Sequence record: OR167180
From: Escherichia phage MIZ4
Direction: 5' to 3' (one strand)
Length of the DNA stretch: 64,000 bases
Shown one piece after another: positions 1-64,000 of the stretch. The position numbers were made by a program, and so were the translations under genes. How positions within the stretch are numbered: the stretch's first letter is position 1; the number at the start of each line of letters is the position of its first letter. The notes under the pieces are model-generated. The model was not told the origin of the DNA and ran no database searches. It saw only the letters and a program-made list of their open reading frames with translations.

Positions 1-44
1 ATTAAGCAGGTTATTCGATCACTGTCACCAGTGAAAGCCCCATA

Positions 45-1283
45 TCAGTTTAGGGAAGTAAGGTCAAAGCTCATCATCCAACGGTAAGCATTCGGCACAG
101 GTTCTTTTACGAATGCGCCAGGATAAGTCTGCTTAGGCTGTATCTTGTTCTCCGGTACTACTTTACCCTCAGCTTTCAGAGATCCGAAGATAATAGCATC
201 CCATACTTTCATCGGGTTATAAACATGGTTAAATTTAATCTTTGCATAGAAACATAGGCTATACACCAGATCGATAAATCCACGCTTTTTATCAATCGCC
301 AGCACACGGTCAACGTCGCCGATGTTATAATCTATGTAAAGTTGATGGTTATCATCACGCAATTTCTTTAACGGACCATCATAATCAACCTTACCGATTC
401 CTGTCTCATATTCAGCAACATAATCTAACGCATATGTTGGTTGAGTCGTAAAGCTAAATTTCTTGTACAGGTCAATATAATCAAGGCTTTCGATCCCCAT
501 GATCGTAAATGCTTCACGCTCGTTGCCAAAATCATCCTGTGAGATTCGGGATTTAATCTTACCGCACGGGCTTAGACGGTTAGCGGTTCTACTTCCGAAC
601 TTATTACTGATACGTTTAATGATATATGGAATATCGAATGTTTCTGTGTTCCAGCCAGTGAAACCAACGGGTCGGTTTTCCTCAAAGAATCGGATGTATT
701 CTAACAGCAATTCATCTTCTGTGTCATAGACGTTATAAACAACGCGCTCTACAATATCAGGTCGAAGAATAGACTTGCTTGCTTCCCAGATTTCACCGCT
801 TTTTCCTTTCAAATCAAATACAAAGAAACGATCATGTACGGAATCATAATGCGTAATTGCATCGATAGGATATTTCGCTTCTTCTGGTTTAGGAAATTCC
901 GGTGCAGTGACCTCGATATCAACCCATGCTACACGGATTTTATTTCGGTCATATCGAATCTCGCCTTTATATGTATCGGACAGATAGGAGATGATAAAAT
1001 CATCCATCCCTAGTGCCTCCTGCCCCATTTCTCCCATCTTTTTACGCCATTTGTTGGCCTCGTTCATAGATGGGAATTTTTTAGCAATGCAAGGCTTGCC
1101 ATAGATATCTTTATAATTCGTAACCATACCAGGCGCGGCATGATGAAATAAAGTTGGCGTATATTCAACGTAACGCTCTTGTTCTTGTCCAGCATCATCA
1201 ATATAACGCTCGTAGATCTTATCACCCACTCGCTCACATGACAGAAAATACATAATATAAACTCCTTCACTTACGAAAGACAC
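45..1283 (-). CDS. 43: DNA polymerase (family B, T4 gp43-like), N-terminal exonuclease-domain fragment; frame ends at an in-frame TGA inside motif A
   Basis: Translation aligns by eye to the T4 gp43 N-terminus (KDIYGK, FPSM, LGMDDF, DAITHYD, LDYIDLYKKFSF, IDYNIGDV, MSFDLTSL); stop at 45-47 where T4 continues YPSII. Confidence 0.85.
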   Translation of the reverse strand: MSFVSEGVYIMYFLSCERVGDKIYERYIDDAGQEQERYVEYTPTLFHHAAPGMVTNYKDIYGKPCIAKKFPSMNEANKWRKKMGEMGQEALGMDDFIISYLSDTYKGEIRYDRNKIRVAWVDIEVTAPEFPKPEEAKYPIDAITHYDSVHDRFFVFDLKGKSGEIWEASKSILRPDIVERVVYNVYDTEDELLLEYIRFFEENRPVGFTGWNTETFDIPYIIKRISNKFGSRTANRLSPCGKIKSRISQDDFGNEREAFTIMGIESLDYIDLYKKFSFTTQPTYALDYVAEYETGIGKVDYDGPLKKLRDDNHQLYIDYNIGDVDRVLAIDKKRGFIDLVYSLCFYAKIKFNHVYNPMKVWDAIIFGSLKAEGKVVPENKIQPKQTYPGAFVKEPVPNAYRWMMSFDLTSLN

Positions 1284-1335
1284 TCATTATAGGGGAATCG
1301 ACTTAGTTTGTCAATACCCCTATCCCATCAGTATC

Positions 1336-1698
1336 TTAGCGTCCGATCTGATATTTCTCGATCAGCGTCCACTCTTCTTTCTGTTTGAAAGACAGTACAC
1401 GGAAATTATTAACTTCGGTAGTTTCAAAATCACTATCAATCAGGGTACACAGATTCCACTGCGCAAGAAGTTTTGCAATGTTATTACGGCGCAATTCATC
1501 TTCCCACGTCATTTTAACACTACGACCATCTAATTTCAACAACTCCTTGAAATGAACGATGTAATAGCGCCCTTTCTTCTGGAGAATATGACAAGACTGA
1601 TACAGCGTCTTGTCTCGATTGTTGGCAATGCCGCAGCGGGTTAAAGTTTCCTTAATTTTAAGGAAGTTTTCAGGACTAATCAAATTAATTTCAATCAT
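1336..1698 (-). CDS. regA: translational repressor RegA
   Basis: 120 aa; KETLTRCGIANN, LYQSCHILQKKG, YIVHFKE, NNFRVLSFKQK match T4 RegA; lies between 62 and 43 as in T4. Confidence 0.85.
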   Translation of the reverse strand: MIEINLISPENFLKIKETLTRCGIANNRDKTLYQSCHILQKKGRYYIVHFKELLKLDGRSVKMTWEDELRRNNIAKLLAQWNLCTLIDSDFETTEVNNFRVLSFKQKEEWTLIEKYQIGR

Positions 1699-1699
1699 T

Positions 1700-2278
1700 T
1701 TACCACCTTTCTATAATCTTTTTAAGTCGTTTCCTTTCTGTCTGATTCTTAGTAACACCCGCCAAAAGTTCATCGGTCGCATACGGTTTAATGTGCTTCA
1801 ATAACTTGTCCATATATCCCTTTTCATTAGCCAAATCGAGATAAAACCGGGCGTCATCCATATTTACACAATATGCTTTCGCCACTGCCATTAAAACCAA
1901 TTTTTGGTCCAATTCTTCTGTTAGTTTAGCCCATTTACCGTATCGTTTCCCCTTAGAAATACTCTGTAAGAGATAATCAAAATGCATTTGATCTGGGAGG
2001 CCATGACCGATTAAATTCATCACATACGCGCTATATAGGCAATCTGCGTGCTGGGAAAGAGCGGTGTTAATCCATCTCTGGTTATATGCAGAATTGTTTC
2101 CCACATTAACACGCTGTTTATCTAAGGTGATATGATCCATCAGAGCAAATAATGCATTGTCGGTTTTCTCGGTGAATGTGTCAGCTAATTCAGACACCTT
2201 TTCCCAATCACGAGAGCGCCATGCAATTTCATGCTCGTTTAATTGTGTATCATCTTCACCGAAAAATTGACCTAACAT
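1700..2278 (-). CDS. 62: clamp-loader small subunit gp62
   Basis: 192 aa; QLNEHEIAW, YGKWAKL and synteny 44-62-regA-43; start overlaps the gp44 stop. Confidence 0.8.
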   Translation of the reverse strand: MLGQFFGEDDTQLNEHEIAWRSRDWEKVSELADTFTEKTDNALFALMDHITLDKQRVNVGNNSAYNQRWINTALSQHADCLYSAYVMNLIGHGLPDQMHFDYLLQSISKGKRYGKWAKLTEELDQKLVLMAVAKAYCVNMDDARFYLDLANEKGYMDKLLKHIKPYATDELLAGVTKNQTERKRLKKIIERW

Positions 2279-3252
2279 TATACGAACTCCAATTCAACCA
2301 TTAATTGCATTAACAAAAAGACAATGTGAATCTCTTTATCAGCCGCGTGCGCAAACATCTGATTATTTTCACCGATAATCTCAGTGAGACGAATAATAGA
2401 AGCTGGCTTAACTTGAGTATACAACTCATTATAAAGTTTCTTGACAAATTGAGCGTATGTATTGGTATATCGCGGTGCAAGTTTACGTACATTAGCAAAC
2501 TGTTTAGTTTTAAGTGCTTCCACCACATCGGTTACTTCGGTATTGCTACTTTCGATAACCATGCTCAATACGCCAGCATCAATTTTACCATGTTTAGCGT
2601 AGCGGTCCAAAAGTTTCATTACGCGTCGGAAGTCTGGGAAGTTCTGCTTAACCAGTTCCGCTAATACGCGCATTTCTTCTACTGGCACACCTTCTTTATC
2701 AAGAATTGCTTTACACCGGACGATCATTTCTTTCATCATGCGAAGCTGATCATCTTTAGTCGGAGATCCAAACGTGATGGGATCAAATCGAGATCGTAAC
2801 GCTGGGATAATACCTTCTAGATCGTTTGCTGTGATAATGAATGTCACATTGTTTGAGTATGCCTCAGAGAAACTACGCAAGTGTCTTTGAGCGTCAGCTA
2901 GCCCCGCTCGGTCATACTCATCGATAATAACAACTTTGCCTTTTTCTCGTTTTTCTTCATCGAGTGATACACTCTGCGCAAAGCGTGTAATCTCATCGCG
3001 GATAAAATCAATCTTACAATCTGCGCCGTTAACAAACAGATAATCAACACCCACATCTTCGCAAAGTGCCTTAGCAACGGTTGTTTTACCAGTACCCGGC
3101 GATGGGCTATGCAGGATCATAGAAGGGATTCGGCCTTGCTTAACAATCTGCGCGAAGATCTTTTTATCTGCTTCCGGCAGAATACATTCAGAAATTGATT
3201 TCGGACGGTATTTCTGTTCCCACTGAAACTCATTTTCATTAACACTCAGCAT
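2278..3252 (-). CDS. 44: clamp-loader ATPase gp44 (AAA+)
   Basis: EQKYRPK, Walker A SPSPGTGKTT, VIIDEYDR; start taken at MLSVNENEF by comparison with T4. Confidence 0.85.
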   Translation of the reverse strand: MLSVNENEFQWEQKYRPKSISECILPEADKKIFAQIVKQGRIPSMILHSPSPGTGKTTVAKALCEDVGVDYLFVNGADCKIDFIRDEITRFAQSVSLDEEKREKGKVVIIDEYDRAGLADAQRHLRSFSEAYSNNVTFIITANDLEGIIPALRSRFDPITFGSPTKDDQLRMMKEMIVRCKAILDKEGVPVEEMRVLAELVKQNFPDFRRVMKLLDRYAKHGKIDAGVLSMVIESSNTEVTDVVEALKTKQFANVRKLAPRYTNTYAQFVKKLYNELYTQVKPASIIRLTEIIGENNQMFAHAADKEIHIVFLLMQLMVELEFV

Positions 3253-3317
3253 ATAATCACCTCTCACAAATTACATCATTAAAACGGGGAGTATTTACAC
3301 TCCCCACAAACATTATA

Positions 3318-4004
3318 TTAGTCGGTGTAGCTGGAGTCAAGGTCACACGCGATCATATAAGATACGGTTTCACTTGCCAGCCATACAGCCTTACGGCGAG
3401 TGAAGCTCAGTTTGTAATCGCCGAAGTCAGTAGCAACCAGTTTCATGTTATCTTTACGAATAAAGAAATGGAAGTCTGCGGTTCCGGTATATTCGCCCAT
3501 ATCAAGACAAAACATCTCATTAGGATTATTTTTGTCAATCTCTTCCCAACCTTTGATCATCAGACGACCATCAATCGGAAGAAATTCAAGGCGGTCCACT
3601 TTAAGCTGATTGCTCATTTTCATAAGCTGTTTCAGATCGTCGTTGCTCAGTTCGTAATCTACATCGCTTGCAGGTGGAGTAACTCGGCCTTTCGGTGATA
3701 CGATAGCGGCAGCACTAGCACCAGGATAATTAATTTTCAGACGATCATTAGACACACGAATGTTTCCGGTGCGGTCATCAACCGTAATATCTGCTTCATC
3801 GCCCACCAGATTCAGAATACCCAAGAAAGAGTTAAGATCATAGATCCCAATTTCGTGTTCCAGTTCTTGATTCAGAGTCGCTTCACCATATACAACGTTT
3901 GTCATGTTTTTGGTGATCAGGACGTTTCCTTTTTTCAGGATGATACCTGGGTTAATAGCGGAAAAGTTTTTCAGGGTAGCAATGGTTTCTTTAGTCAGTT
4001 TCAT
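3318..4004 (-). CDS. 45: sliding clamp gp45
   Basis: 228 aa; MKLTKETIATLKNFSAINPGI versus T4 MKLSKDTTALLKNFATINSGI; IYDLNSFLGILNLV. Confidence 0.85.
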   Translation of the reverse strand: MKLTKETIATLKNFSAINPGIILKKGNVLITKNMTNVVYGEATLNQELEHEIGIYDLNSFLGILNLVGDEADITVDDRTGNIRVSNDRLKINYPGASAAAIVSPKGRVTPPASDVDYELSNDDLKQLMKMSNQLKVDRLEFLPIDGRLMIKGWEEIDKNNPNEMFCLDMGEYTGTADFHFFIRKDNMKLVATDFGDYKLSFTRRKAVWLASETVSYMIACDLDSSYTD

Positions 4005-4034
4005 CAAATCACCTTTATCATGTTAATCAATTAA

Positions 4035-4412
4035 TTATGGGTTTACTGCGTGTTCGTTACGAATCTTGAGCATTTTGTTTTGGAAGTTTTCCGCAGCTTG
4101 CTCATCAATAGCATGAGTATACTTAAATCCAATGTATGCTGTCAAGTATTGTTGCAGAGCATAGACAGTAACAGGATTCTTTGCGGTCTTCTTGCCTTCG
4201 AGATATATCAGATCACCACGAACATCAAACGCAAGTTTACGACGAATCACATTATCAACAAACTCATCAACAACAAAATGCCAAATGTTGCTATCGGTTC
4301 CAATATCAAAATTAACCACACAGCCATGTTTGACATAATCAAACGGTATCGGGAATAGTTTATAGTCAAGTTCGATAAACATTAATTGTTCTTTTAAGCT
4401 CATACGTTTCAT
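4035..4412 (-). CDS. hypothetical protein at the rpbA position
   Basis: ORF with GGGAAGTG RBS before MKRMSLK; position between 45 and 46 as T4 rpbA; no motif recognised. Confidence 0.35.
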   Translation of the reverse strand: MKRMSLKEQLMFIELDYKLFPIPFDYVKHGCVVNFDIGTDSNIWHFVVDEFVDNVIRRKLAFDVRGDLIYLEGKKTAKNPVTVYALQQYLTAYIGFKYTHAIDEQAAENFQNKMLKIRNEHAVNP

Positions 4413-4416
4413 TCTA

Positions 4417-4794
4417 TCACTTCCCATCAGCAATTGCGATCAGACGAGTTACTACTACGCTAGCGGCTTCAATCAGCAGTTCATCAGTGTCAATCTGATA
4501 ACCCTTTTCGAGAATATCTTTACCTCGAATAGTTTTAGCGCCTTTAGCAATTGAATCATCGTAATACTTGCGCATTGCCGCGATCCATTCTTTTTGCACC
4601 ATATCATCAATATGCGCGTACAGTTCAAAGCGTGCTTGCTGCGGGATAACCTTCATTTTAGCTTTCTCGCTTTCCGGCATTTGTAGTACCCACGCTTTAC
4701 GGATCTTGTTCATTGCTCGGTCAAATTCGAGGCTGGTTTTCTTGTTCTGAATGTCTGCTACAGTAATTTTAGCCAGGTTTGCGGAAGTAGTCAT
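4417..4794 (-). CDS. hypothetical protein
   Basis: ORF with GGAG RBS before MTTSANL; tight packing. Confidence 0.35.
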   Translation of the reverse strand: MTTSANLAKITVADIQNKKTSLEFDRAMNKIRKAWVLQMPESEKAKMKVIPQQARFELYAHIDDMVQKEWIAAMRKYYDDSIAKGAKTIRGKDILEKGYQIDTDELLIEAASVVVTRLIAIADGK

Positions 4795-4824
4795 AATATT
4801 AATCTCCAAAATAAAATCAGTATA

Positions 4825-5055
4825 TCACGTTCTAAAGTTTGTTGCAACCCCAGCATCAGGGTAATCAAGTTTATCAAAGTTGGGGACCAGCATAAACTCA
4901 TGATGACGACAAGACAACATTTTTGTTATGTCTTCATCGCTGTATATGCTGTTTTTCATATCCCCCATACTAACTACATATTCTTCACCGGAATATAGAT
5001 TGATTAAGGTATACAATTCTAACTCCGGCTGCGTTACTCTGTCAAATGTTAACAT
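4825..5055 (-). CDS. hypothetical protein
   Basis: 76-aa ORF between 46 and 45, start overlaps the gp46 stop. Confidence 0.3.
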   Translation of the reverse strand: MLTFDRVTQPELELYTLINLYSGEEYVVSMGDMKNSIYSDEDITKMLSCRHHEFMLVPNFDKLDYPDAGVATNFRT

Positions 5056-6724
5056 TCATTTCAGTGAATCGCCCACGTTTAACCATCTTGAGATGACGGC
5101 TAAAATCATCAGGGTTATGGTCACGATGGCTGATAATATACACGTTATCATCTAACTTGTCAATGATGGAATCAAGTGCTTTTACGCCTTGAACGTCCGT
5201 AGCCCCATCATAAATTTCGTCGAGTACCAACAAAGAAATATTAGTACCAGATACCTTACCAGCAACATCACGCCATGTAAAGAGCATCGCAAGGTCAATA
5301 CGTGCTTTTTCTCCTTGACTGAATGATGTATACGAAAACGATTCACGCCCCCGTGATTTAATTGTTTCGTTAAACTCTTCATCTAACGTAAAGATATAAT
5401 CAGCTTCCATGATATCAAGATAATACGCAATCCGATCATTGAAATATGGAATATATTTCTTGACGATAGACGCCTTAACACCGGAATCCTTCAACATTTC
5501 TGTTACAAATCCACGGTGATATTTTTCAAGAACTAGCTTTGATTTTTCATTAGTAATCTCTACCAGTTCGTGTTCCAGTTTAGCAAGTTCTTCGGAATTG
5601 TCAACCCTTTCTTTTTGTAATTCCTGAATTGCTTTCTGGATCTGTTTAGCCCGACCTACAGATGCCGTTAAATTCGCTCTCTGTGACTCTATAGCGCGTT
5701 TAATTTCCAAGACCTTAGTTTGTGCTGTCTGGAAAGAATTGGCCTTCTCTGCGTATTCTACGCGTTTCTCGTCAATCAGAGACAGTTTATGTTCTGCTTG
5801 TGCTTTTTGTTCGCGTACAGCTTGATCATTACCCTGAATGATCGGTTGTGTGCACGTAGGACAGACCCCGCCTTTCTCATGCATATGAATAACACGGTCA
5901 AAGTTCTGGATCTGCGCACCAATCTGTGCGATAGCCGTATTAATTTTAGCCAATGCCGCGCTAGGATCTTCCGGCATAACAACAGCCAATAGCTCATCGG
6001 TCAAGCGCGTTTCTTCGGCTTTAAATGCTTTAGCCGATTCTACCTCTTTATCATACATATTCTGTAAACGCTGGAGATTCTCGGCACTCGCCTTGCTAGC
6101 GTCTTCTATGTACTTTTTATGAGTGTTGATTTGTTGCTGAACGTGATTAGCTTTCATTTCCTGCATTTGGATATTCTGGGTTATCTCGCGCACATACGCT
6201 TTATTCAGTTTATCCATTTCTCCCAATGTGGCAATATCAAGCAAATCCTCGACCAGCTTACGGCGACCCGCTGCCGGAAGACTCATAAACGGAACATAAC
6301 CAGCAGTGCCTAAAACAACGATCTGTTTAAAGCTGGCTAGGTTCATGCCTATGATACCTTCAAAATATTCCTGAAAGTCTTTGGTGCTTGCGCTCTCGTC
6401 GATCTTTTGTCCGTCGCGATGCACTTCGAATACTTCCGGCTTTTGTCCACGTTTAATATAAAATTCTTTCCCGTCCAGTTCAAACCAGACTTCGACTAAC
6501 AGTTTCTTTTTGTTGACGCTGTTAATCAATTGGCCTTTCTTGATACTACGAAACGGTTTACCAAACAATACAAAGCAAAGCGCCTCAATCATGGTCGATT
6601 TACCAGCACCGTTAACACCAGTGATTAGTGTCTTTTTGAATCCGTCTAGCTGAATCTCAACAGGTTCAGCACCCACGCTCATTATATTTTGATAGCGCAA
6701 GGTTTTAAAATTTAACTTTGCCAT
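5042..6724 (-). CDS. 46: recombination endonuclease subunit gp46 (SbcC/Rad50-like ATPase)
   Basis: NIMSVG, Walker A GVNGAGKST, long coiled-coil middle, C-terminal YIFTLDEEFNETIKSRGRE..FSQGEKARIDLAMLFTWRD..LVLDE matches T4 gp46 almost residue for residue. Confidence 0.85.
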   Translation of the reverse strand: MAKLNFKTLRYQNIMSVGAEPVEIQLDGFKKTLITGVNGAGKSTMIEALCFVLFGKPFRSIKKGQLINSVNKKKLLVEVWFELDGKEFYIKRGQKPEVFEVHRDGQKIDESASTKDFQEYFEGIIGMNLASFKQIVVLGTAGYVPFMSLPAAGRRKLVEDLLDIATLGEMDKLNKAYVREITQNIQMQEMKANHVQQQINTHKKYIEDASKASAENLQRLQNMYDKEVESAKAFKAEETRLTDELLAVVMPEDPSAALAKINTAIAQIGAQIQNFDRVIHMHEKGGVCPTCTQPIIQGNDQAVREQKAQAEHKLSLIDEKRVEYAEKANSFQTAQTKVLEIKRAIESQRANLTASVGRAKQIQKAIQELQKERVDNSEELAKLEHELVEITNEKSKLVLEKYHRGFVTEMLKDSGVKASIVKKYIPYFNDRIAYYLDIMEADYIFTLDEEFNETIKSRGRESFSYTSFSQGEKARIDLAMLFTWRDVAGKVSGTNISLLVLDEIYDGATDVQGVKALDSIIDKLDDNVYIISHRDHNPDDFSRHLKMVKRGRFTEMNVNI

Positions 6725-6968
6725 TAATCCACTCCGCAATCACACATTCCATAATATTAAATGCTAACACATCTTCATCAATGTTGTAAACACTTGCCGC
6801 CTTCACTTTAACTAATGTGTCTCTGCGATCTGGCAACATGATCACATAATCCAGTGTCGCCGGATCATATGTCATAAAGGGATCAACATAAATCCCTTTA
6901 TTCAATGCCAGATATTCGCGAAGACCTTCTATAACCCTGTGTCTAAGGTAGGTCATCGATAGAATCAT
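6705..6968 (-). CDS. hypothetical protein
   Basis: 87-aa ORF between 47 and 46. Confidence 0.3.
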   Translation of the reverse strand: MILSMTYLRHRVIEGLREYLALNKGIYVDPFMTYDPATLDYVIMLPDRRDTLVKVKAASVYNIDEDVLAFNIMECVIAEWINGKVKF

Positions 6969-7561
6969 TTTAGTTTATGTTCCTCTAAAAATTCTTCAAT
7001 TTCACCTTGCAGGTCTTCCGCTTGTTGTTCCAGAATATCGCGAAATTCACCTACAGTCAAGCGGTAATCACACTTCACTAGTCGATGCGGGAGAATATAC
7101 CCTTTATACATTGTCTCTGACGCTTCCAGGAATACCCCACTATGCATGACAGAGATCCAACCTGTTAGCGTCAATGGAGTATTCGGAAAATAATACTTGC
7201 TGGATTGTTTCCACTGGACGAAAGCACCATATACAATCGGATTATATTCACCAACCACACTCTTAATAATGGATTCTACTTTGTCTTTTACAAAGTCGCC
7301 AATGCCCATAGTCACCATCAACTCTTGTGGGTGAATCACTTTAAGGTAACGACGGTAGCCGTCATCATACCACAGCTTAACCACTGGCTGACCCCACATT
7401 TTAGCAATACGCGCTTTCAGATAACCATAGATCGGATTCTTGTAATATGATTGTTTTAGTGTGTATGCGTGCACCAATTCAATAAAATATTCCATTGCTA
7501 TCGAATCAGGATCAGCCGCGACCATAGTCGTATTCATAATATGTTCCTCGTTCAATTTCAT
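6965..7561 (-). CDS. hypothetical protein
   Basis: 198-aa ORF, overlapping start/stop with neighbours. Confidence 0.4.
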   Translation of the reverse strand: MKLNEEHIMNTTMVAADPDSIAMEYFIELVHAYTLKQSYYKNPIYGYLKARIAKMWGQPVVKLWYDDGYRRYLKVIHPQELMVTMGIGDFVKDKVESIIKSVVGEYNPIVYGAFVQWKQSSKYYFPNTPLTLTGWISVMHSGVFLEASETMYKGYILPHRLVKCDYRLTVGEFRDILEQQAEDLQGEIEEFLEEHKLK

Positions 7562-7829
7562 ATTGTTTCAGGTCTTCTAAAAGTTCATCCACTGCTTGTT
7601 TCAGTGTATGACGCAGCGTAAAGTAATAGCTTTCATCAAATTCTATTTCCGCGCGAGGAATAGAGCGAATCTTACACTTAACAGTAGTATCGGTGAGTCG
7701 CTTTTCGACCATCATCCGAACTTCTTCATGCTCTTTGGAATACCATACATCAACGGAGATTCCCTTACGGCGAGCGAACATAGGCAACGCTGCATTAAAT
7801 TCCATTACTTTTTGTGCAAGTGTTTTCAT
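7512..7829 (-). CDS. hypothetical protein
   Basis: 105-aa ORF. Confidence 0.35.
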   Translation of the reverse strand: MKTLAQKVMEFNAALPMFARRKGISVDVWYSKEHEEVRMMVEKRLTDTTVKCKIRSIPRAEIEFDESYYFTLRHTLKQAVDELLEDLKQYEIERGTYYEYDYGRG

Positions 7830-8089
7830 CGTACAGACTCCATAGATCCACGGGCAATTACATTCTGGGTAATATCAGCAATCTTACGGGATACGATATT
7901 TGTTAGCCCCTCTTTGGTGATATTTTCACGATCAAATGGGATTTCGTCATGAGTCCATAAACCATAGTTAGACCGAAATGATAGCATATACTGACCATCT
8001 CGCACAACCTCAAATACATGGATCTTAGTGAATTTCGATAAACCTTCGTTGATTTCTTTCAGTGCATTAGTAATCATAACAACCTCCAA
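7826..8089 (-). CDS. hypothetical protein
   Basis: 87-aa ORF immediately downstream of promoter cassette 8103-8131. Confidence 0.35.
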   Translation of the reverse strand: MEVVMITNALKEINEGLSKFTKIHVFEVVRDGQYMLSFRSNYGLWTHDEIPFDRENITKEGLTNIVSRKIADITQNVIARGSMESVR

Positions 8090-8102
8090 TCAATTTTTAT
8101 AG

Positions 8103-8131
8103 AGTATAACGGGGATTTCTCCCCGCGTCAA
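8103..8131 (-). promoter_or_regulatory. sigma70-like early promoter cassette, TTGACG-17-TATACT, spacer palindrome CGGGGAGAAATCCCCG
   Basis: minus strand reads TTGACG CGGGGAGAAATCCCCGT TATACT. Confidence 0.55.
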
Positions 8132-9157
8132 CTAACTTTTTGCGCTATTTACTTCGGCTAAAAGTTCATCAGAAATACGCTTGACCGCCGCAAGTTCTTC
8201 CGGTTCTAGGTTTTGTTCTTCCAGATATTCATAGACCATCTGAATAGTGCTTTTAACTTCAATAACACCTGTTTCCTGTGATGCGCTACTCTCCAGCTTA
8301 TGGACCACTTTTAGCTTGTGTACAACGGCCTCTAACGCGCTTTCTAACTTAGTTAACCCATTATCAGCGACCGTTGCGATAAGACGCACACTAAGCCCCT
8401 TAAAGCGTTCTACATCGATTTTATCATCTGACGGGTAAGTGATACGCACATGATAAGTTTTGTCATTCTGGATAAACTCTTTTTTGTGTGTATCGGTATC
8501 GAATACCCAAAACCCACGCGGATCGTTTTCGTCACCCGCCGTTAGTGTGTATGGTGTACCTATATACGTTACGTTACCGCCATCACTGATAGTATGAAAG
8601 TGACCCGAAAACACTTCACGGTATTTCTTTAGGAAGTCCGCGCTATAACCTTCGGATTTTAGCCCTTTATAGAAATAGTAACCGGACAATTCCCAATGGC
8701 CTACACAATATTCGCTGAATGAGTTTTGAATAAACTCTAAAATCTCTGATTTATTGTCATCACAAAACCACGGGAACAGATCAAATGATACACCATCAAA
8801 GGTGACTGTTTCCGGCTTATCAATAACCTTAATGCAATCATACTGGCTTAACACTTCACGCGGTGCGTTAGGCTGGATCTTGTTTCGTTTAAACATATCA
8901 TGATTCCCAACCGTGATATAACAAGTAATACCAGCCTCTTCCAGTAGCGGGATGATTTTCGTTCTATTAAAACGCATAGTTGCATGTGTGATTGCTTTTC
9001 GGCAATCAAACCAGTCCCCTGTCTGAATCCATGCCTTAATATTATGTTTTTTTGAATAATCGACTGCCTTTTTAATAGTATCAAGAATATACTCATGTAT
9101 CCACGGATCATCGTTGCCGATACCAGTATGCAGATCACCCAAAAGCAAAATTTTCAT
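8132..9157 (-). CDS. 47: recombination nuclease gp47 (Mre11-like phosphoesterase)
   Basis: MKILLLGDLH, TGDWFD, VGNHD, GHWE, GHFH, GTPYTLTAGDENDPRGFW match T4 gp47. Confidence 0.85.
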   Translation of the reverse strand: MKILLLGDLHTGIGNDDPWIHEYILDTIKKAVDYSKKHNIKAWIQTGDWFDCRKAITHATMRFNRTKIIPLLEEAGITCYITVGNHDMFKRNKIQPNAPREVLSQYDCIKVIDKPETVTFDGVSFDLFPWFCDDNKSEILEFIQNSFSEYCVGHWELSGYYFYKGLKSEGYSADFLKKYREVFSGHFHTISDGGNVTYIGTPYTLTAGDENDPRGFWVFDTDTHKKEFIQNDKTYHVRITYPSDDKIDVERFKGLSVRLIATVADNGLTKLESALEAVVHKLKVVHKLESSASQETGVIEVKSTIQMVYEYLEEQNLEPEELAAVKRISDELLAEVNSAKS

Positions 9158-9172
9158 ATTATACATAATCTC

Positions 9173-9727
9173 CTAAAAATTTTTAACACCATATTCACCA
9201 AAATAAAGATCAACCGCTTTGTCATAAGCTCTGGCCGCATCTTCTTCGTTGACATAATACCCAAGAGATATTAGTTTATCATTATTTCGTATTCTTGCAA
9301 CCCATTTCTTCGTATGTTTATGCCAGCTAACCCCTTTATACTTGCTTGCTTTATTCTTGTACTTTCCAACGTTACAAGCATTTTTCTTTGCGTCGGACTC
9401 TCTAAGATTGCGTGGTGCGTTGTTTAAAGGATTTCGGTCTATATGATCTATAATTTCTGGTTGTGTTCCATGCTCAAGAAACCATACAATACGATGTACA
9501 TATGGCTTTAAAACCCTCCCATTATCCATAACAATTGCAATTTGGAGATGATCCTGACTTTTAAAAGTTTTTACTTTATCTCCTGCCTTATAAAACTTTC
9601 CTTCGTAATTCTTTCCTCCGGCTCGGCTATTCTTTAAATGATAAAGAATACCATCGTCGTCATGTCTATATCTTTCTCGTATAATTCGTTGCGTTTCTTC
9701 ATCCCACAATTTGGAACGTCTACTCAT
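9173..9727 (-). CDS. freestanding HNH homing endonuclease with C-terminal AP2-type DNA-binding domain
   Basis: HNH motif IDHIDRNPLNN; AP2-like YKGVSWHKHTKKWVARIR..LGYY..EEDAARAYDKA; sits where T4 has a-gt. Confidence 0.75.
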   Translation of the reverse strand: MSRRSKLWDEETQRIIRERYRHDDDGILYHLKNSRAGGKNYEGKFYKAGDKVKTFKSQDHLQIAIVMDNGRVLKPYVHRIVWFLEHGTQPEIIDHIDRNPLNNAPRNLRESDAKKNACNVGKYKNKASKYKGVSWHKHTKKWVARIRNNDKLISLGYYVNEEDAARAYDKAVDLYFGEYGVKNF

Positions 9728-9817
9728 AGTCTCTTCCTCTCTTCGTTTTCGATGCTCTCACTATATCACAGAAAAATAAAAAGGGAAACCCCTTTCAGAG
9801 TCTCCCTTATAAAGCCA

Positions 9818-10105
9818 TTACAGCATACTTAATACCGTTTGCCGTGTACTAATCCACATAGCAGAAAGCAGTTCTGGTGTGTGTGGCTGTTTGTAGATAT
9901 CACGTAATTTTCCGATAGCGTAGATATACGCATCACGATTATCATCGATGATAGCTTGCTCAGCCCACCGCTTAAGTCGTGCAATCTCTCGCGAGTTCTT
10001 ACGCAAGATCTTTTCCGCTTTCTTAGCGGCTTTAGCCTCTAGTTCTGCTTGTACTTTGTCTACTTCATTCACTGCAATCTTGTCATGCTGTTCATTGCAA
10101 GTCAT
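9818..10105 (-). CDS. hypothetical protein
   Basis: 95-aa ORF. Confidence 0.35.
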   Translation of the reverse strand: MTCNEQHDKIAVNEVDKVQAELEAKAAKKAEKILRKNSREIARLKRWAEQAIIDDNRDAYIYAIGKLRDIYKQPHTPELLSAMWISTRQTVLSML

Positions 10106-10106
10106 A

Positions 10107-10340
10107 TTATTTTACCTCTGGGATATAATCAATTATTAAAGAAAATTCATCTTCTGATACATTATAGCTATGTGAGATTGTACCCGTCAAGACCTCAAGA
10201 TCCGGTGATTTGATATTGCACGGATCGATAATCACCGGAACGCCGCAATCTCTCAAAAATAATTTGGCGAAATACGGCACAAGGTCAGTTTCAAACTCTG
10301 CTTCTTCCAGCAAACGGGAAATGTTAATTTTCAATCTCAT
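10107..10340 (-). CDS. hypothetical protein
   Basis: 77-aa ORF. Confidence 0.35.
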
Positions 10341-10857
10341 AAAATTGGTCCAGGCTAGGCAATTCCTCGGTCAATACATCTTCAACCTTTGGCGCTTTCG
10401 GTTTATTGACCGATTCCTCGTAGTTGTTGATTTTATCGTAAATGTCCTGTATGAATGCCTCATCAGCAATCTGGCACATATCAGCGTCGCGTTCGTCATA
10501 TACATGATGCACAAAATATTTGTATTTTGCGGCTGTCGCTGTTCTTTCTTTTTTAATGCGCTGCACAAAAGCATTAAAGCACGCTTGCGTGATGTAAGCA
10601 TGAGGATTTTTATACTTTGTCTCGTCAAAATTAATCAAACCCTTGACCGCCGCTTCGATTCCATCGTCGATCATTTCTTCGCGCCATGTTTGACTATAGC
10701 CAGAAAAGTTAAAACGCCGTGATAGATTTTTAGAGATTTGCATAATTGCCAGGCCGATTTGGTCACTCATTGGCACTTGCCGACCTTCTGCTGCAATTCG
10801 TTGTTTCCAACGGCAAATTTCTTCGTAAAGCTCTTTATTGTTTACATAATCAGACAC
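10324..10857 (-). CDS. 55: late-transcription sigma factor gp55
   Basis: [70 protein letters not shown] match T4 gp55. Confidence 0.85.
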
Positions 10858-10897
10858 TTCGCACCCTCGCTATTATTTAGGAAATAACCCTTTCGGG

Positions 10898-12367
10898 CTA
10901 TTCCCCATTACCATTATACTTTCTTTGCTTAGTTATCCACACTCTAACCATCTCTACTGATTCACCGTCAGAGGGATCAAGAGTTTTTCCTTTTTTCTTC
11001 ATGCGGTACTTAAATCCGTTAAATCTTGCATTCTCTTGCTCGTTAAAGTCGAACATCTTTTTAAATGATTTTCTCCCTTTACGCTCACCGCATTCTAGCG
11101 GAATCATTCGGTCTGTTATTACATTGGCATTAGGTAGAAACGTTTTTAGATAATCTACCAACGCCCAATCAGGAACATATAGATTAACATTCTCCTTGCT
11201 CTCGTTGTCTCTCAGGTTACAACGCAAACATAATTGAAATGCTGGTTCCAGATAATCAGACACATGACGCGCTTTCAAAAACTCATTTGTCGGGAGATCA
11301 CAACTATTAGCAAGACCTTTTAAAATATCAATCTCCCATCGTTGAGGGTTAAAGCTGAACATCACAGCAACATTTTTATGATGAATGTAAGAGTTAAGAC
11401 CATAAGATCCGTAAGGTATCCGCTCACCAATACCATTTGTACACGCTTCACGGTCCCGATTCACGGTATAAATGAAGTCATCACCACATTCATTTTTAAC
11501 CATATCAACCAGACGTTCAAAGGTATTGTTTGTTTCTGACTGGTGACGCGACCATCGTTCGGAGTCCGTCATAAGGATGATGTTAACTCTATCTGTATTT
11601 TTATACTCTTTGAAATATAGTCTGGATTCTAGCGCACTCGGAACAAAATCGCAATTTGCATAGTATCGTAGATACTTCCCACTATATGTATCAAAGAGAT
11701 TTGCACATGCTATCGTAACCTTTTTAAAGTCTCCCCACGTACCGTGTTTGTTATCGTTCAAGAAAACAATTTTCGACCCATTCTTCCGGTGGCCTTCGTT
11801 ATGTTTTACCATAACGTTGATTTTCTTCTCTAATAACGCCTCATAAAGCCCTCTAAGAGAAGAATCGATCATATCAGTACCATCCTTTGCACTTTCTATC
11901 TTTTCTTTGATAGCGGCCTTCTCAGAGTCTTTTAGAACTAAGTTCTGTAGGCATTCCGATTCGTCGGCGATTGGTTCGCAATGCTTCGTGATAAGTTCAA
12001 GATTAGACTTAAACGGATACTCATTAAATTCAACCAGTTGAGGAACTTCATCAATGTAAAGAGCATAATCACCAAACATTTTTGAACGTTCCATATTAGA
12101 TAACGCTGTATGTGTAATGAATATCACATCAGCACCATCTTTAACTGATTGCATTATCGACGCTTGCACTGTCTTAAGGCTTCTTAGTCTTGTGCTATCA
12201 ATCAAGACAGCACGACCGCCCATTCTTTTAAACTTATTGTAAGATTGTTCACTTAAAACACGAGATGGCGAAGCAATAACCGCTTTTTCTTTTGTCTCTA
12301 GGACGTGGGAAAGTATAGCATCAGTTTTCCCCGCCGCTGGCAATGCGATTAATGTTTCAATCTTCAT
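10898..12367 (-). CDS. P-loop NTPase of unknown function
   Basis: 489 aa; Walker A-like LPAAGKT near N-terminus, Walker B-like LYIDEV; no T4 counterpart recognised. Confidence 0.5.
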   Translation of the reverse strand: MKIETLIALPAAGKTDAILSHVLETKEKAVIASPSRVLSEQSYNKFKRMGGRAVLIDSTRLRSLKTVQASIMQSVKDGADVIFITHTALSNMERSKMFGDYALYIDEVPQLVEFNEYPFKSNLELITKHCEPIADESECLQNLVLKDSEKAAIKEKIESAKDGTDMIDSSLRGLYEALLEKKINVMVKHNEGHRKNGSKIVFLNDNKHGTWGDFKKVTIACANLFDTYSGKYLRYYANCDFVPSALESRLYFKEYKNTDRVNIILMTDSERWSRHQSETNNTFERLVDMVKNECGDDFIYTVNRDREACTNGIGERIPYGSYGLNSYIHHKNVAVMFSFNPQRWEIDILKGLANSCDLPTNEFLKARHVSDYLEPAFQLCLRCNLRDNESKENVNLYVPDWALVDYLKTFLPNANVITDRMIPLECGERKGRKSFKKMFDFNEQENARFNGFKYRMKKKGKTLDPSDGESVEMVRVWITKQRKYNGNGE

Positions 12368-12672
12368 TAGAAACCCTTACGTCGTGCTTTCTGGCATTTC
12401 TTGATCATTTTATCAGAAATTTCGCGCTTAGGTGCAATCTCTTTCACACCGAAAGCACTAATGCCAAATTCAGAGAGAATATATTCAACTAACAATTCAC
12501 GCACACGCGCTTTACCGATATTCACGCCGTTATTTTTCAGATATGTCTGGCCTTCGACTTGCATCAGATCTAAATCAGCGTCGGTAATATTGATTTCTTC
12601 CATGCGCCCAAATCGAGAATAAACCATGTGTGCGATTGCATTGTGTACTAACATAATATATTCCTCACTCAA
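12367..12672 (-). CDS. hypothetical protein
   Basis: 101-aa ORF whose stop overlaps the NTPase start (ATGA). Confidence 0.35.
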   Translation of the reverse strand: MSEEYIMLVHNAIAHMVYSRFGRMEEINITDADLDLMQVEGQTYLKNNGVNIGKARVRELLVEYILSEFGISAFGVKEIAPKREISDKMIKKCQKARRKGF

Positions 12673-12834
12673 GAATTACTTAATGATACTTACTTTACCA
12701 GATCCATGACAATGAGCGCAACACCCATCACCACGCAATCCTGTTCCGTTACAGTGTTTACACTTCTTCAACGGTAAAGCCATTATAGCAAATAAAGCAA
12801 TAATGAACACCGAAACTAAATTCTCAATAATCAT
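12673..12834 (-). CDS. small membrane-anchored protein with CxxCxGxG zinc-ribbon repeats (not in ORF track)
   Basis: hand translation MIIENLVSVFIIALFAIMALPLKKCKHCNGTGLRGDGCCAHCHGSGKVSIIK; fills a gap between neighbouring genes. Confidence 0.35.
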
Positions 12835-13093
12835 AAATCTCCCTCAGTTCTTTATAGCCTCCAATGTGCTCGTTGTCAATGAATATCTGGGGGTATACAA
12901 ATCGGAGGCTCTTTGAGTTCAGCCTCCCCGCCAGTTCTTCAATCATATCACGGTCGGGAATAATGTCAACCCCAACCTGCTTGAATACTGGTTTAAGTGT
13001 ATACGGAATACCCAGATCATCCAGTAGCTTCATTGCACTAATACAACCATAACAATGATAAGCCTCTTTCGGTATGCCGTATATCTCGATCAT
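12824..13093 (-). CDS. glutaredoxin-like protein (NrdH-like)
   Basis: CxxC active site CYGC; glutaredoxin fold motif VYPQIFIDNEHIGGY. Confidence 0.7.
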   Translation of the reverse strand: MIEIYGIPKEAYHCYGCISAMKLLDDLGIPYTLKPVFKQVGVDIIPDRDMIEELAGRLNSKSLRFVYPQIFIDNEHIGGYKELREIYDY

Positions 13094-13587
13094 TTCTCAG
13101 CCTTTAATCTTTCTAGTTCTTCTTCCAGTTCCTTGATCCGTTGGTCACGTTCAAAGTCACGCTGCAACTTAGTGGCGAATACTCGTTTAAACTGATTGTA
13201 ATCATCGATTTTAAACACTTCTTCTTCGCCATAGCGACGCACAGAAACTTCGTAGTTGTTGAAAAATTGTTCCAACATTGCATCAGTAGTCAGTTCTGAC
13301 GACACCACTTTAAAATAACGTTCTTCGGATTGCAAAAACCAGTTGTGCGCGTATTCCCGTACATCATCAACATCTCGACAGGTGTATGTTTTTCCATCAA
13401 TTTCAATCGCAGAAACATATTCGATATCTGATGCAATTTTTTCAAAAGCGATAACTTTAAATGTACGGTCACCGATAAAGTCTGCTATTGCATCATTTGC
13501 AACACTGGTTGCAAAGGCTTTCCGCGCTCGCTCGTTTTTCCACTGATAGGTCATACCAACAACAAACATATTACCATCAACAAACAT
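13090..13587 (-). CDS. member of paralogous repeat-domain family (1 module)
   Basis: VGMTYQWK..F, IEIDGKTYT, ERYFKVV; C-terminal coiled coil. Confidence 0.45.
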   Translation of the reverse strand: MFVDGNMFVVGMTYQWKNERARKAFATSVANDAIADFIGDRTFKVIAFEKIASDIEYVSAIEIDGKTYTCRDVDDVREYAHNWFLQSEERYFKVVSSELTTDAMLEQFFNNYEVSVRRYGEEEVFKIDDYNQFKRVFATKLQRDFERDQRIKELEEELERLKAEK

Positions 13588-13588
13588 A

Positions 13589-14413
13589 TTACCATCCTCG
13601 CTCTTTACCAATCAAAAATTCAACTTCACGACGTTTAATGTCTTCTTGAAGGTCTTTAATCTTCTGGCGATCTTGCATTATTTCGTCCATCTTGTCAAGT
13701 GCTGCGATGAAATCATCGAAACGTTCAAAGGTTTTACCTTCATTTGCTTCGCCAAATTTAACCATTGTCAGGCCGTAACGACTACTAAACAGACGTTTCA
13801 ACTGTCCAACGATTTTAGAATCAGTGGTTATAACTTCCAATTCTTCTACTTCACGAAAGAATTTTCTATCAGAATCAATAAACCAGCTAGTTCCTTTATG
13901 GTTGCTATCTTCGGTTGCACTCATTAGAGTATGGTCTTTACCATCAATTTCAATTACATCAATTTGCCCACATGGACGAACATTTTTAACAGTAAAAGGT
14001 CTATAATTTATTGCTCGTGCAATAACATAATTAAGATTAGATACGTTTTCAGCATAATGGCAGAAGTCGGTCATAGCATTCACGTCTTTCCAAGTATAAG
14101 TTTTACCAACTTCCCATTTCTGGGGAACTTCTTCAACTTCACGAAAGAATTTTCTATCGAATGGACTAAAGAAATATGTTGCAGTCCAAATGTCTTTTCC
14201 TGTAGCAGTTTTCGCCGTATGATAAACACCGTCTAGCTCTATTGCATTAATCCAACCGTTGCCATCGATCTCGATGATGGTAAATGGCTTGTCACCAATA
14301 GCTGCACTAATATCGCTGTTAAGTGGAGAAAGAACACCTTCTCCGTTAGTAATAAACTCAGTTTTAGCGTTTACATCTTTCCAAGTGTAAGTTTTACCAA
14401 TTTCCCATTTCAT
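13589..14413 (-). CDS. member of paralogous repeat-domain family (2 tandem modules)
   Basis: MKWEIGKTYTWKDVNAKTEF..DRKFFREVEE and QKWEVGKTYTWKDVNAMTDF..DRKFFREVEE inside one protein. Confidence 0.5.
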   Translation of the reverse strand: MKWEIGKTYTWKDVNAKTEFITNGEGVLSPLNSDISAAIGDKPFTIIEIDGNGWINAIELDGVYHTAKTATGKDIWTATYFFSPFDRKFFREVEEVPQKWEVGKTYTWKDVNAMTDFCHYAENVSNLNYVIARAINYRPFTVKNVRPCGQIDVIEIDGKDHTLMSATEDSNHKGTSWFIDSDRKFFREVEELEVITTDSKIVGQLKRLFSSRYGLTMVKFGEANEGKTFERFDDFIAALDKMDEIMQDRQKIKDLQEDIKRREVEFLIGKERGW

Positions 14414-14425
14414 AATATATTCCCC

Positions 14426-14890
14426 TTAACCGATTTTATCAAGTTCGTTTAATGCTTTCTCAGCTTCCTGTATAGCTTGCACCCTTTCCGGCATTTTGTC
14501 AAGAAAATCTTTCAACTCTTCAAAACTGGAGATATGACGCAAGGCATTAGCACCGATAGCCGCATGTGATTTGCATTCAAAGCGAATTTTATAATTATCC
14601 ATAGCCAATTTGAGAAGATCAATTAATTTAGATTCTTCTGGAATAATAATTTCTTCAAATCTGCTACGGTCATGATCCAGAAACCAACAAGATAGACCTA
14701 CATCGGTTGAACTCATATAAGTTCCATCATGAAGATAAACAGACCGCACGTATCCTTTTTTCGCATCAACCGACGCAACTTTAAACGGTAATCGCAGATA
14801 TTTCAAATAATCAACATCATACCATTTAAAAAATTGATTTGCATCTTTTACATCTTTCCACGCATAGGTCTTACCAGCTTCCCATTTCAT
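14426..14890 (-). CDS. member of paralogous repeat-domain family (1 module)
   Basis: MKWEAGKTYAWKDVKDANQF; HDRSRFEEI. Confidence 0.45.
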   Translation of the reverse strand: MKWEAGKTYAWKDVKDANQFFKWYDVDYLKYLRLPFKVASVDAKKGYVRSVYLHDGTYMSSTDVGLSCWFLDHDRSRFEEIIIPEESKLIDLLKLAMDNYKIRFECKSHAAIGANALRHISSFEELKDFLDKMPERVQAIQEAEKALNELDKIG

Positions 14891-14894
14891 AATA

Positions 14895-15431
14895 TCATCT
14901 CTCATTTTTGATACGTGATTCTAATTGGATCATACGGTCGCGCGTTTGTTTGTATTCTCGGATAGCACCGATCCGGCTAGGCATACCATCCAGTACGCTC
15001 TTAATACCTTCTAGGGTAGTAATTTTGGCAATGCTATTATGTAACCCCATCTTATCGATCAACTGAATGTCGTAGGCTTCCATAAGCAGACCCAGGCGTT
15101 CTAAAGTTAGGTCTTCTTCTTTTTCTTCCGAATCTGGAATCTTATGTTCAATAGTAACTTCGGTAAAGAAACGACGCTCACCCGACCAAAACCACACGCC
15201 GGAACAGCCAATAGGGGATTCTTTTAACGTCATAGAGTCGAAATTACTACCAATAATAGTAATTTCTCTAACATCACCATCATCGTCAAGGTCTTCTACC
15301 CTAAACGGGCGACCAGCCAACAAGTCAACAATACATCTGTTAATAGACGACGAAAATTTAGTCAGTTCGGCTTTCGACGCTTCGCATTCAATCTTGTAAG
15401 TTTTACCAACTTCCCATTCCATAATAATCAC
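14895..15431 (-). CDS. member of paralogous repeat-domain family (1 module)
   Basis: EWEVGKTYKIECE; GERRFFTEV. Confidence 0.45.
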   Translation of the reverse strand: MIIMEWEVGKTYKIECEASKAELTKFSSSINRCIVDLLAGRPFRVEDLDDDGDVREITIIGSNFDSMTLKESPIGCSGVWFWSGERRFFTEVTIEHKIPDSEEKEEDLTLERLGLLMEAYDIQLIDKMGLHNSIAKITTLEGIKSVLDGMPSRIGAIREYKQTRDRMIQLESRIKNER

Positions 15432-15432
15432 C

Positions 15433-15942
15433 TCAAATAATTTTCACTGGAATACTATTAACAATCTTGTATTGTACTTGATTGTCAGACCCCCGCCACG
15501 GCTTCTTCGTTGGCATATCTTTAATATAACGCCCATCGATGAACATGTCAACTGATTCTACAATTTTTCTTTGCTCATCATTCAATTGGTCAAGGGTATA
15601 ACCAGACCATAGCCAAATATCTTTATTTGGCATCCATGATTTTACTTCATCGATGATCCGCTGTACACCCTTTAAATTGCGTTTATACAGTGGATCGCCA
15701 CCTAAGAATGTTAGCCCCTGAATAAAATCAGGTCTAAGCAGATCCAGAATCAATCCCATTGTATCATCGGTGAATGGTTCCCCGTTCTTAGGATTGAGTA
15801 GGCTAGCATTAAAGCAACCATCACATGCGTGTGAACATCCGGTAACGTAAAGGGAGACTCTCACTCCCTCACCGTTCACCATATCACAATCTTTAATATC
15901 GGCATAGCGTAGTTTGCCGTATGTATCAGAACTCATATTCAA
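15433..15942 (-). CDS. nrdG: anaerobic ribonucleotide reductase activating enzyme NrdG (radical SAM)
   Basis: radical-SAM CxxxCxxC (CSHACDGC); GLTFLGGDPLY, KDIWLWSGY, KKPWRGSDNQ match T4 NrdG. Confidence 0.85.
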   Translation of the reverse strand: MNMSSDTYGKLRYADIKDCDMVNGEGVRVSLYVTGCSHACDGCFNASLLNPKNGEPFTDDTMGLILDLLRPDFIQGLTFLGGDPLYKRNLKGVQRIIDEVKSWMPNKDIWLWSGYTLDQLNDEQRKIVESVDMFIDGRYIKDMPTKKPWRGSDNQVQYKIVNSIPVKII

Positions 15943-16078
15943 TTACCCCGAACTCGTTTACAATCTGCGCTTTATAGTAACCACCGCGAGATGCTAATAG
16001 ATAAGCTGGGCTTAGGTATTCGTATTCACGGATTTCTACTTGTGCGTTTTCAGTTTCCCAAATCAGTAAAGTCCACAT
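15926..16078 (-). CDS. small hypothetical protein
   Basis: 50-aa ORF starting at the cassette RBS (GGAGAATCAAAT ATG); the ORF-track N-terminal extension runs through the promoter. Confidence 0.3.
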   Translation of the reverse strand: MWTLLIWETENAQVEIREYEYLSPAYLLASRGGYYKAQIVNEFGVIEYEF

Positions 16079-16120
16079 ATTTGATTCTCCTGTAAAGTTG
16101 TATCTCGTCTTGATGAATAT

Positions 16121-16149
16121 AGTATAGGGGATCTCGTGATCCCCGTCAA
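16121..16149 (-). promoter_or_regulatory. early promoter cassette, TTGACG-17-TATACT, spacer palindrome GGGGATC..GATCCCC
   Basis: minus strand TTGACG GGGATCACGAGATCCCC TATACT. Confidence 0.55.
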
Positions 16150-16153
16150 GCAT

Positions 16154-16687
16154 TTATTTTAAATTTTTTCGAATGTATTCAGACCATTCCTTCCCTGTCA
16201 TTTCGGACCCATTCTGGAAACTGAAATATTCATACGGCATCGAGTCAAGATAAAACAGGATCATACATCGCGCCATATAATACCAATCACGATTAAAGTA
16301 AACTACGTTATCGCCAGTACCATCAACCCCTTTATCATAACCATCGCGGGTACGGGCGACCCATTGAATAGTATCAGTTTTCTCACGGATAGTAACAGGT
16401 TCCCAATATCCAGCACATCCAGCATGACCACACGAACAAGTAAGGAAATATTGACCTTTTGCTTTGTTGTCATCCCATTCACGATGAATTGGTTTGATTT
16501 CGTGAAACAGTGCCAAACAATCATGATTATGCAACACTGGCTTACCATCAATCAATGCATGGAATGTATACAAACGACCCGTAGACAAATAGCTATCCTC
16601 ACGCTCAACCAGTTCAATAGCAATCTTTTTAGCTCGTTCTTTGTGTCGTTGTGCTTTACGTTTACGGTTTAATGATTTCATAGTCAC
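16154..16687 (-). CDS. hypothetical protein
   Basis: 177-aa ORF. Confidence 0.4.
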   Translation of the reverse strand: MTMKSLNRKRKAQRHKERAKKIAIELVEREDSYLSTGRLYTFHALIDGKPVLHNHDCLALFHEIKPIHREWDDNKAKGQYFLTCSCGHAGCAGYWEPVTIREKTDTIQWVARTRDGYDKGVDGTGDNVVYFNRDWYYMARCMILFYLDSMPYEYFSFQNGSEMTGKEWSEYIRKNLK

Positions 16688-16698
16688 CTCACATTATT

Positions 16699-17238
16699 TC
16701 AAAGATCGCGATATTGTACATTATGAAAATGAGAACTTGCATTACCAATATTGTAGATAACAAATTCTTCATCCGGCGCTTGCGCTACAAATTGAGTATG
16801 AGCAACCGCTACGACTTTAAAAATACGATCCGTGATCTTGTGCTTAATTTCTGCCCCTACTTCCATAGGAACATATTCATTTGTTTCTGTTTCAGTCGCA
16901 AAACAGCCATCTTCTTCATAAGCACGAACAAATCGGTCGCAATCAGTACGCTTAACAAATTCAAGAGTATATAATTCTCGTGAATTGTCGGTATAGACCA
17001 ATACAGAATTATTATGATAGCGAATCACATACAGGTTATTATCATCGTCAATTACGCAAAAGCTACGGATTCCTTCGCCTTGACTCCAGCAGACATTAAC
17101 CACCGTTCCTCTAATAAAAAAACTTTCCTTTAAATTAAAACTAGTCAATGTGCTAGCGTGCATTTTAACAACAACACCATCACCAATTTCCAGTTTACGA
17201 AGTTTAACTTCTTTGCTCAGTACACAAAACATCATCAT
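16699..17238 (-). CDS. hypothetical protein
   Basis: 179-aa ORF downstream of cassette 17268-17295. Confidence 0.4.
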   Translation of the reverse strand: MMMFCVLSKEVKLRKLEIGDGVVVKMHASTLTSFNLKESFFIRGTVVNVCWSQGEGIRSFCVIDDDNNLYVIRYHNNSVLVYTDNSRELYTLEFVKRTDCDRFVRAYEEDGCFATETETNEYVPMEVGAEIKHKITDRIFKVVAVAHTQFVAQAPDEEFVIYNIGNASSHFHNVQYRDL

Positions 17239-17267
17239 GTTGTCCTCTCGTTGTTTTCGATGTGAGC

Positions 17268-17295
17268 ATTATACATTAGCTAATCATATTGTCAA
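17268..17295 (-). promoter_or_regulatory. early promoter, TTGACA-16-TATAAT
   Basis: minus strand TTGACA ATATGATTAGCTAATG TATAAT, directly after terminator 17311-17332. Confidence 0.55.
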
Positions 17296-17310
17296 CACCC
17301 CAAAACGAAA

Positions 17311-17332
17311 AGCCGACCCTTTCGGATCGGCT
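17311..17332 (-). terminator. rho-independent terminator downstream of nrdD
   Basis: AGCCGATCC GAAA GGGTCGGCT hairpin then T-run on the minus strand. Confidence 0.6.
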
Positions 17333-17337
17333 AAAAA

Positions 17338-19200
17338 TTACATGTGCTTAACGCGGTTTACCATCTCGGAGTGTTTCCCGTGGTTGAATGGACGCAGATC
17401 AACAGATCCAAGATATCCACTAACGCGACGGATAACATTCATCTTTTCCAGATTGTCATTGCCGCAATCAGGACAAACAAAACCAGACTCGGTCGCTCTC
17501 ATTTCCTTAGTAGATCCGCATACATGACATACATCAGAAGGAGTATTAACACCGAAGTAGTGCAATTTATCCATTGCATAATCGACTACAGTTTCAAGAC
17601 CTTTCAGGTTGTTTTTCATGTCTGGGAACTCAACATAAGAGATCATGCCACCGGACGCCAGCCAGTGATAATCTTTCTCAAAGTCGATTTTCTCAAATGG
17701 AGTGACTTTCCGGTCTACGTCAAGGTGGAATGAGTTTGTGTACCAGTCTTTATCGGTAGCACCCTTAACAATACCAAACTGCTCTCTGTCCAGTCGATTA
17801 AATCGATAGCAAAGGCTCTCGGCTGGCGTACCGTAAAGACTAAACCCAAGTCCGGTTTCGTCCTTCCATTTTTCAGTATAATGACGCAAGATCTTAAGAA
17901 TATGTTTACCGTATCGCTGCGCATCTTCCGAATCAAACGGATGAACACCAAACAGGACGCTCAATACCTCATGTAAACCAATATATCCAAGAGAGATACT
18001 AGCGCGACCATCTTTCAACACTTCCAAAATTTCATCGTTTTGATGAATACGGAAAAATGCACCTTCTGTATACAGCACCGGAGCAACATTGGCTTTAGCC
18101 CCTTTTAAAGCGTCTACGCGACTCATGAGCGCATCAAAGCAAATATGCATACGATTAGCTAGCTCTTGTTCGAATAGCTCAATTCTGCGCATTACAGACG
18201 CTTTACCAGCACGACGAGCGGCAATAAGGGCAATACGCGGAAGATTCAGAGTCACAACACCTAAGTTATTACGTCCGTCTAATACTTCCTCGCCTTTCTC
18301 ATTATGCCACACACCCAGGAAGCTACGACAACCCATCGGGCTAACCGGAACACTAGATCCAGTGATGCTACGGTTATTCTTCGCAGAGATATAATCAGGG
18401 TAAAGACGCTTACTAGAACATTCCAATGCAAGTTGCTTAATGTCGTAGTTCGGATCTTCCGGTTTAAGGTTTAATCCTTCTTCTAAGAACATCACCAGCT
18501 TAGGAAACACCGGAGTGATACCATCTTTACCTAAACCTTTAGTTCGAACGTTCAGGATCGCTTTCTGAATCAGTTTTTCTTCCCAGCTAGTACCCATACC
18601 AAAGGTTAAAGTCACAAAAGGCGTTTGACCGTTGGTGGAGAACAAAGTGTTGATTTCATATTCCAACGCTTGATACCCGTCTAGCGTTTCTTTTTCTGTC
18701 TTCTCTTGTGCATAGAGAGTATCAGCTTTGATTCCGTAGGTCTCGGCATCAGCAAGGTGTTTATGATATGTTTTCTCAACGTATGGCGCTAAAACCTGAT
18801 CGATGTTTGCAATTGTGGTCCCGCCATATTGATGACTTGCCACCTGTGCGATAATTTGAGCGGTTACAGCACAAGCAACGCCGATTGATTTCGGACTTTC
18901 GATTTGTGCGCTACCCAATTTAAAACCATTCTCTAACATGTCTTTGAGATTAACAAGACAGCAGTTAGTAAACGGCATAGCGGGTGCATAATCCATATCA
19001 TGATAATGAATGTCACCGTCTACATGCGCTTTATAGATGTGCTCAGGTAACACGGTTTTAGCAATCTGTTTAGACACAGCACCAGCAATCAGATCTCGAC
19101 GTGTCGGGAATGTTCGCGCGTCTTTGTTCGCGTTCTCTTTGCTTACTTCGTTTTCTTTACCCGTTGCGATCTCTGTAATGTCTTTGATTAGTTTTTCCAT
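17338..19200 (-). CDS. nrdD: anaerobic (class III) ribonucleotide reductase NrdD, uninterrupted
   Basis: 620 aa; C-terminal zinc ribbon CHVCG..CPDCG and glycyl-radical motif RRVSGYLG. Confidence 0.9.
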   Translation of the reverse strand: MEKLIKDITEIATGKENEVSKENANKDARTFPTRRDLIAGAVSKQIAKTVLPEHIYKAHVDGDIHYHDMDYAPAMPFTNCCLVNLKDMLENGFKLGSAQIESPKSIGVACAVTAQIIAQVASHQYGGTTIANIDQVLAPYVEKTYHKHLADAETYGIKADTLYAQEKTEKETLDGYQALEYEINTLFSTNGQTPFVTLTFGMGTSWEEKLIQKAILNVRTKGLGKDGITPVFPKLVMFLEEGLNLKPEDPNYDIKQLALECSSKRLYPDYISAKNNRSITGSSVPVSPMGCRSFLGVWHNEKGEEVLDGRNNLGVVTLNLPRIALIAARRAGKASVMRRIELFEQELANRMHICFDALMSRVDALKGAKANVAPVLYTEGAFFRIHQNDEILEVLKDGRASISLGYIGLHEVLSVLFGVHPFDSEDAQRYGKHILKILRHYTEKWKDETGLGFSLYGTPAESLCYRFNRLDREQFGIVKGATDKDWYTNSFHLDVDRKVTPFEKIDFEKDYHWLASGGMISYVEFPDMKNNLKGLETVVDYAMDKLHYFGVNTPSDVCHVCGSTKEMRATESGFVCPDCGNDNLEKMNVIRRVSGYLGSVDLRPFNHGKHSEMVNRVKHM

Positions 19201-19214
19201 TGTATCACCTATGA

Positions 19215-19236
19215 AAAAGCGGGATTTCTCCCGCTC
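19215..19236 (-). terminator. hairpin plus T-run immediately upstream of the nrdD RBS
   Basis: minus strand GCGGGAGAAATCCCGC TTTTTCA then AGGTGA RBS. Confidence 0.4.
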
Positions 19237-19244
19237 GTTGATAG

Positions 19245-19739
19245 TTATTTTACCAGTTCTGCTAATTCTTTTTCCGCCGCTTCCAGTTCAGCTTTAAGCT
19301 GTTTAATCTCTTGTCGCTTCTTATTAGCGGCTTCCTGCTTACTATTTCGGATAACCTGATCTAGATACAACTCCCAATCCTGAATATTTTTGATAATGTA
19401 TCCGTCAACATTAATTGGTCGGAGATTCAGTACAGCTTCCAGTTTAGTCGCAAAAACTTTAATTGCTGGTGTGAAGTATTCATATTCGTTATCTTCAAAC
19501 CAATAACCTAGACTTGCATTATCAATACGAAGACGAAGTTTAAGATCAAGGTCTTTATCGTCGGTGTAAAGATCTTTCACCTGCCCCATCGAGCTAACAA
19601 CAACTTTAAAACGAATTTTATCTACACCGCCAAAAACATCTTCAAGAATATCAGCAATTGAGCTATTAGCGCAAGATTGGTCGCTGAATGCGTCAAGGTT
19701 TTCTTTAGTTACAGTATACCAAACATCTTGTACCCACAT
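19245..19739 (-). CDS. hypothetical protein with C-terminal coiled coil
   Basis: 164-aa ORF downstream of cassette 19770-19797. Confidence 0.4.
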   Translation of the reverse strand: MWVQDVWYTVTKENLDAFSDQSCANSSIADILEDVFGGVDKIRFKVVVSSMGQVKDLYTDDKDLDLKLRLRIDNASLGYWFEDNEYEYFTPAIKVFATKLEAVLNLRPINVDGYIIKNIQDWELYLDQVIRNSKQEAANKKRQEIKQLKAELEAAEKELAELVK

Positions 19740-19769
19740 AATATAATCCTCTCGTTGTTAAGTGGGAGT

Positions 19770-19797
19770 ATTATAGCATACTCCCTTCGCATGTCAA
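19770..19797 (-). promoter_or_regulatory. early promoter cassette, TTGACA-16-TATAAT, palindrome GGGAGTAT..ATACTCCC spanning the -10
   Basis: minus strand TTGACA TGCGAAGGGAGTATGC TATAAT ACTCCC. Confidence 0.55.
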
Positions 19798-20972
19798 GCA
19801 CTAACTTTTTTCTTTACTGCTTTCACCTTCTGGCGAATTGCTCGAATCTCTTCGATCTCTTTTTCAGTATCTTTAACAATTTCTTTGCGATTCTGAATAT
19901 CTTTATCGAGATTATCATCAAGTTTAGGCAGCATGTCAATCAAGAACTTTTTAAGGTCTTTCAGGTTGCGAATAACAGTACCTTCACCCATTACCGCCAC
20001 GCCTACACCATCCGGCAGATCACCAAACAGTTTAACCAGTTCAGACAGATGATCATGATCTTCTAGTGCTTCTTCCGGTTCAGATGGCAGTTCAACAAAG
20101 TAATAACGTTCATCATTGCTGATCAGGTGATACCAGCAAAGCCCAAAAGATTTAGGAGTATATTCTACACCACCAACTTCAACTGCGTCAACACTTCCAT
20201 AATCATCTACTTTAGTTACCTTAAATCCTTGTCCCAGCTTTTGAACAATTTCAACAACATGACTTGATACAGTTTCAGCGGTAAACCAATATGGCAAATT
20301 ATGCTGATTTGGCTTGTAGCGTTCACCTACTTTAAATCTCTGACCAGCCGCTTGCATAGAATGAAATTGTTGTTTCGTGATTTCCGCGAAGTATTCAAAT
20401 TCGCCACCATCAAACACACAAGCCCATTGATCACAAAAACGATCTGCCTTAACAGTTTCACCTTTCGCGGTGATCATGGTAGCTGATCCGTGCAATTCTT
20501 CTTCAACTAAAAAGCCATATTCGACAAAATCAACAAGTTTCATAGCTTCTTTGTGATCTGGATCATGCTCTCCCCAGAATCGCTTAAATTCTTGCAAACC
20601 TTCTGGGGTAAACGAATAACATTTACCTTTTTCAAAGTAAGTCGGCATTGCATCCTCTTTCTTGTTCATCGCTTCGTATGCCTCTTTTGAGATGCGTTTA
20701 AAGTATTTACGCTCATTGTGCATAATCATAGTAGCCCAATAATCAACAATATCATTAGCGGAATAAACTACATCTCCAGCTTCAATAGTAATAACATGAC
20801 CGTGGTCATCTTTTTCTAATACTTTAAAGCCCTTTTCTACGATTTCAGCAACTCGAATATGACCACGGCGCGAAGCATCGGTCAGAATAATTGAATAGCG
20901 AGAAAAGTCTAGAAACTCATCTTTACCGCCTTCACGGAATGCATAGTAATGACCTTCAAAGAATTTAGCCAT
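19794..20972 (-). CDS. member of paralogous repeat-domain family (3 tandem modules)
   Basis: three modules each with F.xG.xY...F ... GFxVxxxD..G ... ERKYFKRI / EFEYFAEI / ERYYFVEL; C-terminal coiled coil. Confidence 0.5.
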   Translation of the reverse strand: MAKFFEGHYYAFREGGKDEFLDFSRYSIILTDASRRGHIRVAEIVEKGFKVLEKDDHGHVITIEAGDVVYSANDIVDYWATMIMHNERKYFKRISKEAYEAMNKKEDAMPTYFEKGKCYSFTPEGLQEFKRFWGEHDPDHKEAMKLVDFVEYGFLVEEELHGSATMITAKGETVKADRFCDQWACVFDGGEFEYFAEITKQQFHSMQAAGQRFKVGERYKPNQHNLPYWFTAETVSSHVVEIVQKLGQGFKVTKVDDYGSVDAVEVGGVEYTPKSFGLCWYHLISNDERYYFVELPSEPEEALEDHDHLSELVKLFGDLPDGVGVAVMGEGTVIRNLKDLKKFLIDMLPKLDDNLDKDIQNRKEIVKDTEKEIEEIRAIRQKVKAVKKKVSA

Positions 20973-21003
20973 AATATAATCCTCTCGTTGTTTAGATGGG
21001 AGT

Positions 21004-21032
21004 ATCTTACTACTCCCGTTTCATCATGTCAA
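21004..21032 (-). promoter_or_regulatory. early promoter cassette, TTGACA-17-TAAGAT
   Basis: minus strand TTGACA TGATGAAACGGGAGTAG TAAGAT ACTCCC. Confidence 0.5.
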
Positions 21033-21035
21033 GCG

Positions 21036-21596
21036 TTAAAGTGACTTTTTAATCTCTTTCAGTTCTTCCACTTTCTCGGCGCTGAATTTAGCGTAGGTAT
21101 CATGTCGAATAATTTCACTTTCAAGAAAGGTTTCCAGTCGAGATCTATTTTCAATAAGGAACTCTTTCAGGTCTTCCGCGTTCTTGACAAAGATTTTATT
21201 GTCGGTAATGTCATCTTCAATCGCAAAGGAGATAGAGCGAACTTTACCAAACAAGTTAATCAGATCTTCCAGAGATTCTTCTTTCTTAACTGGTTTCATT
21301 TCTTCAAACTGCTTTTTAGTGATGCGTTTAAAGTATTTGCGCTCGTTTGCAGCAATCAGAACAGATGCACCTTCATACCCATGAGTTTCTACCAGATACA
21401 CACGCCCCATCGCATCAACAGTGAGAACTTTAAAGCCGTTACAAAGCACGTCATACAAGAACTTATTATGTTGCGGACATCGTTTGATAAATTCTGCGGC
21501 TGTTTCTGCACTACGGAAAGTGTAATAACGACCTCGTTCAAAAACAGCATCATTTGAAGACTTAGCCGGATACAATTTATACATTTTCTGTACCAT
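21036..21596 (-). CDS. member of paralogous repeat-domain family
   Basis: FERGRYYTFRSAETAAEF, GFKVLTVDAMGRV, NERKYFKRITKK. Confidence 0.45.
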   Translation of the reverse strand: MVQKMYKLYPAKSSNDAVFERGRYYTFRSAETAAEFIKRCPQHNKFLYDVLCNGFKVLTVDAMGRVYLVETHGYEGASVLIAANERKYFKRITKKQFEEMKPVKKEESLEDLINLFGKVRSISFAIEDDITDNKIFVKNAEDLKEFLIENRSRLETFLESEIIRHDTYAKFSAEKVEELKEIKKSL

Positions 21597-21610
21597 AATA
21601 TAATCCTCTA

Positions 21611-21883
21611 TCATTTCACTAATTGAACAGCACGAAACAGAATGCGGTCACACGGAAGCAGCATAAATTCCCAACGCGGATCAAAGTCTTTAGCGGTGTA
21701 TGTTTTCCCATCAACAGAGATTTCACTTACATAACCAATAGGTGACACTTTAAGAACAGTAAATCCATTCTTGATTGCTTCGTAGGTATCTTTCAGACCT
21801 TCGTAGTCATCCTCTAGGAAGTCTTTACGTGCTTGCTCAGATTTAAAAACATAGGCCACACCAGCTTTAAACATCTTACGCAT
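21611..21883 (-). CDS. member of paralogous repeat-domain family (single short module)
   Basis: FKAGVAYVFKSEQARKDF, GFTVLKVSPIGYVSEISVDGKTYT. Confidence 0.4.
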   Translation of the reverse strand: MRKMFKAGVAYVFKSEQARKDFLEDDYEGLKDTYEAIKNGFTVLKVSPIGYVSEISVDGKTYTAKDFDPRWEFMLLPCDRILFRAVQLVK

Positions 21884-21914
21884 TGTTGATTCTCCTTCTT
21901 GATTAGATGGGAGT

Positions 21915-21943
21915 ATTTTACTACTCCCGTTTCATGTTGTCAA
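21915..21943 (-). promoter_or_regulatory. early promoter cassette, TTGACA-17-TAAAAT
   Basis: minus strand TTGACA ACATGAAACGGGAGTAG TAAAAT ACTCCC. Confidence 0.55.
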
Positions 21944-21946
21944 CTC

Positions 21947-22420
21947 CTATCTTAATCTTTGTATGAATTGTTTCTTATACTTCTTCGTGATTTCTTCTCG
22001 TGTATCAGCGTCGCAGTATTCGAAACCTTCTGCGTCCATAATATCAACCATCTCCGCGCGTGTCAAGCGTGAAAATCGTTTTACTTTATCAACAGCATAT
22101 TGAGGATGTAAATGATTGTTGGTGTAGTCTCCTTTGATGTAATTAACATAGTTTGTAGCCCAAACAACGAAATCAGCACCTAAAGCACCAACACCAAACC
22201 GTTTAAAGTCTCCGGTCAACGATCCTTCTAGGCGGTTGCAACACGAATGAAGCAATCCCCTTACGCGGCCTTGCCCTTTCCCATCTAGATCATGATCATG
22301 GTCAAGATGGTTTTTGCTCATATCCTCAAAAAGTGGCAATTGACAAAGGGGGCAAATGCCCCCCTGTTTTTCGAATAGTTCTTGTTTGTACTCTTTAGCA
22401 CTCTTAGCAGTCAGTAACAT
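21947..22420 (-). CDS. 49: recombination endonuclease VII (gp49)
   Basis: C.LCQ, HLDHDHDL.G, RGLL..CN, ADFVVW match T4 endo VII; start at MLLTAK as in T4. Confidence 0.8.
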   Translation of the reverse strand: MLLTAKSAKEYKQELFEKQGGICPLCQLPLFEDMSKNHLDHDHDLDGKGQGRVRGLLHSCCNRLEGSLTGDFKRFGVGALGADFVVWATNYVNYIKGDYTNNHLHPQYAVDKVKRFSRLTRAEMVDIMDAEGFEYCDADTREEITKKYKKQFIQRLR

Positions 22421-22444
22421 AAATTCACCCTCCAAAGAAGGTAT

Positions 22445-22726
22445 TTAACCATTAATCTTGTTTTTGACTACAAAGGATCTGAACTCATCAAAACCACCTA
22501 TATAATCACCATTATAGAAAATCTGCGGCATGGTGGCAATAACTTCTACCCCTGCGCGATCCTGAATGTCGGCAATGATAGAATCAATCTTTACCGGACG
22601 ACCGTTTTCGTCCACACCATCATTAACCGGAATGTAGATGTAAGGGATCTTACGCGATTCACAAAGGCGCTTTGCATTCTGGCAATACTTACAGTTGTAA
22701 CCTTCAAAACCAAAAATTTCTACCAT
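22445..22726 (-). CDS. nrdC: glutaredoxin/thioredoxin NrdC-like
   Basis: CKYC active site, MPQIFYNGDYIGGF. Confidence 0.7.
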   Translation of the reverse strand: MVEIFGFEGYNCKYCQNAKRLCESRKIPYIYIPVNDGVDENGRPVKIDSIIADIQDRAGVEVIATMPQIFYNGDYIGGFDEFRSFVVKNKING

Positions 22727-22734
22727 GTTATACC

Positions 22735-23547
22735 TCAATCTACGTTAGTTACATAAACTTCTTGCGTATCAGAAGACTTACCACCTGAACGATCTAGGCA
22801 ATAGGTCTTATTCAACAAGACGCAGTTTAAATCATTCCGCTTGATAAAGTCAAGAAGATGATCATTTACCTTTCCCTTATGATGTGTGACATTACTGATA
22901 CCAAACTGAAAACCACGCGCCATAATAGATTCTACCCACTGATAGAATTTAATCTCTTCTTCTTCACTCCAGAACTTATTATATTCTGCCGATGTGATCC
23001 AATATGGCGGGTCCAAATAAACGAAATCACCTGGCAAGATCTCGATCTCGTCATAGCGACCAGACGTAAAACTGATTCGACCGTCTTTGTTTTCTTCCTT
23101 AAAATTCAGGACACGCTCTACCGCGTTTTCGTTAAAAGTCCGGCGACCAAAATTAGCATTAAATTCTCCCTTCCTGTTATGGCGGTTAATGTTGCTAAAA
23201 CTGTGCTGAATCAGAACAAACAGAGATAGCGGATCTGGATTCTCATTATACTTCTTACGGAATGCCATGTAAGCGTCTTTATCTTCGCGAGACAAACCAT
23301 TTTCGGCAATAATACGCTTGATCGTAGAAACCGGATCAGGACACTCGTCAATCGCTTTGTACGCGTCAATTAAGCGGTGATCATAGTCATTAGCCAGCAC
23401 ATCCCCTTCTACGTACAGAGACACGCTCAAGCCACCACAAAAGGCATCGACAAAGCGGTTATAGTGCTTAGGGAAATACTTACTAACACCAGGCAATAAC
23501 TTTTCCTTATTGCCCGTATAGGGAATTAAACCTAATGCTTTCTTCAT
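22735..23547 (-). CDS. dam: DNA adenine methyltransferase Dam
   Basis: YTGNK, NRFVD.FCGGLSV, catalytic DPPY (FVYLDPPYWI), YNKFWSEE match T4 Dam. Confidence 0.85.
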   Translation of the reverse strand: MKKALGLIPYTGNKEKLLPGVSKYFPKHYNRFVDAFCGGLSVSLYVEGDVLANDYDHRLIDAYKAIDECPDPVSTIKRIIAENGLSREDKDAYMAFRKKYNENPDPLSLFVLIQHSFSNINRHNRKGEFNANFGRRTFNENAVERVLNFKEENKDGRISFTSGRYDEIEILPGDFVYLDPPYWITSAEYNKFWSEEEEIKFYQWVESIMARGFQFGISNVTHHKGKVNDHLLDFIKRNDLNCVLLNKTYCLDRSGGKSSDTQEVYVTNVD

Positions 23548-23978
23548 TATCCCTTCCTCAAATAAGTTCGCTCAATCTCTACCAGTTCGAAAAATTCATC
23601 CCAATCACACGGAAAGTTGCAGTTTCCAAAATGGTCTTCGTTATAGAGTTCTTTACCGGATGGCAGCTTAATATCTGTTACAGTATACCAACCGCAACAA
23701 TCGCAATCACCCTCAGCAACAGAAACCTTCGTAGGAATTTGCATCATTGCCAGATAGGTCGGTACGTCAGACTGCTCAAAGATCATGTAACCTTCATGGT
23801 CAAACGAGACAAAATTGTCATCACCCAAAAAAGGAATGTAATGGTCATAATCGGTTACAGGTTGACCGTGCAATTCCCATTCTACAATTTTAACATTACC
23901 ACTAAACTTTATACCCATCATATCAACCATAAAATGGGTATCATCAATGTAAATCTTACTAGGAGTTGGATAAACCAT
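23547..23978 (-). CDS. hypothetical protein
   Basis: 143-aa ORF. Confidence 0.35.
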   Translation of the reverse strand: MVYPTPSKIYIDDTHFMVDMMGIKFSGNVKIVEWELHGQPVTDYDHYIPFLGDDNFVSFDHEGYMIFEQSDVPTYLAMMQIPTKVSVAEGDCDCCGWYTVTDIKLPSGKELYNEDHFGNCNFPCDWDEFFELVEIERTYLRKG

Positions 23979-23988
23979 TATATAATCC

Positions 23989-24285
23989 TCATATCTCAGA
24001 GAATAGAATCTCTGTTAGCTTCACTGACTGCTCTCTGAATGTTAGCGTATACTCGAAAGGAAAGTCAACACCTAATTTCAGAAGAGAATAGCCTACCGCC
24101 TCTTTATGCTTATCGGTTAGGGCGATCCTAACCAATTCCCGTTGAATCTCTTTAGGAGGTGAATGGATAGTAACACGGGTATCATGCAATGTCCAGTCAC
24201 CATTACGAATCAAGATTAACGGTTTATCGTCATTGAAGATCACCGACCCCTTTCCGGTCGGTGAGTGTTTTATACTAATCATCAA
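23989..24285 (-). CDS. hypothetical protein
   Basis: 98-aa ORF. Confidence 0.3.
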   Translation of the reverse strand: MMISIKHSPTGKGSVIFNDDKPLILIRNGDWTLHDTRVTIHSPPKEIQRELVRIALTDKHKEAVGYSLLKLGVDFPFEYTLTFREQSVKLTEILFSEI

Positions 24286-24496
24286 ATTCTAAGAAATATT
24301 CTGGAACGATATAACCGTTAAAGTCATTACACTTATAAAAATGTGGTGCATTTAATGCTGGATGAGCATTAGTAAAGAGTTTACCCTCTAGAAACAGAAT
24401 GTAATTAATAGGTCTAATACCTACAGAATCAGGGTCTAAACCTTTTTCTTTCAGTTCAGCCAGCGTTAAAACTCGTCCAGATCGTAACTTAGCCAT
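24275..24496 (-). CDS. hypothetical protein
   Basis: 73-aa ORF. Confidence 0.3.
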   Translation of the reverse strand: MAKLRSGRVLTLAELKEKGLDPDSVGIRPINYILFLEGKLFTNAHPALNAPHFYKCNDFNGYIVPEYFLEFDD

Positions 24497-24782
24497 GATT
24501 TACCCCTAATTCATCAAGATTATGTCGCAGCATTTCAGAGTATTTTTCTACTTCCTTGATCTTAGTGTGGATCTCCACGATCTCATCTTCACTATCAGAT
24601 AGTTTAATGGCAATCGCGAGCGTGCTTTTACCAGCCTTGATCGCTTCTTTCAGTTCAACCAACATGTCCGCGTGTTTCAATAGCAATTCTTCACGTCGAA
24701 CATAAGCGACGGTCAAAGCCTCATCAGCGATTTCTAAAGCATTTTCAGCGACACCAACAACCATTTTACGAGTAGACAGCAT
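24489..24782 (-). CDS. hypothetical protein
   Basis: 97-aa ORF. Confidence 0.3.
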   Translation of the reverse strand: MLSTRKMVVGVAENALEIADEALTVAYVRREELLLKHADMLVELKEAIKAGKSTLAIAIKLSDSEDEIVEIHTKIKEVEKYSEMLRHNLDELGVNHG

Positions 24783-24796
24783 AAATTCACCTCACA

Positions 24797-25105
24797 TTAT
24801 TTCACATTAACGCCGTTATCAATCCAGCCGACGCTATTTGGTTTAACAGTTTTACCATAGGATGCATACTTAATCAAGCATGGTTTAACATAATTATCAA
24901 ATCTTCCTAAACGTACTCCCAAATCAGGAATATCCATGTATGCGGCTTTATATCCCCATGTGCCATATTCAGAATCAATCTCAACCGGACGGCCTTTAAA
25001 AGCATAAACTACACCGTGACGGTCAACGATAACATAACAATAACCAGCCGGAAGATACACAGTTTCGCCGTAAACTTTAACTGGAGTAGCAGAAGAGATA
25101 AACAT
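24797..25105 (-). CDS. hypothetical protein
   Basis: start set at MFISSAT after cassette 25140-25168; the ORF-track extension runs through the promoter. Confidence 0.35.
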   Translation of the reverse strand: MFISSATPVKVYGETVYLPAGYCYVIVDRHGVVYAFKGRPVEIDSEYGTWGYKAAYMDIPDLGVRLGRFDNYVKPCLIKYASYGKTVKPNSVGWIDNGVNVK

Positions 25106-25139
25106 AATATAATCCTCACATCGTTCATTTGATGCGGTC

Positions 25140-25168
25140 ATTATATGATAACCGCATTTTCATGTCAA
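25140..25168 (-). promoter_or_regulatory. early promoter, TTGACA-17-TATAAT
   Basis: minus strand TTGACA TGAAAATGCGGTTATCA TATAAT. Confidence 0.5.
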
Positions 25169-25174
25169 CAGTTT

Positions 25175-25549
25175 TTAAAAATCTTCTTCCGGTTTATATC
25201 GACCGTCATCGACTGGTTTTGGACTGAATCCTTTATGTGTGCGCGGCTTCGCTTCCGGTTTACCAGCAATCATCAAACCAAAACATTTCAGCCCTTTATA
25301 ACACATAACAATATTAACCACGGTCCAAGTTATAGGCCATATAATAGAACAAATGGCATATGCTCCAATATCGACCTCTTTGGTGTCCTTGTCGAATCTG
25401 GCGTACAAGCAAATTATAAGATAGGTGATCATTGCACCAGTAGGCCAAATATAAAGCACATTAACAATATCTTGTGTTGTCACGTTATCCTCCTTACATG
25501 TCTTGCAGTGCATAAAAGCATTTTTCTTCGTAGTCATAGAAAATGTCAA
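25175..25549 (-). CDS. hypothetical membrane protein
   Basis: 124-aa ORF with hydrophobic segments. Confidence 0.35.
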   Translation of the reverse strand: MTFSMTTKKNAFMHCKTCKEDNVTTQDIVNVLYIWPTGAMITYLIICLYARFDKDTKEVDIGAYAICSIIWPITWTVVNIVMCYKGLKCFGLMIAGKPEAKPRTHKGFSPKPVDDGRYKPEEDF

Positions 25550-25772
25550 AGTATGCTTTTTCTACATACTCACCATTGATCCAAGCGGCAGTAACAATCA
25601 GAGTGGTCCAGTTAGATCCGCTCTCAACGGTAAAGGTTTTAATACCCAGCTTAACAGCCAAGTCACGAGCAAACTGGTCGCAACCACGGCAGGAAGTGAT
25701 ATTGGAAGTTTTGATTTTAAAGCCACCGCGAGTTTTAGAAATTTCTACTTTAGCGAAAGACAGGTTGCTCAT
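25494..25772 (-). CDS. hypothetical protein
   Basis: 92-aa ORF starting at the cassette RBS. Confidence 0.35.
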   Translation of the reverse strand: MSNLSFAKVEISKTRGGFKIKTSNITSCRGCDQFARDLAVKLGIKTFTVESGSNWTTLIVTAAWINGEYVEKAYFDIFYDYEEKCFYALQDM

Positions 25773-25815
25773 TTTTGATTCTCCTTAAGAAAGTATGTTT
25801 CGTTTTGATGTGTGT

Positions 25816-25844
25816 AGTATAGGGGATACGTGATCCCCTGTCAA
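25816..25844 (-). promoter_or_regulatory. early promoter cassette, TTGACA-17-TATACT, spacer palindrome GGGGATCACGTATCCCC
   Basis: minus strand TTGACA GGGGATCACGTATCCCC TATACT then conserved leader CATCAAAACGAAAC. Confidence 0.55.
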
Positions 25845-25851
25845 CAACTTT

Positions 25852-26115
25852 TTATGATTTTAGTGAATTAACTAATACATCAAAATGATGTACAGAGCAC
25901 ACCTTATTAAACACATATTCATCATGTTTAGGAATAGCGCCTAACCGCTTTATTTCGCTCGTTGACACGATAAACCGTTTATCCGGTGCATTTACCTTAT
26001 ATGCTTCAACAACGCACGGGAAACGCGTTTCAGAGAGTTCTGGATAGTTTTCTGAATCCATCAGGACAATGAATACCCTGTTACATTGATTGTAGAATCC
26101 TGTTTTTGATTTCAT
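25852..26115 (-). CDS. hypothetical protein (start uncertain)
   Basis: ORF overlaps the next ORF by about 100 nt in the track; an internal start is more plausible. Confidence 0.25.
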   Translation of the reverse strand: MKSKTGFYNQCNRVFIVLMDSENYPELSETRFPCVVEAYKVNAPDKRFIVSTSEIKRLGAIPKHDEYVFNKVCSVHHFDVLVNSLKS

Positions 26116-26422
26116 CAAGTTTTCTTCTCTGTACAATTCGTGCAATCTTCCTTTCATGATTTCGTTGGTTCTTGTCTTCACAGTTTACCCACTCAACAAG
26201 ATCTTTACCTAACTCGAAAGCCCATTCTCGGTCTTGCTTTACATTTTGTAGGTATGGACTTTCCGACACTCGACGAAGTGATCTTGTCGTAACAAGAATG
26301 ATCCCAGGAATGTTCGGATGTTCCTTTCCATATACAATAGGACGCGAGTCACTATCAATACCCTGTAAGAAGGTGTATCCTGAATCACTTAGGATCATAT
26401 ACATTTTCATTTCATCCATCAC
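26081..26422 (-). CDS. small paralog family B member
   Basis: GYTFLQGI..PIVYG resembles the downstream paralogs. Confidence 0.35.
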   Translation of the reverse strand: MMDEMKMYMILSDSGYTFLQGIDSDSRPIVYGKEHPNIPGIILVTTRSLRRVSESPYLQNVKQDREWAFELGKDLVEWVNCEDKNQRNHERKIARIVQRRKLDEIKNRILQSM

Positions 26423-26676
26423 AGTTTCCTCAACCAGTTATTAAAGCGAGTAAACCATGATGCTTTTCGTGCTTCTTTTACTTTATATGCACGCAAACCA
26501 CTGAAACACCATTCATAATCATCACTGAAACATGATTCAACAGGAACACCCGCATTTCGTAGTTCTCTGGTCTTTATCATAAATCCTTGACATAAGGGGC
26601 GACCTTCAACAATGATAGGAAGTTTAACTTTTTCCATGAAAGTATACCCAGCACGGTCAATAATTTCAATCTTCAT
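26419..26676 (-). CDS. small paralog family B member
   Basis: MKIEIIDRAGYTFMEKVKLPIIVEGRP. Confidence 0.4.
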   Translation of the reverse strand: MKIEIIDRAGYTFMEKVKLPIIVEGRPLCQGFMIKTRELRNAGVPVESCFSDDYEWCFSGLRAYKVKEARKASWFTRFNNWLRKL

Positions 26677-26694
26677 AATATAATCCTCAATTGA

Positions 26695-26898
26695 TTACAC
26701 TTCCCAGGCTTCTTTGCTAAGAAAACACCATTTATACTCAGGAGAATAACCTTTAATCGGTACTCCAGCTTTTTGTAATTCCTGCGTTTCAACAACATAA
26801 TCATGCCCATACGGTCGGCCTTCCACGATGATAGGAAGTTTAACACCTTTCATGAAAGAATATCCACCATCGTCAAAAATTTCAATTTTAATTTTCAT
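26695..26898 (-). CDS. small paralog family B member
   Basis: MKIKIEIFDDGGYSFMKGVKLPIIVEGRP. Confidence 0.4.
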   Translation of the reverse strand: MKIKIEIFDDGGYSFMKGVKLPIIVEGRPYGHDYVVETQELQKAGVPIKGYSPEYKWCFLSKEAWEV

Positions 26899-27143
26899 TT
26901 TACATTATCTCCATAGATCTTTCCATCAATATCAATTTCACCAGCGCGAACATCTAGGATAAGATGCGGTAGGTGTATGCAATTTTCCCAACCAATGCGC
27001 TTCATTTCTTCTACGGTAACGTAAGCCCACCCGTTCGCTGTAATAAAGTCTACTTCAACCTTGAGAGGAAAGCAAGACTTTTCTATGTTTTCAAATCCGA
27101 TAATGTGTTTTGTCGTTGAATATGGAATATATCCGGTGATCAT
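26895..27143 (-). CDS. hypothetical protein
   Basis: 82-aa ORF. Confidence 0.3.
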   Translation of the reverse strand: MITGYIPYSTTKHIIGFENIEKSCFPLKVEVDFITANGWAYVTVEEMKRIGWENCIHLPHLILDVRAGEIDIDGKIYGDNVK

Positions 27144-27601
27144 TTTGTGATCTCCTTATACTCAACACACCATAAGCGGGTAGCCCATGATAAACGCTCA
27201 TAACGCTGGCAGAAATCGGACCATAGATATTGTTTACCGTCTTGCATAGTTGAAATATGCGTTTTCTCGCCTACTTTCACGAAAGAAGTATTCGATTTTG
27301 TGATCTCGACCGGAGTATATCCGAAAGCGGGTTCCAAGTCAACATCTAAACTAAATGCCAATTTAACAGAATTTGTTTTTCTGACCGCTGTCCGGTTTCC
27401 TTCTGGGTATAGCACAGCAGGTTTAGCGCCTAAGCGGATAAACTCAGTATTTTTAATGAACAGAATATCATGATCACCGTCATATTCCGACACTTCCATA
27501 GTAACAGGAAAATCGATATGTGCTAAACCTGGTAGATCTCGCATATCATGAAATGTAGCCATCAACTTTTTCATCCTGTATTCCTCACTCTTCTGTTTCA
27601 T
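27140..27601 (-). CDS. hypothetical protein
   Basis: 153-aa ORF. Confidence 0.35.
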   Translation of the reverse strand: MKQKSEEYRMKKLMATFHDMRDLPGLAHIDFPVTMEVSEYDGDHDILFIKNTEFIRLGAKPAVLYPEGNRTAVRKTNSVKLAFSLDVDLEPAFGYTPVEITKSNTSFVKVGEKTHISTMQDGKQYLWSDFCQRYERLSWATRLWCVEYKEITK

Positions 27602-27821
27602 TTCTTTTATATGGTACTATAACAGGATTAATACAGCAAGCACCAATTACGTTATGAGCACCACAATTTAAGCATTTATAATCATGGAACTTATTAAGGA
27701 ATCGCCCGAACTCATAACCGACTAACGCCGCGTGTACTTGAGTCTCGATCTCATCCATATCAGCCAATGTTTTAACCTTCATAATATAATCCTCAAATAC
27801 TGGTTTTGCGAAGATGGTCAT
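27585..27821 (-). CDS. hypothetical protein, possible zinc ribbon
   Basis: CLNCGAHNVIGACC. Confidence 0.3.
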   Translation of the reverse strand: MTIFAKPVFEDYIMKVKTLADMDEIETQVHAALVGYEFGRFLNKFHDYKCLNCGAHNVIGACCINPVIVPYKRNETEE

Positions 27822-28083
27822 TACATGATTTTAATGCATCAGTCGAGGTGTCATAGCGAGTATTATCATAGCACCAATAACCATCTGTCAACTGATAAAT
27901 TAATCCATCCTTTTTAGCGTCGATGAAAGACAATTCTTTGAAAGTTTCTACTTTCTTTGCTGATACTCCACGGTCACGGCGTTTATAGAGTTTAGCTAAA
28001 ACGCGTTCAGCTTGTTCCTCTTTATCGCCAGACAGATCCCAGATGACGTTTCTGATATGCTTGATTAATTGTTCAGTGGTCAT
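27793..28083 (-). CDS. hypothetical protein
   Basis: 96-aa ORF starting at the cassette RBS. Confidence 0.35.
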   Translation of the reverse strand: MTTEQLIKHIRNVIWDLSGDKEEQAERVLAKLYKRRDRGVSAKKVETFKELSFIDAKKDGLIYQLTDGYWCYDNTRYDTSTDALKSCNDHLRKTSI

Positions 28084-28113
28084 ATTTGATTCTCCTTAGT
28101 TGGTATGGTTATC

Positions 28114-28141
28114 ATTATACGGGGATTTCTCCCCGTGTCAA
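28114..28141 (-). promoter_or_regulatory. early promoter cassette, TTGACA-16-TATAAT, spacer palindrome CGGGGAGAAATCCCCG
   Basis: minus strand TTGACA CGGGGAGAAATCCCCG TATAAT. Confidence 0.6.
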
Positions 28142-28144
28142 CAA

Positions 28145-28368
28145 TTAAATGATCTCTGCTTCACCGTTAAGGAAGAAGGACCATGTTTTGTTAGGATAAC
28201 GAAGCGCCCATGATTCAGCAGTTTTAACACCAGCTTCGAACAATTGACGGCTGGTTACTTTAGCCATACCATCTTCGATGGCAACGTTTTCAATAATCAT
28301 CGGGTACTTAGCGCCACGCATGAAACCGAAGCCAGCGGAAGATTTGATAATTTTAACAGTTGCCATTT
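28145..28368 (-). CDS. small paralog family B member
   Basis: MATVKIIKSSAGFGFMRGAKYPMIIENV; start set at the cassette RBS. Confidence 0.4.
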
Positions 28369-28404
28369 TTGATTCTCCTAGAAAGTGTCGTGTTTCGATG
28401 GGTG

Positions 28405-28434
28405 TATTATGCAATAACACCGGATCGCTGTCAA
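28405..28434 (-). promoter_or_regulatory. early promoter cassette, TTGACA-18-ATAATA
   Basis: minus strand TTGACA GCGATCCGGTGTTATTGC ATAATA then leader CACCCATCGAAACACGAC. Confidence 0.5.
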
Positions 28435-28452
28435 CACTTTATAAGAAAAATT

Positions 28453-28737
28453 TTAAATTAATCGAATATAACCAAGAATTTCAGCGCCTTTAGCCAGTCC
28501 TAAAACTTCCCATTCAAGGTCGCCGTAGTCATAATTTGCAACCATCAACTGACCATTTTTCATGCAGCAATCATGAGAGAAAATTTGCCCAGCATAAACT
28601 ACGATAGTAATAAACTTTCCTGATTCTGGCGGTGTGGAAGACAAAGCGACCATATGACCATTCAGCTTAGTAACCAGTGATGGAACAATAAAATTCGGGC
28701 TTACCTTAATACCGTTAAATTCGTTTGTGTCTTTCAT
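28453..28737 (-). CDS. hypothetical protein
   Basis: 94-aa ORF. Confidence 0.3.
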   Translation of the reverse strand: MKDTNEFNGIKVSPNFIVPSLVTKLNGHMVALSSTPPESGKFITIVVYAGQIFSHDCCMKNGQLMVANYDYGDLEWEVLGLAKGAEILGYIRLI

Positions 28738-29084
28738 GCCAGACCTCGCAAAACACTAATAGCATAATCATGCTGGTTATTCATAATATCAATTGCATTG
28801 TGATAACGAGCTAAACCATCAAGGATAAATTCTTGTTTATCCTGTTTCAGTTTGGTATCACGCGCAGCCATAAGAGCATCGAGAACAGGTCCAAAGTGAT
28901 TATCTAATTCATCTTCGGTTGCAATGTTTCCTATTGCCTCGTCGATCCGTGATTCTAATGCTTGCTTTTCGTTGATCACTTGCTGGGTATATTCCAACAC
29001 ATCAAGAATATCGCGGGTAACGTCGCCATGATAAGGTATTCCCGCATGAAGATGATCAATTAATCGCTGAATATCAATGTTCAT
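28734..29084 (-). CDS. hypothetical protein
   Basis: 116-aa ORF. Confidence 0.3.
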   Translation of the reverse strand: MNIDIQRLIDHLHAGIPYHGDVTRDILDVLEYTQQVINEKQALESRIDEAIGNIATEDELDNHFGPVLDALMAARDTKLKQDKQEFILDGLARYHNAIDIMNNQHDYAISVLRGLA

Positions 29085-29419
29085 TTGTAACCCTCCTCTG
29101 AAAGCACATCCCAGATCGTTGAGTCAAGATGCATTAAATTCCACATAATAGAGTCATAACTACCGAAGCCAGAAGTAAAAATTACATCACACTGGCGATA
29201 GGTCTTATGAAAATCGGTGGCTGTCTCTGCATCAATAGGCATATCGTCACCGGAAAGCACCAGACATTTAAGAATCATAACTCTGTTAGCCGTTGGCGCT
29301 TGCTTAGTCTTTTCAGCATATTTTTCGATGATCCGTTTTGCCTTTTCTTCTTTGATACGTCCAGACCAAATCCGGTTTCGGTATTGATTCATAATAATTT
29401 CAATCACATCATTTTGCAT
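29081..29419 (-). CDS. hypothetical protein
   Basis: 112-aa ORF. Confidence 0.3.
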   Translation of the reverse strand: MQNDVIEIIMNQYRNRIWSGRIKEEKAKRIIEKYAEKTKQAPTANRVMILKCLVLSGDDMPIDAETATDFHKTYRQCDVIFTSGFGSYDSIMWNLMHLDSTIWDVLSEEGYK

Positions 29420-29618
29420 TCTTCACGGTCTCCATAATTGTTTTGTAAGCCAGTTTAAGATGATCACCGAAAAACTTTGCATTGTTACCCTTCGGATCGC
29501 GGAGCATGGTTTCTACGATCTCATAGGCAGTAACAATTTCTCCTTTCTTTGCTGCATGTTCTACCATATACTTCAAAGTTTCTTCGGAGGAAAGTGCTGC
29601 GGCTACTGGATTAATCAT
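29409..29618 (-). CDS. hypothetical protein
   Basis: 69-aa ORF starting at the cassette RBS. Confidence 0.3.
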   Translation of the reverse strand: MINPVAAALSSEETLKYMVEHAAKKGEIVTAYEIVETMLRDPKGNNAKFFGDHLKLAYKTIMETVKNAK

Positions 29619-29646
29619 TTTGGTTCTCCTTTGTTGTCGATGTGTG

Positions 29647-29676
29647 CATTATGCTATACCATATTCCGGTTGTCAA
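29647..29676 (-). promoter_or_regulatory. early promoter cassette, TTGACA-18-ATAATG
   Basis: minus strand TTGACA ACCGGAATATGGTATAGC ATAATG, directly after terminator 29693-29712. Confidence 0.5.
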
Positions 29677-29692
29677 CACCTAAAAACGAAAA

Positions 29693-29712
29693 AGCCACCC
29701 TTTCGGATGGCT
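29693..29712. terminator. bidirectional rho-independent terminator
   Basis: AGCCACCC TTTC GGATGGCT hairpin flanked by A-run and T-run. Confidence 0.6.
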
Positions 29713-29946
29713 TTTTGATTATATTTTATTCACGTCCATTTGTATAGTAGTGTTTGAATCGACCTTTGCTAAACTCGTTAAACATAGTAACCAATTCACC
29801 ATCCCTTTCCAATGATAAACCTTCCTCGTCTTAGACGGGTCTTCCGATTAGGTAGTAATTGAACACGCGAAAGTATGAGGAAGCCAAATAGTTGTGTTAA
29901 TGCTAGTATTCTTTTACTTCTGGTATGCATCCCACAGTGACTAACA

Positions 29947-30345
29947 TTAAGCCAGTCGAGTGAGTTTATAAATTGTTTTAAAGCATAGAGCTTTGATATC
30001 GTCTAAAACGCTCTGTAACGAGCTATCAACATCATTATAAATCTCACTAGCCATTTGCGTTAACTCTTGCAAATAGGCAATTTCGCTAATCTCCTTGCGG
30101 ACGACCAACTTTGGCTGATAACGACCAGTGATCCCAATATTGGTTTCAGTGAAATTATCAACCAATTCTTGCATTTCAAGATAGAACTCTTCTAGAGCCT
30201 TATGTTTTGCATAAGATCCAGGACCAGTTACCCCAAAATGCGCAGAATGCATATAAGTAACACTCATCAGACATTCACCGATAAAGCGGTCAACTTTATT
30301 AGCCTTTCCCTCTTCGGACGTCTTTAGAAAATCACTGAATTTCAT
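29947..30345 (-). CDS. hypothetical protein
   Basis: 132-aa ORF. Confidence 0.35.
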   Translation of the reverse strand: MKFSDFLKTSEEGKANKVDRFIGECLMSVTYMHSAHFGVTGPGSYAKHKALEEFYLEMQELVDNFTETNIGITGRYQPKLVVRKEISEIAYLQELTQMASEIYNDVDSSLQSVLDDIKALCFKTIYKLTRLA

Positions 30346-30634
30346 GTTCTCGATTCTCCATATTATTCAACAGAACAAATTGTTGTGCGGCATATCCCCC
30401 CATAATAAAACACTGCCTAGAATCCATACATTTACTACGAGCATACATCTTCATAATATGGGCATGAAATTTCTGGCTGGTTTCAATGGAAGGAGATATT
30501 TTGTTTACATATACTATCATTGCGCCGTCGAAATAATCAGTAAAGTCACCAGTTGGATCATATTGATCAGCACTGACACTTCCGACCGCAGTCAAGCATA
30601 TTGCCGCTGTTAGAGTTTTACGAATAAATGACAT
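30332..30634 (-). CDS. hypothetical secreted protein
   Basis: N-terminal signal-peptide-like MSFIRKTLTAAICLTAVGSVSA. Confidence 0.35.
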   Translation of the reverse strand: MSFIRKTLTAAICLTAVGSVSADQYDPTGDFTDYFDGAMIVYVNKISPSIETSQKFHAHIMKMYARSKCMDSRQCFIMGGYAAQQFVLLNNMENREHEIQ

Positions 30635-30702
30635 AAGTCATTCCCCCAGATTGAAAATATTCAATTATATTTATAATCTGGGGCTTTATTTATGATTAAC
30701 TC

Positions 30703-31299
30703 TTATTTGGTAGTACCGTCAATAAAATGTTTACGGCACACAGAAACATATTTATCCTCTGCACCAACTTCTATTTGAGCACCATCGCGAATAACATTAC
30801 CCTCTTTATCTACACGAAGGACCATTGTTGCTTTCTTACCACAATGACAAATACCCTTCATTTCGACCAGTTTATCAGCAAATGCCATTAATGCCGCAGA
30901 TCCTTCAAATAGATTGCCCTGAAAGTCAGTGCGAAGGCCATAGCACAGTACAGGGATATTAGCATCATCAACAAGCGCACACAAGCCTAAAACATGCTCT
31001 TTAGTCATAAATTGGGCTTCGTCTACAAAAACTGCATCTGGACGCCATCGATCCGGTCTACGCTTACCTAACGATTCACGATAAACCAAGTCGAAAAGAT
31101 CATCCGATTTAGTGAAGGTGATCGCTGGAGCACTTAGACCAATTCGGGAAACGACTTCACTTTCTGAATCTCGATTATCAATCGCTGGCTTAAGAATTAA
31201 TACTCGCATATCACGTTCGGTATAGTTATAAGCACTTTGTAACAGGGAAGTTGATTTGCCAGCGTTCATAGATGCATAGTAGAAATATAATTGCGCCAT
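30703..31299 (-). CDS. tk: thymidine kinase
   Basis: MNAGKST P-loop, VLILKPAIDNRD, VFVDEAQF, YGLRTDF, ICHCGKKA, CRKH match T4 Tk. Confidence 0.85.
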   Translation of the reverse strand: MAQLYFYYASMNAGKSTSLLQSAYNYTERDMRVLILKPAIDNRDSESEVVSRIGLSAPAITFTKSDDLFDLVYRESLGKRRPDRWRPDAVFVDEAQFMTKEHVLGLCALVDDANIPVLCYGLRTDFQGNLFEGSAALMAFADKLVEMKGICHCGKKATMVLRVDKEGNVIRDGAQIEVGAEDKYVSVCRKHFIDGTTK

Positions 31300-31592
31300 T
31301 AATTAATCTCCAAAAATCCAGCAAGACCTAAACCGATATAAGTCCAGATACAAAGGAAAAAGAAGCAAACACCCATAGCAAAGATAAATCCGCGTAGTGT
31401 CTTTGGATAACCTACCCAATATTCCCGACCATCTTCTAACCGGATCAGTTTATTTCCTTGCGAGTCCATATCAACTACAACATGTTTATTTCGAGATTGC
31501 AATAGATATTGTTTTACAATCTCAATACCCGCCATAATAACAATAACGAAAATAAAAGTCCACACAACAAGATTAATGATAGTCTCAAGCAT
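31299..31592 (-). CDS. hypothetical membrane protein
   Basis: 97-aa ORF with two hydrophobic segments. Confidence 0.35.
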   Translation of the reverse strand: MLETIINLVVWTFIFVIVIMAGIEIVKQYLLQSRNKHVVVDMDSQGNKLIRLEDGREYWVGYPKTLRGFIFAMGVCFFFLCIWTYIGLGLAGFLEIN

Positions 31593-31827
31593 TTTCTATC
31601 ACCTCCACCCAATCAGGTGTTTCCTGAAAGACTCCTTCACCTTCATGATGGTCACAACCTTTATTGCTGCAATACATCCACCAATCCCACATTCCCCACG
31701 GTAAACGCTGCATATCGTCGTTACAGCAAGTGAATATAATAGGCCAACCACATCTAACACATTGGCAGTTTTCTTTCATGTGAGCGGTATTCGGCTTCTT
31801 CATAGATGACTCCAATATAATCGACAT
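31585..31827 (-). CDS. hypothetical cysteine-rich protein
   Basis: 80-aa ORF. Confidence 0.3.
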   Translation of the reverse strand: MSIILESSMKKPNTAHMKENCQCVRCGWPIIFTCCNDDMQRLPWGMWDWWMYCSNKGCDHHEGEGVFQETPDWVEVIENA

Positions 31828-32030
31828 TTACATTTAGGGCAATGCGGTTCTTTAATATAATACCCGTCTGTCTTTGGAACACTAACAGGAGCGGTTTTTA
31901 TATTGTATTCAGTGAAACAACGAAAACAAGTTACGTTTTCTACAGACTGACGTTTCACCCAATCACCGGAATATAGATCATTTTTATTTGTCATATTCAA
32001 CCACCACAATGTTAATGTCTGGAGTAGCAA
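31800..32030 (-). CDS. hypothetical protein
   Basis: 76-aa ORF. Confidence 0.3.
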   Translation of the reverse strand: MLLQTLTLWWLNMTNKNDLYSGDWVKRQSVENVTCFRCFTEYNIKTAPVSVPKTDGYYIKEPHCPKCKCRLYWSHL

Positions 32031-32439
32031 TATTAATGATCTCTTCTACACATTCCCACTCAAGGCCACCGATACCGCAACCGATTTTAGGAATATAGAA
32101 AGGCTGTATAGCACCTTCAAAAACATCATTGATAGTCTCAAATCCTTTCAGGATAGCACCATATTCAGCATTTGGACCCGGTCGGAATTGGGTATATAGA
32201 TTCACCCCGCACCAGTTATAACCATTAACTTGATGCGTCCAGACACTAAACCAACCCAGCTTTTCTACCTTACCGCGAGAAGTTTGCTTGTCAATCTCTA
32301 ACGTTTGCGGGAACTCTTTCGCGATCTTTGCAGCAATACCAGCGCCCATAGTATGAAAACAATTACAACCATGAATTAAATGACCGTTTCCTTGTTTAAA
32401 CAGGGCGATGAGATCGCCCTTTACAGTATCAATAATCAT
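31984..32439 (-). CDS. macro-domain protein (ADP-ribose binding/hydrolase fold)
   Basis: HGCNCFHTMGAGIAAKI and a glycine-rich IGCGIGGL element typical of macro domains. Confidence 0.55.
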   Translation of the reverse strand: MIIDTVKGDLIALFKQGNGHLIHGCNCFHTMGAGIAAKIAKEFPQTLEIDKQTSRGKVEKLGWFSVWTHQVNGYNWCGVNLYTQFRPGPNAEYGAILKGFETINDVFEGAIQPFYIPKIGCGIGGLEWECVEEIINIATPDINIVVVEYDK

Positions 32440-32454
32440 AATATAAACCTCTCA

Positions 32455-32814
32455 TTAGTCACGGGAAGACAACCCAGCCATAAAACGGCTTAACAGTGTG
32501 TCGCGATAAGCAAAGCATAATTGCTTATCAGGGGCAGTATCACAAAGGTTGCGTTTTGTTTTAGCAAAGCTGGCAATACTCAGATCCCACGCTCGATTTT
32601 TTCGTTTTTCGTCTCGACCTTGTTTGTATGCTTCATCAAGTTCGAGCGCGATAAAATCACTACACATGTTATCATCATCACAGAAAGTTTTAATGATCTT
32701 TTTGTTGATCTCAAATCCTTTGTATTCAAACTTTGGATAAGGGCGCTCATTACTAGCAAGCGCACCAGCCGAGAACATCATAGCAATCATAGCAATTATT
32801 GTCAACTTTTTCAT
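32455..32814 (-). CDS. hypothetical periplasmic protein
   Basis: signal-peptide-like MKKLTIIAMIAMMFSAGALA plus several cysteines. Confidence 0.4.
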   Translation of the reverse strand: MKKLTIIAMIAMMFSAGALASNERPYPKFEYKGFEINKKIIKTFCDDDNMCSDFIALELDEAYKQGRDEKRKNRAWDLSIASFAKTKRNLCDTAPDKQLCFAYRDTLLSRFMAGLSSRD

Positions 32815-32821
32815 ATATTCC

Positions 32822-33412
32822 TCAATAGCGTTTAGTCTTAAGAATGCCTTTACTCTTTAGATGGTTAGCCTTTTTTAGTACGTCATCAGCATAACCTAAT
32901 CCGGCTTTATAGTTCCATCCAGCATTGTAAGAAGCTAGCGCGAGTCGGATATTACCGTTTCGAACATCCAGCCAGTATGCTAACTCATCCATCGCGTAGA
33001 ATGCAGAAACCTCGCGATTCATGATAAAGTTGATAGTCTGGCGATCACTCATTTTAACACCGCGCTTTGCATTTTTCGCTTTCACCGTTTTAAGGTAATT
33101 TTGAAATAATCCATAAGCATGATGATTTTTCTTTGGTGCTAAGTTTGCACCCGCGCTTGATTCTTGCCATGCGATACCCGCCAGGATGTGACCTAAACCC
33201 TTTCCGTTATAGCGAATATTCGGATGGTACTTTTTCAACTTACCGCTTTTCTCGAATTGCTCGCCGTATTGATAGGCGAAATGTAAATTATCTAGTTGGT
33301 GTGCTGTAAAGTTGTCTATCGGCGCTTTTTTGATCGGTGCGCTAGTCGATGCGTGTGTAGCACCAACGGCTAGTGACAGACTCAATACTATCGCTTTTAG
33401 AACTTTTAACAT
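32822..33412 (-). CDS. secreted lytic transglycosylase-like protein (SLT domain)
   Basis: signal peptide; SLT family motifs AWQESS, GLFQ, SYNAGWN. Confidence 0.55.
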   Translation of the reverse strand: MLKVLKAIVLSLSLAVGATHASTSAPIKKAPIDNFTAHQLDNLHFAYQYGEQFEKSGKLKKYHPNIRYNGKGLGHILAGIAWQESSAGANLAPKKNHHAYGLFQNYLKTVKAKNAKRGVKMSDRQTINFIMNREVSAFYAMDELAYWLDVRNGNIRLALASYNAGWNYKAGLGYADDVLKKANHLKSKGILKTKRY

Positions 33413-33497
33413 TAATTTCTCCTGTTTGGCTTAACTTTCTGATTCCATAATATAGCCCTATCACCAGAAAGTCAAGCATTATTTTAACCAATTTCCA

Positions 33498-33920
33498 TTA
33501 TTGGTCTACCTTCAAAACAACCGCCGACATTTTACCCGCCAGTCGTTTTGGATTCTCTATAATCATTCGGCAGCATAGACCGTGATATGGCTTACCCTCT
33601 TCGATTAGATCTACTGTCATCCCGATCCACATGTTACCGTCAGTAATTTCTAATCGATTCGGTCGGTCTTCCATTTTCAGGAAGTCGAAGATCTCCGGCA
33701 AACGAGTTTCTATCTTATTGAATAGTTCCATTGTCTTATGTTCATCGATATGACGATCGGTTAGACGGTCGATCATATGCGGACTAAATCGAATGAAAAT
33801 ATACTCACCGTAACCATCATTCAAGCACTTTTCTTTGATCTGCGCATTGGTTTTGCGCATTTCGGTTTCGAAGAATCTACGCAGCTTACTACGGCGAACA
33901 TGTACGTTAATTGTTTCCAT
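33498..33920 (-). CDS. regB: endoribonuclease RegB
   Basis: INVHVRRSKLRRFFE, RLEITDGNMWIGMTV, CRMIIENPKRLAGK match T4 RegB; start taken at METINV. Confidence 0.8.
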   Translation of the reverse strand: METINVHVRRSKLRRFFETEMRKTNAQIKEKCLNDGYGEYIFIRFSPHMIDRLTDRHIDEHKTMELFNKIETRLPEIFDFLKMEDRPNRLEITDGNMWIGMTVDLIEEGKPYHGLCCRMIIENPKRLAGKMSAVVLKVDQ

Positions 33921-33924
33921 TTTA

Positions 33925-34260
33925 TTATCCTTTCTTAAACAAATTGCGAAGCCAGTATACAAACGGGATTTCTTTAAACTTGAATTTCTCAATAGTTAAT
34001 TCTTTAGTAGCAAGATGAATACCATAAGCATCATGTGTAACTATATGCCATTTTCTATAGTCCAAATGTGAACAACCGTCTGGATCTAGGTTAATAAGAG
34101 TTTCTCGCTCACTAGGATTATTTTTCCACAATTTTGTAATAGGATCGCACATAATTCGACCTAGCGTACCATGAATAATCTCACAACGGTAAAGTTTTCC
34201 AGCAGTGAGATAGGCGCACCCGTCATAGTCGGTATAAACAAACACTTCTTTAACACTCAT
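33925..34260 (-). CDS. small paralog family C member
   Basis: DGCSHLDYRKW motif; start at the cassette RBS (MSVKEVF). Confidence 0.35.
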   Translation of the reverse strand: MSVKEVFVYTDYDGCAYLTAGKLYRCEIIHGTLGRIMCDPITKLWKNNPSERETLINLDPDGCSHLDYRKWHIVTHDAYGIHLATKELTIEKFKFKEIPFVYWLRNLFKKG

Positions 34261-34291
34261 TTTAATACTCCTTTGTTGTTTCGATGGGGGT

Positions 34292-34320
34292 ATATTACTA
34301 CCCCCGATCATGTGTGTCAA
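34292..34320 (-). promoter_or_regulatory. early promoter cassette, TTGACA-17-TAATAT, palindrome GGGGGTA..TACCCCC
   Basis: minus strand TTGACA CACATGATCGGGGGTAG TAATAT ACCCCC then CATCGAAACAAC leader. Confidence 0.5.
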
Positions 34321-34581
34321 CTACTTTTTCAAGATTTTTTTAATTGCATTCCAAAGACCTTTATTCCCAGGTTGTTTTGGTTCTTCGATCAGTGTCCATG
34401 TTCGACCGTCTAAGTGTGCACAATTTTTAAGACAAATAAAAATCTGGTGTCCTTTATCATCACGGATATAACCACTATTCGCAAATCTTTCATGTGGTGT
34501 ATATTCATACAGTGTATTTGGTGTAATATACTTGCGGTTACTATAAGGTGTCATCACATACATCATGGTACTAACTCCCAT
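34321..34581 (-). CDS. small paralog family C member
   Basis: YEYTP..GYIRDDKGHQIFICLKNCAHLDGRTW. Confidence 0.35.
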   Translation of the reverse strand: MGVSTMMYVMTPYSNRKYITPNTLYEYTPHERFANSGYIRDDKGHQIFICLKNCAHLDGRTWTLIEEPKQPGNKGLWNAIKKILKK

Positions 34582-34757
34582 TTATCACCGCGAAGATGAG
34601 AACATACACCATCAAGAAGGATCGTAATACGATAACCTATATCATCTTTGATGTAACCGATTGTCGGTGGATGTTCGTCGTCTCGTGCCGGGGTAAAATC
34701 ATACATCTTTCCAGGCGTAATATCTTGTCCTTTATTGCTATTGGTATAAACTTGCAT
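34563..34757 (-). CDS. small paralog family C member
   Basis: YDFTP..GYIKDDIGYRITILLDGVCSHLRGDKW. Confidence 0.35.
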   Translation of the reverse strand: MQVYTNSNKGQDITPGKMYDFTPARDDEHPPTIGYIKDDIGYRITILLDGVCSHLRGDKWELVP

Positions 34758-34778
34758 TTTCTTAATCTCCTATATTAA

Positions 34779-35477
34779 CTAACCACGGGTATAGTGTTCC
34801 AGAACAACTGTCAGATGAATATATTCTAATAGATCTTTCCAAAAGTCAACATCTGGTTCTTCCGGCATACCGTTTTTCTTTGCCTCTTCACGCGCGAGTT
34901 TAACACGCTCGTAGAGATCTTTCAATTCTTCCCGCACATTATCAAAGGTTCTTTCTCCTAACTTACACGCTAAAATAGAAGAACGTCGCGCGAGCGGGAA
35001 TTGTAGATCACCAGTTTGATAGATTTCAAGTAGCTGATAACCAACACGCAGAGCATGAGAAAGATCTTTCCAGTTACTGAAATACTTTTCAGATTTTGCT
35101 ACCTGTTTCTTGAGATAACCAGACAAACCCCACATCCCAACATGATAGAATTTATCGCGATGTGTTCGGATGTATTCCCATTCTCTGGAGGATTCAACCA
35201 ACATGTTACTAGGCGCGTGCACCATATCAATAGCGCCGATATCACCTTTACATGCCAGATTGATAAACCGTTTTAGACTGAACATATTAACGTCAATATC
35301 GTCTTTGGTGTTCTTGATACCTTGACCGCTAGTGCTTTGGTCATAGTGTTCTTTCATAGATCCTAAGATAATTTCTTTCGCAGTCGGAACAAAGATACCA
35401 CGATAATCTTTATCTGAATTTTCAGTATCAAGGCCGTACAAGTGAGATCCGAAGACCATTTTAACCATTGTATGCAT
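34779..35477 (-). CDS. nucleotidyltransferase (DNA polymerase beta superfamily fold)
   Basis: minimal NTase signature GSHLYGLDTENSDKDYRGIF (GS..x..D.D) near the N-terminus. Confidence 0.55.
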   Translation of the reverse strand: MHTMVKMVFGSHLYGLDTENSDKDYRGIFVPTAKEIILGSMKEHYDQSTSGQGIKNTKDDIDVNMFSLKRFINLACKGDIGAIDMVHAPSNMLVESSREWEYIRTHRDKFYHVGMWGLSGYLKKQVAKSEKYFSNWKDLSHALRVGYQLLEIYQTGDLQFPLARRSSILACKLGERTFDNVREELKDLYERVKLAREEAKKNGMPEEPDVDFWKDLLEYIHLTVVLEHYTRG

Positions 35478-35495
35478 AATTAAACCCTCAGTTGA

Positions 35496-36089
35496 TTAAA
35501 CGTATTCAGCAACAACATTATGTTTAAAATTACCGCTCCTTTTTGGATTTGGATTTTTCAATCGACTATGTATTAAATTTTTGTTGTATCCGGTTGCTTT
35601 AGACGCTTCGCCAATACTTTGATAAACAACACCATTAACACGAATCGGACGAGACTTATTAAACAGTTTATTCAATCCGGCATCATATGCATGGTTTTGG
35701 TTTTCTTGCCTCGTTGCGATCTCAAGATTCCAAACACAATTACAAGATTTTACCCCACTTTTATGATTAATTTCAAGACCTTCACAATCACCTATAAAGT
35801 GTTCAGCAACTAGTCTATGAATATAGCGATATTTCTTACTTTCCCCATCATGCAAGCATACATTATAATAACCATCACCAGCGCGTTTAGGTCGGAGTAG
35901 TTTACCTTTAACACGTTTTATAGTAGGGAACTCACCAAATTGATTTCTCTGGATAAACGGAATCTCGCGGTCTAATGAACGGATTCGACCATAGTTAGAC
36001 ACTTGATAAAAACTTTCATATCCTTTAATTGGCTTCCATATCTCAGGGATTTCTACACCATCAATAACAACAAGTTTAAATTCTTCCAT
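35496..36089 (-). CDS. freestanding HNH homing endonuclease (NUMOD4 + HNH)
   Basis: NUMOD4-like YESFYQVSNYGRIRS; HNH HRLVAEHF..INHKSG..CNCVWNLE..TRQEN. Confidence 0.75.
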   Translation of the reverse strand: MEEFKLVVIDGVEIPEIWKPIKGYESFYQVSNYGRIRSLDREIPFIQRNQFGEFPTIKRVKGKLLRPKRAGDGYYNVCLHDGESKKYRYIHRLVAEHFIGDCEGLEINHKSGVKSCNCVWNLEIATRQENQNHAYDAGLNKLFNKSRPIRVNGVVYQSIGEASKATGYNKNLIHSRLKNPNPKRSGNFKHNVVAEYV

Positions 36090-36109
36090 ACTTCACCTCA
36101 TAAAAATAA

Positions 36110-36131
36110 AGCCAACCCTTTCGGATTGGCT
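36110..36131 (-). terminator. rho-independent terminator
   Basis: AGCCAATCC GAAA GGGTTGGCT then T-rich tract on the minus strand. Confidence 0.55.
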
Positions 36132-36137
36132 TGTTGA

Positions 36138-36551
36138 TTACATAGATTCCGTAAAGGTACGGGTGATAATATCAAGTTGTTGTTCGCGTGTCAAGGCGTT
36201 GAAGCGGGTAGCATAACCACTGATTCGAATTGTAAGCTGCGGGTACTTCTCAGGATGTTCAACCGCATCAAGAAGAGTCTCCCGACGCAGTACATTCGCG
36301 TTGAGATGATGACCCGCGTTACTATTTACCCCGTTATCAATTGCTAAAGGACGGAAGCTAGTTGTGTGCAGTTCCAGCGAATCGACGTCTTCTGCGGTGA
36401 TCACATGATCTTCTGCGAAAGTTTTACTAACAATTACTTTAGCGCCGATCAGTGCTTTCGGTTCGGATACCAGAATCATAGGCGCGAAATGTCCACCGAT
36501 AATAGTACCTTTATGCTCACCTTTCATGATTTGAATTGCTTTAAATTCCAT
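36138..36551 (-). CDS. autonomous glycyl-radical cofactor (GrcA/YfiD-like)
   Basis: [57 protein letters not shown] closely matches E. coli YfiD, including the RxSGY radical motif. Confidence 0.8.
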
Positions 36552-36686
36552 AATTCACCTCTTATAGATCAGGACGTTCGTCATTAATTTTACCAACCAA
36601 AACCCCATAGAGTTTATCAGGTTGGACTTTACGATTCTTATTGATTGTAGCACGGAATCGACGAGCCACGCTATCTTTATTTTTCA

Positions 36687-37172
36687 TTAGTTGATACCTA
36701 AGCCAATGAAAATAGGTTGGTCTTCTACATTACCCATCCCAACACTAAGTCGATTTACTTCTAAAAACTGCAATACGCTGTCAGTAAATCCGCGCATGGT
36801 AGTATCTAGGATAAAAATTGTTTTGTCAAGACTACGACCTCGCCATGTGATCGGATTCAGGAAAGTTCGGATCGACGTACAATCTACATTTGAAATATTT
36901 ACATTTTCACCGCGACCGCGATCTCGGATCGTTTTTGCATGTTCCCGCGTCGTTGAAACGATAAAGACACTATAGCCTTTTCTCGTATAATGGTCATATA
37001 ACTTGATTGTAGCGTCTGTATGCCCTGTCTGACGGCCTAAATTGATTGAGACAATGGAATCTAGGTCATCAGCAAAATTGCGTCGCTTACGACGTTCTAT
37101 GATGCCATTTACGGCAGAAATACACGCAGCATAAATCAAATCTTTACTTTCTAATTTTACATCAATATTCAT
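36687..37172 (-). CDS. hypothetical protein
   Basis: 161-aa ORF. Confidence 0.35.
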   Translation of the reverse strand: MNIDVKLESKDLIYAACISAVNGIIERRKRRNFADDLDSIVSINLGRQTGHTDATIKLYDHYTRKGYSVFIVSTTREHAKTIRDRGRGENVNISNVDCTSIRTFLNPITWRGRSLDKTIFILDTTMRGFTDSVLQFLEVNRLSVGMGNVEDQPIFIGLGIN

Positions 37173-37234
37173 GGTAAAGTCTCCAGTGAACGGGGAGAGA
37201 TCCTTAGATTGTCTCCCCGTTGATGGTTAATATT

Positions 37235-37624
37235 TTATTTTGGATCTGGGTATTTGCTGTGTGGTAGCTGAAAATGAACACCGTCTTTAAAACTAGTCCA
37301 ATCCCCACCCCATTCAACAGGAACACCCAATTCTCGACCAGCTTGTTTAAATGCATCCGCGATCATGCGGTAGTATTTCATGTTCCATGTATCCTTATCT
37401 TTCGGATACGCTACAACGTCAACCGCGAAACCGTGAAGATGACGAGATTTCATAGTCTTAGATTTACCTTCCGCAACATATTTCTTTTGCGTTTCTAGAC
37501 TACGTACACCTTCCGTAATACCAAAATCGACCGGAGTCAGTTCTAACGCACGATGAACGACTTTTACCAGGTCAGGATGCACACCAACAAGCCGATCTTT
37601 GCTTCTTTGAGATAATTTAAACAT
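37235..37624 (-). CDS. endolysin, peptidase M15 family
   Basis: zinc-ligand motifs SRHLHGFAVDV and DGVHFQL; occupies the position of T4 e. Confidence 0.7.
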   Translation of the reverse strand: MFKLSQRSKDRLVGVHPDLVKVVHRALELTPVDFGITEGVRSLETQKKYVAEGKSKTMKSRHLHGFAVDVVAYPKDKDTWNMKYYRMIADAFKQAGRELGVPVEWGGDWTSFKDGVHFQLPHSKYPDPK

Positions 37625-37652
37625 TATTCACCCCCTTTGTGAGTGATAATAT

Positions 37653-37844
37653 TTAGATTCCGGCGATCCTGCATAGATTTCTTGTATTAGCACCAATCAG
37701 GATCGCATTAACGACAACCATTCCCCAATCAACCCACTGATTATTATAAATGCTAAACCCGTTTGCAAGACCAAATACAAGCATTCCGGTCCACATACTC
37801 AGAGCAATAATCAACATCAAAGTAAAACCAAATGCAAATTTCAT
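37653..37844 (-). CDS. small membrane protein
   Basis: 63 aa, two hydrophobic helices. Confidence 0.35.
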   Translation of the reverse strand: MKFAFGFTLMLIIALSMWTGMLVFGLANGFSIYNNQWVDWGMVVVNAILIGANTRNLCRIAGI

Positions 37845-37845
37845 A

Positions 37846-38112
37846 TTATTTTCCTTTTCTCTGTTTACGTTTATAAAAGTAATACATTACCTCATCACGT
37901 CCGGTGATCCAACATGCTAGGGCGGTAAACAGGTTTACAATTCCCAACACACCTACTGACGCGGCGCTGTCAACAGACATAGGAACAGTAAAGGCCATAG
38001 ATAACATAGCAACGCCACAAATGACATTAAGCACCATTATAATAAGACCGAAGAAAACCATTGTCAATCCTCCGACACAAGAAAACCAACAATCACGCCA
38101 GTGATAAGACAT
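37846..38112 (-). CDS. small membrane protein
   Basis: 88 aa, hydrophobic helices, basic C-terminus. Confidence 0.35.
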   Translation of the reverse strand: MSYHWRDCWFSCVGGLTMVFFGLIIMVLNVICGVAMLSMAFTVPMSVDSAASVGVLGIVNLFTALACWITGRDEVMYYFYKRKQRKGK

Positions 38113-38255
38113 GATGCGCCGCTAATCAGACAACCCGCACCAAGTGATTCCCACCAGATCAGAGAAGCGACAACAACACAGAATCCCCATACTACCGCAA
38201 TCACAACATAGACAAGGGTCGCCCACAACATATATTTGTTCATAATAAATCCCAT
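38064..38255 (-). CDS. small membrane protein
   Basis: 63 aa, hydrophobic. Confidence 0.3.
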   Translation of the reverse strand: MGFIMNKYMLWATLVYVVIAVVWGFCVVVASLIWWESLGAGCLISGASCLITGVIVGFLVSED

Positions 38256-38428
38256 TCACCAAACAAATAAGAAAAAAGCCATATCAACAGAAACGAGGCA
38301 ATTGATCCGGCAAGCAAAATGATATTAGAGAATCCGCCGTCTATCCAGGCGACAAAACAGAATACGCCAGTATAGAAGCATAAACCAATTACAAAGCATA
38401 CTATAAGCAACCATAGACAAAACGCCAT
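38240..38428 (-). CDS. small membrane protein
   Basis: 62 aa, hydrophobic. Confidence 0.3.
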   Translation of the reverse strand: MAFCLWLLIVCFVIGLCFYTGVFCFVAWIDGGFSNIILLAGSIASFLLIWLFSYLFGEWDLL

Positions 38429-38650
38429 AGAAAGCCCTCCATCGAGATAAATTAGTGCGGGTAGGGGACTGCACTACCCGCTTTGTTAATCATCGCAGAG
38501 CTTCTTCTAGCGCGATCCCAAACCATCCACAAACAACTCCCATACAGACAGCTACAAGAAGATTCATTCTCTCTTTAGGGATCATTGCAATCATAACAAC
38601 AACCATACAGAAAGCCATTACCATTGAAGTTAACATTTGTTCAACCATTA

Positions 38651-38989
38651 TCACACCTTTAAAGTCATAGACGCATAAACATTAATGCCAGGCCAGTTAG
38701 GATCGCAATTATACTCAACATCCCACAAATAAAGCGGTTTAGATGTATCAGCCAAGTTTTTAAAATCTTCTACCCACATTTCAAGGCTATATGATGGATA
38801 AACTAGGCTATCATATCCGCCGTAACGTTGGCCTACTGGTCGGTCAGTAAAAACTACATCAAGATCCGGTAATTCTTTTTCAAGGATAACCGCCAGCGCA
38901 TAAATCAGACGGTCTTCCTTGTTACGCTGCCGTAGGACCGTTGTCAGTTGGTTTTTCTGGTTCACTAGCAAGCACCTCCACATTTTCAC
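38651..38989 (-). CDS. hypothetical protein
   Basis: 112-aa ORF. Confidence 0.3.
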   Translation of the reverse strand: MKMWRCLLVNQKNQLTTVLRQRNKEDRLIYALAVILEKELPDLDVVFTDRPVGQRYGGYDSLVYPSYSLEMWVEDFKNLADTSKPLYLWDVEYNCDPNWPGINVYASMTLKV

Positions 38990-39242
38990 AGAATGAAATT
39001 TTCACAGACACAATTTTACCATAAGTGAAGAATGAATATACATTATCGATATATTCAACGTCACCTACAATCACATCAAACTGCGGATCAGCAACCGCCG
39101 CAACATATTCTACCAGTTCATCAAGAGAATGCAACTTAATTTCATCAATTCGGCTGTATTTGGTTGCATCTTTGATTTTAAAACCACGTTCTTTCAGCTT
39201 ATCAATTAGAATTTCACGCGGAGTTTCAAACAGTTTGCTCAT
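38922..39242 (-). CDS. hypothetical protein
   Basis: 106-aa ORF. Confidence 0.3.
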   Translation of the reverse strand: MSKLFETPREILIDKLKERGFKIKDATKYSRIDEIKLHSLDELVEYVAAVADPQFDVIVGDVEYIDNVYSFFTYGKIVSVKISFCENVEVLASEPEKPTDNGPTAA

Positions 39243-39264
39243 AGTATAATCCTCACATAGTTAA

Positions 39265-39459
39265 TCAATGGTCAATAATCTTGCACATTATAACAGAAAG
39301 AACAAAGACCGCAACCCACATATAGATCCCAGCAATCAATGCAATTTCAATATCACAATATCCAAGATATACAACAGGAATAAAAACAAACATACAGACC
39401 AGCGCAAAGAAACTAGCAAAGGCGCTAGAAAATCCGATAGCAGTATTAGTAATATTCAT
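39265..39459 (-). CDS. small membrane protein
   Basis: 64 aa, hydrophobic. Confidence 0.3.
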   Translation of the reverse strand: MNITNTAIGFSSAFASFFALVCMFVFIPVVYLGYCDIEIALIAGIYMWVAVFVLSVIMCKIIDH

Positions 39460-39460
39460 A

Positions 39461-39643
39461 TTAACAATCCTCGCGGCTTAAGTCAACAGCAATTGCATAC
39501 AGCATAATGAATATGCTAGCCGATCCGAGAATCAATACACCCTCACATTTTGAAACTCGCTCATCAAAATGTAACATTATCCATCCGAGGATGTTAAAGG
39601 CGCAGACCGCGCCTATGTTCGCTAACCAATTAATCTTTTTCAT
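39461..39643 (-). CDS. small membrane protein
   Basis: 60 aa, hydrophobic. Confidence 0.3.
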   Translation of the reverse strand: MKKINWLANIGAVCAFNILGWIMLHFDERVSKCEGVLILGSASIFIMLYAIAVDLSREDC

Positions 39644-39651
39644 AATATACC

Positions 39652-39978
39652 TTAGAAAGAAACAGTTTTCAAGAAATCCAGATTTTTAGTACCGAAAACA
39701 GAAAAGTAGTGTTTTCCTTTTTCGGTTTTAGAGAAAGCGATTGTCTTCTCTACATGGTGACGGAAGCCAGACAGACGATCACCCAGGTCAAGGCGGCAAG
39801 CGTAAGTAGTGCCGTTTTCGAAAGTAACCTCGATTTGAGTTTTGTCATATTCGCTTTCATAGGCTTTTGCTGCCGCTTCCAGTGCTTTACGCTCGAAGTC
39901 TTCGAAGTGGAATACTTCGTTTGCGTTAGCGAATACAGAAGATTCAGAGAAGATAACTTTAACAGATACTGGTTTCAT
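39652..39978 (-). CDS. hypothetical protein
   Basis: 108-aa ORF starting at the cassette RBS. Confidence 0.35.
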   Translation of the reverse strand: MKPVSVKVIFSESSVFANANEVFHFEDFERKALEAAAKAYESEYDKTQIEVTFENGTTYACRLDLGDRLSGFRHHVEKTIAFSKTEKGKHYFSVFGTKNLDFLKTVSF

Positions 39979-40019
39979 TTTGATACTCCTTAGTAGTTCG
40001 TGTTTCGTTTCGATGGGTG

Positions 40020-40049
40020 TATTATGCTATACACCCTCTCGCGTGTCAA
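40020..40049 (-). promoter_or_regulatory. early promoter cassette, TTGACA-18-ATAATA
   Basis: minus strand TTGACA CGCGAGAGGGTGTATAGC ATAATA then leader CACCCATCGAAACGAAACAC. Confidence 0.5.
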
Positions 40050-40057
40050 CAACTTTT

Positions 40058-40246
40058 TTAGTATTTTTTCATAATTTCTAGAGCAGTTTCTACAGCACCT
40101 TTCCAACCTTCCCACATAATGGACATAGTAAGGAAGTTAAAGCACCCGCAGGAATCAACCTTTTTAGAGATAAACCATTCTACAAACGCTTCGCTCATAC
40201 CATGCTCTTTAGCGGATTCGCGTAATTGTTCAATTTGGTCTTCCAT
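40058..40246 (-). CDS. hypothetical protein
   Basis: 62-aa ORF. Confidence 0.3.
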   Translation of the reverse strand: MEDQIEQLRESAKEHGMSEAFVEWFISKKVDSCGCFNFLTMSIMWEGWKGAVETALEIMKKY

Positions 40247-40255
40247 AGTATCACC

Positions 40256-40444
40256 TCAGCATTTAACATTATTCAAACGATTTTGAAAGTACACATAGCA
40301 AGCATAATTTTGCTTTGGCTGTACTGTATCAGATAAACATGCTTTTACAGCCTCGCGGTCCGATGGGTCTACACCCTCAGCTTTAAGTAATGCTAAAATC
40401 TGGTTATAGCGTACTCTTAGTTGCACTAATGGTTTCTCCCCCAT
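40256..40444 (-). CDS. hypothetical protein
   Basis: 62-aa ORF. Confidence 0.3.
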   Translation of the reverse strand: MGEKPLVQLRVRYNQILALLKAEGVDPSDREAVKACLSDTVQPKQNYACYVYFQNRLNNVKC

Positions 40445-40454
40445 ATTACCCCCC

Positions 40455-40676
40455 TTATAGTTGGTCAGCGATGTAAGCGTGACAAGCGCGGAGTTTCATT
40501 AATGCACTACCTTTCACTTCGCCTACGATGTTCATAACTTCTAAGCGGTCGGATGGATTCATCTTAGAGCACCAGATCTGGTTAGCCAATTCCAGTTTAC
40601 TCATATTTGGTTCCATCTCAAACAGTTCACGCTCAAAGTCGATAATTTCTTTTGCTGCGTCTTTAAAGTTAATCAT
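40455..40676 (-). CDS. hypothetical protein
   Basis: 73-aa ORF starting at the cassette RBS. Confidence 0.3.
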   Translation of the reverse strand: MINFKDAAKEIIDFERELFEMEPNMSKLELANQIWCSKMNPSDRLEVMNIVGEVKGSALMKLRACHAYIADQL

Positions 40677-40705
40677 TTTGATTCTCCCGTTTCGTTGATG
40701 GTTGT

Positions 40706-40734
40706 ATTGTAGGGGAGTTATCCTCCCCTGTCAA
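40706..40734 (-). promoter_or_regulatory. early promoter cassette, TTGACA-17-TACAAT, spacer palindrome GGGGAGGATAACTCCCC
   Basis: minus strand TTGACA GGGGAGGATAACTCCCC TACAAT. Confidence 0.5.
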
Positions 40735-40742
40735 CACTTTTA

Positions 40743-40928
40743 TCAGAAATATGCAATATAGTTTGCCAGTCCTACAGAGTCATCATTCGGCATTGCTTTT
40801 ACTGCCAGTTCAAACCCTGCTTCAACTTTCTGTTTAGCGGATTCTTCGTTATAACCCCAGATTACCAGAATAGCTACTACGTTTTCTTTGCTTACTGCTT
40901 TCAGTGCTTTAGTGATGCGACGTGCCAT
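40743..40928 (-). CDS. hypothetical protein
   Basis: 61-aa ORF starting at the cassette RBS. Confidence 0.3.
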   Translation of the reverse strand: MARRITKALKAVSKENVVAILVIWGYNEESAKQKVEAGFELAVKAMPNDDSVGLANYIAYF

Positions 40929-40973
40929 AATTTGATTCTCCGTTTAAGAAAGTGTGTTTCGTTTCGATGGGTG

Positions 40974-41003
40974 TATTATGCTATAGGCCGGATCTGGTGT
41001 CAA
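40974..41003 (-). promoter_or_regulatory. early promoter cassette, TTGACA-18-ATAATA
   Basis: minus strand TTGACA CCAGATCCGGCCTATAGC ATAATA then leader CACCCATCGAAACGAAACAC. Confidence 0.5.
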
Positions 41004-41036
41004 CAACTTTTTTAAAAAAATTTTAGGCAATAAAAA

Positions 41037-41056
41037 AGCCACTCCGAAGAGTGGCT
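41037..41056 (-). terminator. rho-independent terminator
   Basis: AGCCACTC TTCG GAGTGGCT then TTTTTTATT on the minus strand. Confidence 0.55.
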
Positions 41057-41204
41057 TATAGGGAAGGTAGCGAATCTTCCTTGTCTCCAACCTGCTAGCG
41101 GCCTAGCAAGTGAATGCTTTAGCGTACCGGGTCGCCCATACGCTGTAATAAATGCGGCTAGGTGACGTCCAAATCATTCTAACCGCGCTGTCTTTAGTTC
41201 ACTA

Positions 41205-41423
41205 TTATTTATATCGCTTTCTCTCGCGACGTTTTTGATCTTCTTCCTTGATAGAGTTAAATGCATCAAAAAGACACATGACACTAATAATAAACATAAC
41301 CGTATTTTCTACGATATCCCACGGCTTCGCATCAGTACAGATCCCCCAAACGGTAAGAAATGCAAATAGTGCAGAAGAGATCACAAGCATGATACTTGCT
41401 AAGATATAAAAAGTCATTTTCAT
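41205..41423 (-). CDS. small membrane protein
   Basis: 72 aa, hydrophobic N-terminus, basic C-terminus. Confidence 0.3.
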   Translation of the reverse strand: MKMTFYILASIMLVISSALFAFLTVWGICTDAKPWDIVENTVMFIISVMCLFDAFNSIKEEDQKRRERKRYK

Positions 41424-41614
41424 GGTTTTACCTCAATTCTTCGATATTCATCACACATCCACACAGTAAGCAAGAATCCCAACACATAAGCAACAAAATA
41501 CGTTAATACTTCTTCTGGTTCGGTGCTATGCGCCATCATCAGACCAGCGAGAAAGGTCTTAACAATTACATTTAAAATAATTAGCCACGCAAATAATTTC
41601 ATCGTTTGCCCCAT
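41420..41614 (-). CDS. small membrane protein
   Basis: 64 aa, hydrophobic. Confidence 0.3.
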   Translation of the reverse strand: MGQTMKLFAWLIILNVIVKTFLAGLMMAHSTEPEEVLTYFVAYVLGFLLTVWMCDEYRRIEVKP

Positions 41615-41838
41615 TTCGGTCGAGTCTTTTCAAACTTATACATTCCGTAACAATCTCGAATCATCCACGTAACAAGAGCACCAGTCAACACCGACAATAC
41701 ACAGAAGAAGTAAAACGGTCCGGTTGCATTATCAACATGAGCAAGCCAGGTAAAGAAAACACATGCTAAGAATGTAAAGAACATCATAAAGCACAAGAAA
41801 GCGAAATATTTTATACTACTCATAGCGCCACCATACAA
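41599..41838 (-). CDS. small membrane protein
   Basis: 79 aa, hydrophobic. Confidence 0.3.
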   Translation of the reverse strand: MYGGAMSSIKYFAFLCFMMFFTFLACVFFTWLAHVDNATGPFYFFCVLSVLTGALVTWMIRDCYGMYKFEKTRPKWGKR

Positions 41839-41926
41839 CAGATCATAAGAAACCCCAACGCAATAAGAATTGCATCAAATTTAGTGAACTCCGGTCCACC
41901 TATCAACATCATTCGTTCCTGTTCAT

Positions 41927-42124
41927 TCATAGATCACAGAGCCATCTTAAAGCACCACATAAAGCGAGCAGAATACTAGGTATAAACGAGACTAAAACAA
42001 GTTTACAAAAATCATCTAAGGTAACACCGGAATAGCTACCTACTGTAACAACACCGATCATCAGACACAGAAAGAAAACAAATGCAATCAGAAACAAAGT
42101 ATTGCTAAACAGTTTAGTGATCAT
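41927..42124 (-). CDS. small membrane protein
   Basis: 65 aa, hydrophobic. Confidence 0.3.
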   Translation of the reverse strand: MITKLFSNTLFLIAFVFFLCLMIGVVTVGSYSGVTLDDFCKLVLVSFIPSILLALCGALRWLCDL

Positions 42125-42329
42125 TAGACACCCCCACGACGATCAATTTCAAAAACTTTTTTTACCATCAACGAAGCATGTCACAACTGCCTCGTTGACT
42201 TCCGCAAATTGTTGTGTTACCCACTTAAGGTCAGATCGAAACAATGTTCTATTAATAACAAATGTTTTACCGCTCTTATCCTTACCCATAAATTTTGCTT
42301 TAACCATATCCAATTCCATATTATCACCT

Positions 42330-42488
42330 TATTTGCTAATCGCTAAACCTAATCCGAAGAGAGCACCCGAGGCTACAGTATACCCGAAAGTTTCAAAGGC
42401 AGTAAAGACATCTAAGCCACCAGCTAACAGAGTTGCAGTAAACAGAGTACCAGCTACGAACATAAAAGTTTTACCGATAAATTTCATT
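42330..42488 (-). CDS. small membrane protein (not in ORF track)
   Basis: hand translation MKFIGKTFMFVAGTLFTATLLAGGLDVFTAFETFGYTVASGALFGLGLAISK, immediately downstream of cassette 42519-42547 with the canonical AGGAGAATCAAA RBS. Confidence 0.4.
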
Positions 42489-42518
42489 TTGATTCTCCTT
42501 TCGTTTGTTTGTGGGGGT

Positions 42519-42547
42519 ATCTTACTACCCCCGTTTCATGTTGTCAA
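42519..42547 (-). promoter_or_regulatory. early promoter cassette, TTGACA-17-TAAGAT, palindrome GGGGGTAG..CTACCCCC
   Basis: minus strand TTGACA ACATGAAACGGGGGTAG TAAGAT ACCCCC. Confidence 0.5.
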
Positions 42548-42553
42548 CTATTT

Positions 42554-42931
42554 TTAAGAATATTTTACTTCGTCTACAATGTCTTTCATGACATTGATTT
42601 CCATTCCGGTCAGAACACGTTGGAACATGTGCTGCACATACGCTTTCAGGTATTCATTTGATGGCTTACTATCGAAAGTCTTTTTAGTGTAGTAGTCATC
42701 ACCGAAAGCTACTGTAATTACATTTTCGTCGTCGTTCCAAGCGATATAAGCAAATTTGCCGTTATCCCAGAAGCGAGCACTAATTGCTACTTTTGTTGAA
42801 TCGAATCCTACTTCGCTGTGAGATTCAAGAACTACTTGCGTACCAGTTTCTTTATGAATGTAGTAGCGGGATACTAAGTCAAAGTTACGGGTGTAGTGAC
42901 ATTCGAATTTATCTTTAAACATCATCATCAT
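42554..42931 (-). CDS. hypothetical protein
   Basis: start set at the ATG run after the cassette RBS; the ORF-track extension runs through the promoter. Confidence 0.35.
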   Translation of the reverse strand: MMMMFKDKFECHYTRNFDLVSRYYIHKETGTQVVLESHSEVGFDSTKVAISARFWDNGKFAYIAWNDDENVITVAFGDDYYTKKTFDSKPSNEYLKAYVQHMFQRVLTGMEINVMKDIVDEVKYS

Positions 42932-42967
42932 TTTGATTCTCCTAAGTGTGTTTCGTTTCGATATGTG

Positions 42968-42997
42968 CATTATGCTATAGTCGTTTATGGTTGTCAA
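42968..42997 (-). promoter_or_regulatory. early promoter cassette, TTGACA-18-ATAATG
   Basis: minus strand TTGACA ACCATAAACGACTATAGC ATAATG then leader CACATATCGAAACGAAACAC; directly after terminator 43015-43033. Confidence 0.5.
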
Positions 42998-43014
42998 CAC
43001 CTAAAAACAAAAAA

Positions 43015-43033
43015 CCCCGAAAAATTTTCGGGG
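43015..43033 (-). terminator. rho-independent terminator
   Basis: CCCCGAAAA/TTTTCGGGG hairpin followed by a T-run on the minus strand. Confidence 0.55.
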
Positions 43034-43040
43034 TATAAAA

Positions 43041-43511
43041 TTACAGTTTGGTCGTCCACTCCAGGTCTAGATCTTCGACATACTCATGAGATCGGACAAT
43101 CTCTAAATCGAACTCTAGGTCAGTGCCAAATTTACGCGCACCAACATCATAAGAAAGCGTGATATGCGGTACATATTCAGGATAATCCCACGTCGCACCT
43201 AAAGCAGTGCCGATATCGTGTCTGAATTGCATGTAGTCGCTTTCAAATGCCAGCACAAGCGCATTAGTACTGGATTGAGTTTCAAACACTTTCAGATGGC
43301 ATAGAGAGCCTAAGAACTTCTCCCCTTCTTCTGGGATAAACGGAACATAGACACGAGAATATAAGATAGTGCTATGCAGTTTATCACGAGGAACGGCATT
43401 AGGCAGATCGTAGAACTCCTGCAATTTTTCAATGCGGTCTAGTGTATCCTCAGTGAATTTAACCGCAGCATATGTACCTTTAACGGATTCTCGAAACGGG
43501 GTCATAATCAA
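43041..43511 (-). CDS. 57B: 2H-phosphoesterase-fold protein, T4 57B/Acb1-like (candidate anti-CBASS cyclic-nucleotide phosphodiesterase)
   Basis: two H-x-T-x motifs (KLHSTILY and VPHITLSY) in a 156-aa protein immediately before 57A, as T4 57B. Confidence 0.65.
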   Translation of the reverse strand: MIMTPFRESVKGTYAAVKFTEDTLDRIEKLQEFYDLPNAVPRDKLHSTILYSRVYVPFIPEEGEKFLGSLCHLKVFETQSSTNALVLAFESDYMQFRHDIGTALGATWDYPEYVPHITLSYDVGARKFGTDLEFDLEIVRSHEYVEDLDLEWTTKL

Positions 43512-43774
43512 GCCTCCGTGATCAGTTCTACTTCCTCTTCTGCTTCTTCTGCGGCTTCGTCTTTAGGGAGAAGTGCTTTCACTTCTTCGACGATAGCATC
43601 AAGGGAAACAGTCCCGTTTTCGTCTGGCTGAATACCCAGAATGCGTACCAGTTCCATCAATACACGCTCACGATCTTTCAGTTGGCCTTCTAAGAATGCG
43701 GCCTTTTCTTGAGTGTCAAACAGACGTACTTTCAGGACATTAATCATTTGTTCATGCTGATTGGACATATTCAC
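43508..43774 (-). CDS. 57A: tail-fibre assembly chaperone gp57A
   Basis: 88 aa, coiled coil with acidic C-terminus; LKVRLFDTQEKAA resembles T4 LKSRILDTQDQAA; synteny. Confidence 0.7.
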   Translation of the reverse strand: MNMSNQHEQMINVLKVRLFDTQEKAAFLEGQLKDRERVLMELVRILGIQPDENGTVSLDAIVEEVKALLPKDEAAEEAEEEVELITEA

Positions 43775-43800
43775 ATCTCCTACTTGTTGATAACTTTTTA

Positions 43801-44457
43801 TTAAATGTTCGCGAGAATCGCGCTTTCAAATTCTTCTAATGTACCATTATTTATGATAATGGTTTCACCGTCAATAGGCAAAATTCCTTTTTCGGTGGAG
43901 TGAGTCGATACAATACCAGTATCACGCTGAATATGCAACACCTTAGCACCCATAGCACGCACGAGAGCAATTTCAATAGGCTGACGCACATCAACCACTA
44001 CAAAATAACCTTCTTCATTTTTGCGCTTCATAAACTCATTCACGAAGAGATTACACCAATAAAGCGGATTGATCAAGTTAACCATTATATCAGTACCGAG
44101 AGTGGTTAACATGAGACGAATAGACCAGACGTTATTATGTTTTTCGCCGATCTCATTAACGACCTTGTAAATCTCAGCCAGACAATCACAAGTAAAGGAA
44201 CTACCGCCATACTTCGAATCTAGCATAAGCAGACACTGAATAAACCACTTATGCGCGGTATAGGTATCAATACCTAGATCGGCTTCTCTGTCACGCCCTA
44301 ACCCGTCAAAGTCAAGATAAGTCAGACCTAAGTCTGGTTGACATTCGCATAAGATTTCTTTGATCGGTGCTGCCAGTTGATAACTGTGTCCATCAATGAT
44401 TAACGCGGCAGTGTCTTTTCCTACTCGCTTTTTACCACAAAGTGCAATCAATTTCAT
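43801..44457 (-). CDS. 1: deoxynucleoside monophosphate kinase gp1
   Basis: MKLIALCGKKRVGKDT P-loop, LGTD, YW..LF, RAMGA.V.H match T4 gp1. Confidence 0.85.
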   Translation of the reverse strand: MKLIALCGKKRVGKDTAALIIDGHSYQLAAPIKEILCECQPDLGLTYLDFDGLGRDREADLGIDTYTAHKWFIQCLLMLDSKYGGSSFTCDCLAEIYKVVNEIGEKHNNVWSIRLMLTTLGTDIMVNLINPLYWCNLFVNEFMKRKNEEGYFVVVDVRQPIEIALVRAMGAKVLHIQRDTGIVSTHSTEKGILPIDGETIIINNGTLEEFESAILANI

Positions 44458-44472
44458 TATATAAGCCTCTTA

Positions 44473-45063
44473 TTACTTTCTAAAAGCAGGGTGCATAGCT
44501 TTAATACCTTCCACCCGCTGACGATCCGCCGCCTGAATTGCTGGGCGAGGAACGATCAGTTGACCATCACGTTCAATGCTCATTGTCTTAAATGGAAGAA
44601 TTGCAGTACACACCAGAGATTCATGCATATCATCGGTGTATGTTAACTCAAGTTCCCCCAATTGTGAACACCAACAACCATAAAAGTTAAAAGTGCACAC
44701 AATGTTACGTCGTTCATTGTCCATCATATGAACTTGAACGGCTTCCGGCATTGAATCCTTCCACGCTGTGGAGTTACCGTTATTATAGTCTACTATAGAA
44801 AGCATCCATGTGTAAAGGTTTAGATAGCTTTCCAAATGCTCATCGACAATAAACCGGACTACCAACGGGTCAAACTCCACATGACTAGACGGATAATCAG
44901 CGACCGCCAAACCATATTGACCAGCAACTTGCTTAGTCGGTGGAATGGTTATAGCCGGAAGTGTAACACCTTGACAGTTTAAAGTAAAGCCTTTTGTTAG
45001 TTGACCATCTGGAATGGCAATCTGCCAGTTGCTAGGGTTAGCATAGTTAAAGAGATTAGACAT
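44473..45063 (-). CDS. 3: probable tail completion / sheath stabiliser protein gp3
   Basis: assigned by position between 1 and 2 and by size; sequence identity not independently verified. Confidence 0.5.
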   Translation of the reverse strand: MSNLFNYANPSNWQIAIPDGQLTKGFTLNCQGVTLPAITIPPTKQVAGQYGLAVADYPSSHVEFDPLVVRFIVDEHLESYLNLYTWMLSIVDYNNGNSTAWKDSMPEAVQVHMMDNERRNIVCTFNFYGCWCSQLGELELTYTDDMHESLVCTAILPFKTMSIERDGQLIVPRPAIQAADRQRVEGIKAMHPAFRK

Positions 45064-45252
45064 TACTGATTCCTCAAATGAAAATATTTATTAACAATTG
45101 TCGCTTTGCGACGTGCCGTAGGCACTGACTACTTTTTAACCGAAACAAATTTTTATTATTCTAAAGATCTTTCTTCGTTTTGGTTATGTTTTAACCAATA
45201 ACTATATTTTTATACAGTAATAAATAAAACGGGTACTATACGAGGACTTCTT

Positions 45253-45507
45253 ATGACAGAAGACATTTTGTTAAAACTCTATGATCGTTTGGATAACGAA
45301 TTAGCAACATTGCGGGGTGAAGTTCTCTATTTGTCGAAATGCAATACAGATCTGCTTAAGCAGATTGCAGAAAGGGATGATCAAATAAAATCCCTTTCAG
45401 GTGCATTACGTGATCGCGACAAGGCATTAGAGATTTTACAGCGTGTTACCAATAAGGAAGAATTAAAAGACTTCTTACATGGTTATGCTCATGCCATCGA
45501 TCTATAA
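45253..45507 (+). CDS. hypothetical coiled-coil protein
   Basis: 84-aa plus-strand ORF between 3 and 2; followed by hairpin 45514-45532. Confidence 0.35.
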   Translation: MTEDILLKLYDRLDNELATLRGEVLYLSKCNTDLLKQIAERDDQIKSLSGALRDRDKALEILQRVTNKEELKDFLHGYAHAIDL

Positions 45508-45513
45508 TAAAAA

Positions 45514-45532
45514 AGCCCGTCATTGACGGGCT
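45514..45532. terminator. hairpin terminator between convergent genes
   Basis: AGCCCGTCA T TGACGGGCT with A-run on one side. Confidence 0.5.
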
Positions 45533-45537
45533 TAATC

Positions 45538-46359
45538 TTATGCATCCTTCCACACCTTCCTTGCATCATAGTTTTTACCTTTAGAAACAAATTTATATGT
45601 GTTAAGGTAGATAATATTGCTCCAGTCTTTCGGGCTAATCTCAACAAGTTTTGTTTTAATGTGTCCCGGTAGATATGCTTTGATCATGTGATCACTTCCA
45701 CGCATACCTTTTACATCGCTCCATTTGATTTTTAAGCGTGTTTTATTGCTCAAGGTAGGAGTAGATGCATATTGCTTTAAAAGTGCTTCCAGAAACTGCT
45801 GACGGGCTTTAGGCGTTACATAGTGTAAGTTAAGACCCAGCATTACAGTATTACCCGCCTTTGTCTTAGAATCACCCAGACAAATGATCAGCGGGAAAAC
45901 ATCCCAATATGGCAAAGTGTCTTTATACTTCGCATCATACATAAAGGTATAGATTCGCCCTACTTGCGGTTTTACAATCTGGTGTCCCTTTATTCCCGCT
46001 TTTATTGTTTTAGTAAACCACTCCTGTGATTTTTCTTTAGGACGACTCTTTGATACAGCACGCATAGACGCACGAAAATCATTAATCATCATCATTGCGC
46101 GTTGCTGCTTATTGAGACCCTTTGCGCCTTTCCCTTTTAGTTTTTCAACTTCTATTGCTGTTTTAATTTCGCTAGCATAACGAGACATACTTTTAGTGAA
46201 AGTCGCATAGGCTATTCCCTTAGAATCTGCAAATGCTTTAGCTGTCATGCCTTTGGCTTTTGCTTTCGCAAATTCTACACCCAATTCGACCCACTGTTTA
46301 GACTTTCGTTTTTGGGGAGACGGCTTTTCGTCTTCGGTGATTATTTCAAATACGCTCAT
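45538..46359 (-). CDS. 2: probable DNA end-protector protein gp2
   Basis: 273-aa lysine-rich protein at the T4 gene 2 position and size; identity not independently verified. Confidence 0.5.
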   Translation of the reverse strand: MSVFEIITEDEKPSPQKRKSKQWVELGVEFAKAKAKGMTAKAFADSKGIAYATFTKSMSRYASEIKTAIEVEKLKGKGAKGLNKQQRAMMMINDFRASMRAVSKSRPKEKSQEWFTKTIKAGIKGHQIVKPQVGRIYTFMYDAKYKDTLPYWDVFPLIICLGDSKTKAGNTVMLGLNLHYVTPKARQQFLEALLKQYASTPTLSNKTRLKIKWSDVKGMRGSDHMIKAYLPGHIKTKLVEISPKDWSNIIYLNTYKFVSKGKNYDARKVWKDA

Positions 46360-46370
46360 AATATTATCCT

Positions 46371-46844
46371 CTATTTGTTAAGCCCTTTAAAACCAAACAC
46401 TTTCTTTAATGCATGTTCGGTTATGATCTTAAACTCCATGTTATGCTTTTGGCATAATTTCACGGCAGCTAACCATTTTTCAGTATTTTTTGTGTACGTC
46501 CACACTTCATGCATATATCGTTGCTTTGTCTTCGCGGTCATTCTTTTTGGCTTTTCCGGTGGCCTTGTCTCTTTAGCTGGTTTAACTTCCCATAAATGCT
46601 CCTTGCCATCATCAAACTTAACGTAAAAATCCATAAAGTATCTGTGTCTTTTCCCGTCTGTTGATGACTCATAAGGAATTACTACGGTCTCAGATCCCCA
46701 TTTTGCAACTCTAGGATTGCGGTCTAGCCACTGCATGATCCATCTTTCCCAGCTTGAACGGTATGTGATCTTACGTATATCCCCTTTATACTTTTCCTTA
46801 TTCTCAGGAACATACTTGCCCTTATAAGTGTTAGATCCTCCCAT
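46371..46844 (-). CDS. 4: head completion protein gp4
   Basis: YKGKY.P.N..KYKGD...ITYRSSWE, YFMDF.VKFD, EVKP.KET.PP.KP.RMT, FKI.TE match T4 gp4. Confidence 0.85.
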   Translation of the reverse strand: MGGSNTYKGKYVPENKEKYKGDIRKITYRSSWERWIMQWLDRNPRVAKWGSETVVIPYESSTDGKRHRYFMDFYVKFDDGKEHLWEVKPAKETRPPEKPKRMTAKTKQRYMHEVWTYTKNTEKWLAAVKLCQKHNMEFKIITEHALKKVFGFKGLNK

Positions 46845-46859
46845 TTTAGCACCCTTTAT

Positions 46860-46867
46860 TATAAATA
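46860..46867 (+). promoter_or_regulatory. T4-type late promoter TATAAATA upstream of gene 53
   Basis: exact TATAAATA about 32 nt before the gp53 ATG in the divergent 4/53 intergenic region. Confidence 0.6.
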
Positions 46868-46899
46868 CATAATACTATTTATCAATTGAGGGTGCTAAA

Positions 46900-47454
46900 A
46901 TGCTCTTTTCTTTCTTCCCTGCCATTGAATACAACGGCAAGATGATTACTGACATTGTGCGCAATTACCGCGCATATTTCAACGCAATAATTTCTGATTA
47001 TAACATACAAACATATTACATTCAAGGTAGTCCACGACCGGAACAAGTTGCATATGAAGTATACGGAAACCAACAACTTTACTGGATCTTGCTGATGCTT
47101 AATGACGTATACGATCCGTTCCATGACTGGATCACCGATCAAGAGACAGCATATGAATCAGCCGAACAACGATATGCAAATGTAGGAGGAAATCAAGTAT
47201 TATACCACGTTGATATTGACGGAAACAAGTATTGGAATCTTACCGAATATCCGAAAGGATCAAGCAATTGGTATGATAAAGGGGATATTCATCATCGTCA
47301 TTTGCAGTTTCAAGGTGCATTATCGGCGGTAGACACACTGGAAGATGCGATCCTCCGCAATGAGGAACGACGCAAGATCAAGATCATAGATCCTACACAA
47401 ATTAAACAATTTATTAACGCATTCATACGAGAAATGGAAAAGGCTGATGTGTAA
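46900..47454 (+). CDS. 53: baseplate wedge protein gp53
   Basis: MLFSFF.AIEY, YYIQGSPRPE, QLYW.LLM.ND.YDP...WIT.QE.AY, KIKII match T4 gp53. Confidence 0.85.
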   Translation: MLFSFFPAIEYNGKMITDIVRNYRAYFNAIISDYNIQTYYIQGSPRPEQVAYEVYGNQQLYWILLMLNDVYDPFHDWITDQETAYESAEQRYANVGGNQVLYHVDIDGNKYWNLTEYPKGSSNWYDKGDIHHRHLQFQGALSAVDTLEDAILRNEERRKIKIIDPTQIKQFINAFIREMEKADV

Positions 47455-47465
47455 GGTGATTAATT

Positions 47466-49265
47466 ATGCTAATGTTTAATAACTCCGTTAAATGGTTTAC
47501 CGGAATTGTAGAAAACAGGGAAGACCCATTAATGCTGGGGCGTGTTCAGGTTAGGATTCATGGTATACATCCCTCGCTATCCGCACACGGTGACATTCAA
47601 GGTCTTCCAACCGAAGATCTATTATGGATTACGCCAGTACAAGATATTACAAGCGCGGCGATCTCCGGTATAGGTCAAAGCCCTACTGGTATTGTTGAAG
47701 GTTCAATGGTATTTGGTTTGGCTTTAGATGAACGTTATTTAAACTGCGTTATTCTTGGTACTATTGCCGGACAATATACAGAGAAACCACTTACTACAGA
47801 GGGTTTTTGCGACCCTTCTGGTGCATATCCTCGTTATATTGGTAATGATGTTAATATTCTTGCTCGTGGCGGTATTAACCCAGAAACCGGACAAACAACA
47901 AAACCTGATAGTGTCTATATTCGAGATGAAAACACTGGAGTTGCAGTAAATCCAGACGACGAGCCATTAGACCAAATTCCGGTTGATGATAATCCTGATT
48001 TTACAATCGAAAAAATGCTGCGGGGCGATGAGGGATATCGCGAGAAATGGTATCTTGATTCAGAAGGATATCCGACAATAGGCATCGGGCATTTGATCAT
48101 TTATAAGAAAACCAGTGATCTGGGTATTATCAATAATGAACTTTCTAAGCTGGTAGGGCGTGAAGTTACAAACGGAAGACTTACCGCCGAAGAAGTTAGT
48201 AAAGTATTTGCTGACGATATAGAAAAGACTCGTCGTGATATGCGCAAACATCCACGAATTGCACCTGTCTATAATAAATGTAATGCCTCACGTCGTATGG
48301 CATTAGAAAATATGGCGTTTCAAATGGGTGTTGGAGGATTGGGTAAATTTAAGAATAGTCTTGCTGCGATGTTAGCGGAAGAATGGAAACAAGCCTATGA
48401 TGGATTACGTCAATCGGTATGGGCTAACCAAACTCCAGGACGCTCCAGCCGTGTTTCTAAAATTATTTTAACTGGTAACTTAGAATCATATGGCGTAATT
48501 GCTCCAAAGAAAGAGGAATCAATTTCGGATGATCCGCGAGCACGTTTGAGAAATGCCCGTATTGCTGCCTATAAGACGCAGAGAGCAGAAGAAGACCCAG
48601 AAGCACCGTTTACCCCACAAGACACACGAATCATGTTTAAAGAGCCTAAGAGTTCGTATTCTGCGAGGTATCCTTATAACCATGTGTACGAGTCAGAGAG
48701 CGGTCATATTATCGAGATTGATGATACTCCTTCTCATGAGCGATATCATCGTAAACATCCTTCTGGTACATTTGAAGAAACCAGACCGGACGGAACGAGG
48801 GTAGAAAAGATTGAAGGTGATGACTATTTGATCGTTAAGCAAGGCCGCAAAGTCAACGTTAAAGGCAATCTGCAAGTTGTTGTTGAAGGTGACGCGCAAG
48901 TTTATTATATGGGTAATGTAATGCAAACCGTTGATGGTAACGTCACGGAATTTATTCGTGGCAATGTTAATCAGACCGTTGAGGGTACAGCTAATATGCA
49001 TGTTGTAGGTGATGTTACCGCACAGCTTGACGCTAATTTGACGGCTAACGTCAAGGGTAATGCTGAATTAATGATCGAGGGTAACACTACCGAAACAATT
49101 AAAGGTAACTATGATTTAACCGTTGAGGGTAATTTTAATATGACCGTCAATGGCACTAAATCAGATCAGGTTAATGGTGACTGGTCCCGTAATTGTGGTG
49201 CAAGCGTTAAAGATATTGCATCTGGTACAGTTAAAATTGATGGTAGCCGTATTGATCTTGGGTGA
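47466..49265 (+). CDS. 5: baseplate hub / tail lysozyme gp5
   Basis: N-terminal OB region, T4-lysozyme-like EGYREKWYLDSEGYPTIGIGH, C-terminal beta-helix with VxGN repeats. Confidence 0.9.
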   Translation: MLMFNNSVKWFTGIVENREDPLMLGRVQVRIHGIHPSLSAHGDIQGLPTEDLLWITPVQDITSAAISGIGQSPTGIVEGSMVFGLALDERYLNCVILGTIAGQYTEKPLTTEGFCDPSGAYPRYIGNDVNILARGGINPETGQTTKPDSVYIRDENTGVAVNPDDEPLDQIPVDDNPDFTIEKMLRGDEGYREKWYLDSEGYPTIGIGHLIIYKKTSDLGIINNELSKLVGREVTNGRLTAEEVSKVFADDIEKTRRDMRKHPRIAPVYNKCNASRRMALENMAFQMGVGGLGKFKNSLAAMLAEEWKQAYDGLRQSVWANQTPGRSSRVSKIILTGNLESYGVIAPKKEESISDDPRARLRNARIAAYKTQRAEEDPEAPFTPQDTRIMFKEPKSSYSARYPYNHVYESESGHIIEIDDTPSHERYHRKHPSGTFEETRPDGTRVEKIEGDDYLIVKQGRKVNVKGNLQVVVEGDAQVYYMGNVMQTVDGNVTEFIRGNVNQTVEGTANMHVVGDVTAQLDANLTANVKGNAELMIEGNTTETIKGNYDLTVEGNFNMTVNGTKSDQVNGDWSRNCGASVKDIASGTVKIDGSRIDLG

Positions 49266-49273
49266 GGTAACTA

Positions 49274-49843
49274 ATGGTTGAAATTCTTCCGATGAGTTCA
49301 AAATTGGAGGATATCAGCGAGCGAGAAATCTTTGAGGTGGTGTTCTCTTATAAAGCAACGCCACCGGATGCAAATACCACATACACGATTAAAGAGTTTA
49401 AGATCAGCGAGTATCGCCCTAATAAGGGCGTTACCGTTGAAGAAACTAAAATATCTGGTGAGTATCGGGATAGTTTTTCGCTTGGCGCGGATTCTCTTAA
49501 ATATATAACGAAAGATAGAATTAAAAAATCTGCCGGAAGTTTTGATGATTTACCAGATCCAACTACCGCAGATCTATATTATTTTAACGCTCCTACACGT
49601 CTACAGGAGGTTTATACTTATAAAGTAACCCTAACCTATATCCAATCTGTTTCAGAGTCTTCTGGTGGTTCTGATGAAGGAAATAGTGGTGGTTCCAATA
49701 GCCGAGAGGGTGCTGGTGAAACTAATCCGCCTCCGGTAGTAACCGAGCACACAATAGAGAAAGTTTATACTCAAACCGTTTTTGGAAATTGGGATGTGTG
49801 GAGTAAACAGTTAAGAGATTATGTTAGAAGAAGTGAGGGATAA
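49274..49843 (+). CDS. hypothetical protein (5.1 position)
   Basis: 189-aa ORF following gp5. Confidence 0.4.
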   Translation: MVEILPMSSKLEDISEREIFEVVFSYKATPPDANTTYTIKEFKISEYRPNKGVTVEETKISGEYRDSFSLGADSLKYITKDRIKKSAGSFDDLPDPTTADLYYFNAPTRLQEVYTYKVTLTYIQSVSESSGGSDEGNSGGSNSREGAGETNPPPVVTEHTIEKVYTQTVFGNWDVWSKQLRDYVRRSEG

Positions 49844-49844
49844 T

Positions 49845-50384
49845 ATGATTGAAGTAATTCATTACACCAAAGAAGATGAAATTTTATATAATAGACTACA
49901 TGAACTATTTTATGAAGTTGACGGAAAGGTTTATAGAAGGTTCTCTCGTGGACGTTCTAAAGCCGGAAGTCTAGTTGGTGGATTGAAGATAAATCCATGT
50001 GGATATAGATATTGGAGACTTGCTGTTGATGGTAAAGAGTTTCAGAGGTCTCATGTTGTTTATCATATGCATCACGGACACACTCCGAGAAAACCACTAC
50101 AAATAGATCATATTAACACAAACTCCCTTGACGACCGAGTTAGCAATTTAAGACCAGCAACCGTTACCCAACAAATGTACAACCAAAATAAACAATCCGA
50201 TTGCACATCTTCATATATTGGTGTTAATTGGAATAAAAATTCCAAAAAATGGGAAGCTAGAATTAGAGCTAATGGAAAACGAATCCGTTTAGGTCTATTT
50301 GATAATGAAATTGACGCTGCGATTGCCTATAACACCGCTGCATTATCTAGAGATTCAAAAGTTAACAAATTAAACAATGTATGA
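49845..50384 (+). CDS. freestanding HNH homing endonuclease with AP2 domain
   Basis: HNH QIDHINTNSLDDRVSNLR; AP2-like YIGVNWNKNSKKWEARIRANGKRIRLG..EIDAAIAYN; start at the second Met, which has the GAGGG RBS. Confidence 0.75.
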   Translation: MIEVIHYTKEDEILYNRLHELFYEVDGKVYRRFSRGRSKAGSLVGGLKINPCGYRYWRLAVDGKEFQRSHVVYHMHHGHTPRKPLQIDHINTNSLDDRVSNLRPATVTQQMYNQNKQSDCTSSYIGVNWNKNSKKWEARIRANGKRIRLGLFDNEIDAAIAYNTAALSRDSKVNKLNNV

Positions 50385-50399
50385 AGATGGGGGTGTTTA

Positions 50400-50693
50400 A
50401 TGGCTGGATTATCCTACGATAAAGCTAAAACTACAGGGCACGGAAACTACCCACCTACTGTAATTAATGCAACTCAATCTAAGGTATTTGTTGAGGGTAT
50501 CCCTGTATTAGTCGAAGGAGACCCAATTACACCACATACAAAAACAACAAAGCCTTATGATACACACGGGGGAACTACGGTCGCCAGTACCCCGAAAGTA
50601 TTTGTTACCGGAAAGAAAGCAATTCAAATGGCAGATCGTATTAGCTGTGGCGATACCGTCGCTATGGCATCACCGAAGGTATTCATAAAATGA
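50400..50693 (+). CDS. 5.4: PAAR-repeat spike-tip protein gp5.4
   Basis: 97 aa, same length and position as T4 gp5.4; PAAR-like alternation. Confidence 0.65.
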
Positions 50694-52594
50694 CAAAGCA
50701 AAAGATTACACAAATTCCTGATATTTTTAATGCTGCTACATTCGATGAAATTAAAAGCGCATTAACAGACTGGATGAGAAACCAGGAAGAATTTAAAGAT
50801 TTTGATTTTAATGGTGCTGGTATTAACGTATTGATGGACTTGCTCGCATATAATACCCTTTATATTCAGCAATTCGCCAACGCCGCGCTATATGAATCTT
50901 TTATCAGAACGGCAATTAAGCGTAGTTCAGTTGTTCAAGCCGCGCAAGATTTAGGATATTTGCCAGCAAGTAAAACTAGTGCATCGACTACAATTATGTT
51001 GCATGTATCACATCCGCGAAATCCGGCAAGTATTCGAATCCCACGAGGAACTAAATTTATTGCAAGTGTGGATCGCCAGACGTCTTATCCGTTTGTGACT
51101 ACAGAAGACGTTGTGAGCGTTTTAGGTTCAATTGGTTTATATACGCCTATGCTTAAAGTCGCACAAGGTCGTATTGTTCGTACAGAAATGTTATTTGATC
51201 CGAAGAAACAAATTCTGATCCGCGATCCTGATATTGACCGCGCTCAGGTTAAGTTGTGGGTAGACGGCGCTGAATGGAAAGACTGGACGCGAGAAAGCAT
51301 TGTTAATGCAACTGGCGCTAGTAATATTTTCTATATGCGTGAAACCGTAGACGGTCATACAGAAATCTTCTTTGGTGAGGGTGAATCAACTTTATCTGCT
51401 GCTGGCGGTGCACTGGAAGCAAATTATATTGGTGGACTTAAGCCGTCAACTGGCGCTAATATTGTTATCGAATATATCAGCACTAAAGGCGCGGAAGCAA
51501 ACGGTTCAGTTAATTTCACATACGCGGATACCCTTGCATCTATCTCTATTGTTAAAATTATTGAGAATCCGACAAATGACCGTGATTATGTCGGTGCGGA
51601 TGGTGGTGGTGATCCTGAATCAATCGAACGTATCCGTGAACTTGCTCCGGTAATGCGTGAATCTCAGCGTCGTTGTGTAACTGCTTCCGACTATGAGGCT
51701 TTTGTGTCTAGCCGTTTTGGTAGTATTGTTCAGGCGGTACAATGTTTCACCGACCGAGAAAAACCGGGTTATGCTTTTGTTGCTGTTAAGCCTAAATCTG
51801 GCTTGCGCTTGACAACCGTTCAAAAAGAAGATATGCGGGATTATCTGGCAAAATATAACCTTGCCCCTATCACGCCGAGCATCATTGACCCTAACTATCT
51901 GTATATTAAACAGAATATTAAAGTTTCCTATTCAATCAACGACTTGTCAGAATCAGAGCAGTGGTTGCGCGGTGCGGTTATTGATCAGATTGATGCATAT
52001 TATACCGACGAAGTGGAAATTTTTAACCAGACCTTTAGTAAGTCTAAAATGCTTGCGCGTATTGACAAAGCTGATGTATCTGTGATAGGTTCTAGTGCAG
52101 AAATCGAGATGGTGCGAGAGATCGACAACTTCTATAAAGCACCGATGGCTGGAATCAAGTTTTTAAACCAGTATAAGAGCGGAATCAAGTCTAGTTCATT
52201 CAACTTCGAAAAGGACGACAAGCAATATCCGATCCATTATGTAAGTACAGAAATGAACAAAGAATCCGGTTTAGCTAAATTGCTGGTTGGACCTTTCCCT
52301 GTTGATTCTACAATCGCTTTACCGCACTATTCCGGCACTGATTTTGATAAAGAGGTTATCGACGGTGCGGACCTATACTTTGAGGTTGGAGAGGTTCAGC
52401 ATTATGACGACCTTATTTCATGGGATCTGGGTAAACTGAATATCAATAGCGATCGCTTTACTGGTTCATATATTGAGTTGACAGCTAAACCGATTGCTGA
52501 TAACATCTTTACTAAAGACGGTTCTTTGATCGTGTTTGAAAACGATCTCCGTCCTCAGTACACAACTATTAGTCTGGAGGCAATTGCTCAATGA
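50690..52594 (+). CDS. 6: baseplate wedge protein gp6
   Basis: 634 aa in the T4 gene 6 position; overlapping start/stop with neighbours. Confidence 0.75.
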
Positions 52595-55500
52595 TTAAAG
52601 CGCCTAGTGTAACTAGCTTGACAATAGAAAAATTGTCTGCTAATCAGGCGTATATCACATGGGATGACGTAGGCGAAAACTTCTTTTATTTTGTGGAGTT
52701 AGCCGAAACCAGAACACGAGACGGGGAGATCATCCCCGTCGATGAGTTAAGCTGGGTAAACCTGGGATATACTGCCGAACAAAACTGGTTTGAGGATAAA
52801 AACCTTTTTCCAGAATATTATTACAAGTTTCGTGTAGCAGTAGCCGCAGAAGGATTTGAACAAAGTAAATGGGTTGAGACCGAAGAGTTTCAGACATTTA
52901 AAACAAACGCATATAATTTTTCTATGATGCGAGAGTTCAACCTTGCAAACGAGTTTATAAAGGAAAAATTTACATACGATAATCGAGAGTATGTCAAGTT
53001 TAATACCGACCTTATTCAAGCATCATTGATGAAGGAAGATTTTGTCTTTAGTCCTGAATATGCAAACATGACAAATATCTCAAACTACATTGTAGTTGAT
53101 GAGAACTTTCATGAAATACAGGACCACATAGAAAAAGTTTGTACTGATATAAACCGCACAATGTTAGCGGAAATGAACGGTGTTTTGTACCTTTTCGAAC
53201 GGTTCCAGCCGATCGTGAAAGTGTCAAATGATAAAGGTCAATCATGGAAAGCATACAAGGCTTTTAATGATCGTGTAGGCAATCCGGTTTCCCGCACATG
53301 CGTTTATCAGTCTAAAACCACTACTTACGTTTTAGGATATGACCGAATCTTTTACGGACGACAAGCTAGCGATACTCGATGGAGCGCGGACGATGTTCGA
53401 TTTAGTGATGATACGATCACTTTTGCAAAGGTTGGTGACGAGAACGATTTAGGATTTGACGTTGAGGTCTTTGGTGTATTTTCCAGATTAACAGGGGACA
53501 CCACAAAATACGCCGAAGCTATGGCGTGCAGTGATGACTATTTGTGGGTTGGTGCTAAAGATGTTATTCGCCGGATTCGTCTTAAGAATACTCCTGTTGA
53601 TACCGTACAGGGTTCTCCTACGTTTGGAGAAAAAATATTCGATCCTGATGTTATCCGAGTAACAGGAAATGATAAAGCTGTCATTCAGAAAATGGATGTG
53701 ATCGACGGTAAATTGCTTGTATTTGTTACTGGTGAAGTTAAACAGCGTTATCAAGATCCGACTAAACCTGAAAACGTTGTCCCGTCAGACGATGCGGGTG
53801 TATACTTAATTGGGAGTGATGGTCTGTCTTTTCAGAGAGTATTTGGCAACACTCCGCAGGAAAGGGAATATATTCAGCATGGGTTCAGTAATATGTCAAC
53901 AAACGGTGATGAGGTGTTCATAAGCCATTATAATCATCACTTCGAAAGCATTTTACCAGATCCAGAAACTGCCGCGAAATATGAATTAAGCGAAGCTGTA
54001 AAATATTCTCAGGAGCCAACTTATCTAACTGATAAGAAAATACATCAAACTACTTTCAGAGCAAGTTATGATGATTTGCGTATTTGGGAATTAGGACCGC
54101 AAGCGTATTATAATGAGGCTGATTATACATGGATGCGTCGAAACGGTGTTCGTGTATGGATCACAAATGATAATCGCCCGTTGGTTGTTTATCCAGAAGT
54201 TGTCTATACGCAGGAAGTTGATACTTCCGGCATTCTTGATAAAAACAGAATTAACCGTGAAGTTTATGATAAAGGGACCGTGACCTGTTATCTTAACAAT
54301 GTTAAATTTGAAGGATTCAAACAATATGCATCCGGTGTAATGTTCCATAAAAACACGGGGGAGATCATTGGGTTCTATCAATTTAACTATCGCGTTCGTG
54401 ATCAGGTTGGTGTATATTGGAAACCTACAAATGTAGCATTTGTAGCTGAATTGCAAAATCAGGTTCGGGAGGTTCCCTGGGTTCCGGTTCACTACGATCG
54501 AGAGCAAGATCCAGATTTGCGACCTTTACTGAATAAGATGACACCGGATAGCTTTTTACTTGAGAACGAAAATTTCAGAAAATTCTCTGAATATTATCTG
54601 CAATTCTTAAGTGATGGTTCAGGAACATATTATAATAAACTAAAAAATCTGATTAAAAACAAATATCCACGCGAGCAAGATGCATATGAGTATCTTTGGT
54701 CAGAGATGAACAAACGAAACATCTATGCAGATAAAAACAAGCGAGATGCGGTCGTAAGATTCTTTGAATCCCGCAAATCAGATTTTTATTCCACTAAGGG
54801 CGTGGAGGCTTCTTACAAGTTCTTGTTTAAGTTACTTTATAATGAAGATGTGGAAATTGAGGTTGAATCACAAGCCGGACTAGAGTATGATATTGTTGTT
54901 AGTTCAACGAACATTGACGAGGATATCGTAGGTCGCACGATTTATACTCCAACCGGACGGGCTAACGTGACGTATCTTGAAAGGGAATATGAAGGTGGAC
55001 GTCTACGCTGGCGAGTAACCATTCATAACCTGATCGGGCGGTTTGAAGAAGGTCAAGTGATCAAATCAGAGAAAACAGCGTTTGAGGGGATGATCCTTGT
55101 TGGTGTACGTGGTAAAGAGTTGTTGAGTAGTTCAATCGACTATATCAACCGCTCACGAAGCCAATACACCATGAAGATTAAAAGTGCATTGCCAGTTTCG
55201 CGCTATGCAAATGATGTAATGCGATTCGTTCATCCTGTCGGCTTTGGGTTTATCGGTGTTACCCTGCTTACGATGTTCATTAACAGTGGGTTGAGCATGA
55301 AGCACACCGAGACTATAATTCAATCTCTGAAAAATTATAAGTTTGACAGCGGATTGCCTAGCGTGTATCCTGATCGGGTGGCAGACCTTGACGTTGACGG
55401 AAACATTAAGAAAGACCCGCTTACCGGAAAAGCATTATACTTAACGTCACCGACAATGGGCGAAGAGTTCCCCGTTCCTCCTGAATATGATCAGGAGAAC

Positions 55501-55677
55501 AGCGAATTGTTCCACGGACTTAAAGCAAGCGAACGAAGATTTGCAATGAGTCCACTGTTTGACCAGTCGGCGGTAACATTCTCTATGTTCCGTGAACTTG
55601 TAGATAAACGGTTGAAGGATAATATAGGAAATCCACGCGATCCGAAGAATCCGACACAGAGGAAAATTAATGGCTAA
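52591..55677 (+). CDS. 7: baseplate wedge initiator gp7
   Basis: 1028 aa versus T4 gp7 1032 aa; position. Confidence 0.75.
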   Translation: MIKAPSVTSLTIEKLSANQAYITWDDVGENFFYFVELAETRTRDGEIIPVDELSWVNLGYTAEQNWFEDKNLFPEYYYKFRVAVAAEGFEQSKWVETEEFQTFKTNAYNFSMMREFNLANEFIKEKFTYDNREYVKFNTDLIQASLMKEDFVFSPEYANMTNISNYIVVDENFHEIQDHIEKVCTDINRTMLAEMNGVLYLFERFQPIVKVSNDKGQSWKAYKAFNDRVGNPVSRTCVYQSKTTTYVLGYDRIFYGRQASDTRWSADDVRFSDDTITFAKVGDENDLGFDVEVFGVFSRLTGDTTKYAEAMACSDDYLWVGAKDVIRRIRLKNTPVDTVQGSPTFGEKIFDPDVIRVTGNDKAVIQKMDVIDGKLLVFVTGEVKQRYQDPTKPENVVPSDDAGVYLIGSDGLSFQRVFGNTPQEREYIQHGFSNMSTNGDEVFISHYNHHFESILPDPETAAKYELSEAVKYSQEPTYLTDKKIHQTTFRASYDDLRIWELGPQAYYNEADYTWMRRNGVRVWITNDNRPLVVYPEVVYTQEVDTSGILDKNRINREVYDKGTVTCYLNNVKFEGFKQYASGVMFHKNTGEIIGFYQFNYRVRDQVGVYWKPTNVAFVAELQNQVREVPWVPVHYDREQDPDLRPLLNKMTPDSFLLENENFRKFSEYYLQFLSDGSGTYYNKLKNLIKNKYPREQDAYEYLWSEMNKRNIYADKNKRDAVVRFFESRKSDFYSTKGVEASYKFLFKLLYNEDVEIEVESQAGLEYDIVVSSTNIDEDIVGRTIYTPTGRANVTYLEREYEGGRLRWRVTIHNLIGRFEEGQVIKSEKTAFEGMILVGVRGKELLSSSIDYINRSRSQYTMKIKSALPVSRYANDVMRFVHPVGFGFIGVTLLTMFINSGLSMKHTETIIQSLKNYKFDSGLPSVYPDRVADLDVDGNIKKDPLTGKALYLTSPTMGEEFPVPPEYDQENSELFHGLKASERRFAMSPLFDQSAVTFSMFRELVDKRLKDNIGNPRDPKNPTQRKING

Positions 55678-56665
55678 TGAAAATAGTGTGATCTATCGCT
55701 CAATCATTACTAGCAAATTCAGAACAGAAAAACTTCTGAACTTCTATAATTCTGTAGGCGATGGAGCAAATCAAATTACAATTTATGGAACGTTTGGACG
55801 TTCGGAGCCGTGGTCAGAAAACGAAAAAGAGGTGGGCTTTGCCCCACCTTATCCGACCGATTCAACGGCTGGTGTTGTTGACATGTGGACCCATATGATG
55901 GGGGCGGTTAAGATTAACAAATCACTTCTTGATGCGGTTATCCCTCGTAAAGATTGGGGTGATACCGGACAGGATAACCCGCGCACGTTCTTTATCAATG
56001 ACATTGTTGTCGTAAACTCAGCACCATATAACCGAACTGATGTTGGTAGCGGCTGGATGGTGTATCGCGTAACCGATGTTCCTGATCGCGGTTACTGCTC
56101 GATTTCAAGCATTGACGCTAAAGTAGAGTGTTTGAAGTTGGGCGGAAAGTGGACCCCCACTCATGAATCAATTGCGCCACCTGTAGGAAAGGGCGATTCT
56201 ATTGATATGGGTGATGGGTATCGTTGGGAATATCTGTACACAATTCCACCTGATGCGGCGATCAACCGTTGCACCAATGAACATATTGTTGTACCGTTCC
56301 CCGATGAACTGCGACAAGATCCGGCGCGTTGGGGCTATGACAATGTGATCACCTGGTATAATGACTATAATCTGCTTTATCGGCTGAAAGTAGTAACTTT
56401 GCGTTTTCAGGCTTATATGGACTCTGCGCAATTCCCAACTACCGCGTTAGTGGGTAATACTGGTTTCCGTCAGTTAAGCATTATCCTTAACCCATTGGAA
56501 AAGAAAGCACGCCCTAGCGATCCAGACGTTAAAGCGGTCAAAGATAAGTACCGACCGCAAGACTTAGAGCCACACTCAGGCGAAATGATCTACATGGAAA
56601 ACCGACAACCTATCGTTCGGTCATTAGATCAAACAGAACTTGTTTCTGTATTGTTTGAGTTCTAA
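55670..56665 (+). CDS. 8: baseplate wedge protein gp8
   Basis: 331 aa versus T4 gp8 334 aa; position. Confidence 0.75.
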   Translation: MANENSVIYRSIITSKFRTEKLLNFYNSVGDGANQITIYGTFGRSEPWSENEKEVGFAPPYPTDSTAGVVDMWTHMMGAVKINKSLLDAVIPRKDWGDTGQDNPRTFFINDIVVVNSAPYNRTDVGSGWMVYRVTDVPDRGYCSISSIDAKVECLKLGGKWTPTHESIAPPVGKGDSIDMGDGYRWEYLYTIPPDAAINRCTNEHIVVPFPDELRQDPARWGYDNVITWYNDYNLLYRLKVVTLRFQAYMDSAQFPTTALVGNTGFRQLSIILNPLEKKARPSDPDVKAVKDKYRPQDLEPHSGEMIYMENRQPIVRSLDQTELVSVLFEF

Positions 56666-56679
56666 GTGTATGATTTTAA

Positions 56680-56703
56680 AAGCCAATTCGAGAGAGTTGG
56701 CTT
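56680..56703 (+). terminator. hairpin plus T-run after gene 8
   Basis: AAGCCAA..TTGGCTT followed by TTCCATTTTT. Confidence 0.4.
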
Positions 56704-56717
56704 TTCCATTTTTGGTG

Positions 56718-56745
56718 TTGACAATCTTATTTGGTAAGGTATAAT
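56718..56745 (+). promoter_or_regulatory. sigma70-like early promoter cassette on the plus strand inside the late baseplate operon, TTGACA-16-TATAAT
   Basis: TTGACA ATCTTATTTGGTAAGG TATAAT ACACACATCTAAACAACGGAGGATAAATT ATG, leader similar to the minus-strand cassettes. Confidence 0.55.
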
Positions 56746-56774
56746 ACACACATCTAAACAACGGAGGATAAATT

Positions 56775-57032
56775 ATGGCACGTCGTAAATTTACAGATAA
56801 TTGTGAAGCAATTCAGGTATCCCCTTGCGGTTGGGATGTGATCGCGAACGGTGAAAAGATTGGAGAGATCATCGATCATACTCATTCATCACTAGCCGAT
56901 TACACCGATGAACTATGGGAGGGTATCAACTTCATGAATGACACTAAACGATTCAAGACTATCGACGAAGCTATCTATTTTGTGTATAATCCAACTTTCG
57001 GTATGTGGGGAACTAGAAAATGGCACGCGTAA
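56775..57032 (+). CDS. hypothetical protein
   Basis: 85-aa ORF, first gene of the inserted cassette. Confidence 0.35.
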   Translation: MARRKFTDNCEAIQVSPCGWDVIANGEKIGEIIDHTHSSLADYTDELWEGINFMNDTKRFKTIDEAIYFVYNPTFGMWGTRKWHA

Positions 57033-57349
57033 ATATTAAACTGCATTATACAATGGGTAAACCAAAACATCCAATGCATAAAGTGTTTTGGGGCTTGCAT
57101 CTTCAAGAAAAATGGCATGATAACTATTGGTTTTGTGACCATGATAAGAAGTGGCATTCTCAAGATGAAGTTAATGCGATGATGGAACAGGGTATCAAAT
57201 TTAATTACTCTAATTATGACCATAGCATTACTTGTATTCGAAAATTGAAACGGTTTATTCGAAAGAATCCGCAATTTAAAAACTTTGTGTTCTTTATGTC
57301 TCATGTTTATTTGGGGCATAGCGTTACCGTAACAGTAAAGGTTAAATAA
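57020..57349 (+). CDS. hypothetical protein
   Basis: 109-aa histidine/tryptophan-rich ORF. Confidence 0.35.
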   Translation: MARVNIKLHYTMGKPKHPMHKVFWGLHLQEKWHDNYWFCDHDKKWHSQDEVNAMMEQGIKFNYSNYDHSITCIRKLKRFIRKNPQFKNFVFFMSHVYLGHSVTVTVKVK

Positions 57350-58188
57350 TGGCACGACTTTCTAAACAAGAGCAAAAATTACACGATCGGGCGATGGAGT
57401 TGATTAATTCAGATCGTCCATTGACATTTGAAGAAAAAGAATTTTGCTATAACAACTATCATGGCGATGGACTAGGTGGTTCCGGTGCATTCTTTACCCC
57501 AGAATGGCTTGCCTGGGATTTTACCATTGATGCATATTGCACCGGAAAAGTATTAGATCTTTGTGCGGGGATCGGTCGCTTATCTTTTTGTATGTTACAT
57601 CGTTGTAAGCCAGAAAAGATCGTATGCGTCGAACTCAATCCAGAATTTGCGCGGATTGGCAAGCGACTATTACCGGAGGCAGAATGGATCACCAGCGATG
57701 TATTCGAATTTGAGTCAAACGAAAAATTCGATGTGGTGATCAGCAATCCACCTTTCGGTAAAATCAATACTACAGACACAAAGGATGTATTTGAATATAC
57801 TGGCGGTGAGTTTGAATTTAAGGTTATGACGTTAGGCCAGAAGTTTGCCGATGTAGGTTATTTTATTGTTCCTGCTAGTTCCGCTGGGTTTGCTTATTCC
57901 GGCAGACCTTATTATGATGAATCAGTGAAGTCTAATAAATATCTAAAATGGAGCAAACAAACTGGTTTGGTGACTTACGCCGGATGTGGGATCGATACAT
58001 CAATCTATCGCGATGAATGGCATAGTACCAACGTTTTAACAGAAGTGGTTGAGGTTCGGTATTACGAGAAAGAAGCCGTAGAAGCGCCTAAATCACGTCC
58101 CAACGAACAAATAGAAGAAAGTAAGGAGATTACCTTACCGAAACAGGAAAGCGAGTCTGGGACGCTCTCAGATTTGTTTGACATTTAA
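57349..58188 (+). CDS. SAM-dependent N6-adenine methyltransferase (gamma-class motif order)
   Basis: motif X-like GAFFTP, motif I VLDLCAGIGRLS, motif IV ISNPPFG, in that order. Confidence 0.65.
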   Translation: MARLSKQEQKLHDRAMELINSDRPLTFEEKEFCYNNYHGDGLGGSGAFFTPEWLAWDFTIDAYCTGKVLDLCAGIGRLSFCMLHRCKPEKIVCVELNPEFARIGKRLLPEAEWITSDVFEFESNEKFDVVISNPPFGKINTTDTKDVFEYTGGEFEFKVMTLGQKFADVGYFIVPASSAGFAYSGRPYYDESVKSNKYLKWSKQTGLVTYAGCGIDTSIYRDEWHSTNVLTEVVEVRYYEKEAVEAPKSRPNEQIEESKEITLPKQESESGTLSDLFDI

Positions 58189-58194
58189 TTATAA

Positions 58195-58212
58195 GCCGTC
58201 CTTGTGGGCGGC
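58195..58212 (+). terminator. rho-independent terminator
   Basis: GCCGTCC TTGT GGGCGGC followed by TTTTTT. Confidence 0.55.
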
Positions 58213-58228
58213 TTTTTTGTATGTATTT

Positions 58229-58236
58229 TATAAATA
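58229..58236 (+). promoter_or_regulatory. T4-type late promoter TATAAATA upstream of gene 9
   Basis: exact TATAAATA about 27 nt before the gp9 ATG. Confidence 0.6.
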
Positions 58237-58263
58237 ATACATCATAACATGAGGAATTAAACA

Positions 58264-59118
58264 ATGGCACAAGTTCCAAAGAAAAGAATAGACACAGGTA
58301 CTGTCGGCAATCCATCGACTGGCGATATCTTATATGATGGCGGTAATAAAATTAACGATAACTTTGATTCAATATATGACGCATTTGCTGATCAACGGTT
58401 TAAAGACGTAGACCACGGCGTAGGAAGAATGGTTATTCATGCAACCGGATACTATCAGAAACATCCACGTCAAAGCTACGCTGGGTCCGCTGTTGAGATT
58501 GGGAGTCTACACGATATCGATACAACTCAAGGCGCACTTATTGCTATTCTACCTAAAGCAAAGGTTGGTGAGGGTGTTGTATTCATAAATAGTAACGGTA
58601 GCTTTTCAACGACGACACCGCTCAATATTAGAACTCAAGCAGGTGATTCTATTAGCGGGTATTCCGGTGATGCTATAATAACACAACCATTTTCAAAAGT
58701 CACTGTTTGGTGTACTGCCGTTGAAGGTAGTCGCGTAACATGGCGATTGGGTATCGAAAGTATGTTTACCGATACAACAACGCCATTAGATAAAACAGTT
58801 AACGTAACTGGAGTAGCAACAAACGTTGCTATTTCCGCAAAAACAGAATACGTTTCCATCAAATTATTAACTACCGCTAGCAATACATCCGGTTCAAAAA
58901 TGCGTTCAAGTGAAACGCTACTGATGATTGATTCTAAAGCCGGAAAAGTTTATGCGACGGAATATGCAGTTTTGCAGAAGACAGAAGATGAGCTATACAC
59001 GGTTCGTTATTTCATCGGTTCCGGCGATAAAGTATATGCAGAGTATAAGGCTACTGGCGAAAATATTCGTTTAGCAGTTAAAGCCGTAGACACTATTAAA
59101 ATCGGGGTTGCTACATGA
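58264..59118 (+). CDS. 9: baseplate wedge / long-tail-fibre socket protein gp9
   Basis: PKKRIDTGTVGNPSTGDILYDGGNKINDNFDSIYDAF, IHATGYYQKH, IKIGVA match T4 gp9. Confidence 0.85.
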   Translation: MAQVPKKRIDTGTVGNPSTGDILYDGGNKINDNFDSIYDAFADQRFKDVDHGVGRMVIHATGYYQKHPRQSYAGSAVEIGSLHDIDTTQGALIAILPKAKVGEGVVFINSNGSFSTTTPLNIRTQAGDSISGYSGDAIITQPFSKVTVWCTAVEGSRVTWRLGIESMFTDTTTPLDKTVNVTGVATNVAISAKTEYVSIKLLTTASNTSGSKMRSSETLLMIDSKAGKVYATEYAVLQKTEDELYTVRYFIGSGDKVYAEYKATGENIRLAVKAVDTIKIGVAT

Positions 59119-60917
59119 AACAATTAATTAATATCGGTAACGTTGTTGATGACGGTACAGGTGATTATCTAAGAAAAGGCGGTCAAAAGATTAATGACAA
59201 CTTTTCTGAACTTTATACTAAGCTGGGGGACGGTGATATCCCTCATGCATCCGGAGCGTGGAAAACTCACACACAACCAGTATTAAAACCAAATTTTGGT
59301 GATGCATGGGCGATTAATACAACGAACAACGCTGTTTCTGTTGAATTGCCTAAAGGAAGCGCGAGTGATTACAATAAAACAATTAAACTTCGTGATGTTT
59401 GGCGCTCATGGGCTGCACATAACGTAACATTGAAGCCAGCACAAGGTGATACCATTAAGGGATCTCCAATCGACCGTGAGTTGTATAAAGATTTTATGGA
59501 TGTTGAACTGGTTTATTGTGCGCCTGGACGCTGGGAATATATCGAAAACAAGCGAGTTGACACGATCACCACGTCTGACCTAAGCACAGTAGCTAAGGAA
59601 GTTTATATTGCCACAGAAGGGCAAACAGATTTCCCTAATGTATTTGGTTCTAACACATATAACACTCGAAATGTTGAAGTATATTATCGAGGAAACCTTT
59701 TATATTATGGCAAGTCTTTTAGTAATGACTCTAACTACGGTTCAATTGGTGAGGATGGATCACTTGTTGAACTTGATGGCAAAAGCATAAAACTTCGTTT
59801 TCCTTGTTCGGCTGGGGATACCGTTCAAATTATTACATATATGGACGGAATTGCATCATTCCGATCTAGTTATATCACACACACAATTAGAGTGTATGAT
59901 ACCGGAATGACAGCACTAGAAACTATTCCGGGTGAAGTGTGGGTAGGTGATTTATCGACGAAAAAAGAATTTACCAATGCTGATTTGGGAGTTAGTAAAC
60001 GTGATATAATTAACCCAAATTCATTTGAGTTATTAATAAATGGTACTCAAATGATTAAAGCTGGTGATGCTGATCTTCCTTCGTTTGTTTGTGAAGGTGC
60101 TGACGGAGAAACCGAAGAGAGTTGCGCACTTGCTGGCGGTCAGTGGGTACAGTCTGGAGAAGATTATTCACTGGTATTTGATGAGAATAGCATTGTAACA
60201 GGGATTAAATTAGCTAAAGCGTTGGACAATAGAGATACTATAACAATTCGTTGGTTTAATAACGATATCGGAACTCTATTAGAATGGGATGGTGTCGGCG
60301 GAATTAAAGAAAAAGCAGACAAGATTTATCTCAATAACGAAGACGAAGTTAATTTAACAAAACAAATTGAATATACTGACTTCCAGAATCCTAGCCAGAA
60401 AAACACTCGTCCGGCAGAAGAGTATTCAGGTCGAATTATGGATATATATGCACTGTTTGATATTTTCCATCCGATCGGCACGATATACGAAAACGCACAT
60501 AACCCAGCTAACCCAGCGACCTATATGGGGTTTGGTATCTGGGTTCGGTATGCGGAAGGAGAATTTCTTGCTGGTTGGTCTTCCGATGCCAACGACCAGA
60601 ATTTTGCATTAAACAATAACGATCTTGATATTCATGGACAACCTACACACACCGCTGGTGGTACTGGTGGTGAAGTTGCCTATCAAATCAAGAAAGATAT
60701 GATTCCTGAATTACAATCCAGCGATCGTGTTTTGGTGAAAGACGATACAGGGTCAATTATCATTGGTGGTTGTCAAGTTGATCCTGATGCGGCAGGTCCA
60801 GCGTTTACGAAATATAGAGAGGATATCGTAAAAGTTAATTCTGGAAATGCTGATCCATCAATGATGGGTATTCTTCCTCCATATCGCACCGTTCATCGCT
60901 GGTTAAGGGTAGGTTAA
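59115..60917 (+). CDS. 10: baseplate wedge protein gp10
   Basis: MKQLINIGNVVDDGTGDYLRKGGQKINDNFSELYTKLGDGD is near-identical to the T4 gp10 N-terminus. Confidence 0.85.
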   Translation: MKQLINIGNVVDDGTGDYLRKGGQKINDNFSELYTKLGDGDIPHASGAWKTHTQPVLKPNFGDAWAINTTNNAVSVELPKGSASDYNKTIKLRDVWRSWAAHNVTLKPAQGDTIKGSPIDRELYKDFMDVELVYCAPGRWEYIENKRVDTITTSDLSTVAKEVYIATEGQTDFPNVFGSNTYNTRNVEVYYRGNLLYYGKSFSNDSNYGSIGEDGSLVELDGKSIKLRFPCSAGDTVQIITYMDGIASFRSSYITHTIRVYDTGMTALETIPGEVWVGDLSTKKEFTNADLGVSKRDIINPNSFELLINGTQMIKAGDADLPSFVCEGADGETEESCALAGGQWVQSGEDYSLVFDENSIVTGIKLAKALDNRDTITIRWFNNDIGTLLEWDGVGGIKEKADKIYLNNEDEVNLTKQIEYTDFQNPSQKNTRPAEEYSGRIMDIYALFDIFHPIGTIYENAHNPANPATYMGFGIWVRYAEGEFLAGWSSDANDQNFALNNNDLDIHGQPTHTAGGTGGEVAYQIKKDMIPELQSSDRVLVKDDTGSIIIGGCQVDPDAAGPAFTKYREDIVKVNSGNADPSMMGILPPYRTVHRWLRVG

Positions 60918-60918
60918 T

Positions 60919-61563
60919 ATGATTTCTAAAACACGTTCTAAAGCAAGCGTATTTTCTAGCGACGCAGCATTCATTTCATACGATCCGGGGTCGAAAGACC
61001 CCATTATTGGTGACATTCGCCCAATTGGTGGATTAAACGTAGACCAATCTCGCAAAGGTTCTTTTATTAACAACGTACAATCAGCCATTGATGATTTGTA
61101 TAGCATTTCTATGCTTAATGTCGGTGATGTATTGGTAACTACAAATTCAACTCCACCGGAAGCGGCTGGACAAATAGAAACTCTTTCTTTCACTGGAACG
61201 GTAACAAATAAACACGATCCAGCCGCGACAAAAGTTGTAATTGAAGTTTTGGGTTATCCATTTGTTGTTAATGTTGGAACATCGAATGTTGCATTATGCG
61301 AAATGGTCACAACAAAATTTACTGAATTGAAAGACAAAAGTATCTTATTCTCTAAAGTTGAGAGGAAAGGTACTGGTAATGATAAAATAGAGATTCAGTA
61401 TATTGATTCAAACGCACACGAAGCAACGGTCGTAGAAAAATATGGTATTAGCGTTCGTGGGGAAATAAATTCCCCTGCTCGTTATGGTTATGGTGCATGG
61501 TCCAGATTGGGAACGGAAGAAAAATTTGATTCAACACTATTTTATTTTAAGCGTATTGCGTAA
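60919..61563 (+). CDS. 11: baseplate wedge protein gp11
   Basis: C-terminal half (GTVT, VEKYGISV, PARYGYGAWSRLG, TLFYFKRIA) matches T4 gp11. Confidence 0.8.
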   Translation: MISKTRSKASVFSSDAAFISYDPGSKDPIIGDIRPIGGLNVDQSRKGSFINNVQSAIDDLYSISMLNVGDVLVTTNSTPPEAAGQIETLSFTGTVTNKHDPAATKVVIEVLGYPFVVNVGTSNVALCEMVTTKFTELKDKSILFSKVERKGTGNDKIEIQYIDSNAHEATVVEKYGISVRGEINSPARYGYGAWSRLGTEEKFDSTLFYFKRIA

Positions 61564-61574
61564 GGTGTAAAATT

Positions 61575-62978
61575 ATGAATAACACTATTAATCACGTAAA
61601 AGACGATGCACAGTATGTTAAGTTTGACCCTACCGGAAATTGGCCTAGCAATATAAAAAACGTACAAGCGGCATTAGCCGCTATTCAGGGATTTGCTATT
61701 GCAGGTCTTCCAACGGCAACCGAAGAAACAGCGGGTATTGCTGAAATTGCTACTCAACAAGAAGTAGATGATGGGTTGGATGGAACTAAAATTGTTACCC
61801 CCAAAACATTGGCTGTTAAGCTGTCAAGACCGGACGCAACAAAACTTGTCAAAGGGATCACTCGCTATGCTAATAACGATGAAGCTATGGGCGATACTCC
61901 AAATATTGCAATTGGTCCTGATACATTAACCCATGTATTCGAGAACAAGAAAGCAACGGAAACCGTACAGGGTACAATTAAAATCTGTTCTATGGATGCG
62001 GCAAAAATAGGTAGCGATGACACTATGGCAGTAACTCCTAAAAAGATGCACGCTGCTATTGCTCAGATTGTTCCAGGGTTGATTCCAGAACAAAACACGG
62101 CGACCGAGTCCCGTGAGGGTTTAGTTAGACTGGCGACAAGCCAACAAACGCTTGCTGGTATTATCAGAGAAGGATTTGCCGTTAGTCCATATGCATTTTC
62201 CAACGCAAGAGCCAATGAAAATCAGGCGGGTACTGTTAAAATTGCCTCATCCCAACAAATGATTGACGGCAATGACAACACAGTAGTAGTATCAGCACAA
62301 AAATTTGCGAACACTAAAGCAACCACTGGACAATTCGGTGTTGTTAAGCTAACAGATAACCCAGGATCAGGCGAGGCAAACACAGCACTGTCGGCAAATG
62401 CTCGTGTATTGCCTCTAAGTGGTGGTGTCGTTACTGGTGATGTGTATCGTCATAGCGGAGGCGACGGAAACCAGTTTATCATTAAAAATGAACTGGATGG
62501 TCTTTGTATGCCTATTGGTGGCATCATTCTTACAGCATTTAACAGTTTCGACCACGCACAATTCAAAATCTGTAACGGTCAATGGTTAAATAAACACCAA
62601 TATCCAGTATTATTTTCACGAATCGGTTTCACTTACGGCGGAGATGGCGGAGACAACTTTGCTCTACCCGATATGCGAGGGCTTGTTGCTAGAGGATGCG
62701 ACCACGGTCGAGGACTAGACCCAGGTCGTGGATTTGGTACTTATCAAGACGACACCATGCAACATATGACAGGTAACTTCCCTGTAGCTAACCGTTGGCG
62801 CGGTTGGACTGGTGGTGCATTTACCATCACAGGTGGTCAATGGAGCACGAACTATAAAAACGGTGGTGGTGATGATTGGGGTAGTATTGTTAACTTTGAC
62901 AGCGCAAGACAGGTTAGAACGTCTGGCGAAACTCGCGTTAAAAGCCTTGCATTAAACTACATGATAAGGGTACAATAA
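61575..62978 (+). CDS. 12: short tail fibre gp12
   Basis: YVKFDPT, VQAALAAI, EIATQQEVDDG..TKIVTPKTLA, GITRYANNDEA match the T4 gp12 N-terminus. Confidence 0.85.
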   Translation: MNNTINHVKDDAQYVKFDPTGNWPSNIKNVQAALAAIQGFAIAGLPTATEETAGIAEIATQQEVDDGLDGTKIVTPKTLAVKLSRPDATKLVKGITRYANNDEAMGDTPNIAIGPDTLTHVFENKKATETVQGTIKICSMDAAKIGSDDTMAVTPKKMHAAIAQIVPGLIPEQNTATESREGLVRLATSQQTLAGIIREGFAVSPYAFSNARANENQAGTVKIASSQQMIDGNDNTVVVSAQKFANTKATTGQFGVVKLTDNPGSGEANTALSANARVLPLSGGVVTGDVYRHSGGDGNQFIIKNELDGLCMPIGGIILTAFNSFDHAQFKICNGQWLNKHQYPVLFSRIGFTYGGDGGDNFALPDMRGLVARGCDHGRGLDPGRGFGTYQDDTMQHMTGNFPVANRWRGWTGGAFTITGGQWSTNYKNGGGDDWGSIVNFDSARQVRTSGETRVKSLALNYMIRVQ

Positions 62979-64000
62979 TGATCGAACAGTTAAACATTCG
63001 AAAGATCCCTAACGTCGATGGTGTCCCTGGAGAGGGACAGCATTCTATTAGCTGGATTAAAAATGGTGAATGTCTAAGCGCAGCAACCACAGAAACAGGA
63101 CACGAGGGGACGCTTAACCGCGCCCCTTATGCGATTCAAGAAAATATTGTTCGTCTGGATGAAAATTCTAAGACAACGGTAACAAAAGTTAACGAAGTTG
63201 TTACAGCAGTTAATGATATTAAAACTACTTTAGGCGCGGTTGCTGATGGTAGTATTATTGATATTGTCAATCAAACTATTTCAAAGGTTGAGTCTGTAGA
63301 AGAAAATTTAGGAGAAACTTCAAGGACATTACAAACCACAGTAGATGAACTGGCGGAGACCGGAAAGAAAATTGGTGTTCGTCCGGCAGCAGATCCGAGC
63401 ACACGAACAATATATGGTGATATTTCTTTCATCAAACAAGAATTGGGCGCTTTCCCTAACTTCAATATCAACGGTTATCCAGATCCAGGTAGTTCCGGTT
63501 CCGGTATCAAATATCGAGTTATCCAGAATACGGAAGCATTAAACAACCACGGTCAGCGAATCCGCCAACTAGAAAACGACTGGCAAGATTCTGACGTTGG
63601 AGAGCTAACAGAACAAGTTAACAAAATGCGAAGCGAGCTAGGCGACACATCACTAGCAACACAGGACAATGTTTATCTTCGTCTTCGCACAAATACTCGC
63701 AATATCGCTAGTATATCAAACGAAGTTCAGGAAGTAAAGAAAGCGATTCGATTTGAATCAATTCCTGATATCGGTACTAAAGTAACTAAGCTACAATCTG
63801 ATTATACACAGCTTAATGATGAAGTCAACGGCGTTGACGCTGGTATCCGTCCTCGTTTAACTCTTCTGGAAAATACGATTGGCAGTCCTCAAGCCGCTGG
63901 AAGTATTGATTATCGATTGACTAATCAAGAAAGGGAATTTGTAGATCTTAAATCTATTGTCGGTGTTAGTGGTGCTGATGGCCTACGTGGTGAGGTTGCA
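62978..64000 (+). CDS. wac: fibritin (wac), 5' partial, runs off the window
   Basis: start overlaps the gp12 stop (TAATG); VDGVPGEGQHSISWIKNGE matches the T4 wac N-terminus; coiled-coil heptads; no stop before position 64000. Confidence 0.8.
   Translation, partial: MIEQLNIRKIPNVDGVPGEGQHSISWIKNGECLSAATTETGHEGTLNRAPYAIQENIVRLDENSKTTVTKVNEVVTAVNDIKTTLGAVADGSIIDIVNQTISKVESVEENLGETSRTLQTTVDELAETGKKIGVRPAADPSTRTIYGDISFIKQELGAFPNFNINGYPDPGSSGSGIKYRVIQNTEALNNHGQRIRQLENDWQDSDVGELTEQVNKMRSELGDTSLATQDNVYLRLRTNTRNIASISNEVQEVKKAIRFESIPDIGTKVTKLQSDYTQLNDEVNGVDAGIRPRLTLLENTIGSPQAAGSIDYRLTNQEREFVDLKSIVGVSGADGLRGEVA

Follow-up and report, generated by a model that had tools for sequence, protein, structure and literature searches.

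A Putative Mobile Group I Intron with a Probable HNH Endonuclease Gene Interrupts the Motif A Region of DNA Polymerase Gene 43 in Escherichia Phage MIZ5

Results

Gene 43 of Escherichia phage MIZ5, which encodes a PolB-type DNA polymerase, is very probably interrupted by a mobile group I intron of the T4-like IA2 type that carries its own HNH endonuclease gene and self-splices to give a normal polymerase. The boundaries of the insert, the open reading frame restored by its removal, the covarying RNA fold, the homology of the endonuclease, and the distribution of the element were all observed and are described below. The apparent truncation of an essential gene is explained in this way by a well-understood phenomenon. 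The gene 43 intron as such is already known and ordinary, and the additions made here are increments to a known element of textbook kind.

Gene 43 Continues beyond the Window Edge after an Insert of 1114 nt

The window (the whole stretch of 64,000 nucleotides that was analyzed) was 100% identical over its first 2500 bases to Escherichia phage MIZ5 (OR167181.1; Krischvirus, RB49-like, Straboviridae). This record runs past the window edge, and window position 1 corresponds to record position 96001. The gene order on the minus strand is that of a T4-type replication cluster (gene 43, regA, 62, 44, 45, rpbA, and 46). Gene 43 is itself located on the minus strand, with the annotated ATG at window position 1253 (the ORF listing gives a GTG at 1283). 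Because of this orientation, the gene loses its downstream part at position 1, whereas the initial annotation had assumed the upstream part to be outside the window. The same annotation considered the interruption impossible to resolve, but because the window is identical to OR167181.1 and this record continues past the edge, the question could be settled.

Translation of the minus strand confirmed the earlier reading of the polymerase frame. The frame reads ...AYRWMMSFDLTSLN, reaches motif A as ...MSFDLTSL, and is followed by N and then by a TGA at window positions 45-47. As had been stated, the last 44 nt do not encode the expected continuation YPSII in any frame, and the other two frames were full of stops. 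The alignment of intron-less relatives broke off ~60 nt from the window edge, and Phi1, MIZ6, and RB49 each harbor one uninterrupted gene 43 of 2679 nt. Exon 1 (window positions 52-1253, minus strand) begins with the ATG (1253) and closes with the first two bases, CT (53-52), of the Leu codon in motif A. Its last bases are ...GAC CTT ACT TCC CT, ending at position 52, and a BLAST comparison with the uninterrupted gene 43 of Phi1 gave 98.7% identity over bases 1-1191 of the latter. In the MIZ5 record, exon 2 (positions 93461-94937) begins 1114 nt beyond the end of exon 1 with G TAT CCA TCA ATC ATC CGT CAG, encoding YPSIIRQ. A reading frame near YPSI(I/V)RQ, which had been anticipated beyond the edge, is thus present.

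The sequence between the two exons, the intron (record positions 94938-96051), begins with AAACTGATATGGGG and ends with ...GAACATAATG. The insert comprises 1114 nt in MIZ5 and 464 nt in JSE. Its boundaries were established against Phi1, JSE, and MIZ6 and are backed by matches to RF00028 and by covariation; its first 51 nt occupy window positions 1-51 (minus strand). The insertion site is located within the motif A Leu codon, between its second and third bases (DLTSL/YPSII, with the slash marking the insertion point here and below), so that "L-N-stop" is read from intron nucleotides 1-7. As judged from the sequence and the mapped boundaries, the in-frame TGA (45-47, minus strand) represents intron nucleotides 5-7 and is no gene terminator. 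The initial annotation had therefore followed the frame correctly but not the limit of the exon, which ends at window position 52: the intron begins with the third base of the Leu codon and includes the N codon and the TGA as well. In silico removal of the intron resulted in an 892-codon ORF reading FDLTSLYPSIIRQ, ...FDLTSLYPSIIRQVNISPET..., which was identical to uninterrupted Phi1 gp43 at 889 of 893 positions (stop included). The ligated-exon junction expected from the joined exons is ...GACCUUACUUCCCU followed by GUAUCCAUCAAUC....

A false stop might also arise from a sequencing or assembly error, a reservation already attached to the initial annotation, or from a pseudogene. The stop is found at the very edge of the window, and the window taken by itself could not dismiss an error. 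However, the identical junction and insert were present, at 98-100% identity, in ~11 phages that come from several countries and were isolated and sequenced independently, and the carriers are viable phage isolates although the polymerase is essential. We regard an explanation of this kind as exceedingly improbable. An intein or another protein-level element in motif A has a still smaller, practically negligible probability. Archaeal PolB genes do carry inteins in the same conserved region, but here the stop occurs two codons into the insert and is followed by more in-frame stops, and the endonuclease ORF lies in a different frame context and is equipped with a start codon, Shine-Dalgarno sequence, and promoter of its own. 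The earlier conclusion that the stop rules out an intein was upheld.

The options put forward in the initial annotation were a split gene, a group I intron, and an inserted mobile element. If gene 43 were truly split into 43A and 43B, two polypeptides would be translated separately and assembled without any splicing, as in Aeromonas phages 44RR and 25. Split gp43 enzymes of this kind exist and are active, and GenBank lists two separate "DNA polymerase" CDSs in MIZ5 as well as in JSE. The MIZ5 record contains a 402-aa "DNA polymerase," a 274-aa "HNH endonuclease," and a 468-aa "DNA polymerase" in a row; in JSE the two polymerase pieces are 527 nt apart with nothing annotated in between. However, exon 2 does not contain an in-frame start: translation from the ATG at the end of the intron would proceed in another frame and terminate after 9 codons. 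The C-terminal CDS of the annotation begins only at an internal Met, so that 23 residues (YPSIIRQ and 16 more) would be missing from it. Moreover, the known natural splits of gp43 affect the variable fingertip of the fingers domain, whereas the interruption described here falls inside catalytic motif A. Finally, a simple intercistronic spacer has no need of a covarying ribozyme fold or of canonical splice-site nucleotides, both of which were found. A 43A/43B split is accordingly very unlikely, and of the earlier proposals it is the group I intron with a homing endonuclease gene that was substantiated. With gene 43 interrupted by such an intron, the GenBank annotation is wrong: one "DNA polymerase" CDS has been given a spurious two-codon tail (stop included), and the other has been deprived of 23 real codons.

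The Insert Has the Structure of a Group I Ribozyme

The nucleotides at both splice sites are canonical, because the last base of exon 1 is a U and the last base of the intron is a G (omega-G). The junctions between intron and exon 2 read ...CAUAAUG/GUAUCC in MIZ5 and JSE, ...AAAUUG/GUACCC in POP12, and ...CAAGCG/AUAUCC in LIMEstone1. RF00028 matched the MIZ5 insert with 32.8 bits (E 4e-6) and the JSE insert with 42.9 bits (E 1.3e-9; model positions 1-253, P1 through P9), both values being below the gathering score of 50. The shortfall is ascribed to very large inserts in the P6/P6a loop and between P7 and P3' (P7.1/P7.2). A scan of the window at the Rfam gathering threshold gave no match, which has no bearing on the intron, because the window holds only 51 nt of it. 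The first RF00028 alignment on MIZ5 placed P1-P3 within the endonuclease ORF; this was wrong, as the stretch in question is absent from JSE. The correct 5' half was taken from the RF00028 alignment of JSE together with the comparative alignment. The group I structure that had been suspected in the intervening sequence was thus detected, both by these matches and by the covariation reported below.

The 5' strand of P1 is formed by CCCU, the last four exon bases (window positions 52-55, minus strand), with the splice-site U at 52. It pairs, with a U.G pair included, with the internal guide sequence GGGG (window positions 38-41, minus strand), which constitutes the 3' strand of P1 and corresponds to intron nucleotides 11-14. 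This assignment follows P1 in the RF00028 alignment of JSE, and the guide sequence is invariant in the homologues. The exon ends with TCCCT in all four intron-bearing lineages and with AGTCT in the intron-less Krischvirus alleles. The latter encode the same Ser-Leu as AGT CTG and are unable to form P1. Because P1 (CCCU/GGGG) never varies, no covariation signal can be obtained from it. The sequence GAUAU (42-46, minus strand) is proposed, by eye and unscored, as the P10 partner of GUAUC in exon 2 (5 bp). In POP12, P10 would consist of GUAU paired with GUAC, suggesting that the guide base shifts with the wobble base of the Tyr codon.

Two further helices reach into the window. P2 is a hairpin, CACUG-GUGA-CAGUG (20-33, minus strand), in which 3 of the 5 pairs change on both sides among the homologues. 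The 5' strand of P3, CCUGCU (5-10, minus strand), has its partner GGCAGG ~1000 nt further on, outside the window, and 3 of its 6 pairs are compensatory. P2 reads CACUG/CAGUG in MIZ5, GGUUG/CAACC in Ackermannviridae, and CGUAGA/UCUACG in the Vibrio phage. P3 reads CCUGCU/GGCAGG in MIZ5, CUCUCU/GGAGAG in LIMEstone1, and CUUACU/AGUAAG in POP12. Variants of P7.2 among the lineages are GAAUC/GAUUC, GGGGC/GCCUC, and CACCC/GGGUG. P6a is built from a different helix in each lineage (GCAUUUUGAGC/GCUUAAAGAUGC in MIZ5, GUCAACUAC/GUAGGUGAC in LIMEstone1, and GUCGGCCAC/GUGGGCGAC in PC3). The core sequences of J6/7-P7 and P7', GUUCAACGACUA and GAUAUAGUCU, were invariant in the alignment of homologues.

Covariation was evaluated on an alignment of eight cores from which the P6a loop had been excised; ZQ1 and Vibrio phage 1.255.O were left out. 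The helices counted were P2, P3, P4, P5, P7 (the pseudoknot), P7.2, P8, and P9. P1, P6a, P7.1, and P9.x were judged by eye and kept outside the formal count, because in the MAFFT alignment P1 was displaced by one column and both P6a and the P2 of POP12 were garbled. The 44 pairs of P2-P9 were paired in 97.7% of cases, and 14 of them changed on both sides (in three or four independent lineages). When the 3' partners were slid by 1-3 columns, only 1-3 double changes were seen, and none of 500 shuffles reached the observed values. Because P7.1/P7.2 are situated between P7 and P3', an arrangement that we take, from the T4 td, nrdB, and nrdD introns, to be that of subgroup IA2, the intron was placed in IA2.

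Could it instead be that a free-standing homing endonuclease gene, comparable to mobE in nrdA of Aeh1, has inserted into gene 43 and that the intron-like flanks are a dead relic with no working ribozyme? The nuclease domain of the endonuclease does resemble free-standing mob-type endonucleases, and both Rfam scores fall short of the gathering score. On the other hand, JSE and PC3, which no longer possess the endonuclease, still keep the ribozyme core at ~99% identity, compensatory substitutions between lineages point to continued selection on the RNA fold, and the exon codons are adapted to pairing with the guide sequence. A dead relic is therefore highly improbable.

A Probable HNH Endonuclease Is Encoded in the P6a Loop

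The homing endonuclease ORF whose presence in the intervening sequence had been anticipated is indeed there and is probably of the HNH type. This ORF of 274 aa (record positions 95078-95902) is accommodated within the P6a loop, and its last ~14 codons (...DAVVQRLSKG) cross the 3' strand of P6a, J6/7, and P7. The peptide end VQRLSK is kept even in I-LimII, presumably as a consequence of RNA constraint. The ORF was 57% identical to the intron ORF of POP12 and, over the full length, 35% identical to I-LimII.

Matches were obtained with PHROG 12434 ("HNH endonuclease," E 6e-131) and PHROG 655 ("homing endonuclease," E 2.5e-19). The motif EVHHICPK...WNLVRL...DHVEAH (HH...N...H) is visible in the N-terminal ~110 residues. 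The same part of the protein resembles free-standing mob-type endonucleases of T4 (encoded between nrdD and nrdG), T2, and Acj9. Sequence searches of Pfam, NCBIfam, and PDB with the endonuclease gave no match, and among the PDB sequences there was no detectable similarity to any solved structure. The HNH assignment thus rests on the PHROGs, the annotated homologues, and the visible motif, and these point to a probable mob-like HNH homing endonuclease.

A T4-type late-promoter box, TATAAATA, is present upstream of the ORF. It is located inside a hairpin (-19.3 kcal/mol, z = -4.3) that pairs the Shine-Dalgarno sequence GGAGG with upstream sequence. By eye, an equivalent promoter and hairpin made of other sequences were recognized in POP12 and LIMEstone1, and the box of LIMEstone1 is annotated as a putative late promoter. 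A design of this kind is known for I-TevI and mobE (PMC2988022): early read-through RNA keeps the ribosome-binding site closed, which allows the ribozyme to fold, and late RNA begins within the hairpin and is translatable. Because the late promoter of MIZ5 likewise falls within the hairpin that buries the Shine-Dalgarno sequence, the endonuclease would be translated only from late transcripts starting inside the hairpin. By analogy with I-TevI and mobE, its expression in MIZ5 may thus be restricted to the late phase.

The Intron Occupies the Same Codon in Other Phages and Carries Marks of Mobility

Among the 58 Krischvirus records that cover the region, 13 contain the intron. They represent 11 distinct phages (ECD7, MIZ5, Cognac, G5211, ELT4, G2494, JEP8, kvi, PTE-Eco09, JK32, and JSE), and their introns are 98-100% identical. 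The 274-aa ORF is intact in MIZ5 and ~9 other Krischvirus phages. In JSE, ~650 nt of the ORF were lost between two AAGAAT repeats, and the late-promoter box has changed from TATAAATA to TATAGATA. Inserts at the same codon were also found in Pectobacterium phage POP12 (Straboviridae; 65% identity over 92% of the intron) and in many Ackermannviridae, including Dickeya phage LIMEstone1 (with I-LimII as the ORF), XF4, Salmonella phages KE30 and allotria, and Escherichia phages ZQ1 and PC3. Vibrio phage 1.255.O has a same-codon insert as well, the ORF of which is broken into two pieces. PC3, PH4, and A221 contain a parallel endonuclease-less derivative within the Ackermannviridae (465 nt versus 1183 nt). 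Such a mix of intact, decayed, and empty sites is what a homing cycle would predict.

The exon sequences around the junction were compared between MIZ5 and its sibling MIZ6, Phi1, and RB49, with JSE serving as second intron-bearing allele. Ten substitutions, all of them synonymous, were found at positions -10, -8, -5, -4, -3, -2, +10, +13, +16, and +19. They are common to all intron-less alleles and absent from intron-bearing JSE, against a background of ~1 SNP per 70-100 nt. Across the site, gene 43 reads GACTTGACAAGTCTGTATCCATCTATTATTCGA in intron-less MIZ6 and Phi1 and GACCTTACTTCCCTGTATCCATCAATCATCCGT in the spliced exons of MIZ5. This block of ten SNPs around the junction suggests that the intron travels with ~30 nt of its own exon flank, and the AGU to UCC part of the block is what P1 needs. 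An exon block of ~30 nt is consistent with co-conversion during homing, and it would probably alter the target of the endonuclease too. With MIZ5 carrying the intron and its close sibling MIZ6 lacking it, homing and co-conversion could readily be measured in a phage outside the T-even group.

Proposed Pathway of Splicing and Homing

From the evidence presented above, we infer splicing in vivo, the activity and target of the endonuclease, its late-only expression, and homing, and we propose the following sequence of events. Transcription of gene 43 would run through the intron, the RNA of which would fold as a P1-P10 ribozyme and self-splice after the final U of the exon and after the terminal G of the intron. 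The spliced mRNA would encode the normal 892-aa polymerase, and the in-frame TGA would be mere intron sequence. In a mixed infection, the endonuclease would cut or nick the intron-less gene 43 near the motif A site, and repair from the intron-bearing copy would insert the intron along with ~30 nt of flanking exon.

More tentatively, MIZ5 may harbor one version of an old and still mobile unit of intron and endonuclease that is specialized on a single PolB motif A codon, has crossed phage families, and perhaps serves as a competition weapon; we consider this possible rather than probable. If it were true, the unit would be shared by Straboviridae (Krischvirus and POP12) and Ackermannviridae (phages of Dickeya, Salmonella, Escherichia, and Vibrio), in which it would now be seen at intact, endonuclease-deleted, and absent stages. 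The Krischvirus intron might then act by cutting the essential polymerase gene of co-infecting intron-less relatives. Such a role in competition with a co-infecting phage has been reported for the intron endonuclease of PhiPA3 (PMC11620839).

Discussion

The introns of T4 td (I-TevI) and of T-even nrdB and nrdD (sunY) resemble that of MIZ5 in several respects. They are of the IA2 type, with the endonuclease ORF looped out from P6a, and they interrupt conserved active-site motifs in host genes of nucleotide or DNA metabolism. In both, endonuclease expression is also coupled to a late promoter and to a hairpin in which the ribosome-binding site is sequestered, the T4 side of this comparison being established knowledge (PMC2988022). 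They differ from the MIZ5 intron in that the host gene of the latter encodes a polymerase and its endonuclease is mob-like HNH, whereas I-TevI is a GIY-YIG enzyme. Furthermore, splicing and homing of the T4 introns have been proven experimentally, whereas those of the MIZ5 intron are predicted.

Aeromonas phage 25, which is related to T4, also carries a group I intron in gene 43 (25.g43B; PMC2993671). Unlike that of MIZ5, this intron is found in the 43B cistron and does not contain an endonuclease gene of its own, and it is thought to be reliant on a free-standing seg-like one. The polymerase of phage 25 is truly split at the fingertip; in MIZ5 there is one intron with its own endonuclease gene and no split of the protein. 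Group I introns with HNH endonucleases in phage DNA polymerase genes are a further parallel and are known from SPO1, SP82, and Bastille (I-HmuI, I-HmuII, and I-BasI) and from cyanophage Pf-WMP3 (I-PfoP3I). The host polymerases of SPO1, SP82, Bastille, and Pf-WMP3 belong to family A and not to PolB.

A literature search for Krischvirus in combination with intron returned no paper. Likewise, searches returned no RT-PCR, in vitro splicing, or cleavage data for the MIZ5 intron or its homologues, and no paper giving the Krischvirus form with intact endonuclease, a secondary structure, or the insertion site shared across two families. The closest known element is that of JSE. Petrov et al. 2010 (Virol J 7:292, PMC2993671) independently classed the JSE insert as a putative group I intron whose endonuclease gene is truncated; their mention is limited to a single sentence and includes neither a structure nor an experiment. 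Element and insertion site are the same in both phages, and the matching parts of the JSE intron are 99.4% identical to MIZ5. The JSE intron differs from that of MIZ5 by the deletion of ~650 nt of the endonuclease ORF and by the mutated late-promoter box. One of the modest additions made here is that MIZ5 and ~9 other Krischvirus phages carry the intact-endonuclease ancestor of this JSE "relic" intron. The occurrence of one intron-endonuclease unit at the identical motif A codon in two phage families is another.

In Dickeya phage LIMEstone1, I-LimII was reported as a putative intron endonuclease in the polymerase gene by Adriaenssens et al. 2012 (PMC3296691). The intron of LIMEstone1 occupies the same CT/N site of the DLxSL/YP Leu codon as that of MIZ5, the two homologous cores share ~76% identity in the conserved blocks, and the same P6a loop encodes an orthologous endonuclease with 35% full-length identity. 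In LIMEstone1 and the other Ackermannviridae, a phage family different from that of MIZ5, compensatory changes have replaced the sequences of P2, P3, P6a, P7.2, and P9, and both P7.1 and P9.x are longer. I-LimII is listed as a GIY-YIG enzyme in a table of PMC3296691; the RefSeq record and the sequence indicate HNH.

Annotation of Gene 43 and Exon Flanks of the Intron

Gene 43, which encodes the PolB-type DNA polymerase, was represented by two separate "DNA polymerase" CDSs in the GenBank annotation of MIZ5 and also of its intron-bearing Krischvirus relatives JSE and ECD7; the group I intron itself was not annotated in any of these three phages. In MIZ5, the two annotated pieces were located at window positions 45-1253 (minus strand) and, outside the window, at OR167181.1 93461-94867. 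The N-terminal CDS ended with a spurious ...N-stop that was read from the intron, and the C-terminal CDS was started at an internal Met, leaving out 23 real codons (YPSIIRQVNISPETIAGSFDAAP). The exon sequences around the splice junction were distinguished by ten linked synonymous substitutions between -10 and +19 (window 33-62, minus strand, plus the initial 19 nt of exon 2 beyond the window edge), which perfectly separated Krischvirus alleles with the intron from those without it. The exon strand of helix P1 was created by four of the ten (AGU to UCC). Over the whole 64-kb window (1-64000), neither tRNA genes nor Rfam families at the gathering threshold were detected.

Homologous Introns in Other Polymerase Genes

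In the JSE intron (locus L003, about 7450-7913), a deletion bounded by two AAGAAT repeats had removed ~650 nt from the endonuclease ORF, and the late-promoter box was mutated from TATAAATA to TATAGATA. The ribozyme core was still ~99% identical to that of MIZ5. The 1183-nt LIMEstone-type intron of Ackermannviridae has, in parallel and independently, given rise to a form that lacks the endonuclease: the 465-nt intron of Escherichia phage PC3 (L006, about 3000-3465), also found in PH4 and A221. A second interruption was observed further downstream in Ackermannviridae polymerase genes (L004 4588-5430 in LIMEstone1; L007 3088-4104 in KE30), with another endonuclease gene (I-LimIII) inside it on the opposite strand. 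Because of this interruption, PolB of Ackermannviridae is annotated in three pieces.

In Vibrio phage 1.255.O, the motif A codon that is interrupted in MIZ5 likewise held an intron (L016 2450-3329). The endonuclease of this intron was broken up into two ORFs, probably as a result of frameshift or decay, and its P2 helix was yet another compensatory variant (CGUAGA/UCUACG).

Table 1 of the LIMEstone1 paper (PMC3296691) gives I-LimII, the endonuclease of the homologous LIMEstone1 intron, as GIY-YIG. According to RefSeq record NC_019925.1 it is an HNH endonuclease, and its sequence could be aligned with the MIZ5 protein at the HH...N...H motif.

Further Matches to the Intron Core in Other Phages

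Core blocks of the MIZ5 intron were matched at 78% identity in Acinetobacter phage YMC13/03/R2096 by an unannotated stretch that directly precedes the CDS for the terminase large subunit (L008 3001-3332). The terminase gene may thus harbour a group I intron that has escaped annotation. The 3' core of the intron (P7'-P9.x) was also matched over ~170 nt, at 74% identity, in the Vequintavirinae member Escherichia phage A7_1 (L009 3001-3171). The matching stretch immediately preceded a DNA primase/helicase CDS, and an opposite-strand "hypothetical protein" call overlapped it. Comparable matches to the 3' core were seen in phiKZ-like Pseudomonas phages.

Follow-up and report, generated by a model that had tools for sequence, protein, structure and literature searches.

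The repeated modules that punctuate the minus-strand early region of the 64,000-nucleotide stretch analysed here (the window) belong to a known class, the PeSL ('promoter-early stem-loop') cassettes of RB49-like coliphages; the observation was correct and is ordinary. We consider PeSL cassettes of an RB49-like T4-type phage (MIZ5) to be the best explanation, with a probability of about 0.93. Over the window, identity is 100% to Escherichia phage MIZ5 and 96–97% to RB49, Phi1 and JSE (genus Krischvirus), and all 17 minus-strand cassettes have syntenic orthologs in RB49 and Phi1. Seven relatives were compared (RB49, Phi1, JK32, FL20, JSE, SSG23 and LF73P4), and in the last five the cassettes are syntenic too, within the stretch of the window covered by each compared locus. 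The likeness to PeSLs proposed in an earlier note on this DNA is thus borne out by syntenic orthologs, by published anatomy and by paralogy to assayed PeSLs, and the comparison that it suggested with RB49, Phi1 and JSE places cassettes at syntenic positions in all three. To the published picture, in which Arbiol et al. 2010 (PMC2839356) defined PeSLs and assayed them with lacZ and PMC4122927 describes their Gn-loop-Cn stem-loop and their TTGACA-N17-TATAAT promoter, the present analysis adds a rule of one hairpin per cassette, an RBS exclusive to cassettes and the reassortment of sub-modules.

The cassettes are compact intergenic modules of 70–130 nt, all 17 co-oriented with their genes and directly 5′ of an ORF start. 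Each reads, on the minus strand, A-rich tract, GTTGAC(A/G), a spacer of 16–17 nt, −10 and a C-rich discriminator ending in CATC, followed by a leader that is rich in A and unstructured, then an RBS and ATG (17 of 17). Multiple alignment confirmed all 17 coordinates of the earlier note, which are the 3′ ends of the −10 hexamers, and supported predicted sigma70-type promoters with TTGACA or TTGACG at every site, with spacers of 16 and 17 nt but not the 18 nt also claimed. The similarity extends past the −35 and −10 hexamers: the A tract is conserved, as are a G at −36 and the discriminator aCaCcCATC (1.3–1.7 bits). 'Near-identical' was nevertheless an overstatement, as two copies share on average 41–43% identity once the hexamers are set aside, versus 26% for random sequence. 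The leader described as conserved was recovered in 5 of 17 copies at ≤3 mismatches and not in the remainder, and the 'almost invariant' RBS was exact in 9 of 17 and present in relaxed form in 12 of 17. The small ORFs of unknown function said to adjoin the cassettes are indeed there, the first cistron being annotated as a hypothetical protein in 16 of 17 cases.

A simple consensus scan yields 57–60 expected promoter-like sites per 20 kb of shuffled sequence, as would suit a reading in which sigma70-like hexamers cluster by chance, or generically, in AT-rich phage DNA. However, particular motifs occur 6- to 30-fold more often than expected and only at cassette sites: AGGAGAATCAAAATG at ≤2 mismatches has 8 matches (0.24 expected), all 8 in cassettes; the leader motif has 5 (0.84 expected); and all 9 occurrences of GGAGAATCAA in the 64 kb lie inside cassettes. 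The looser TTGAC[AGT]-N16-18-TAnnnT gave 43 matches, with 8.5 expected. Motif enrichment, the intergenic and co-oriented gene context, conservation in orthologs and homology to tested PeSLs rule a chance cluster out, leaving it a negligible probability. A profile derived from the 17 copies recovered only those same 17, two weak matches and one plus-strand copy (56714–56770, E = 2e-7); leave-one-out profiles of cassette sub-segments seldom reached significance.

Counting this 18th copy, every cassette carries one hairpin. In 13 of 18 a G-C hairpin lies within the promoter (dG −8.3 to −15.8, z to −4.8); in the other 5 a hairpin with a U-run, forming a terminator, stands immediately 5′ of the −35 and none lies inside the promoter; no cassette among the 18 has both hairpin types or neither. 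Given the margins, such exact complementarity would arise by chance with a probability of 1/8568. Below, brackets give the extent of each cassette, then the first T of the −35 and the 3′ end of the −10; cassettes 1–17 are all on the minus strand. Embedded hairpins occupy the spacer in cassette 1 (8075..8143; 8131, 8103), where TTGACG abuts the gp47 stop codon and is followed by CGGGGA-GAAA-TCCCCG (dG −12.9), TATACT, the RBS GGAGG and the ATG of an ORF038-like gene, and in cassette 9 (28081..28153; 28141, 28114), a chimera of the same CGGGGA-GAAA-TCCCCG core with the native ORF078 leader ATACCAACTAAGGAGAATCAAA. Cassette 2 (16076..16161; 16149, 16121) combines TTGACG, the spacer hairpin GGGGATC-ACGA-GATCCCC (dG −13.1), TATACT and AGGAGAATCAAATATG and heads an ORF053-nrdG unit, its orthologs keeping the stem while the loop varies. 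Spacer hairpins are also found in cassette 8 (25770..25856; 25844, 25816), with GGGGAT-CACGT-ATCCCC, a long leader ATCAAAACGAAACATACTTTCTTA and AGGAGAATCAAAAATG, and in cassette 14 (40674..40746; 40734, 40706), with GGGGAG-GATAA-CTCCCC (dG −13.6), TACAAT and GGGAGAATCAAAATG.

Eight hairpins overlap the −10. Cassette 4 (19737..19809; 19797, 19770; TTGACA-16-TATAAT) has GGGAGTAT-GCTATA-ATACTCCC across it (dG −13.3) and the RBS module GAGAGGATTATATTATG; cassette 5 (20970..21044; 21032, 21004), which heads frd.2/goF, has GGGAGTA-GTAAGA-TACTCCC over the −10 TAAGAT (dG −11.9) and again GAGAGGATTATATTATG. The core of cassette 6 (21881..21955; 21943, 21915) is 93% identical to that of cassette 5, yet its RBS is of the GGAGAATCAA type, an example of module reassortment. 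In cassette 7 (25103..25180; 25168, 25140; TTGACA-17-TATAAT), GCGGTTAT-CATATA-ATGACCGC (dG −13.9) includes one G.U pair, which is A-U in the Phi1 ortholog. The weakest hairpin of the set (dG −8.3, z −1.1) is the bulged GGTGT..ACACC of cassette 10 (28364..28446; 28434, 28405; TTGACA-17-CATAAT, with AGGAGAATCAAAAATG). Cassette 12 (34258..34332; 34320, 34292), at the head of an ORF095-regB unit, has GGGGGTA-GTAATA-TACCCCC (dG −15.8); cassette 13 (39976..40061; 40049, 40020) has GGGTGTAT-AGCATA-ATACACCC (dG −14.8) and the canonical leader CATCGAAACGAAACAC; and cassette 16 (42485..42559; 42547, 42519), heading an ORF124-dmd unit, has GGGGGTA-GTAAGA-TACCCCC (dG −14.0) and an exact AGGAGAATCAAAATG.

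Upstream terminators accompany cores that lack an internal hairpin. In the earlier note, three copies had a GAAA-tetraloop terminator immediately before the −35; there are only two, each with a U run: 17332–17311 in cassette 3 (17236..17332; 17295, 17268; upstream dG −17.6), before TTGACA-16-TATAAT (core dG −2.3), the RBS GAGAGG and ATG, and 29716–29689 in cassette 11 (29616..29716; 29676, 29647; upstream dG −17.8), before TTGACA-17-CATAAT and adjoining an insertion hot spot at 29721–29913. In cassettes 1 and 9 the GAAA-loop hairpin instead lies between −35 and −10. Two further listed cassettes have terminators with other loops: cassette 15 (40926..41057; 41003, 40974), with a TTCG loop (41057–41036), a U run, an A/T tract, TTGACA-17-CATAAT and the canonical leader, and cassette 17 (42929..43034; 42997, 42968), with ACCCCGAAAA..TTTTCGGGGT (43034–43014; upstream dG −14.1), a U run, TTGACA-17-CATAAT and an exact AGGAGAATCAAAATG. 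The 18th cassette (56678..56776, plus strand), absent from the earlier list, comprises the terminator AAAAGCCAATTC-GAGA-GAGTTGGCTTTT, TTGACA-16-TATAAT, the leader ACACACATCTAAACAAC, GGAGG and ATG, and heads three non-structural ORFs, a DNA methyltransferase among them, between baseplate genes. The terminators had thus been noticed in part, whereas the 13 promoter-embedded hairpins, the defining stem-loop, had been overlooked.

The one-hairpin rule is kept in a natural swap: cassette 9 has a core hairpin and no upstream terminator in MIZ5, and in its RB49 ortholog a TTCG terminator stands upstream of a core without a hairpin. Orthologs retain stems while loops and spacers vary, and paralogs form the same stem position with different Watson–Crick pairs (GGGAGTA/TACTCCC, GGGGGTA/TACCCCC, GGGTGTA/TACACCC). 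A U tract is missing after the 13 embedded hairpins (0–4 T in the 8 nt past the stem), which are therefore not canonical intrinsic terminators. They might accordingly act as DNA, as cruciforms or protein sites that modulate promoter firing or direct recombination, given that they overlap the spacer, −10 and discriminator, where DNA structure affects open-complex formation, and that Arbiol et al. speculate on a DNA-binding recombination protein recognising GGGG..CCCC (PMC2839356). We consider this unlikely: the hairpins interchange strictly with classical RNA terminators, which lie upstream and cannot work through the DNA of the promoter; non-Watson–Crick stem pairs are all G.U on the sense strand, a mismatch in DNA and a pair in RNA; and in a reporter assay a spacer-type hairpin cloned alone cut downstream lacZ as strongly as rrnB T1, an assay covering one hairpin of one class, the spacer G4..C4 type (PMC2839356).

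Read as PeSLs, the cassettes suggest how each early unit may work. The A-rich tract and near-consensus sigma70 promoter would recruit unmodified host RNA polymerase right after infection, starting transcription about 7 nt past the −10, at the A of CATC. In Phi1/RB49, lacZ assays on close paralogs have demonstrated promoter activity (PMC2839356), and the RB49 early promoter consensus (T/C at −12, C at −3 to −1) agrees with 5′-end mapping (PMC1524935). In transcripts arriving from upstream, the G-C-rich hairpin would fold and terminate or attenuate them, an insulation of units that we infer from the strict either/or placement; the hairpin would be squeezed into the promoter at short intergenic gaps and otherwise form a classical terminator just upstream of the −35. 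Termination has been demonstrated at the PeSL211/210 locus (PMC2839356). The resulting leader, predicted at 19–40 nt, would be A-rich, G-poor and unstructured and end in a strong RBS, mostly GGAGAAUCAA(A)AUG; leader composition is 51% A and 10% G, and leader dG is −2.1 versus −6.3 in length-matched controls. The cassette RBS, confined to the first cistron of cassettes, probably ensures that the first small ORF is translated and, more speculatively, may serve as a RegB/S1 cleavage site for early shut-off. Judged from sequence, the RegB endoribonuclease (annotated at 33498..33920, minus strand) is a possible trans-acting partner of the RBS GGAGAAUCAAA, which matches the T4 RegB/S1 target GGAGAAUAAAA (Durand et al. 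2006, PMC1702504) at 10 of 11 positions and, like it, doubles as SD within an unstructured A-rich early leader. It differs from T4 targets at position 8, a C here but in T4 the most conserved A, with C almost excluded (PMC1702504), and RB49 RegB is divergent.

Whether cassettes also move genes, as modules shuffling novel genes, received modest support. They form sub-families in which promoter cores and RBS modules reassort (core and RBS sub-families uncorrelated, r = 0.17). Since paralogs share about 50–90 nt at 70–93% identity, they could offer the phage recombination system stretches of portable homology. The g38 adhesin presence/absence junction (28107–28145, common to 13 of 42 records) lies inside cassette 9. 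It is the only one of about 11 indels in the window with a junction in a cassette; about 9 of 11 lie away from cassettes, mostly as homing-endonuclease (HNH) genes or at intragenic or other intergenic sites. Moreover, only one end of the g38 replacement is in a cassette, RB49 having no second PeSL on the other side, so simple PeSL × PeSL excision does not explain it. These indels, cassette positions stable in 7 of 7 relatives within the window, the absence of any inserted segment bringing a new cassette and the average identity of only about 42% outside the hexamers would all fit a purely vertical punctuation, in which early promoter, insulator and RBS units are inherited in place with no special gene-moving role, their likeness reflecting shared functional constraint and occasional gene conversion. 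This remains a tentative, less probable account: paralogs tens of kb apart are 70–93% identical at unconstrained spacers and loops, cores and RBS modules are reassorted, the g38 and LF73P4 junctions fall exactly within cassettes, and PeSL × PeSL mini-circles were detected by inverse PCR and sequencing, in RB49/Phi1 only (PMC2839356).

Among known systems, the RB49/Phi1 PeSLs (PMC2839356) are closest, being of the same genus, at the same genomic positions, and built of the same AT tract, TTGACA-N17-TATAAT, Gn-loop-Cn hairpin in variable position, SD and ATG. By its sequence, cassette 8 is closely paralogous to the Phi1 elements PeSL206/205 and PeSL212/210, which have been tested by experiment: it is identical to PeSL206/205, assayed as promoter, at 48 of 50 positions, and the GGGGATCGGTGATCCCC hairpin of PeSL212/210, a locus assayed as terminator (RB49 PeSL211/210), is identical to that of its RB49 ortholog (PMC2839356). 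MIZ5 shows no categorical difference; a few cores differ, and cassette 9 is a chimera that goes with the lack of g38 at this site. The PeSL/PmSL elements of PST/T4 and nt-1/KVP40 (Comeau et al. 2014, PMC4122927) are likewise composites of promoter, stem-loop and SD that concentrate in hyperplastic regions and also lie near indels, but have a weaker promoter consensus (TTTACW or TTGYVH) and stem-loops upstream of the promoter (stems AGNA..TCNT or A3G3..C3T3), and some are MotA-type middle promoters; RB49-like phages lack MotA (PMC1524935). With T4 Pe and the RB49 early consensus (Nolan et al. 2006, PMC1524935; Desplats et al. 2002 as cited therein), the cassettes share the A-rich UP-like tract, G at −36, T/C at −12, C-rich −3 to −1 and a position 5′ of early or novel ORFs; the −35 is GTTTAC in T4 early promoters versus GTTGAC(A) here, and those descriptions leave out the hairpin and RBS modules. 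Integron gene cassettes and lambdoid 'morons' likewise place small accessory ORFs with their own expression signals between resident genes; unlike integron cassettes, PeSL cassettes have no integrase or attC site, and the mobility proposed for them would come from general homologous recombination, with the regulatory repeats themselves as partners.

The window carries a repeated early-promoter/hairpin/RBS module (here called a cassette and numbered by the first T of its -35 hexamer) in 17 minus-strand copies, with an 18th on the plus strand (56678-56776). Window positions 20000-44000 are 100.0% identical to Escherichia phage MIZ5 (OR167181.1, record 116000-139999; MIZ5 record position minus 96000 gives window position) and 96-97% identical to RB49, JSE, Phi1 and ~55 other Krischvirus records. 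The MIZ5 annotation places a minus-strand early region up to ~46.8 kb, with the exception of one small plus-strand ORF (45252-45506); within it, dozens of small hypothetical ORFs are interspersed among conserved T4-type genes (gp43, gp45, gp46/47, gp55, nrdD/G, gp49, dam, tk, regB, vs, dmd and 57A/B), and plus-strand baseplate genes follow. No cassettes are annotated in the MIZ5 record. All 17 minus-strand copies are intergenic, lying ~0-50 nt from the stop codons of upstream genes, and the first cistron is annotated 'hypothetical protein' in 16 of the 17, in agreement with the earlier note's statement that they adjoin small ORFs of unknown function.

Two side observations concern the annotation itself. 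The g43 DNA polymerase is represented in MIZ5 by two CDSs (403 and 468 amino acids) with an HNH endonuclease gene between them (window 45-1253, and MIZ5 record 93461-95902, just left of the window) and by one uninterrupted gene of 2679 bp in Phi1 and RB49, so that it looks like a polymerase gene split through homing-endonuclease insertion. Window 38243-38490 and 4794-5042 are unannotated in MIZ5, and RB49/Phi1 annotate small ORFs there (ORF106 and 45.2/ORF033, respectively); small genes have probably been missed or disrupted in these gaps.

The 17 repeated modules of the earlier note proved real: each of its coordinates is the final base of a minus-strand -10 hexamer, and all copies could be aligned, in the order A-rich tract, G(T/C)TTGAC(A/G), 16-17 nt spacer, -10, C-rich discriminator to CATC, A/C-rich leader, Shine-Dalgarno sequence (SD) and ATG. 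The -35 hexamer is TTGACA in 15 of the 17 copies and TTGACG in 2, and the spacer is 17 nt in 14 and 16 nt in 3, which bears out the 16- and 17-nt part of the claimed 16-18 nt range and removes 18 nt from it. The -10 hexamers are more varied (CATAAT in 5 copies, TATAAT in 4, TATACT in 3, TAAGAT in 2, and TAAAAT, TAATAT and TACAAT in 1 each). Leave-one-out nhmmer profiles built separately for the upstream 18 nt, the spacer and the stretch 3' of the -10 recovered almost no left-out copy; since this approach is ill-suited to sub-segments so short and heterogeneous, fixed-register column statistics and exact-motif counts were used instead. Across the 17 copies, the consensus directly 5' of TTGACA is aaaaAgttG, and information outside the hexamers is concentrated at G -36 (1.6 bits), A -40, and the discriminator plus CATC (1.3-1.7 bits), so the similarity extends beyond generic hexamers. 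Pairwise identity outside the hexamers averages 41-43%, against 26% for random sequence: the module recurs, but 'near-identical' overstated its uniformity. Motif counts likewise exceeded expectation for AGGAGAATCAAAATG with ≤2 mismatches (8 observed, 0.24 expected), the leader motif (5 against 0.84) and a loose promoter pattern (43 against 8.5), and all 9 occurrences of GGAGAATCAA lie within cassettes. The conserved leader that the note ascribed to every copy is present in 5 of the 17.

When searched with a profile built from the 17 copies, the window yielded one further full copy, at 56714-56770 on the plus strand (E 2e-7), as well as two weak minus-strand matches: 1285-1320 (E 0.19; TTGACA-17-TATAAT 5' of g43, annotated in RB49 as a hypothetical early promoter) and 27845-27904 (E 0.08; TTGACA-18-GATAAT within the ORF078 coding region). 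The neighbouring 50 kb of the MIZ5 genome contain at least 10 further cassettes. In phage GEC-3S (HE978309), 13 minus_10_signal features lie opposite window 20000-44000, equalling the number of cassettes there, a match by count alone. The plus-strand cassette (terminator, promoter and RBS) heads three non-structural ORFs (window 56678-58187, plus strand), namely two hypothetical proteins and a DNA methyltransferase, situated between baseplate wedge genes as an early-type unit within the late gene cluster. Mobile elements of the integron, MITE or REP-like kinds were considered for the repeated copies and rejected, given that we found neither an integrase nor terminal inverted repeats or target duplications, and that each copy looks like a functional promoter pointing in the direction of the genes. 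No Rfam family matched anywhere in the window at gathering thresholds.

What the earlier note overlooked is the defining stem-loop inside the promoter. Folding placed a strong G-C hairpin in the promoter core of 13 of the 18 cassettes (dG -8.3 to -15.8 kcal/mol, that of 28434 being weak), either in the spacer between -35 and -10 (n = 5; for example, CGGGGA-GAAA-TCCCCG and GGGGATC-ACGA-GATCCCC) or across the -10 (n = 8; for example, GGGAGTA-GTAAGA-TACTCCC and GGGTGTAT-AGCATA-ATACACCC). Cores without a hairpin number five (17295, 29676, 41003, 42997 and the plus-strand copy), and it is precisely these that carry a terminator, made of a hairpin and a U run, immediately 5' of the -35. Every cassette thus has one hairpin (18 of 18), and the probability of such perfect complementarity between core hairpin and upstream terminator is 1/8568 at those margins. 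Three GAAA-tetraloop terminators had been claimed 5' of the -35; two hold (17332-17311 and 29716-29689) and the third does not, two further cassettes have upstream terminators with other loops, and two more have a GAAA-loop hairpin in the spacer.

Comparison with relatives followed the same rule. Upstream of ORF078, RB49, Phi1, JSE and JK32 have a TTCG-loop terminator and then a promoter core that has no hairpin, and MIZ5 and FL20 have the CGGGGA-GAAA-TCCCCG hairpin in the core and no terminator, a swap that obeys the one-hairpin-per-cassette rule. Among orthologs, stems are preserved while loops and spacers drift (the loop of 16149 is ACGA, GCGA or TCGC; that of 25844 is CACGT, GGT or ACC); among paralogs, one same stem position can be A-T, G-C or T-A; and all imperfect stem pairs are G.T on the sense strand. 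Covariation was assessed by eye, as MAFFT set the 7-bp and 8-bp stems of the -10-overlapping hairpins out of register. Together, the either/or rule, the ORF078 swap, stem conservation, paralog pair changes and G.T pairs argue for selection on an RNA hairpin that would be read from upstream transcripts and be functionally equivalent to a terminator.

By the canonical definition (a G-C-rich hairpin with an immediate U run), the five upstream hairpins are intrinsic terminators. The 13 embedded hairpins fall outside that definition because they lack a U tract: after their stems come UAUACU, AUCGAAAC and the like. Termination has been shown for one stem-loop, that of RB49 PeSL211/210, a promoter-early stem-loop (PeSL) at the locus corresponding to Phi1 PeSL212/210 (PMC2839356). 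For the MIZ5 cassettes, the either/or relation with canonical terminators lends indirect support to the view that their stem-loops may stop or weaken upstream transcription.

Downstream of the promoter, the leaders (19-40 nt if transcription starts ~7 nt 3' of the -10; 51% A and 10% G) are nearly unstructured, with a mean dG of -2.1 against -6.3 ± 3.2 in length-matched controls. Every cassette ends in GGAG, GAGG or GGA, followed after 4-10 nt by the ATG of an annotated CDS. The RBS module GGAGAAUCAA(A)AUG is confined to cassette-first cistrons within the 64-kb window, and a second module, GAGAGGAUUAUAUUAUG, occurs in three cassettes, its short form GAGGAUUAUAUUAUG being found at three internal genes as well. 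The RBS described in the earlier note as almost invariant is so in 9-12 of the 17 copies and differs in the others: GGAGAAUCAAA, which sits in the unstructured leaders, occurs in 9 exact or 12 relaxed copies. In T4, the RegB/S1 site is a single-stranded GGA(G/U) followed by a 7-nt A-rich tract that is nearly C-free (consensus GGAGAAUAAAA; PMC1702504), with which GGAGAAUCAAA agrees at 10 of 11 positions; the exception is position 8, a C in the cassette RBS and a conserved A, almost never C, in T4 targets (PMC1702504). The phage encodes RegB (window 33498-33920). That the cassette RBS might be a RegB/S1 cleavage site is a speculative lead rather than a result.

These observations can be combined in a proposed mechanism, in which each cassette would serve as an early promoter (as shown for paralogs in RB49/Phi1), carry a single insulating hairpin (a function demonstrated for one hairpin class and inferred here for the rest), present an unstructured leader with a dedicated RBS (visible in the sequence, the RegB link being conjectural), and offer portable homology for recombination (shown in RB49/Phi1, with modest support in the window). 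To a reading of the cassette as a three-function switch (promoter, insulator hairpin and RegB/S1-cleavable RBS, with the U-less embedded hairpins as true terminator substitutes, one per cassette) we assign a probability of roughly 0.3. If it were true, cassette-headed ORFans would be turned on by host RNA polymerase and then jointly off by the phage's own RNase, and non-canonical or factor-assisted termination, or a 3'-end-protection mechanism, would be implied.

We also assessed the earlier note's proposal that the cassettes are modules that shuffle genes, using colinear chaining of BLAST hits between MIZ5 and Phi1, RB49, JK32, FL20 and JSE across window 8-46 kb. Approximately 9 of the ~11 distinct indels or replacements lie away from cassettes. 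They include HNH homing-endonuclease genes at 9158-9724 (gene 9173-9727; absent in Phi1 and FL20) and 35499-36098 (gene 35496-36089; absent in RB49, Phi1 and SSG23), an extra ORF in JSE and JK32 (37250-37281), variable segments at 26676-26813, 27570-27596, 38313-38576 and 39258-39456, and Phi1 ORF130.1. At the second HNH site, JSE has a different homing endonuclease, and a GAAA-tetraloop terminator (36132-36109) precedes the MIZ5 gene. Segments inserted in relatives bring no cassettes of their own, and comparison with SSG23 and LF73P4 revealed no further junction within a cassette, one LF73P4 rearrangement excepted.

The two indels that do involve cassettes are at the g38 locus and upstream of the 29676 terminator. 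In RB49-type genomes, the 909-bp g38 adhesin gene lies between ORF080 and ORF078, where MIZ5 has a 38-nt promoter core instead (window 28107-28145). The right junction falls at ~+1 of cassette 28141, such that the core was exchanged and the native leader, RBS and ORF078 were retained; since the left junction sits at the stop codon of ORF080 and no PeSL precedes g38 in RB49, the event took place at a cassette rather than by simple PeSL × PeSL excision. The MIZ5-type junction is common to 13 of 42 records, the other 29 breaking at that point. The early-region order ORF080-g38-ORF078 occurs in RB49 (28268-29044 of the fetched locus L003), Phi1, JSE, JK32 and SSG23; MIZ5, FL20 and 11 further records lack g38 at this place. 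Immediately behind g37 (record 66923-67705), MIZ5 carries a g38-like gene ('tail fiber protein; host specificity'), which is the T-even arrangement, so this host-range gene has two arrangements within the genus. At the second site, 328 bp of non-coding DNA separate rI.-1 from cassette 29676 (window 29619-29946); this insertion hot spot holds a ~2.1-kb ORF in JK32 and SSG23 and a small-ORF variant (ORF084.1) in Phi1.

Stronger evidence than that from indels, although indirect, suggests exchange between the cassettes themselves. Core and RBS sub-family memberships are uncorrelated (r = 0.17); cassettes 21032 and 21943 share 93% of the core and 50% of the RBS, and 19797 and 21032 share 100% of the RBS and 52% of the core. 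In LF73P4 (OZ035795; 10985-11205 of locus L010), the upstream flank and cassette of 25844 (window 25770-25856) are joined to an ORF210-like gene, with the crossover within the cassette; the paralogous cassette on the ORF210 side of MIZ5 is at record ~36024-36110. This junction, found in 1 of 58 records and in an unannotated assembly, may reflect genuine PeSL × PeSL recombination or an assembly error across a ~90-bp repeat, the two being indistinguishable. The shuffling proposal gains modest support from the g38 junction in 28141 and from core/RBS reassortment, and none from the ~9 of 11 indels elsewhere; the cassettes here act mostly as stable regulatory punctuation, with few gene-content differences traceable to them.

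PeSLs are proposed 'linker' sequences with which T4-type phages exchange accessory genes without breaking regulation, and they bear on the acquisition of host-range and anti-defence genes. For these questions the window provides an independent confirmation of PeSLs in a newer isolate, a complete coordinate list for annotation, a sober local estimate of the role of cassettes in gene-content change and, in the g38 adhesin difference with one junction in a cassette, a case relevant to the host range of therapy phages. The RB49 early consensus (T/C at -12; C at -3 to -1) is consistent with 5'-end mapping, which reportedly comes from Desplats et al. 2002, and RB49 has neither MotA nor middle promoters (Nolan et al. 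2006, PMC1524935).

In the definition of Arbiol et al. 2010 (PMC2839356), who counted 52 copies in Phi1 and 51 in RB49, a sigma70-consensus early promoter comes with an AT-rich tract, a stem-loop takes one of five positions (5' of the -35, between -35 and -10, across a box, or 3' of the -10), and the downstream ORF contributes its SD and ATG at the 3' end; PeSLs lie mainly in hyperplastic regions, 5' of ORFans; the RB49/Phi1 signature is Gn-loop-Cn and TTGACA-N17-TATAAT (Comeau et al. 2014, PMC4122927). The cassettes agree with RB49 and Phi1 PeSLs in every structural respect, having a near-consensus TTGACA-N17-TATAAT promoter, a stem-loop, a terminal SD and an intergenic position directly 5' of ORFans, mostly in hyperplastic regions. 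Homology points the same way and substantiates the likeness to RB49-type PeSLs that the earlier note had proposed: there are 17 syntenic orthologs in RB49 and 17 in Phi1, and cassettes are likewise syntenic in JK32, FL20, JSE, SSG23 and LF73P4 within the window stretch covered by each fetched locus. Cassette 25844 is identical at 48 of 50 positions to Phi1 PeSL206/205 (over AAAAAGTTG...CACACAT), with which the published promoter assay was done (PMC2839356), and is ~92% identical over ~88 nt to the MIZ5 ortholog of PeSL212/210, which precedes the ORF210 homolog 86 kb away; the Phi1 PeSL212/210 hairpin GGGGATCGGTGATCCCC recurs unchanged in the RB49 ortholog of 25844. Orthology as well as resemblance therefore supports the identification of the cassettes as PeSLs, and the elements of this window are already known rather than of a new kind.

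Follow-up and report, generated by a model that had tools for sequence, protein, structure and literature searches.

We propose that the open reading frame (ORF) at positions 9173..9727 of Escherichia phage MIZ4 is a freestanding HNH-AP2 homing endonuclease gene (HEG), the local copy of RB49 ORF040c, which homes into the 5' end of gene 47, and that the absence of the alpha-glucosyltransferase gene a-gt from this interval is a separate trait common to the whole genus; we put the probability of this reading at about 0.8. The DNA analysed, referred to below as the window, is a stretch of 64 kb, and all features placed by coordinates here lie on its minus strand. Whole-genome context was taken from the record of Escherichia phage MIZ5 (OR167181.1; Straboviridae, Krischvirus, the RB49-like genus), with a genome size of 165.5 kb as used in tblastn searches and an annotation of 267 features. 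The window is 99.998% identical to MIZ5 96001..159999, the sole difference being an intergenic homopolymer near window position 43008 (A6 in the window, A5 in MIZ5), such that window coordinates past approximately 43008 are MIZ5 coordinates shifted by +1.

Much about this gene is already known: its existence, its domain architecture, its mobile status (present in RB49 and not in phi1) and the lack of cytosine modification in RB49-like phages were all published or deposited in GenBank between 2003 and 2014. The GenBank record of RB49 describes ORF040c as 'putative endonuclease; similar to HNH endonuclease; DNA-binding AP2 domain', PMC1524935 places RB49ORF040c among putative mobile elements and ties it to the AP2-HNH class of Magnani et al. 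2004, ORF040c is also discussed in PMC2839356, and according to Table 5 of PMC2993671 RB49 has one HNH-AP2 gene, phi1 having none. What the present analysis adds is descriptive: the insert is defined to its exact junctions, an exchange of ribosome-binding sites (RBS) and a patch of gene 47 linked to the insert are described, a different gene is seen to occupy this site in another phage, and there is a hint that the element moved recently. No mapped target for any HNH-AP2 phage endonuclease is apparent in the searchable literature, and as such the details of the junctions and the patch are useful for characterising one.

The ORF runs from an ATG to a TAG stop and encodes 184 aa. Its ortholog, RB49 ORF040c (AAQ15315.1), occupies the same site between a-gt.4 and gene 47, is also 184 aa long and is 98.9% identical in amino acid sequence. 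The first-pass annotation had reported an HNH and an AP2 domain in an ORF at this position between genes 47 and 55, and this description stands. Both Pfam gathering thresholds are passed, by HNH_3 (PF13392) at residues 76-117 (E 1e-11; 44.7 bits against a cut-off of 24.8) and by AP2 (PF00847) at residues 128-171 (E 2.4e-10; 41 bits against a cut-off of 33.3), and PHROG 99, 'HNH endonuclease', matches with E 1.4e-50. An NCBIfam scan of the same ORF returned no family. We place the HNH core at approximately residues 76-117, with D94, H95, N107 and N116, and the AP2 domain at approximately residues 123-184. When the window protein was aligned with five others (two paralogs from MIZ5, two proteins from RB16 and one from Klebsiella phage Matisse), D94, H95, N107 and L108 were invariant across all six, N116 was kept in five, and a set of AP2 positions was likewise invariant. 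Searching the PDB with the single sequence recovered AP2 structures only (WRI1 7wq5, E 9e-10; TEM1 7et4, E 2e-4); the HNH homing endonuclease I-HmuI was absent from this search and surfaced only with the six-sequence family profile, which matched 1u3e over residues 25-101 with E 1.6e-6. The same profile matched the AP2 structures of WRI1, TEM1 and ERF096 with E values from 2.3e-18 (WRI1 7wq5) to 4e-7. The alignment of the profile with 1u3e superposes the 'DH', the 'NLR' and a distal 'N' (D94-H95, N107-L-R and N116), which, from the I-HmuI structure, we take to be the Asp-His general base pair, the Asn of the N-L-R motif and a distal metal-binding Asn. As judged by this alignment, the catalytic core is intact and of the I-HmuI beta-beta-alpha-metal type.

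The window protein is thus a composite of two modules with separate likenesses. With I-HmuI (PDB 1U3E) of Bacillus phage SPO1 it shares the Pfam HNH_3 domain. I-HmuI is intron-encoded, carries a helix-turn-helix module for DNA binding at its C-terminus and nicks one strand; unlike I-HmuI, the window protein is freestanding and has an AP2 domain in place of the helix-turn-helix module. Its C-terminal 60 residues match plant AP2/ERF proteins (WRI1, 7WQ5; ERF1, 1GCC), which in contrast are transcription factors without a nuclease. PMC1524935 cites Magnani et al. 2004 for the proposal that phage HNH-AP2 genes and plant AP2 are linked. Closer in architecture are the HNH-AP2 proteins of RB16/RB43, of Matisse (Slopekvirus) and of coliphage phiS, which have the same two domains, approximately 160-190 aa, 45-47% identity to the window protein and a location at the gene 46/47 locus; RB16 has two related HNH-AP2 genes flanking gene 46, and Matisse has one downstream of gene 46, the copies of both phages being approximately 46% identical to the window protein.

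Alignment with Phi1, which is without the HEG, delimits the complete mobile insert as 570 bp at 9158..9727, comprising the ORF and a 15-bp 3' tail (GAGATTATGTATAAT). The junctions have four nucleotides, ATGA, in common, and the boundaries are therefore ambiguous by up to 4 nt. In the same alignment the insert is placed precisely so as to separate the ATG of gene 47 from its former RBS. The sequence 5' of the HNH ATG is the same as that 5' of the Phi1 gene 47 ATG (ending in GAGAGGAAGAGACT directly before the ATG), and this ancestral gene 47 RBS (GAGAGGAAGAGACT), within the spacer upstream, now drives the HNH ORF. At its other end the insert reads TTT TAG GAG ATT ATG TAT AAT, followed across the junction by ATG AAA ATT of gene 47. 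Here (9158..9178) a GGAG Shine-Dalgarno sequence, which has become that of gene 47, overlaps with the TAG that ends the HNH ORF, and an additional in-frame ATG-TAT-AAT stands ahead of the ancestral gene 47 ATG (9157..9155). The annotated start of gene 47 is the ancestral ATG in RB49 and a codon 9 nt further upstream in MIZ5. The HNH ORF is thus translated from what was the RBS of gene 47, and gene 47 from the GGAG that came with the HEG, so that the insertion leaves the host genes undamaged.

Upstream of the ORF lies an intergenic spacer of 90 bp (9728..9817), which has the same length with and without the insert. Within it the terminator scan found a terminator-like hairpin followed by a T run (9808..9781), and inspection by eye suggested a possible extended -10 element (TGATATAGT; 9768..9760), which was not scored by the promoter scan; that scan of the spacer found no sigma-70-type promoter. 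We considered whether the spacer carries a PeSL cassette of the kind treated in PMC2839356. The hairpin resembles the stem-loop half of such a cassette, yet the scan gave no sigma-70-type promoter, and we do not call it a PeSL.

The insert shows a presence/absence polymorphism at one fixed site in a genus that is otherwise 97% identical. A 4-kb query around the HNH ORF matched MIZ5 at 100% and 57 other Krischvirus records at 90-98%. It was matched in full in only 4 of the 58 Krischvirus records, which represent three phages (MIZ5, Shigella phage JK32 and RB49, the last with two records), whereas among the matches listed 36 other records gave a two-piece match with 86% coverage. The empty site was seen directly in eight records (Phi1, kaaroe, JSE, W115, ELT4, Makalu_002, PHB13 and OZ035808), and in Krischviruses without the HEG merely 90 bp separate a-gt.4 from gene 47. 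Searching IMG/VR for proteins closely related to the endonuclease turned up a single distant locus, at 42% identity, and no extra carriers. The domains, together with this population signature of a sporadic, precise insert with a linked patch in its neighbour, bear out the first-pass annotation in calling the gene a freestanding homing endonuclease.

Two comparisons among the carriers speak to the condition of the gene. Between RB49 and the window, the ORF differs at 8 nt, of which six are synonymous and two are conservative amino acid changes (D25E and I80V). This fits purifying selection on a putatively functional cassette, as an estimate from 8 substitutions, since only three carrier phages are known. 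The JK32 copy is the same as that of MIZ5 at the nucleotide level, and the identity extends over insert and patch together: MIZ5 and JK32 have no differences over the 930 nt of 8948..9877, as against 66 differences in 3286 nt of flanking sequence (approximately 2%), where the next-longest difference-free stretch is approximately 250 nt. Such a tract is consistent with a recently transferred cassette, and ordinary homologous recombination could also yield it.

These data also bear on the possibility that a former HEG is decaying or has been domesticated, and that it is now inactive as a mobile element and either neutral or kept as an AP2-type regulator of the neighbouring recombination genes, its patchiness reflecting loss or ordinary recombination. 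The rarity of the gene (three carrier phages in 58 records) would also fit an element that is being lost, its operon-like position directly upstream of gene 47, to which it supplies the RBS, would suit a resident regulator, and AP2 domains are those of transcription factors in plants. We nevertheless regard this explanation as unlikely. No residue of the catalytic core that aligns with I-HmuI has been lost, and six of the eight substitutions between RB49 and MIZ5 are synonymous. The identical 930-nt cassette on backgrounds that are 2% apart argues for recent transfer over decay, and the 54 records without the insert are scarless, their empty site being the exact ancestral RBS-ATG junction, which points to gain rather than to repeated precise loss.

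The target of the putative enzyme is suggested by the adjoining 5' end of gene 47, where the carriers have a divergent patch at gene 47 nt 18-125 (9033..9140), with 16-17 substitutions relative to the common haplotype of phages without the HEG. Compared with Phi1, the carriers show 17 substitutions in 9041..9140, against a usual background of 0-3 per 50 nt, and on the other side of the insert (9728..9840, 113 nt) there is no difference from Phi1 at all. A search with window 9000..9157 separated the records cleanly, the four carrier records matching at 99% or more and the other 54 at 83.5-89.2%, with none between, and the patch co-segregates perfectly with the HEG across the 58 Krischvirus records. 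Past nt 125 the carriers have a Phi1-type backbone, so that the foreign tract is short. No gene 47 allele closer than 89% to the HEG-linked patch was found in the phage collection outside the carriers, and the IMG/VR scan found no donor lineage for the patch. Changes specific to the carriers include GGTGGC to GGCAAC (G15N) and GTG to ATA (V20I), both of which fall in nt 19-72, a stretch that is almost invariant among phages without the HEG; the remaining changes of the patch are mostly synonymous. On the strength of these linked substitutions, the patch may be a co-conversion tract or an allele that confers immunity to cleavage. The 5' region of gene 47 is, moreover, mosaic among phages without the HEG (up to 13 differences in 120 nt and 34 in 180 nt), so that ordinary recombination may account for some of the patch.

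We infer that gene 47 itself carries the homing site, and the following course of events would account for the arrangement. In a mixed infection, the enzyme would bind the 5' end of gene 47 in a genome without the HEG by means of its AP2 domain and N-terminal region, the candidate target probably being approximately nt 40-62 of gene 47, which hold GGTGGC (GCCACC on the opposite strand). It would then nick or cut at this target; I-HmuI, its nearest relative of solved structure, nicks in a strand-specific manner. Recombination proteins of the T4 type would repair the lesion from the HEG-bearing genome, so that the HEG and a short flank would be copied by co-conversion, and the substituted patch would shield carrier genomes from self-cleavage. 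The specificity of plant AP2/ERF proteins includes the GCC-box, and we speculate that GGTGGC is tied to GCC-box binding of this kind by the phage AP2 domain. In the searchable literature we found no report of a cleavage site, a cleavage assay or homing crosses for the RB49-type enzyme.

An enzyme of this kind could also serve chiefly as a weapon in marker exclusion, cutting the genomes of co-infecting relatives that lack the HEG, or cutting outside gene 47, with homing as a by-product. SegG and MobE of T4 are freestanding HEGs that cause localized marker exclusion, and MIZ5 has at least eight endonuclease genes of the HEG type. PMC2993671 discusses freestanding endonucleases in general as agents through which related phages exchange DNA and also become genetically isolated from one another. 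Such a role overlaps mechanistically with homing and does not exclude it, and the tight linkage of the insert to the adjacent substituted patch argues for a nearby target, as in classical homing; exclusion as the main function is, in our estimation, quite unlikely.

Under the preferred reading, homing into gene 47, the site may have attracted more than one element. At exactly the site of the RB49-type gene, coliphage phiS carries another HNH-AP2 gene, which likewise encodes 184 aa but with only 47% identity, and which is unique to phiS in the phage collection. The gene 47 allele of phiS also alters GGTGGC, in this case to GGTAAT. We tentatively suggest, at somewhat less than even odds, that the RBS-ATG junction of gene 47 is a contested landing site which at least two distant HNH-AP2 genes, one of the RB49 type and one of the phiS type, have invaded independently, each linked to its own substitution of GGTGGC approximately 40 nt into gene 47, and that the RB49-type element is still homing. 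If so, the pair would provide a natural system for learning how the choice of a homing site depends on an AP2 domain, and would also suit the study of competition between HEGs and of the turnover of immunity alleles at an essential Mre11-like gene.

The genes on either side of the insert place it in a familiar interval of the T4-type genome. Gene 47, encoding an Mre11/SbcD-like recombination nuclease subunit, occupies 8132..9157 (8132..9166 with the upstream start) and is recognised by Pfam Metallophos, PHROG 100 and 56.6% identity to T4 gp47. The first-pass annotation had also noted two small ORFs beside the endonuclease gene, and these are real: one (9818..10105) is a homolog of T4 a-gt.4 (DUF2654, Pfam 1.3e-22; tblastn 44% identity, E 2.5e-12) and the other (10107..10340) of T4 a-gt.5 (DUF5491 below threshold; PHROG 1169; tblastn 32% identity, E 1.4e-7). 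Gene 55, for the late-transcription sigma factor, follows at 10324..10857 (PHROG 234, E 4.8e-63; 61% identity to T4 gp55). In T4 the order along transcription is 55, a-gt.5, a-gt.4, a-gt.3, a-gt.2, mobB, a-gt, 47.1, 47. Five of these genes (a-gt.3, a-gt.2, mobB, a-gt and 47.1) are missing from the window phage, in which the HNH-AP2 gene takes up their position.

T4 mobB is also a freestanding HNH-type HEG of the 47-55 interval, but differs from the window gene in having no AP2 domain and in sitting between a-gt and a-gt.2. Kinship between the two was considered and rejected, as in MIZ5 tblastn matched T4 mobB only to the HNH gene associated with gene 43 (E 8e-5) and to nothing at the HNH-AP2 locus.

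Since T4 has its a-gt in the interval of the insert, one could suppose that invasion by the endonuclease caused the loss of a-gt and with it of DNA glucosylation. We reject this, and consider it extremely improbable. Krischviruses without the HEG have a clean, uninterrupted 90-bp spacer at this place and are also without a-gt, so that a-gt is lacking independently of whether the endonuclease gene is there; the genome has no gene 42, and hence no hydroxymethylcytosine to glucosylate; and Table 4 of PMC2993671 gives a-gt in T-even-type phages only. As such, the first-pass annotation was right about the interval when it set the endonuclease where T4 carries a-gt, but wrong in so far as this implied a replacement, given that relatives without the HEG have only 90 bp there. 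T4 itself has an HNH gene, mobB, in the interval.

The absence of glucosyltransferases extends well beyond the locus. The claim that the window contains no glycosyltransferase held up, both by tblastn and in a Pfam scan of 20 window ORFs (those of the locus and the larger uncharacterised ones), in which no glycosyltransferase family was found, and none of the 267 annotated features of MIZ5 is named as a glycosyltransferase. The whole-genome search for gene 42, a-gt and b-gt that the first-pass annotation had proposed likewise found no homolog in MIZ5. With T4 a-gt and b-gt as tblastn queries against the whole 165.5-kb genome, the best E values were 0.63 and 0.57, respectively, and T4 gp42 gave only a weak paralogous match to the td gene (E 0.006, 23% identity). 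The td gene of MIZ5 is a bona fide thymidylate synthase gene, matching the TIGR03284 equivalog at 283.6 bits despite an insertion of approximately 140 aa. Krischviruses, which are without gene 42, a-gt and b-gt, are therefore predicted to have ordinary cytosine in their DNA throughout the genus and independently of the HEG. This is in agreement with the published finding that HpaII and NheI digest RB49 DNA, which contains neither hmC nor glucosyl-hmC (PMC4041780), and with the restriction of a-gt to T-even-type phages (PMC2993671, Table 4). The suggestion that the phage would have non-glucosylated DNA, as in RB49-like phages, is thus well founded in that the phage is itself RB49-like and that MIZ5 lacks all three genes; its confirmation on whole-genome evidence is of modest value.

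Homologs of T4 gene 56 (49% identity) and dam (46% identity) were found in MIZ5 by tblastn with the T4 queries. In the window, the Dam-type N6-adenine DNA methyltransferase gene lies at 22735..23547 (46% identity to T4 Dam; TIGR00571, 150.7 bits; PF02086, 2.4e-29). The first-pass annotation had taken dam as a pointer to non-glucosylated DNA, and this argument fails, since T4 has dam too and the gene is uninformative about glucosylation. A second methyltransferase was also observed in the analysed genome, and its NPPF amino-methyltransferase motif suggests that it is of the adenine type.

The homing endonuclease gene (HEG) upstream of gene 47 is one of at least eight HEG-like genes in Escherichia phage MIZ5 (OR167181.1), the Krischvirus whose record gives the window its whole-genome context. 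A second HNH-AP2 homing-endonuclease paralog of 179 aa, with about 43% identity over the core, lies on the plus strand at window 49845..50384, where it is surrounded by baseplate genes, its immediate neighbours being a hypothetical ORF and a PAAR-motif gene. A third HNH-AP2 paralog, outside the window (MIZ5 record 53828..54424), separates the gene for the helicase loader from that for the ssDNA-binding protein (T4 genes 59 and 32). The window also encodes a freestanding HNH endonuclease of 197 aa that lacks an AP2 domain (35496..36089, minus strand) and adjoins a nucleotidyltransferase of the RlaP family (Pfam 2.3e-14), and the count of HEG-like genes also takes in two GIY-YIG seg-like genes (record 161779..162594 and 163412..164167) that lie a short way beyond the window's right edge.

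The DNA polymerase gene 43 of MIZ5 is annotated as two CDS, one at record 96045..97253 (window 45..1253) and one at record 93461..94867, with an HNH endonuclease ORF between them (record 95078..95902) and a sub-threshold match to the Group I intron model at record 94989..95249 (Rfam RF00028, 32.8 bits, E 1e-5). This arrangement, which spans record 93461..97253, looks like an intron with an HEG inside gene 43, as has likewise been suggested for gene 43 of phage JSE (PMC2993671). Most of this region lies just left of the window, which holds its share at 1..1253.

OZ035808.1, a record labelled 'Krischvirus RB49', lacks the HNH-AP2 insert and carries the HEG-less gene 47 haplotype, the allele without the linked substitution patch. 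Because of these two features, OZ035808.1 is a different isolate from AY343333/NC_005066, despite the species name RB49.

An inverted 110-bp intergenic repeat with 96% identity is present at window 45091..45198 and, on the opposite strand, at MIZ5 record 62403..62512; one copy lies downstream of the tail-tube gene, and tail-fibre genes flank the other. Window 40959..41040 and record 31940..32019 share a shorter repeat of 82 bp (89%).

Baseplate wedge genes flank a second DNA methyltransferase-like gene (window 57349..58188, plus strand), whose 279-aa product has MTS and Eco57I-type domains and an NPPF motif. Outside the window, the 410-aa thymidylate synthase of MIZ5 (record 49325..50557) contains an insertion of about 140 aa, at roughly residues 115-253, that splits the Pfam/TIGRFAM match into two stretches, but the protein still matches TIGR03284 at 283.6 bits and retains the GLPFN motif.

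Directly upstream of gene 55, at a position where T4 has no counterpart, is a 489-aa ORF equivalent to RB49 ORF044c (window 10898..12367, minus strand), which matches PHROG 2467, of unknown function, and gives a marginal match to the DEAD/DEAH helicase N-terminal domain (PF00270, E 3.4e-6). Two adjacent minus-strand ORFs (window 13090..13611 and 13589..14413) have PHROG 5347 repeats in common; the 274-aa member has two copies of the module ('KWE[I/V]GKTYTWKDVNA...FFREVEE'), with weak links to goF-like modulators of mRNA metabolism.
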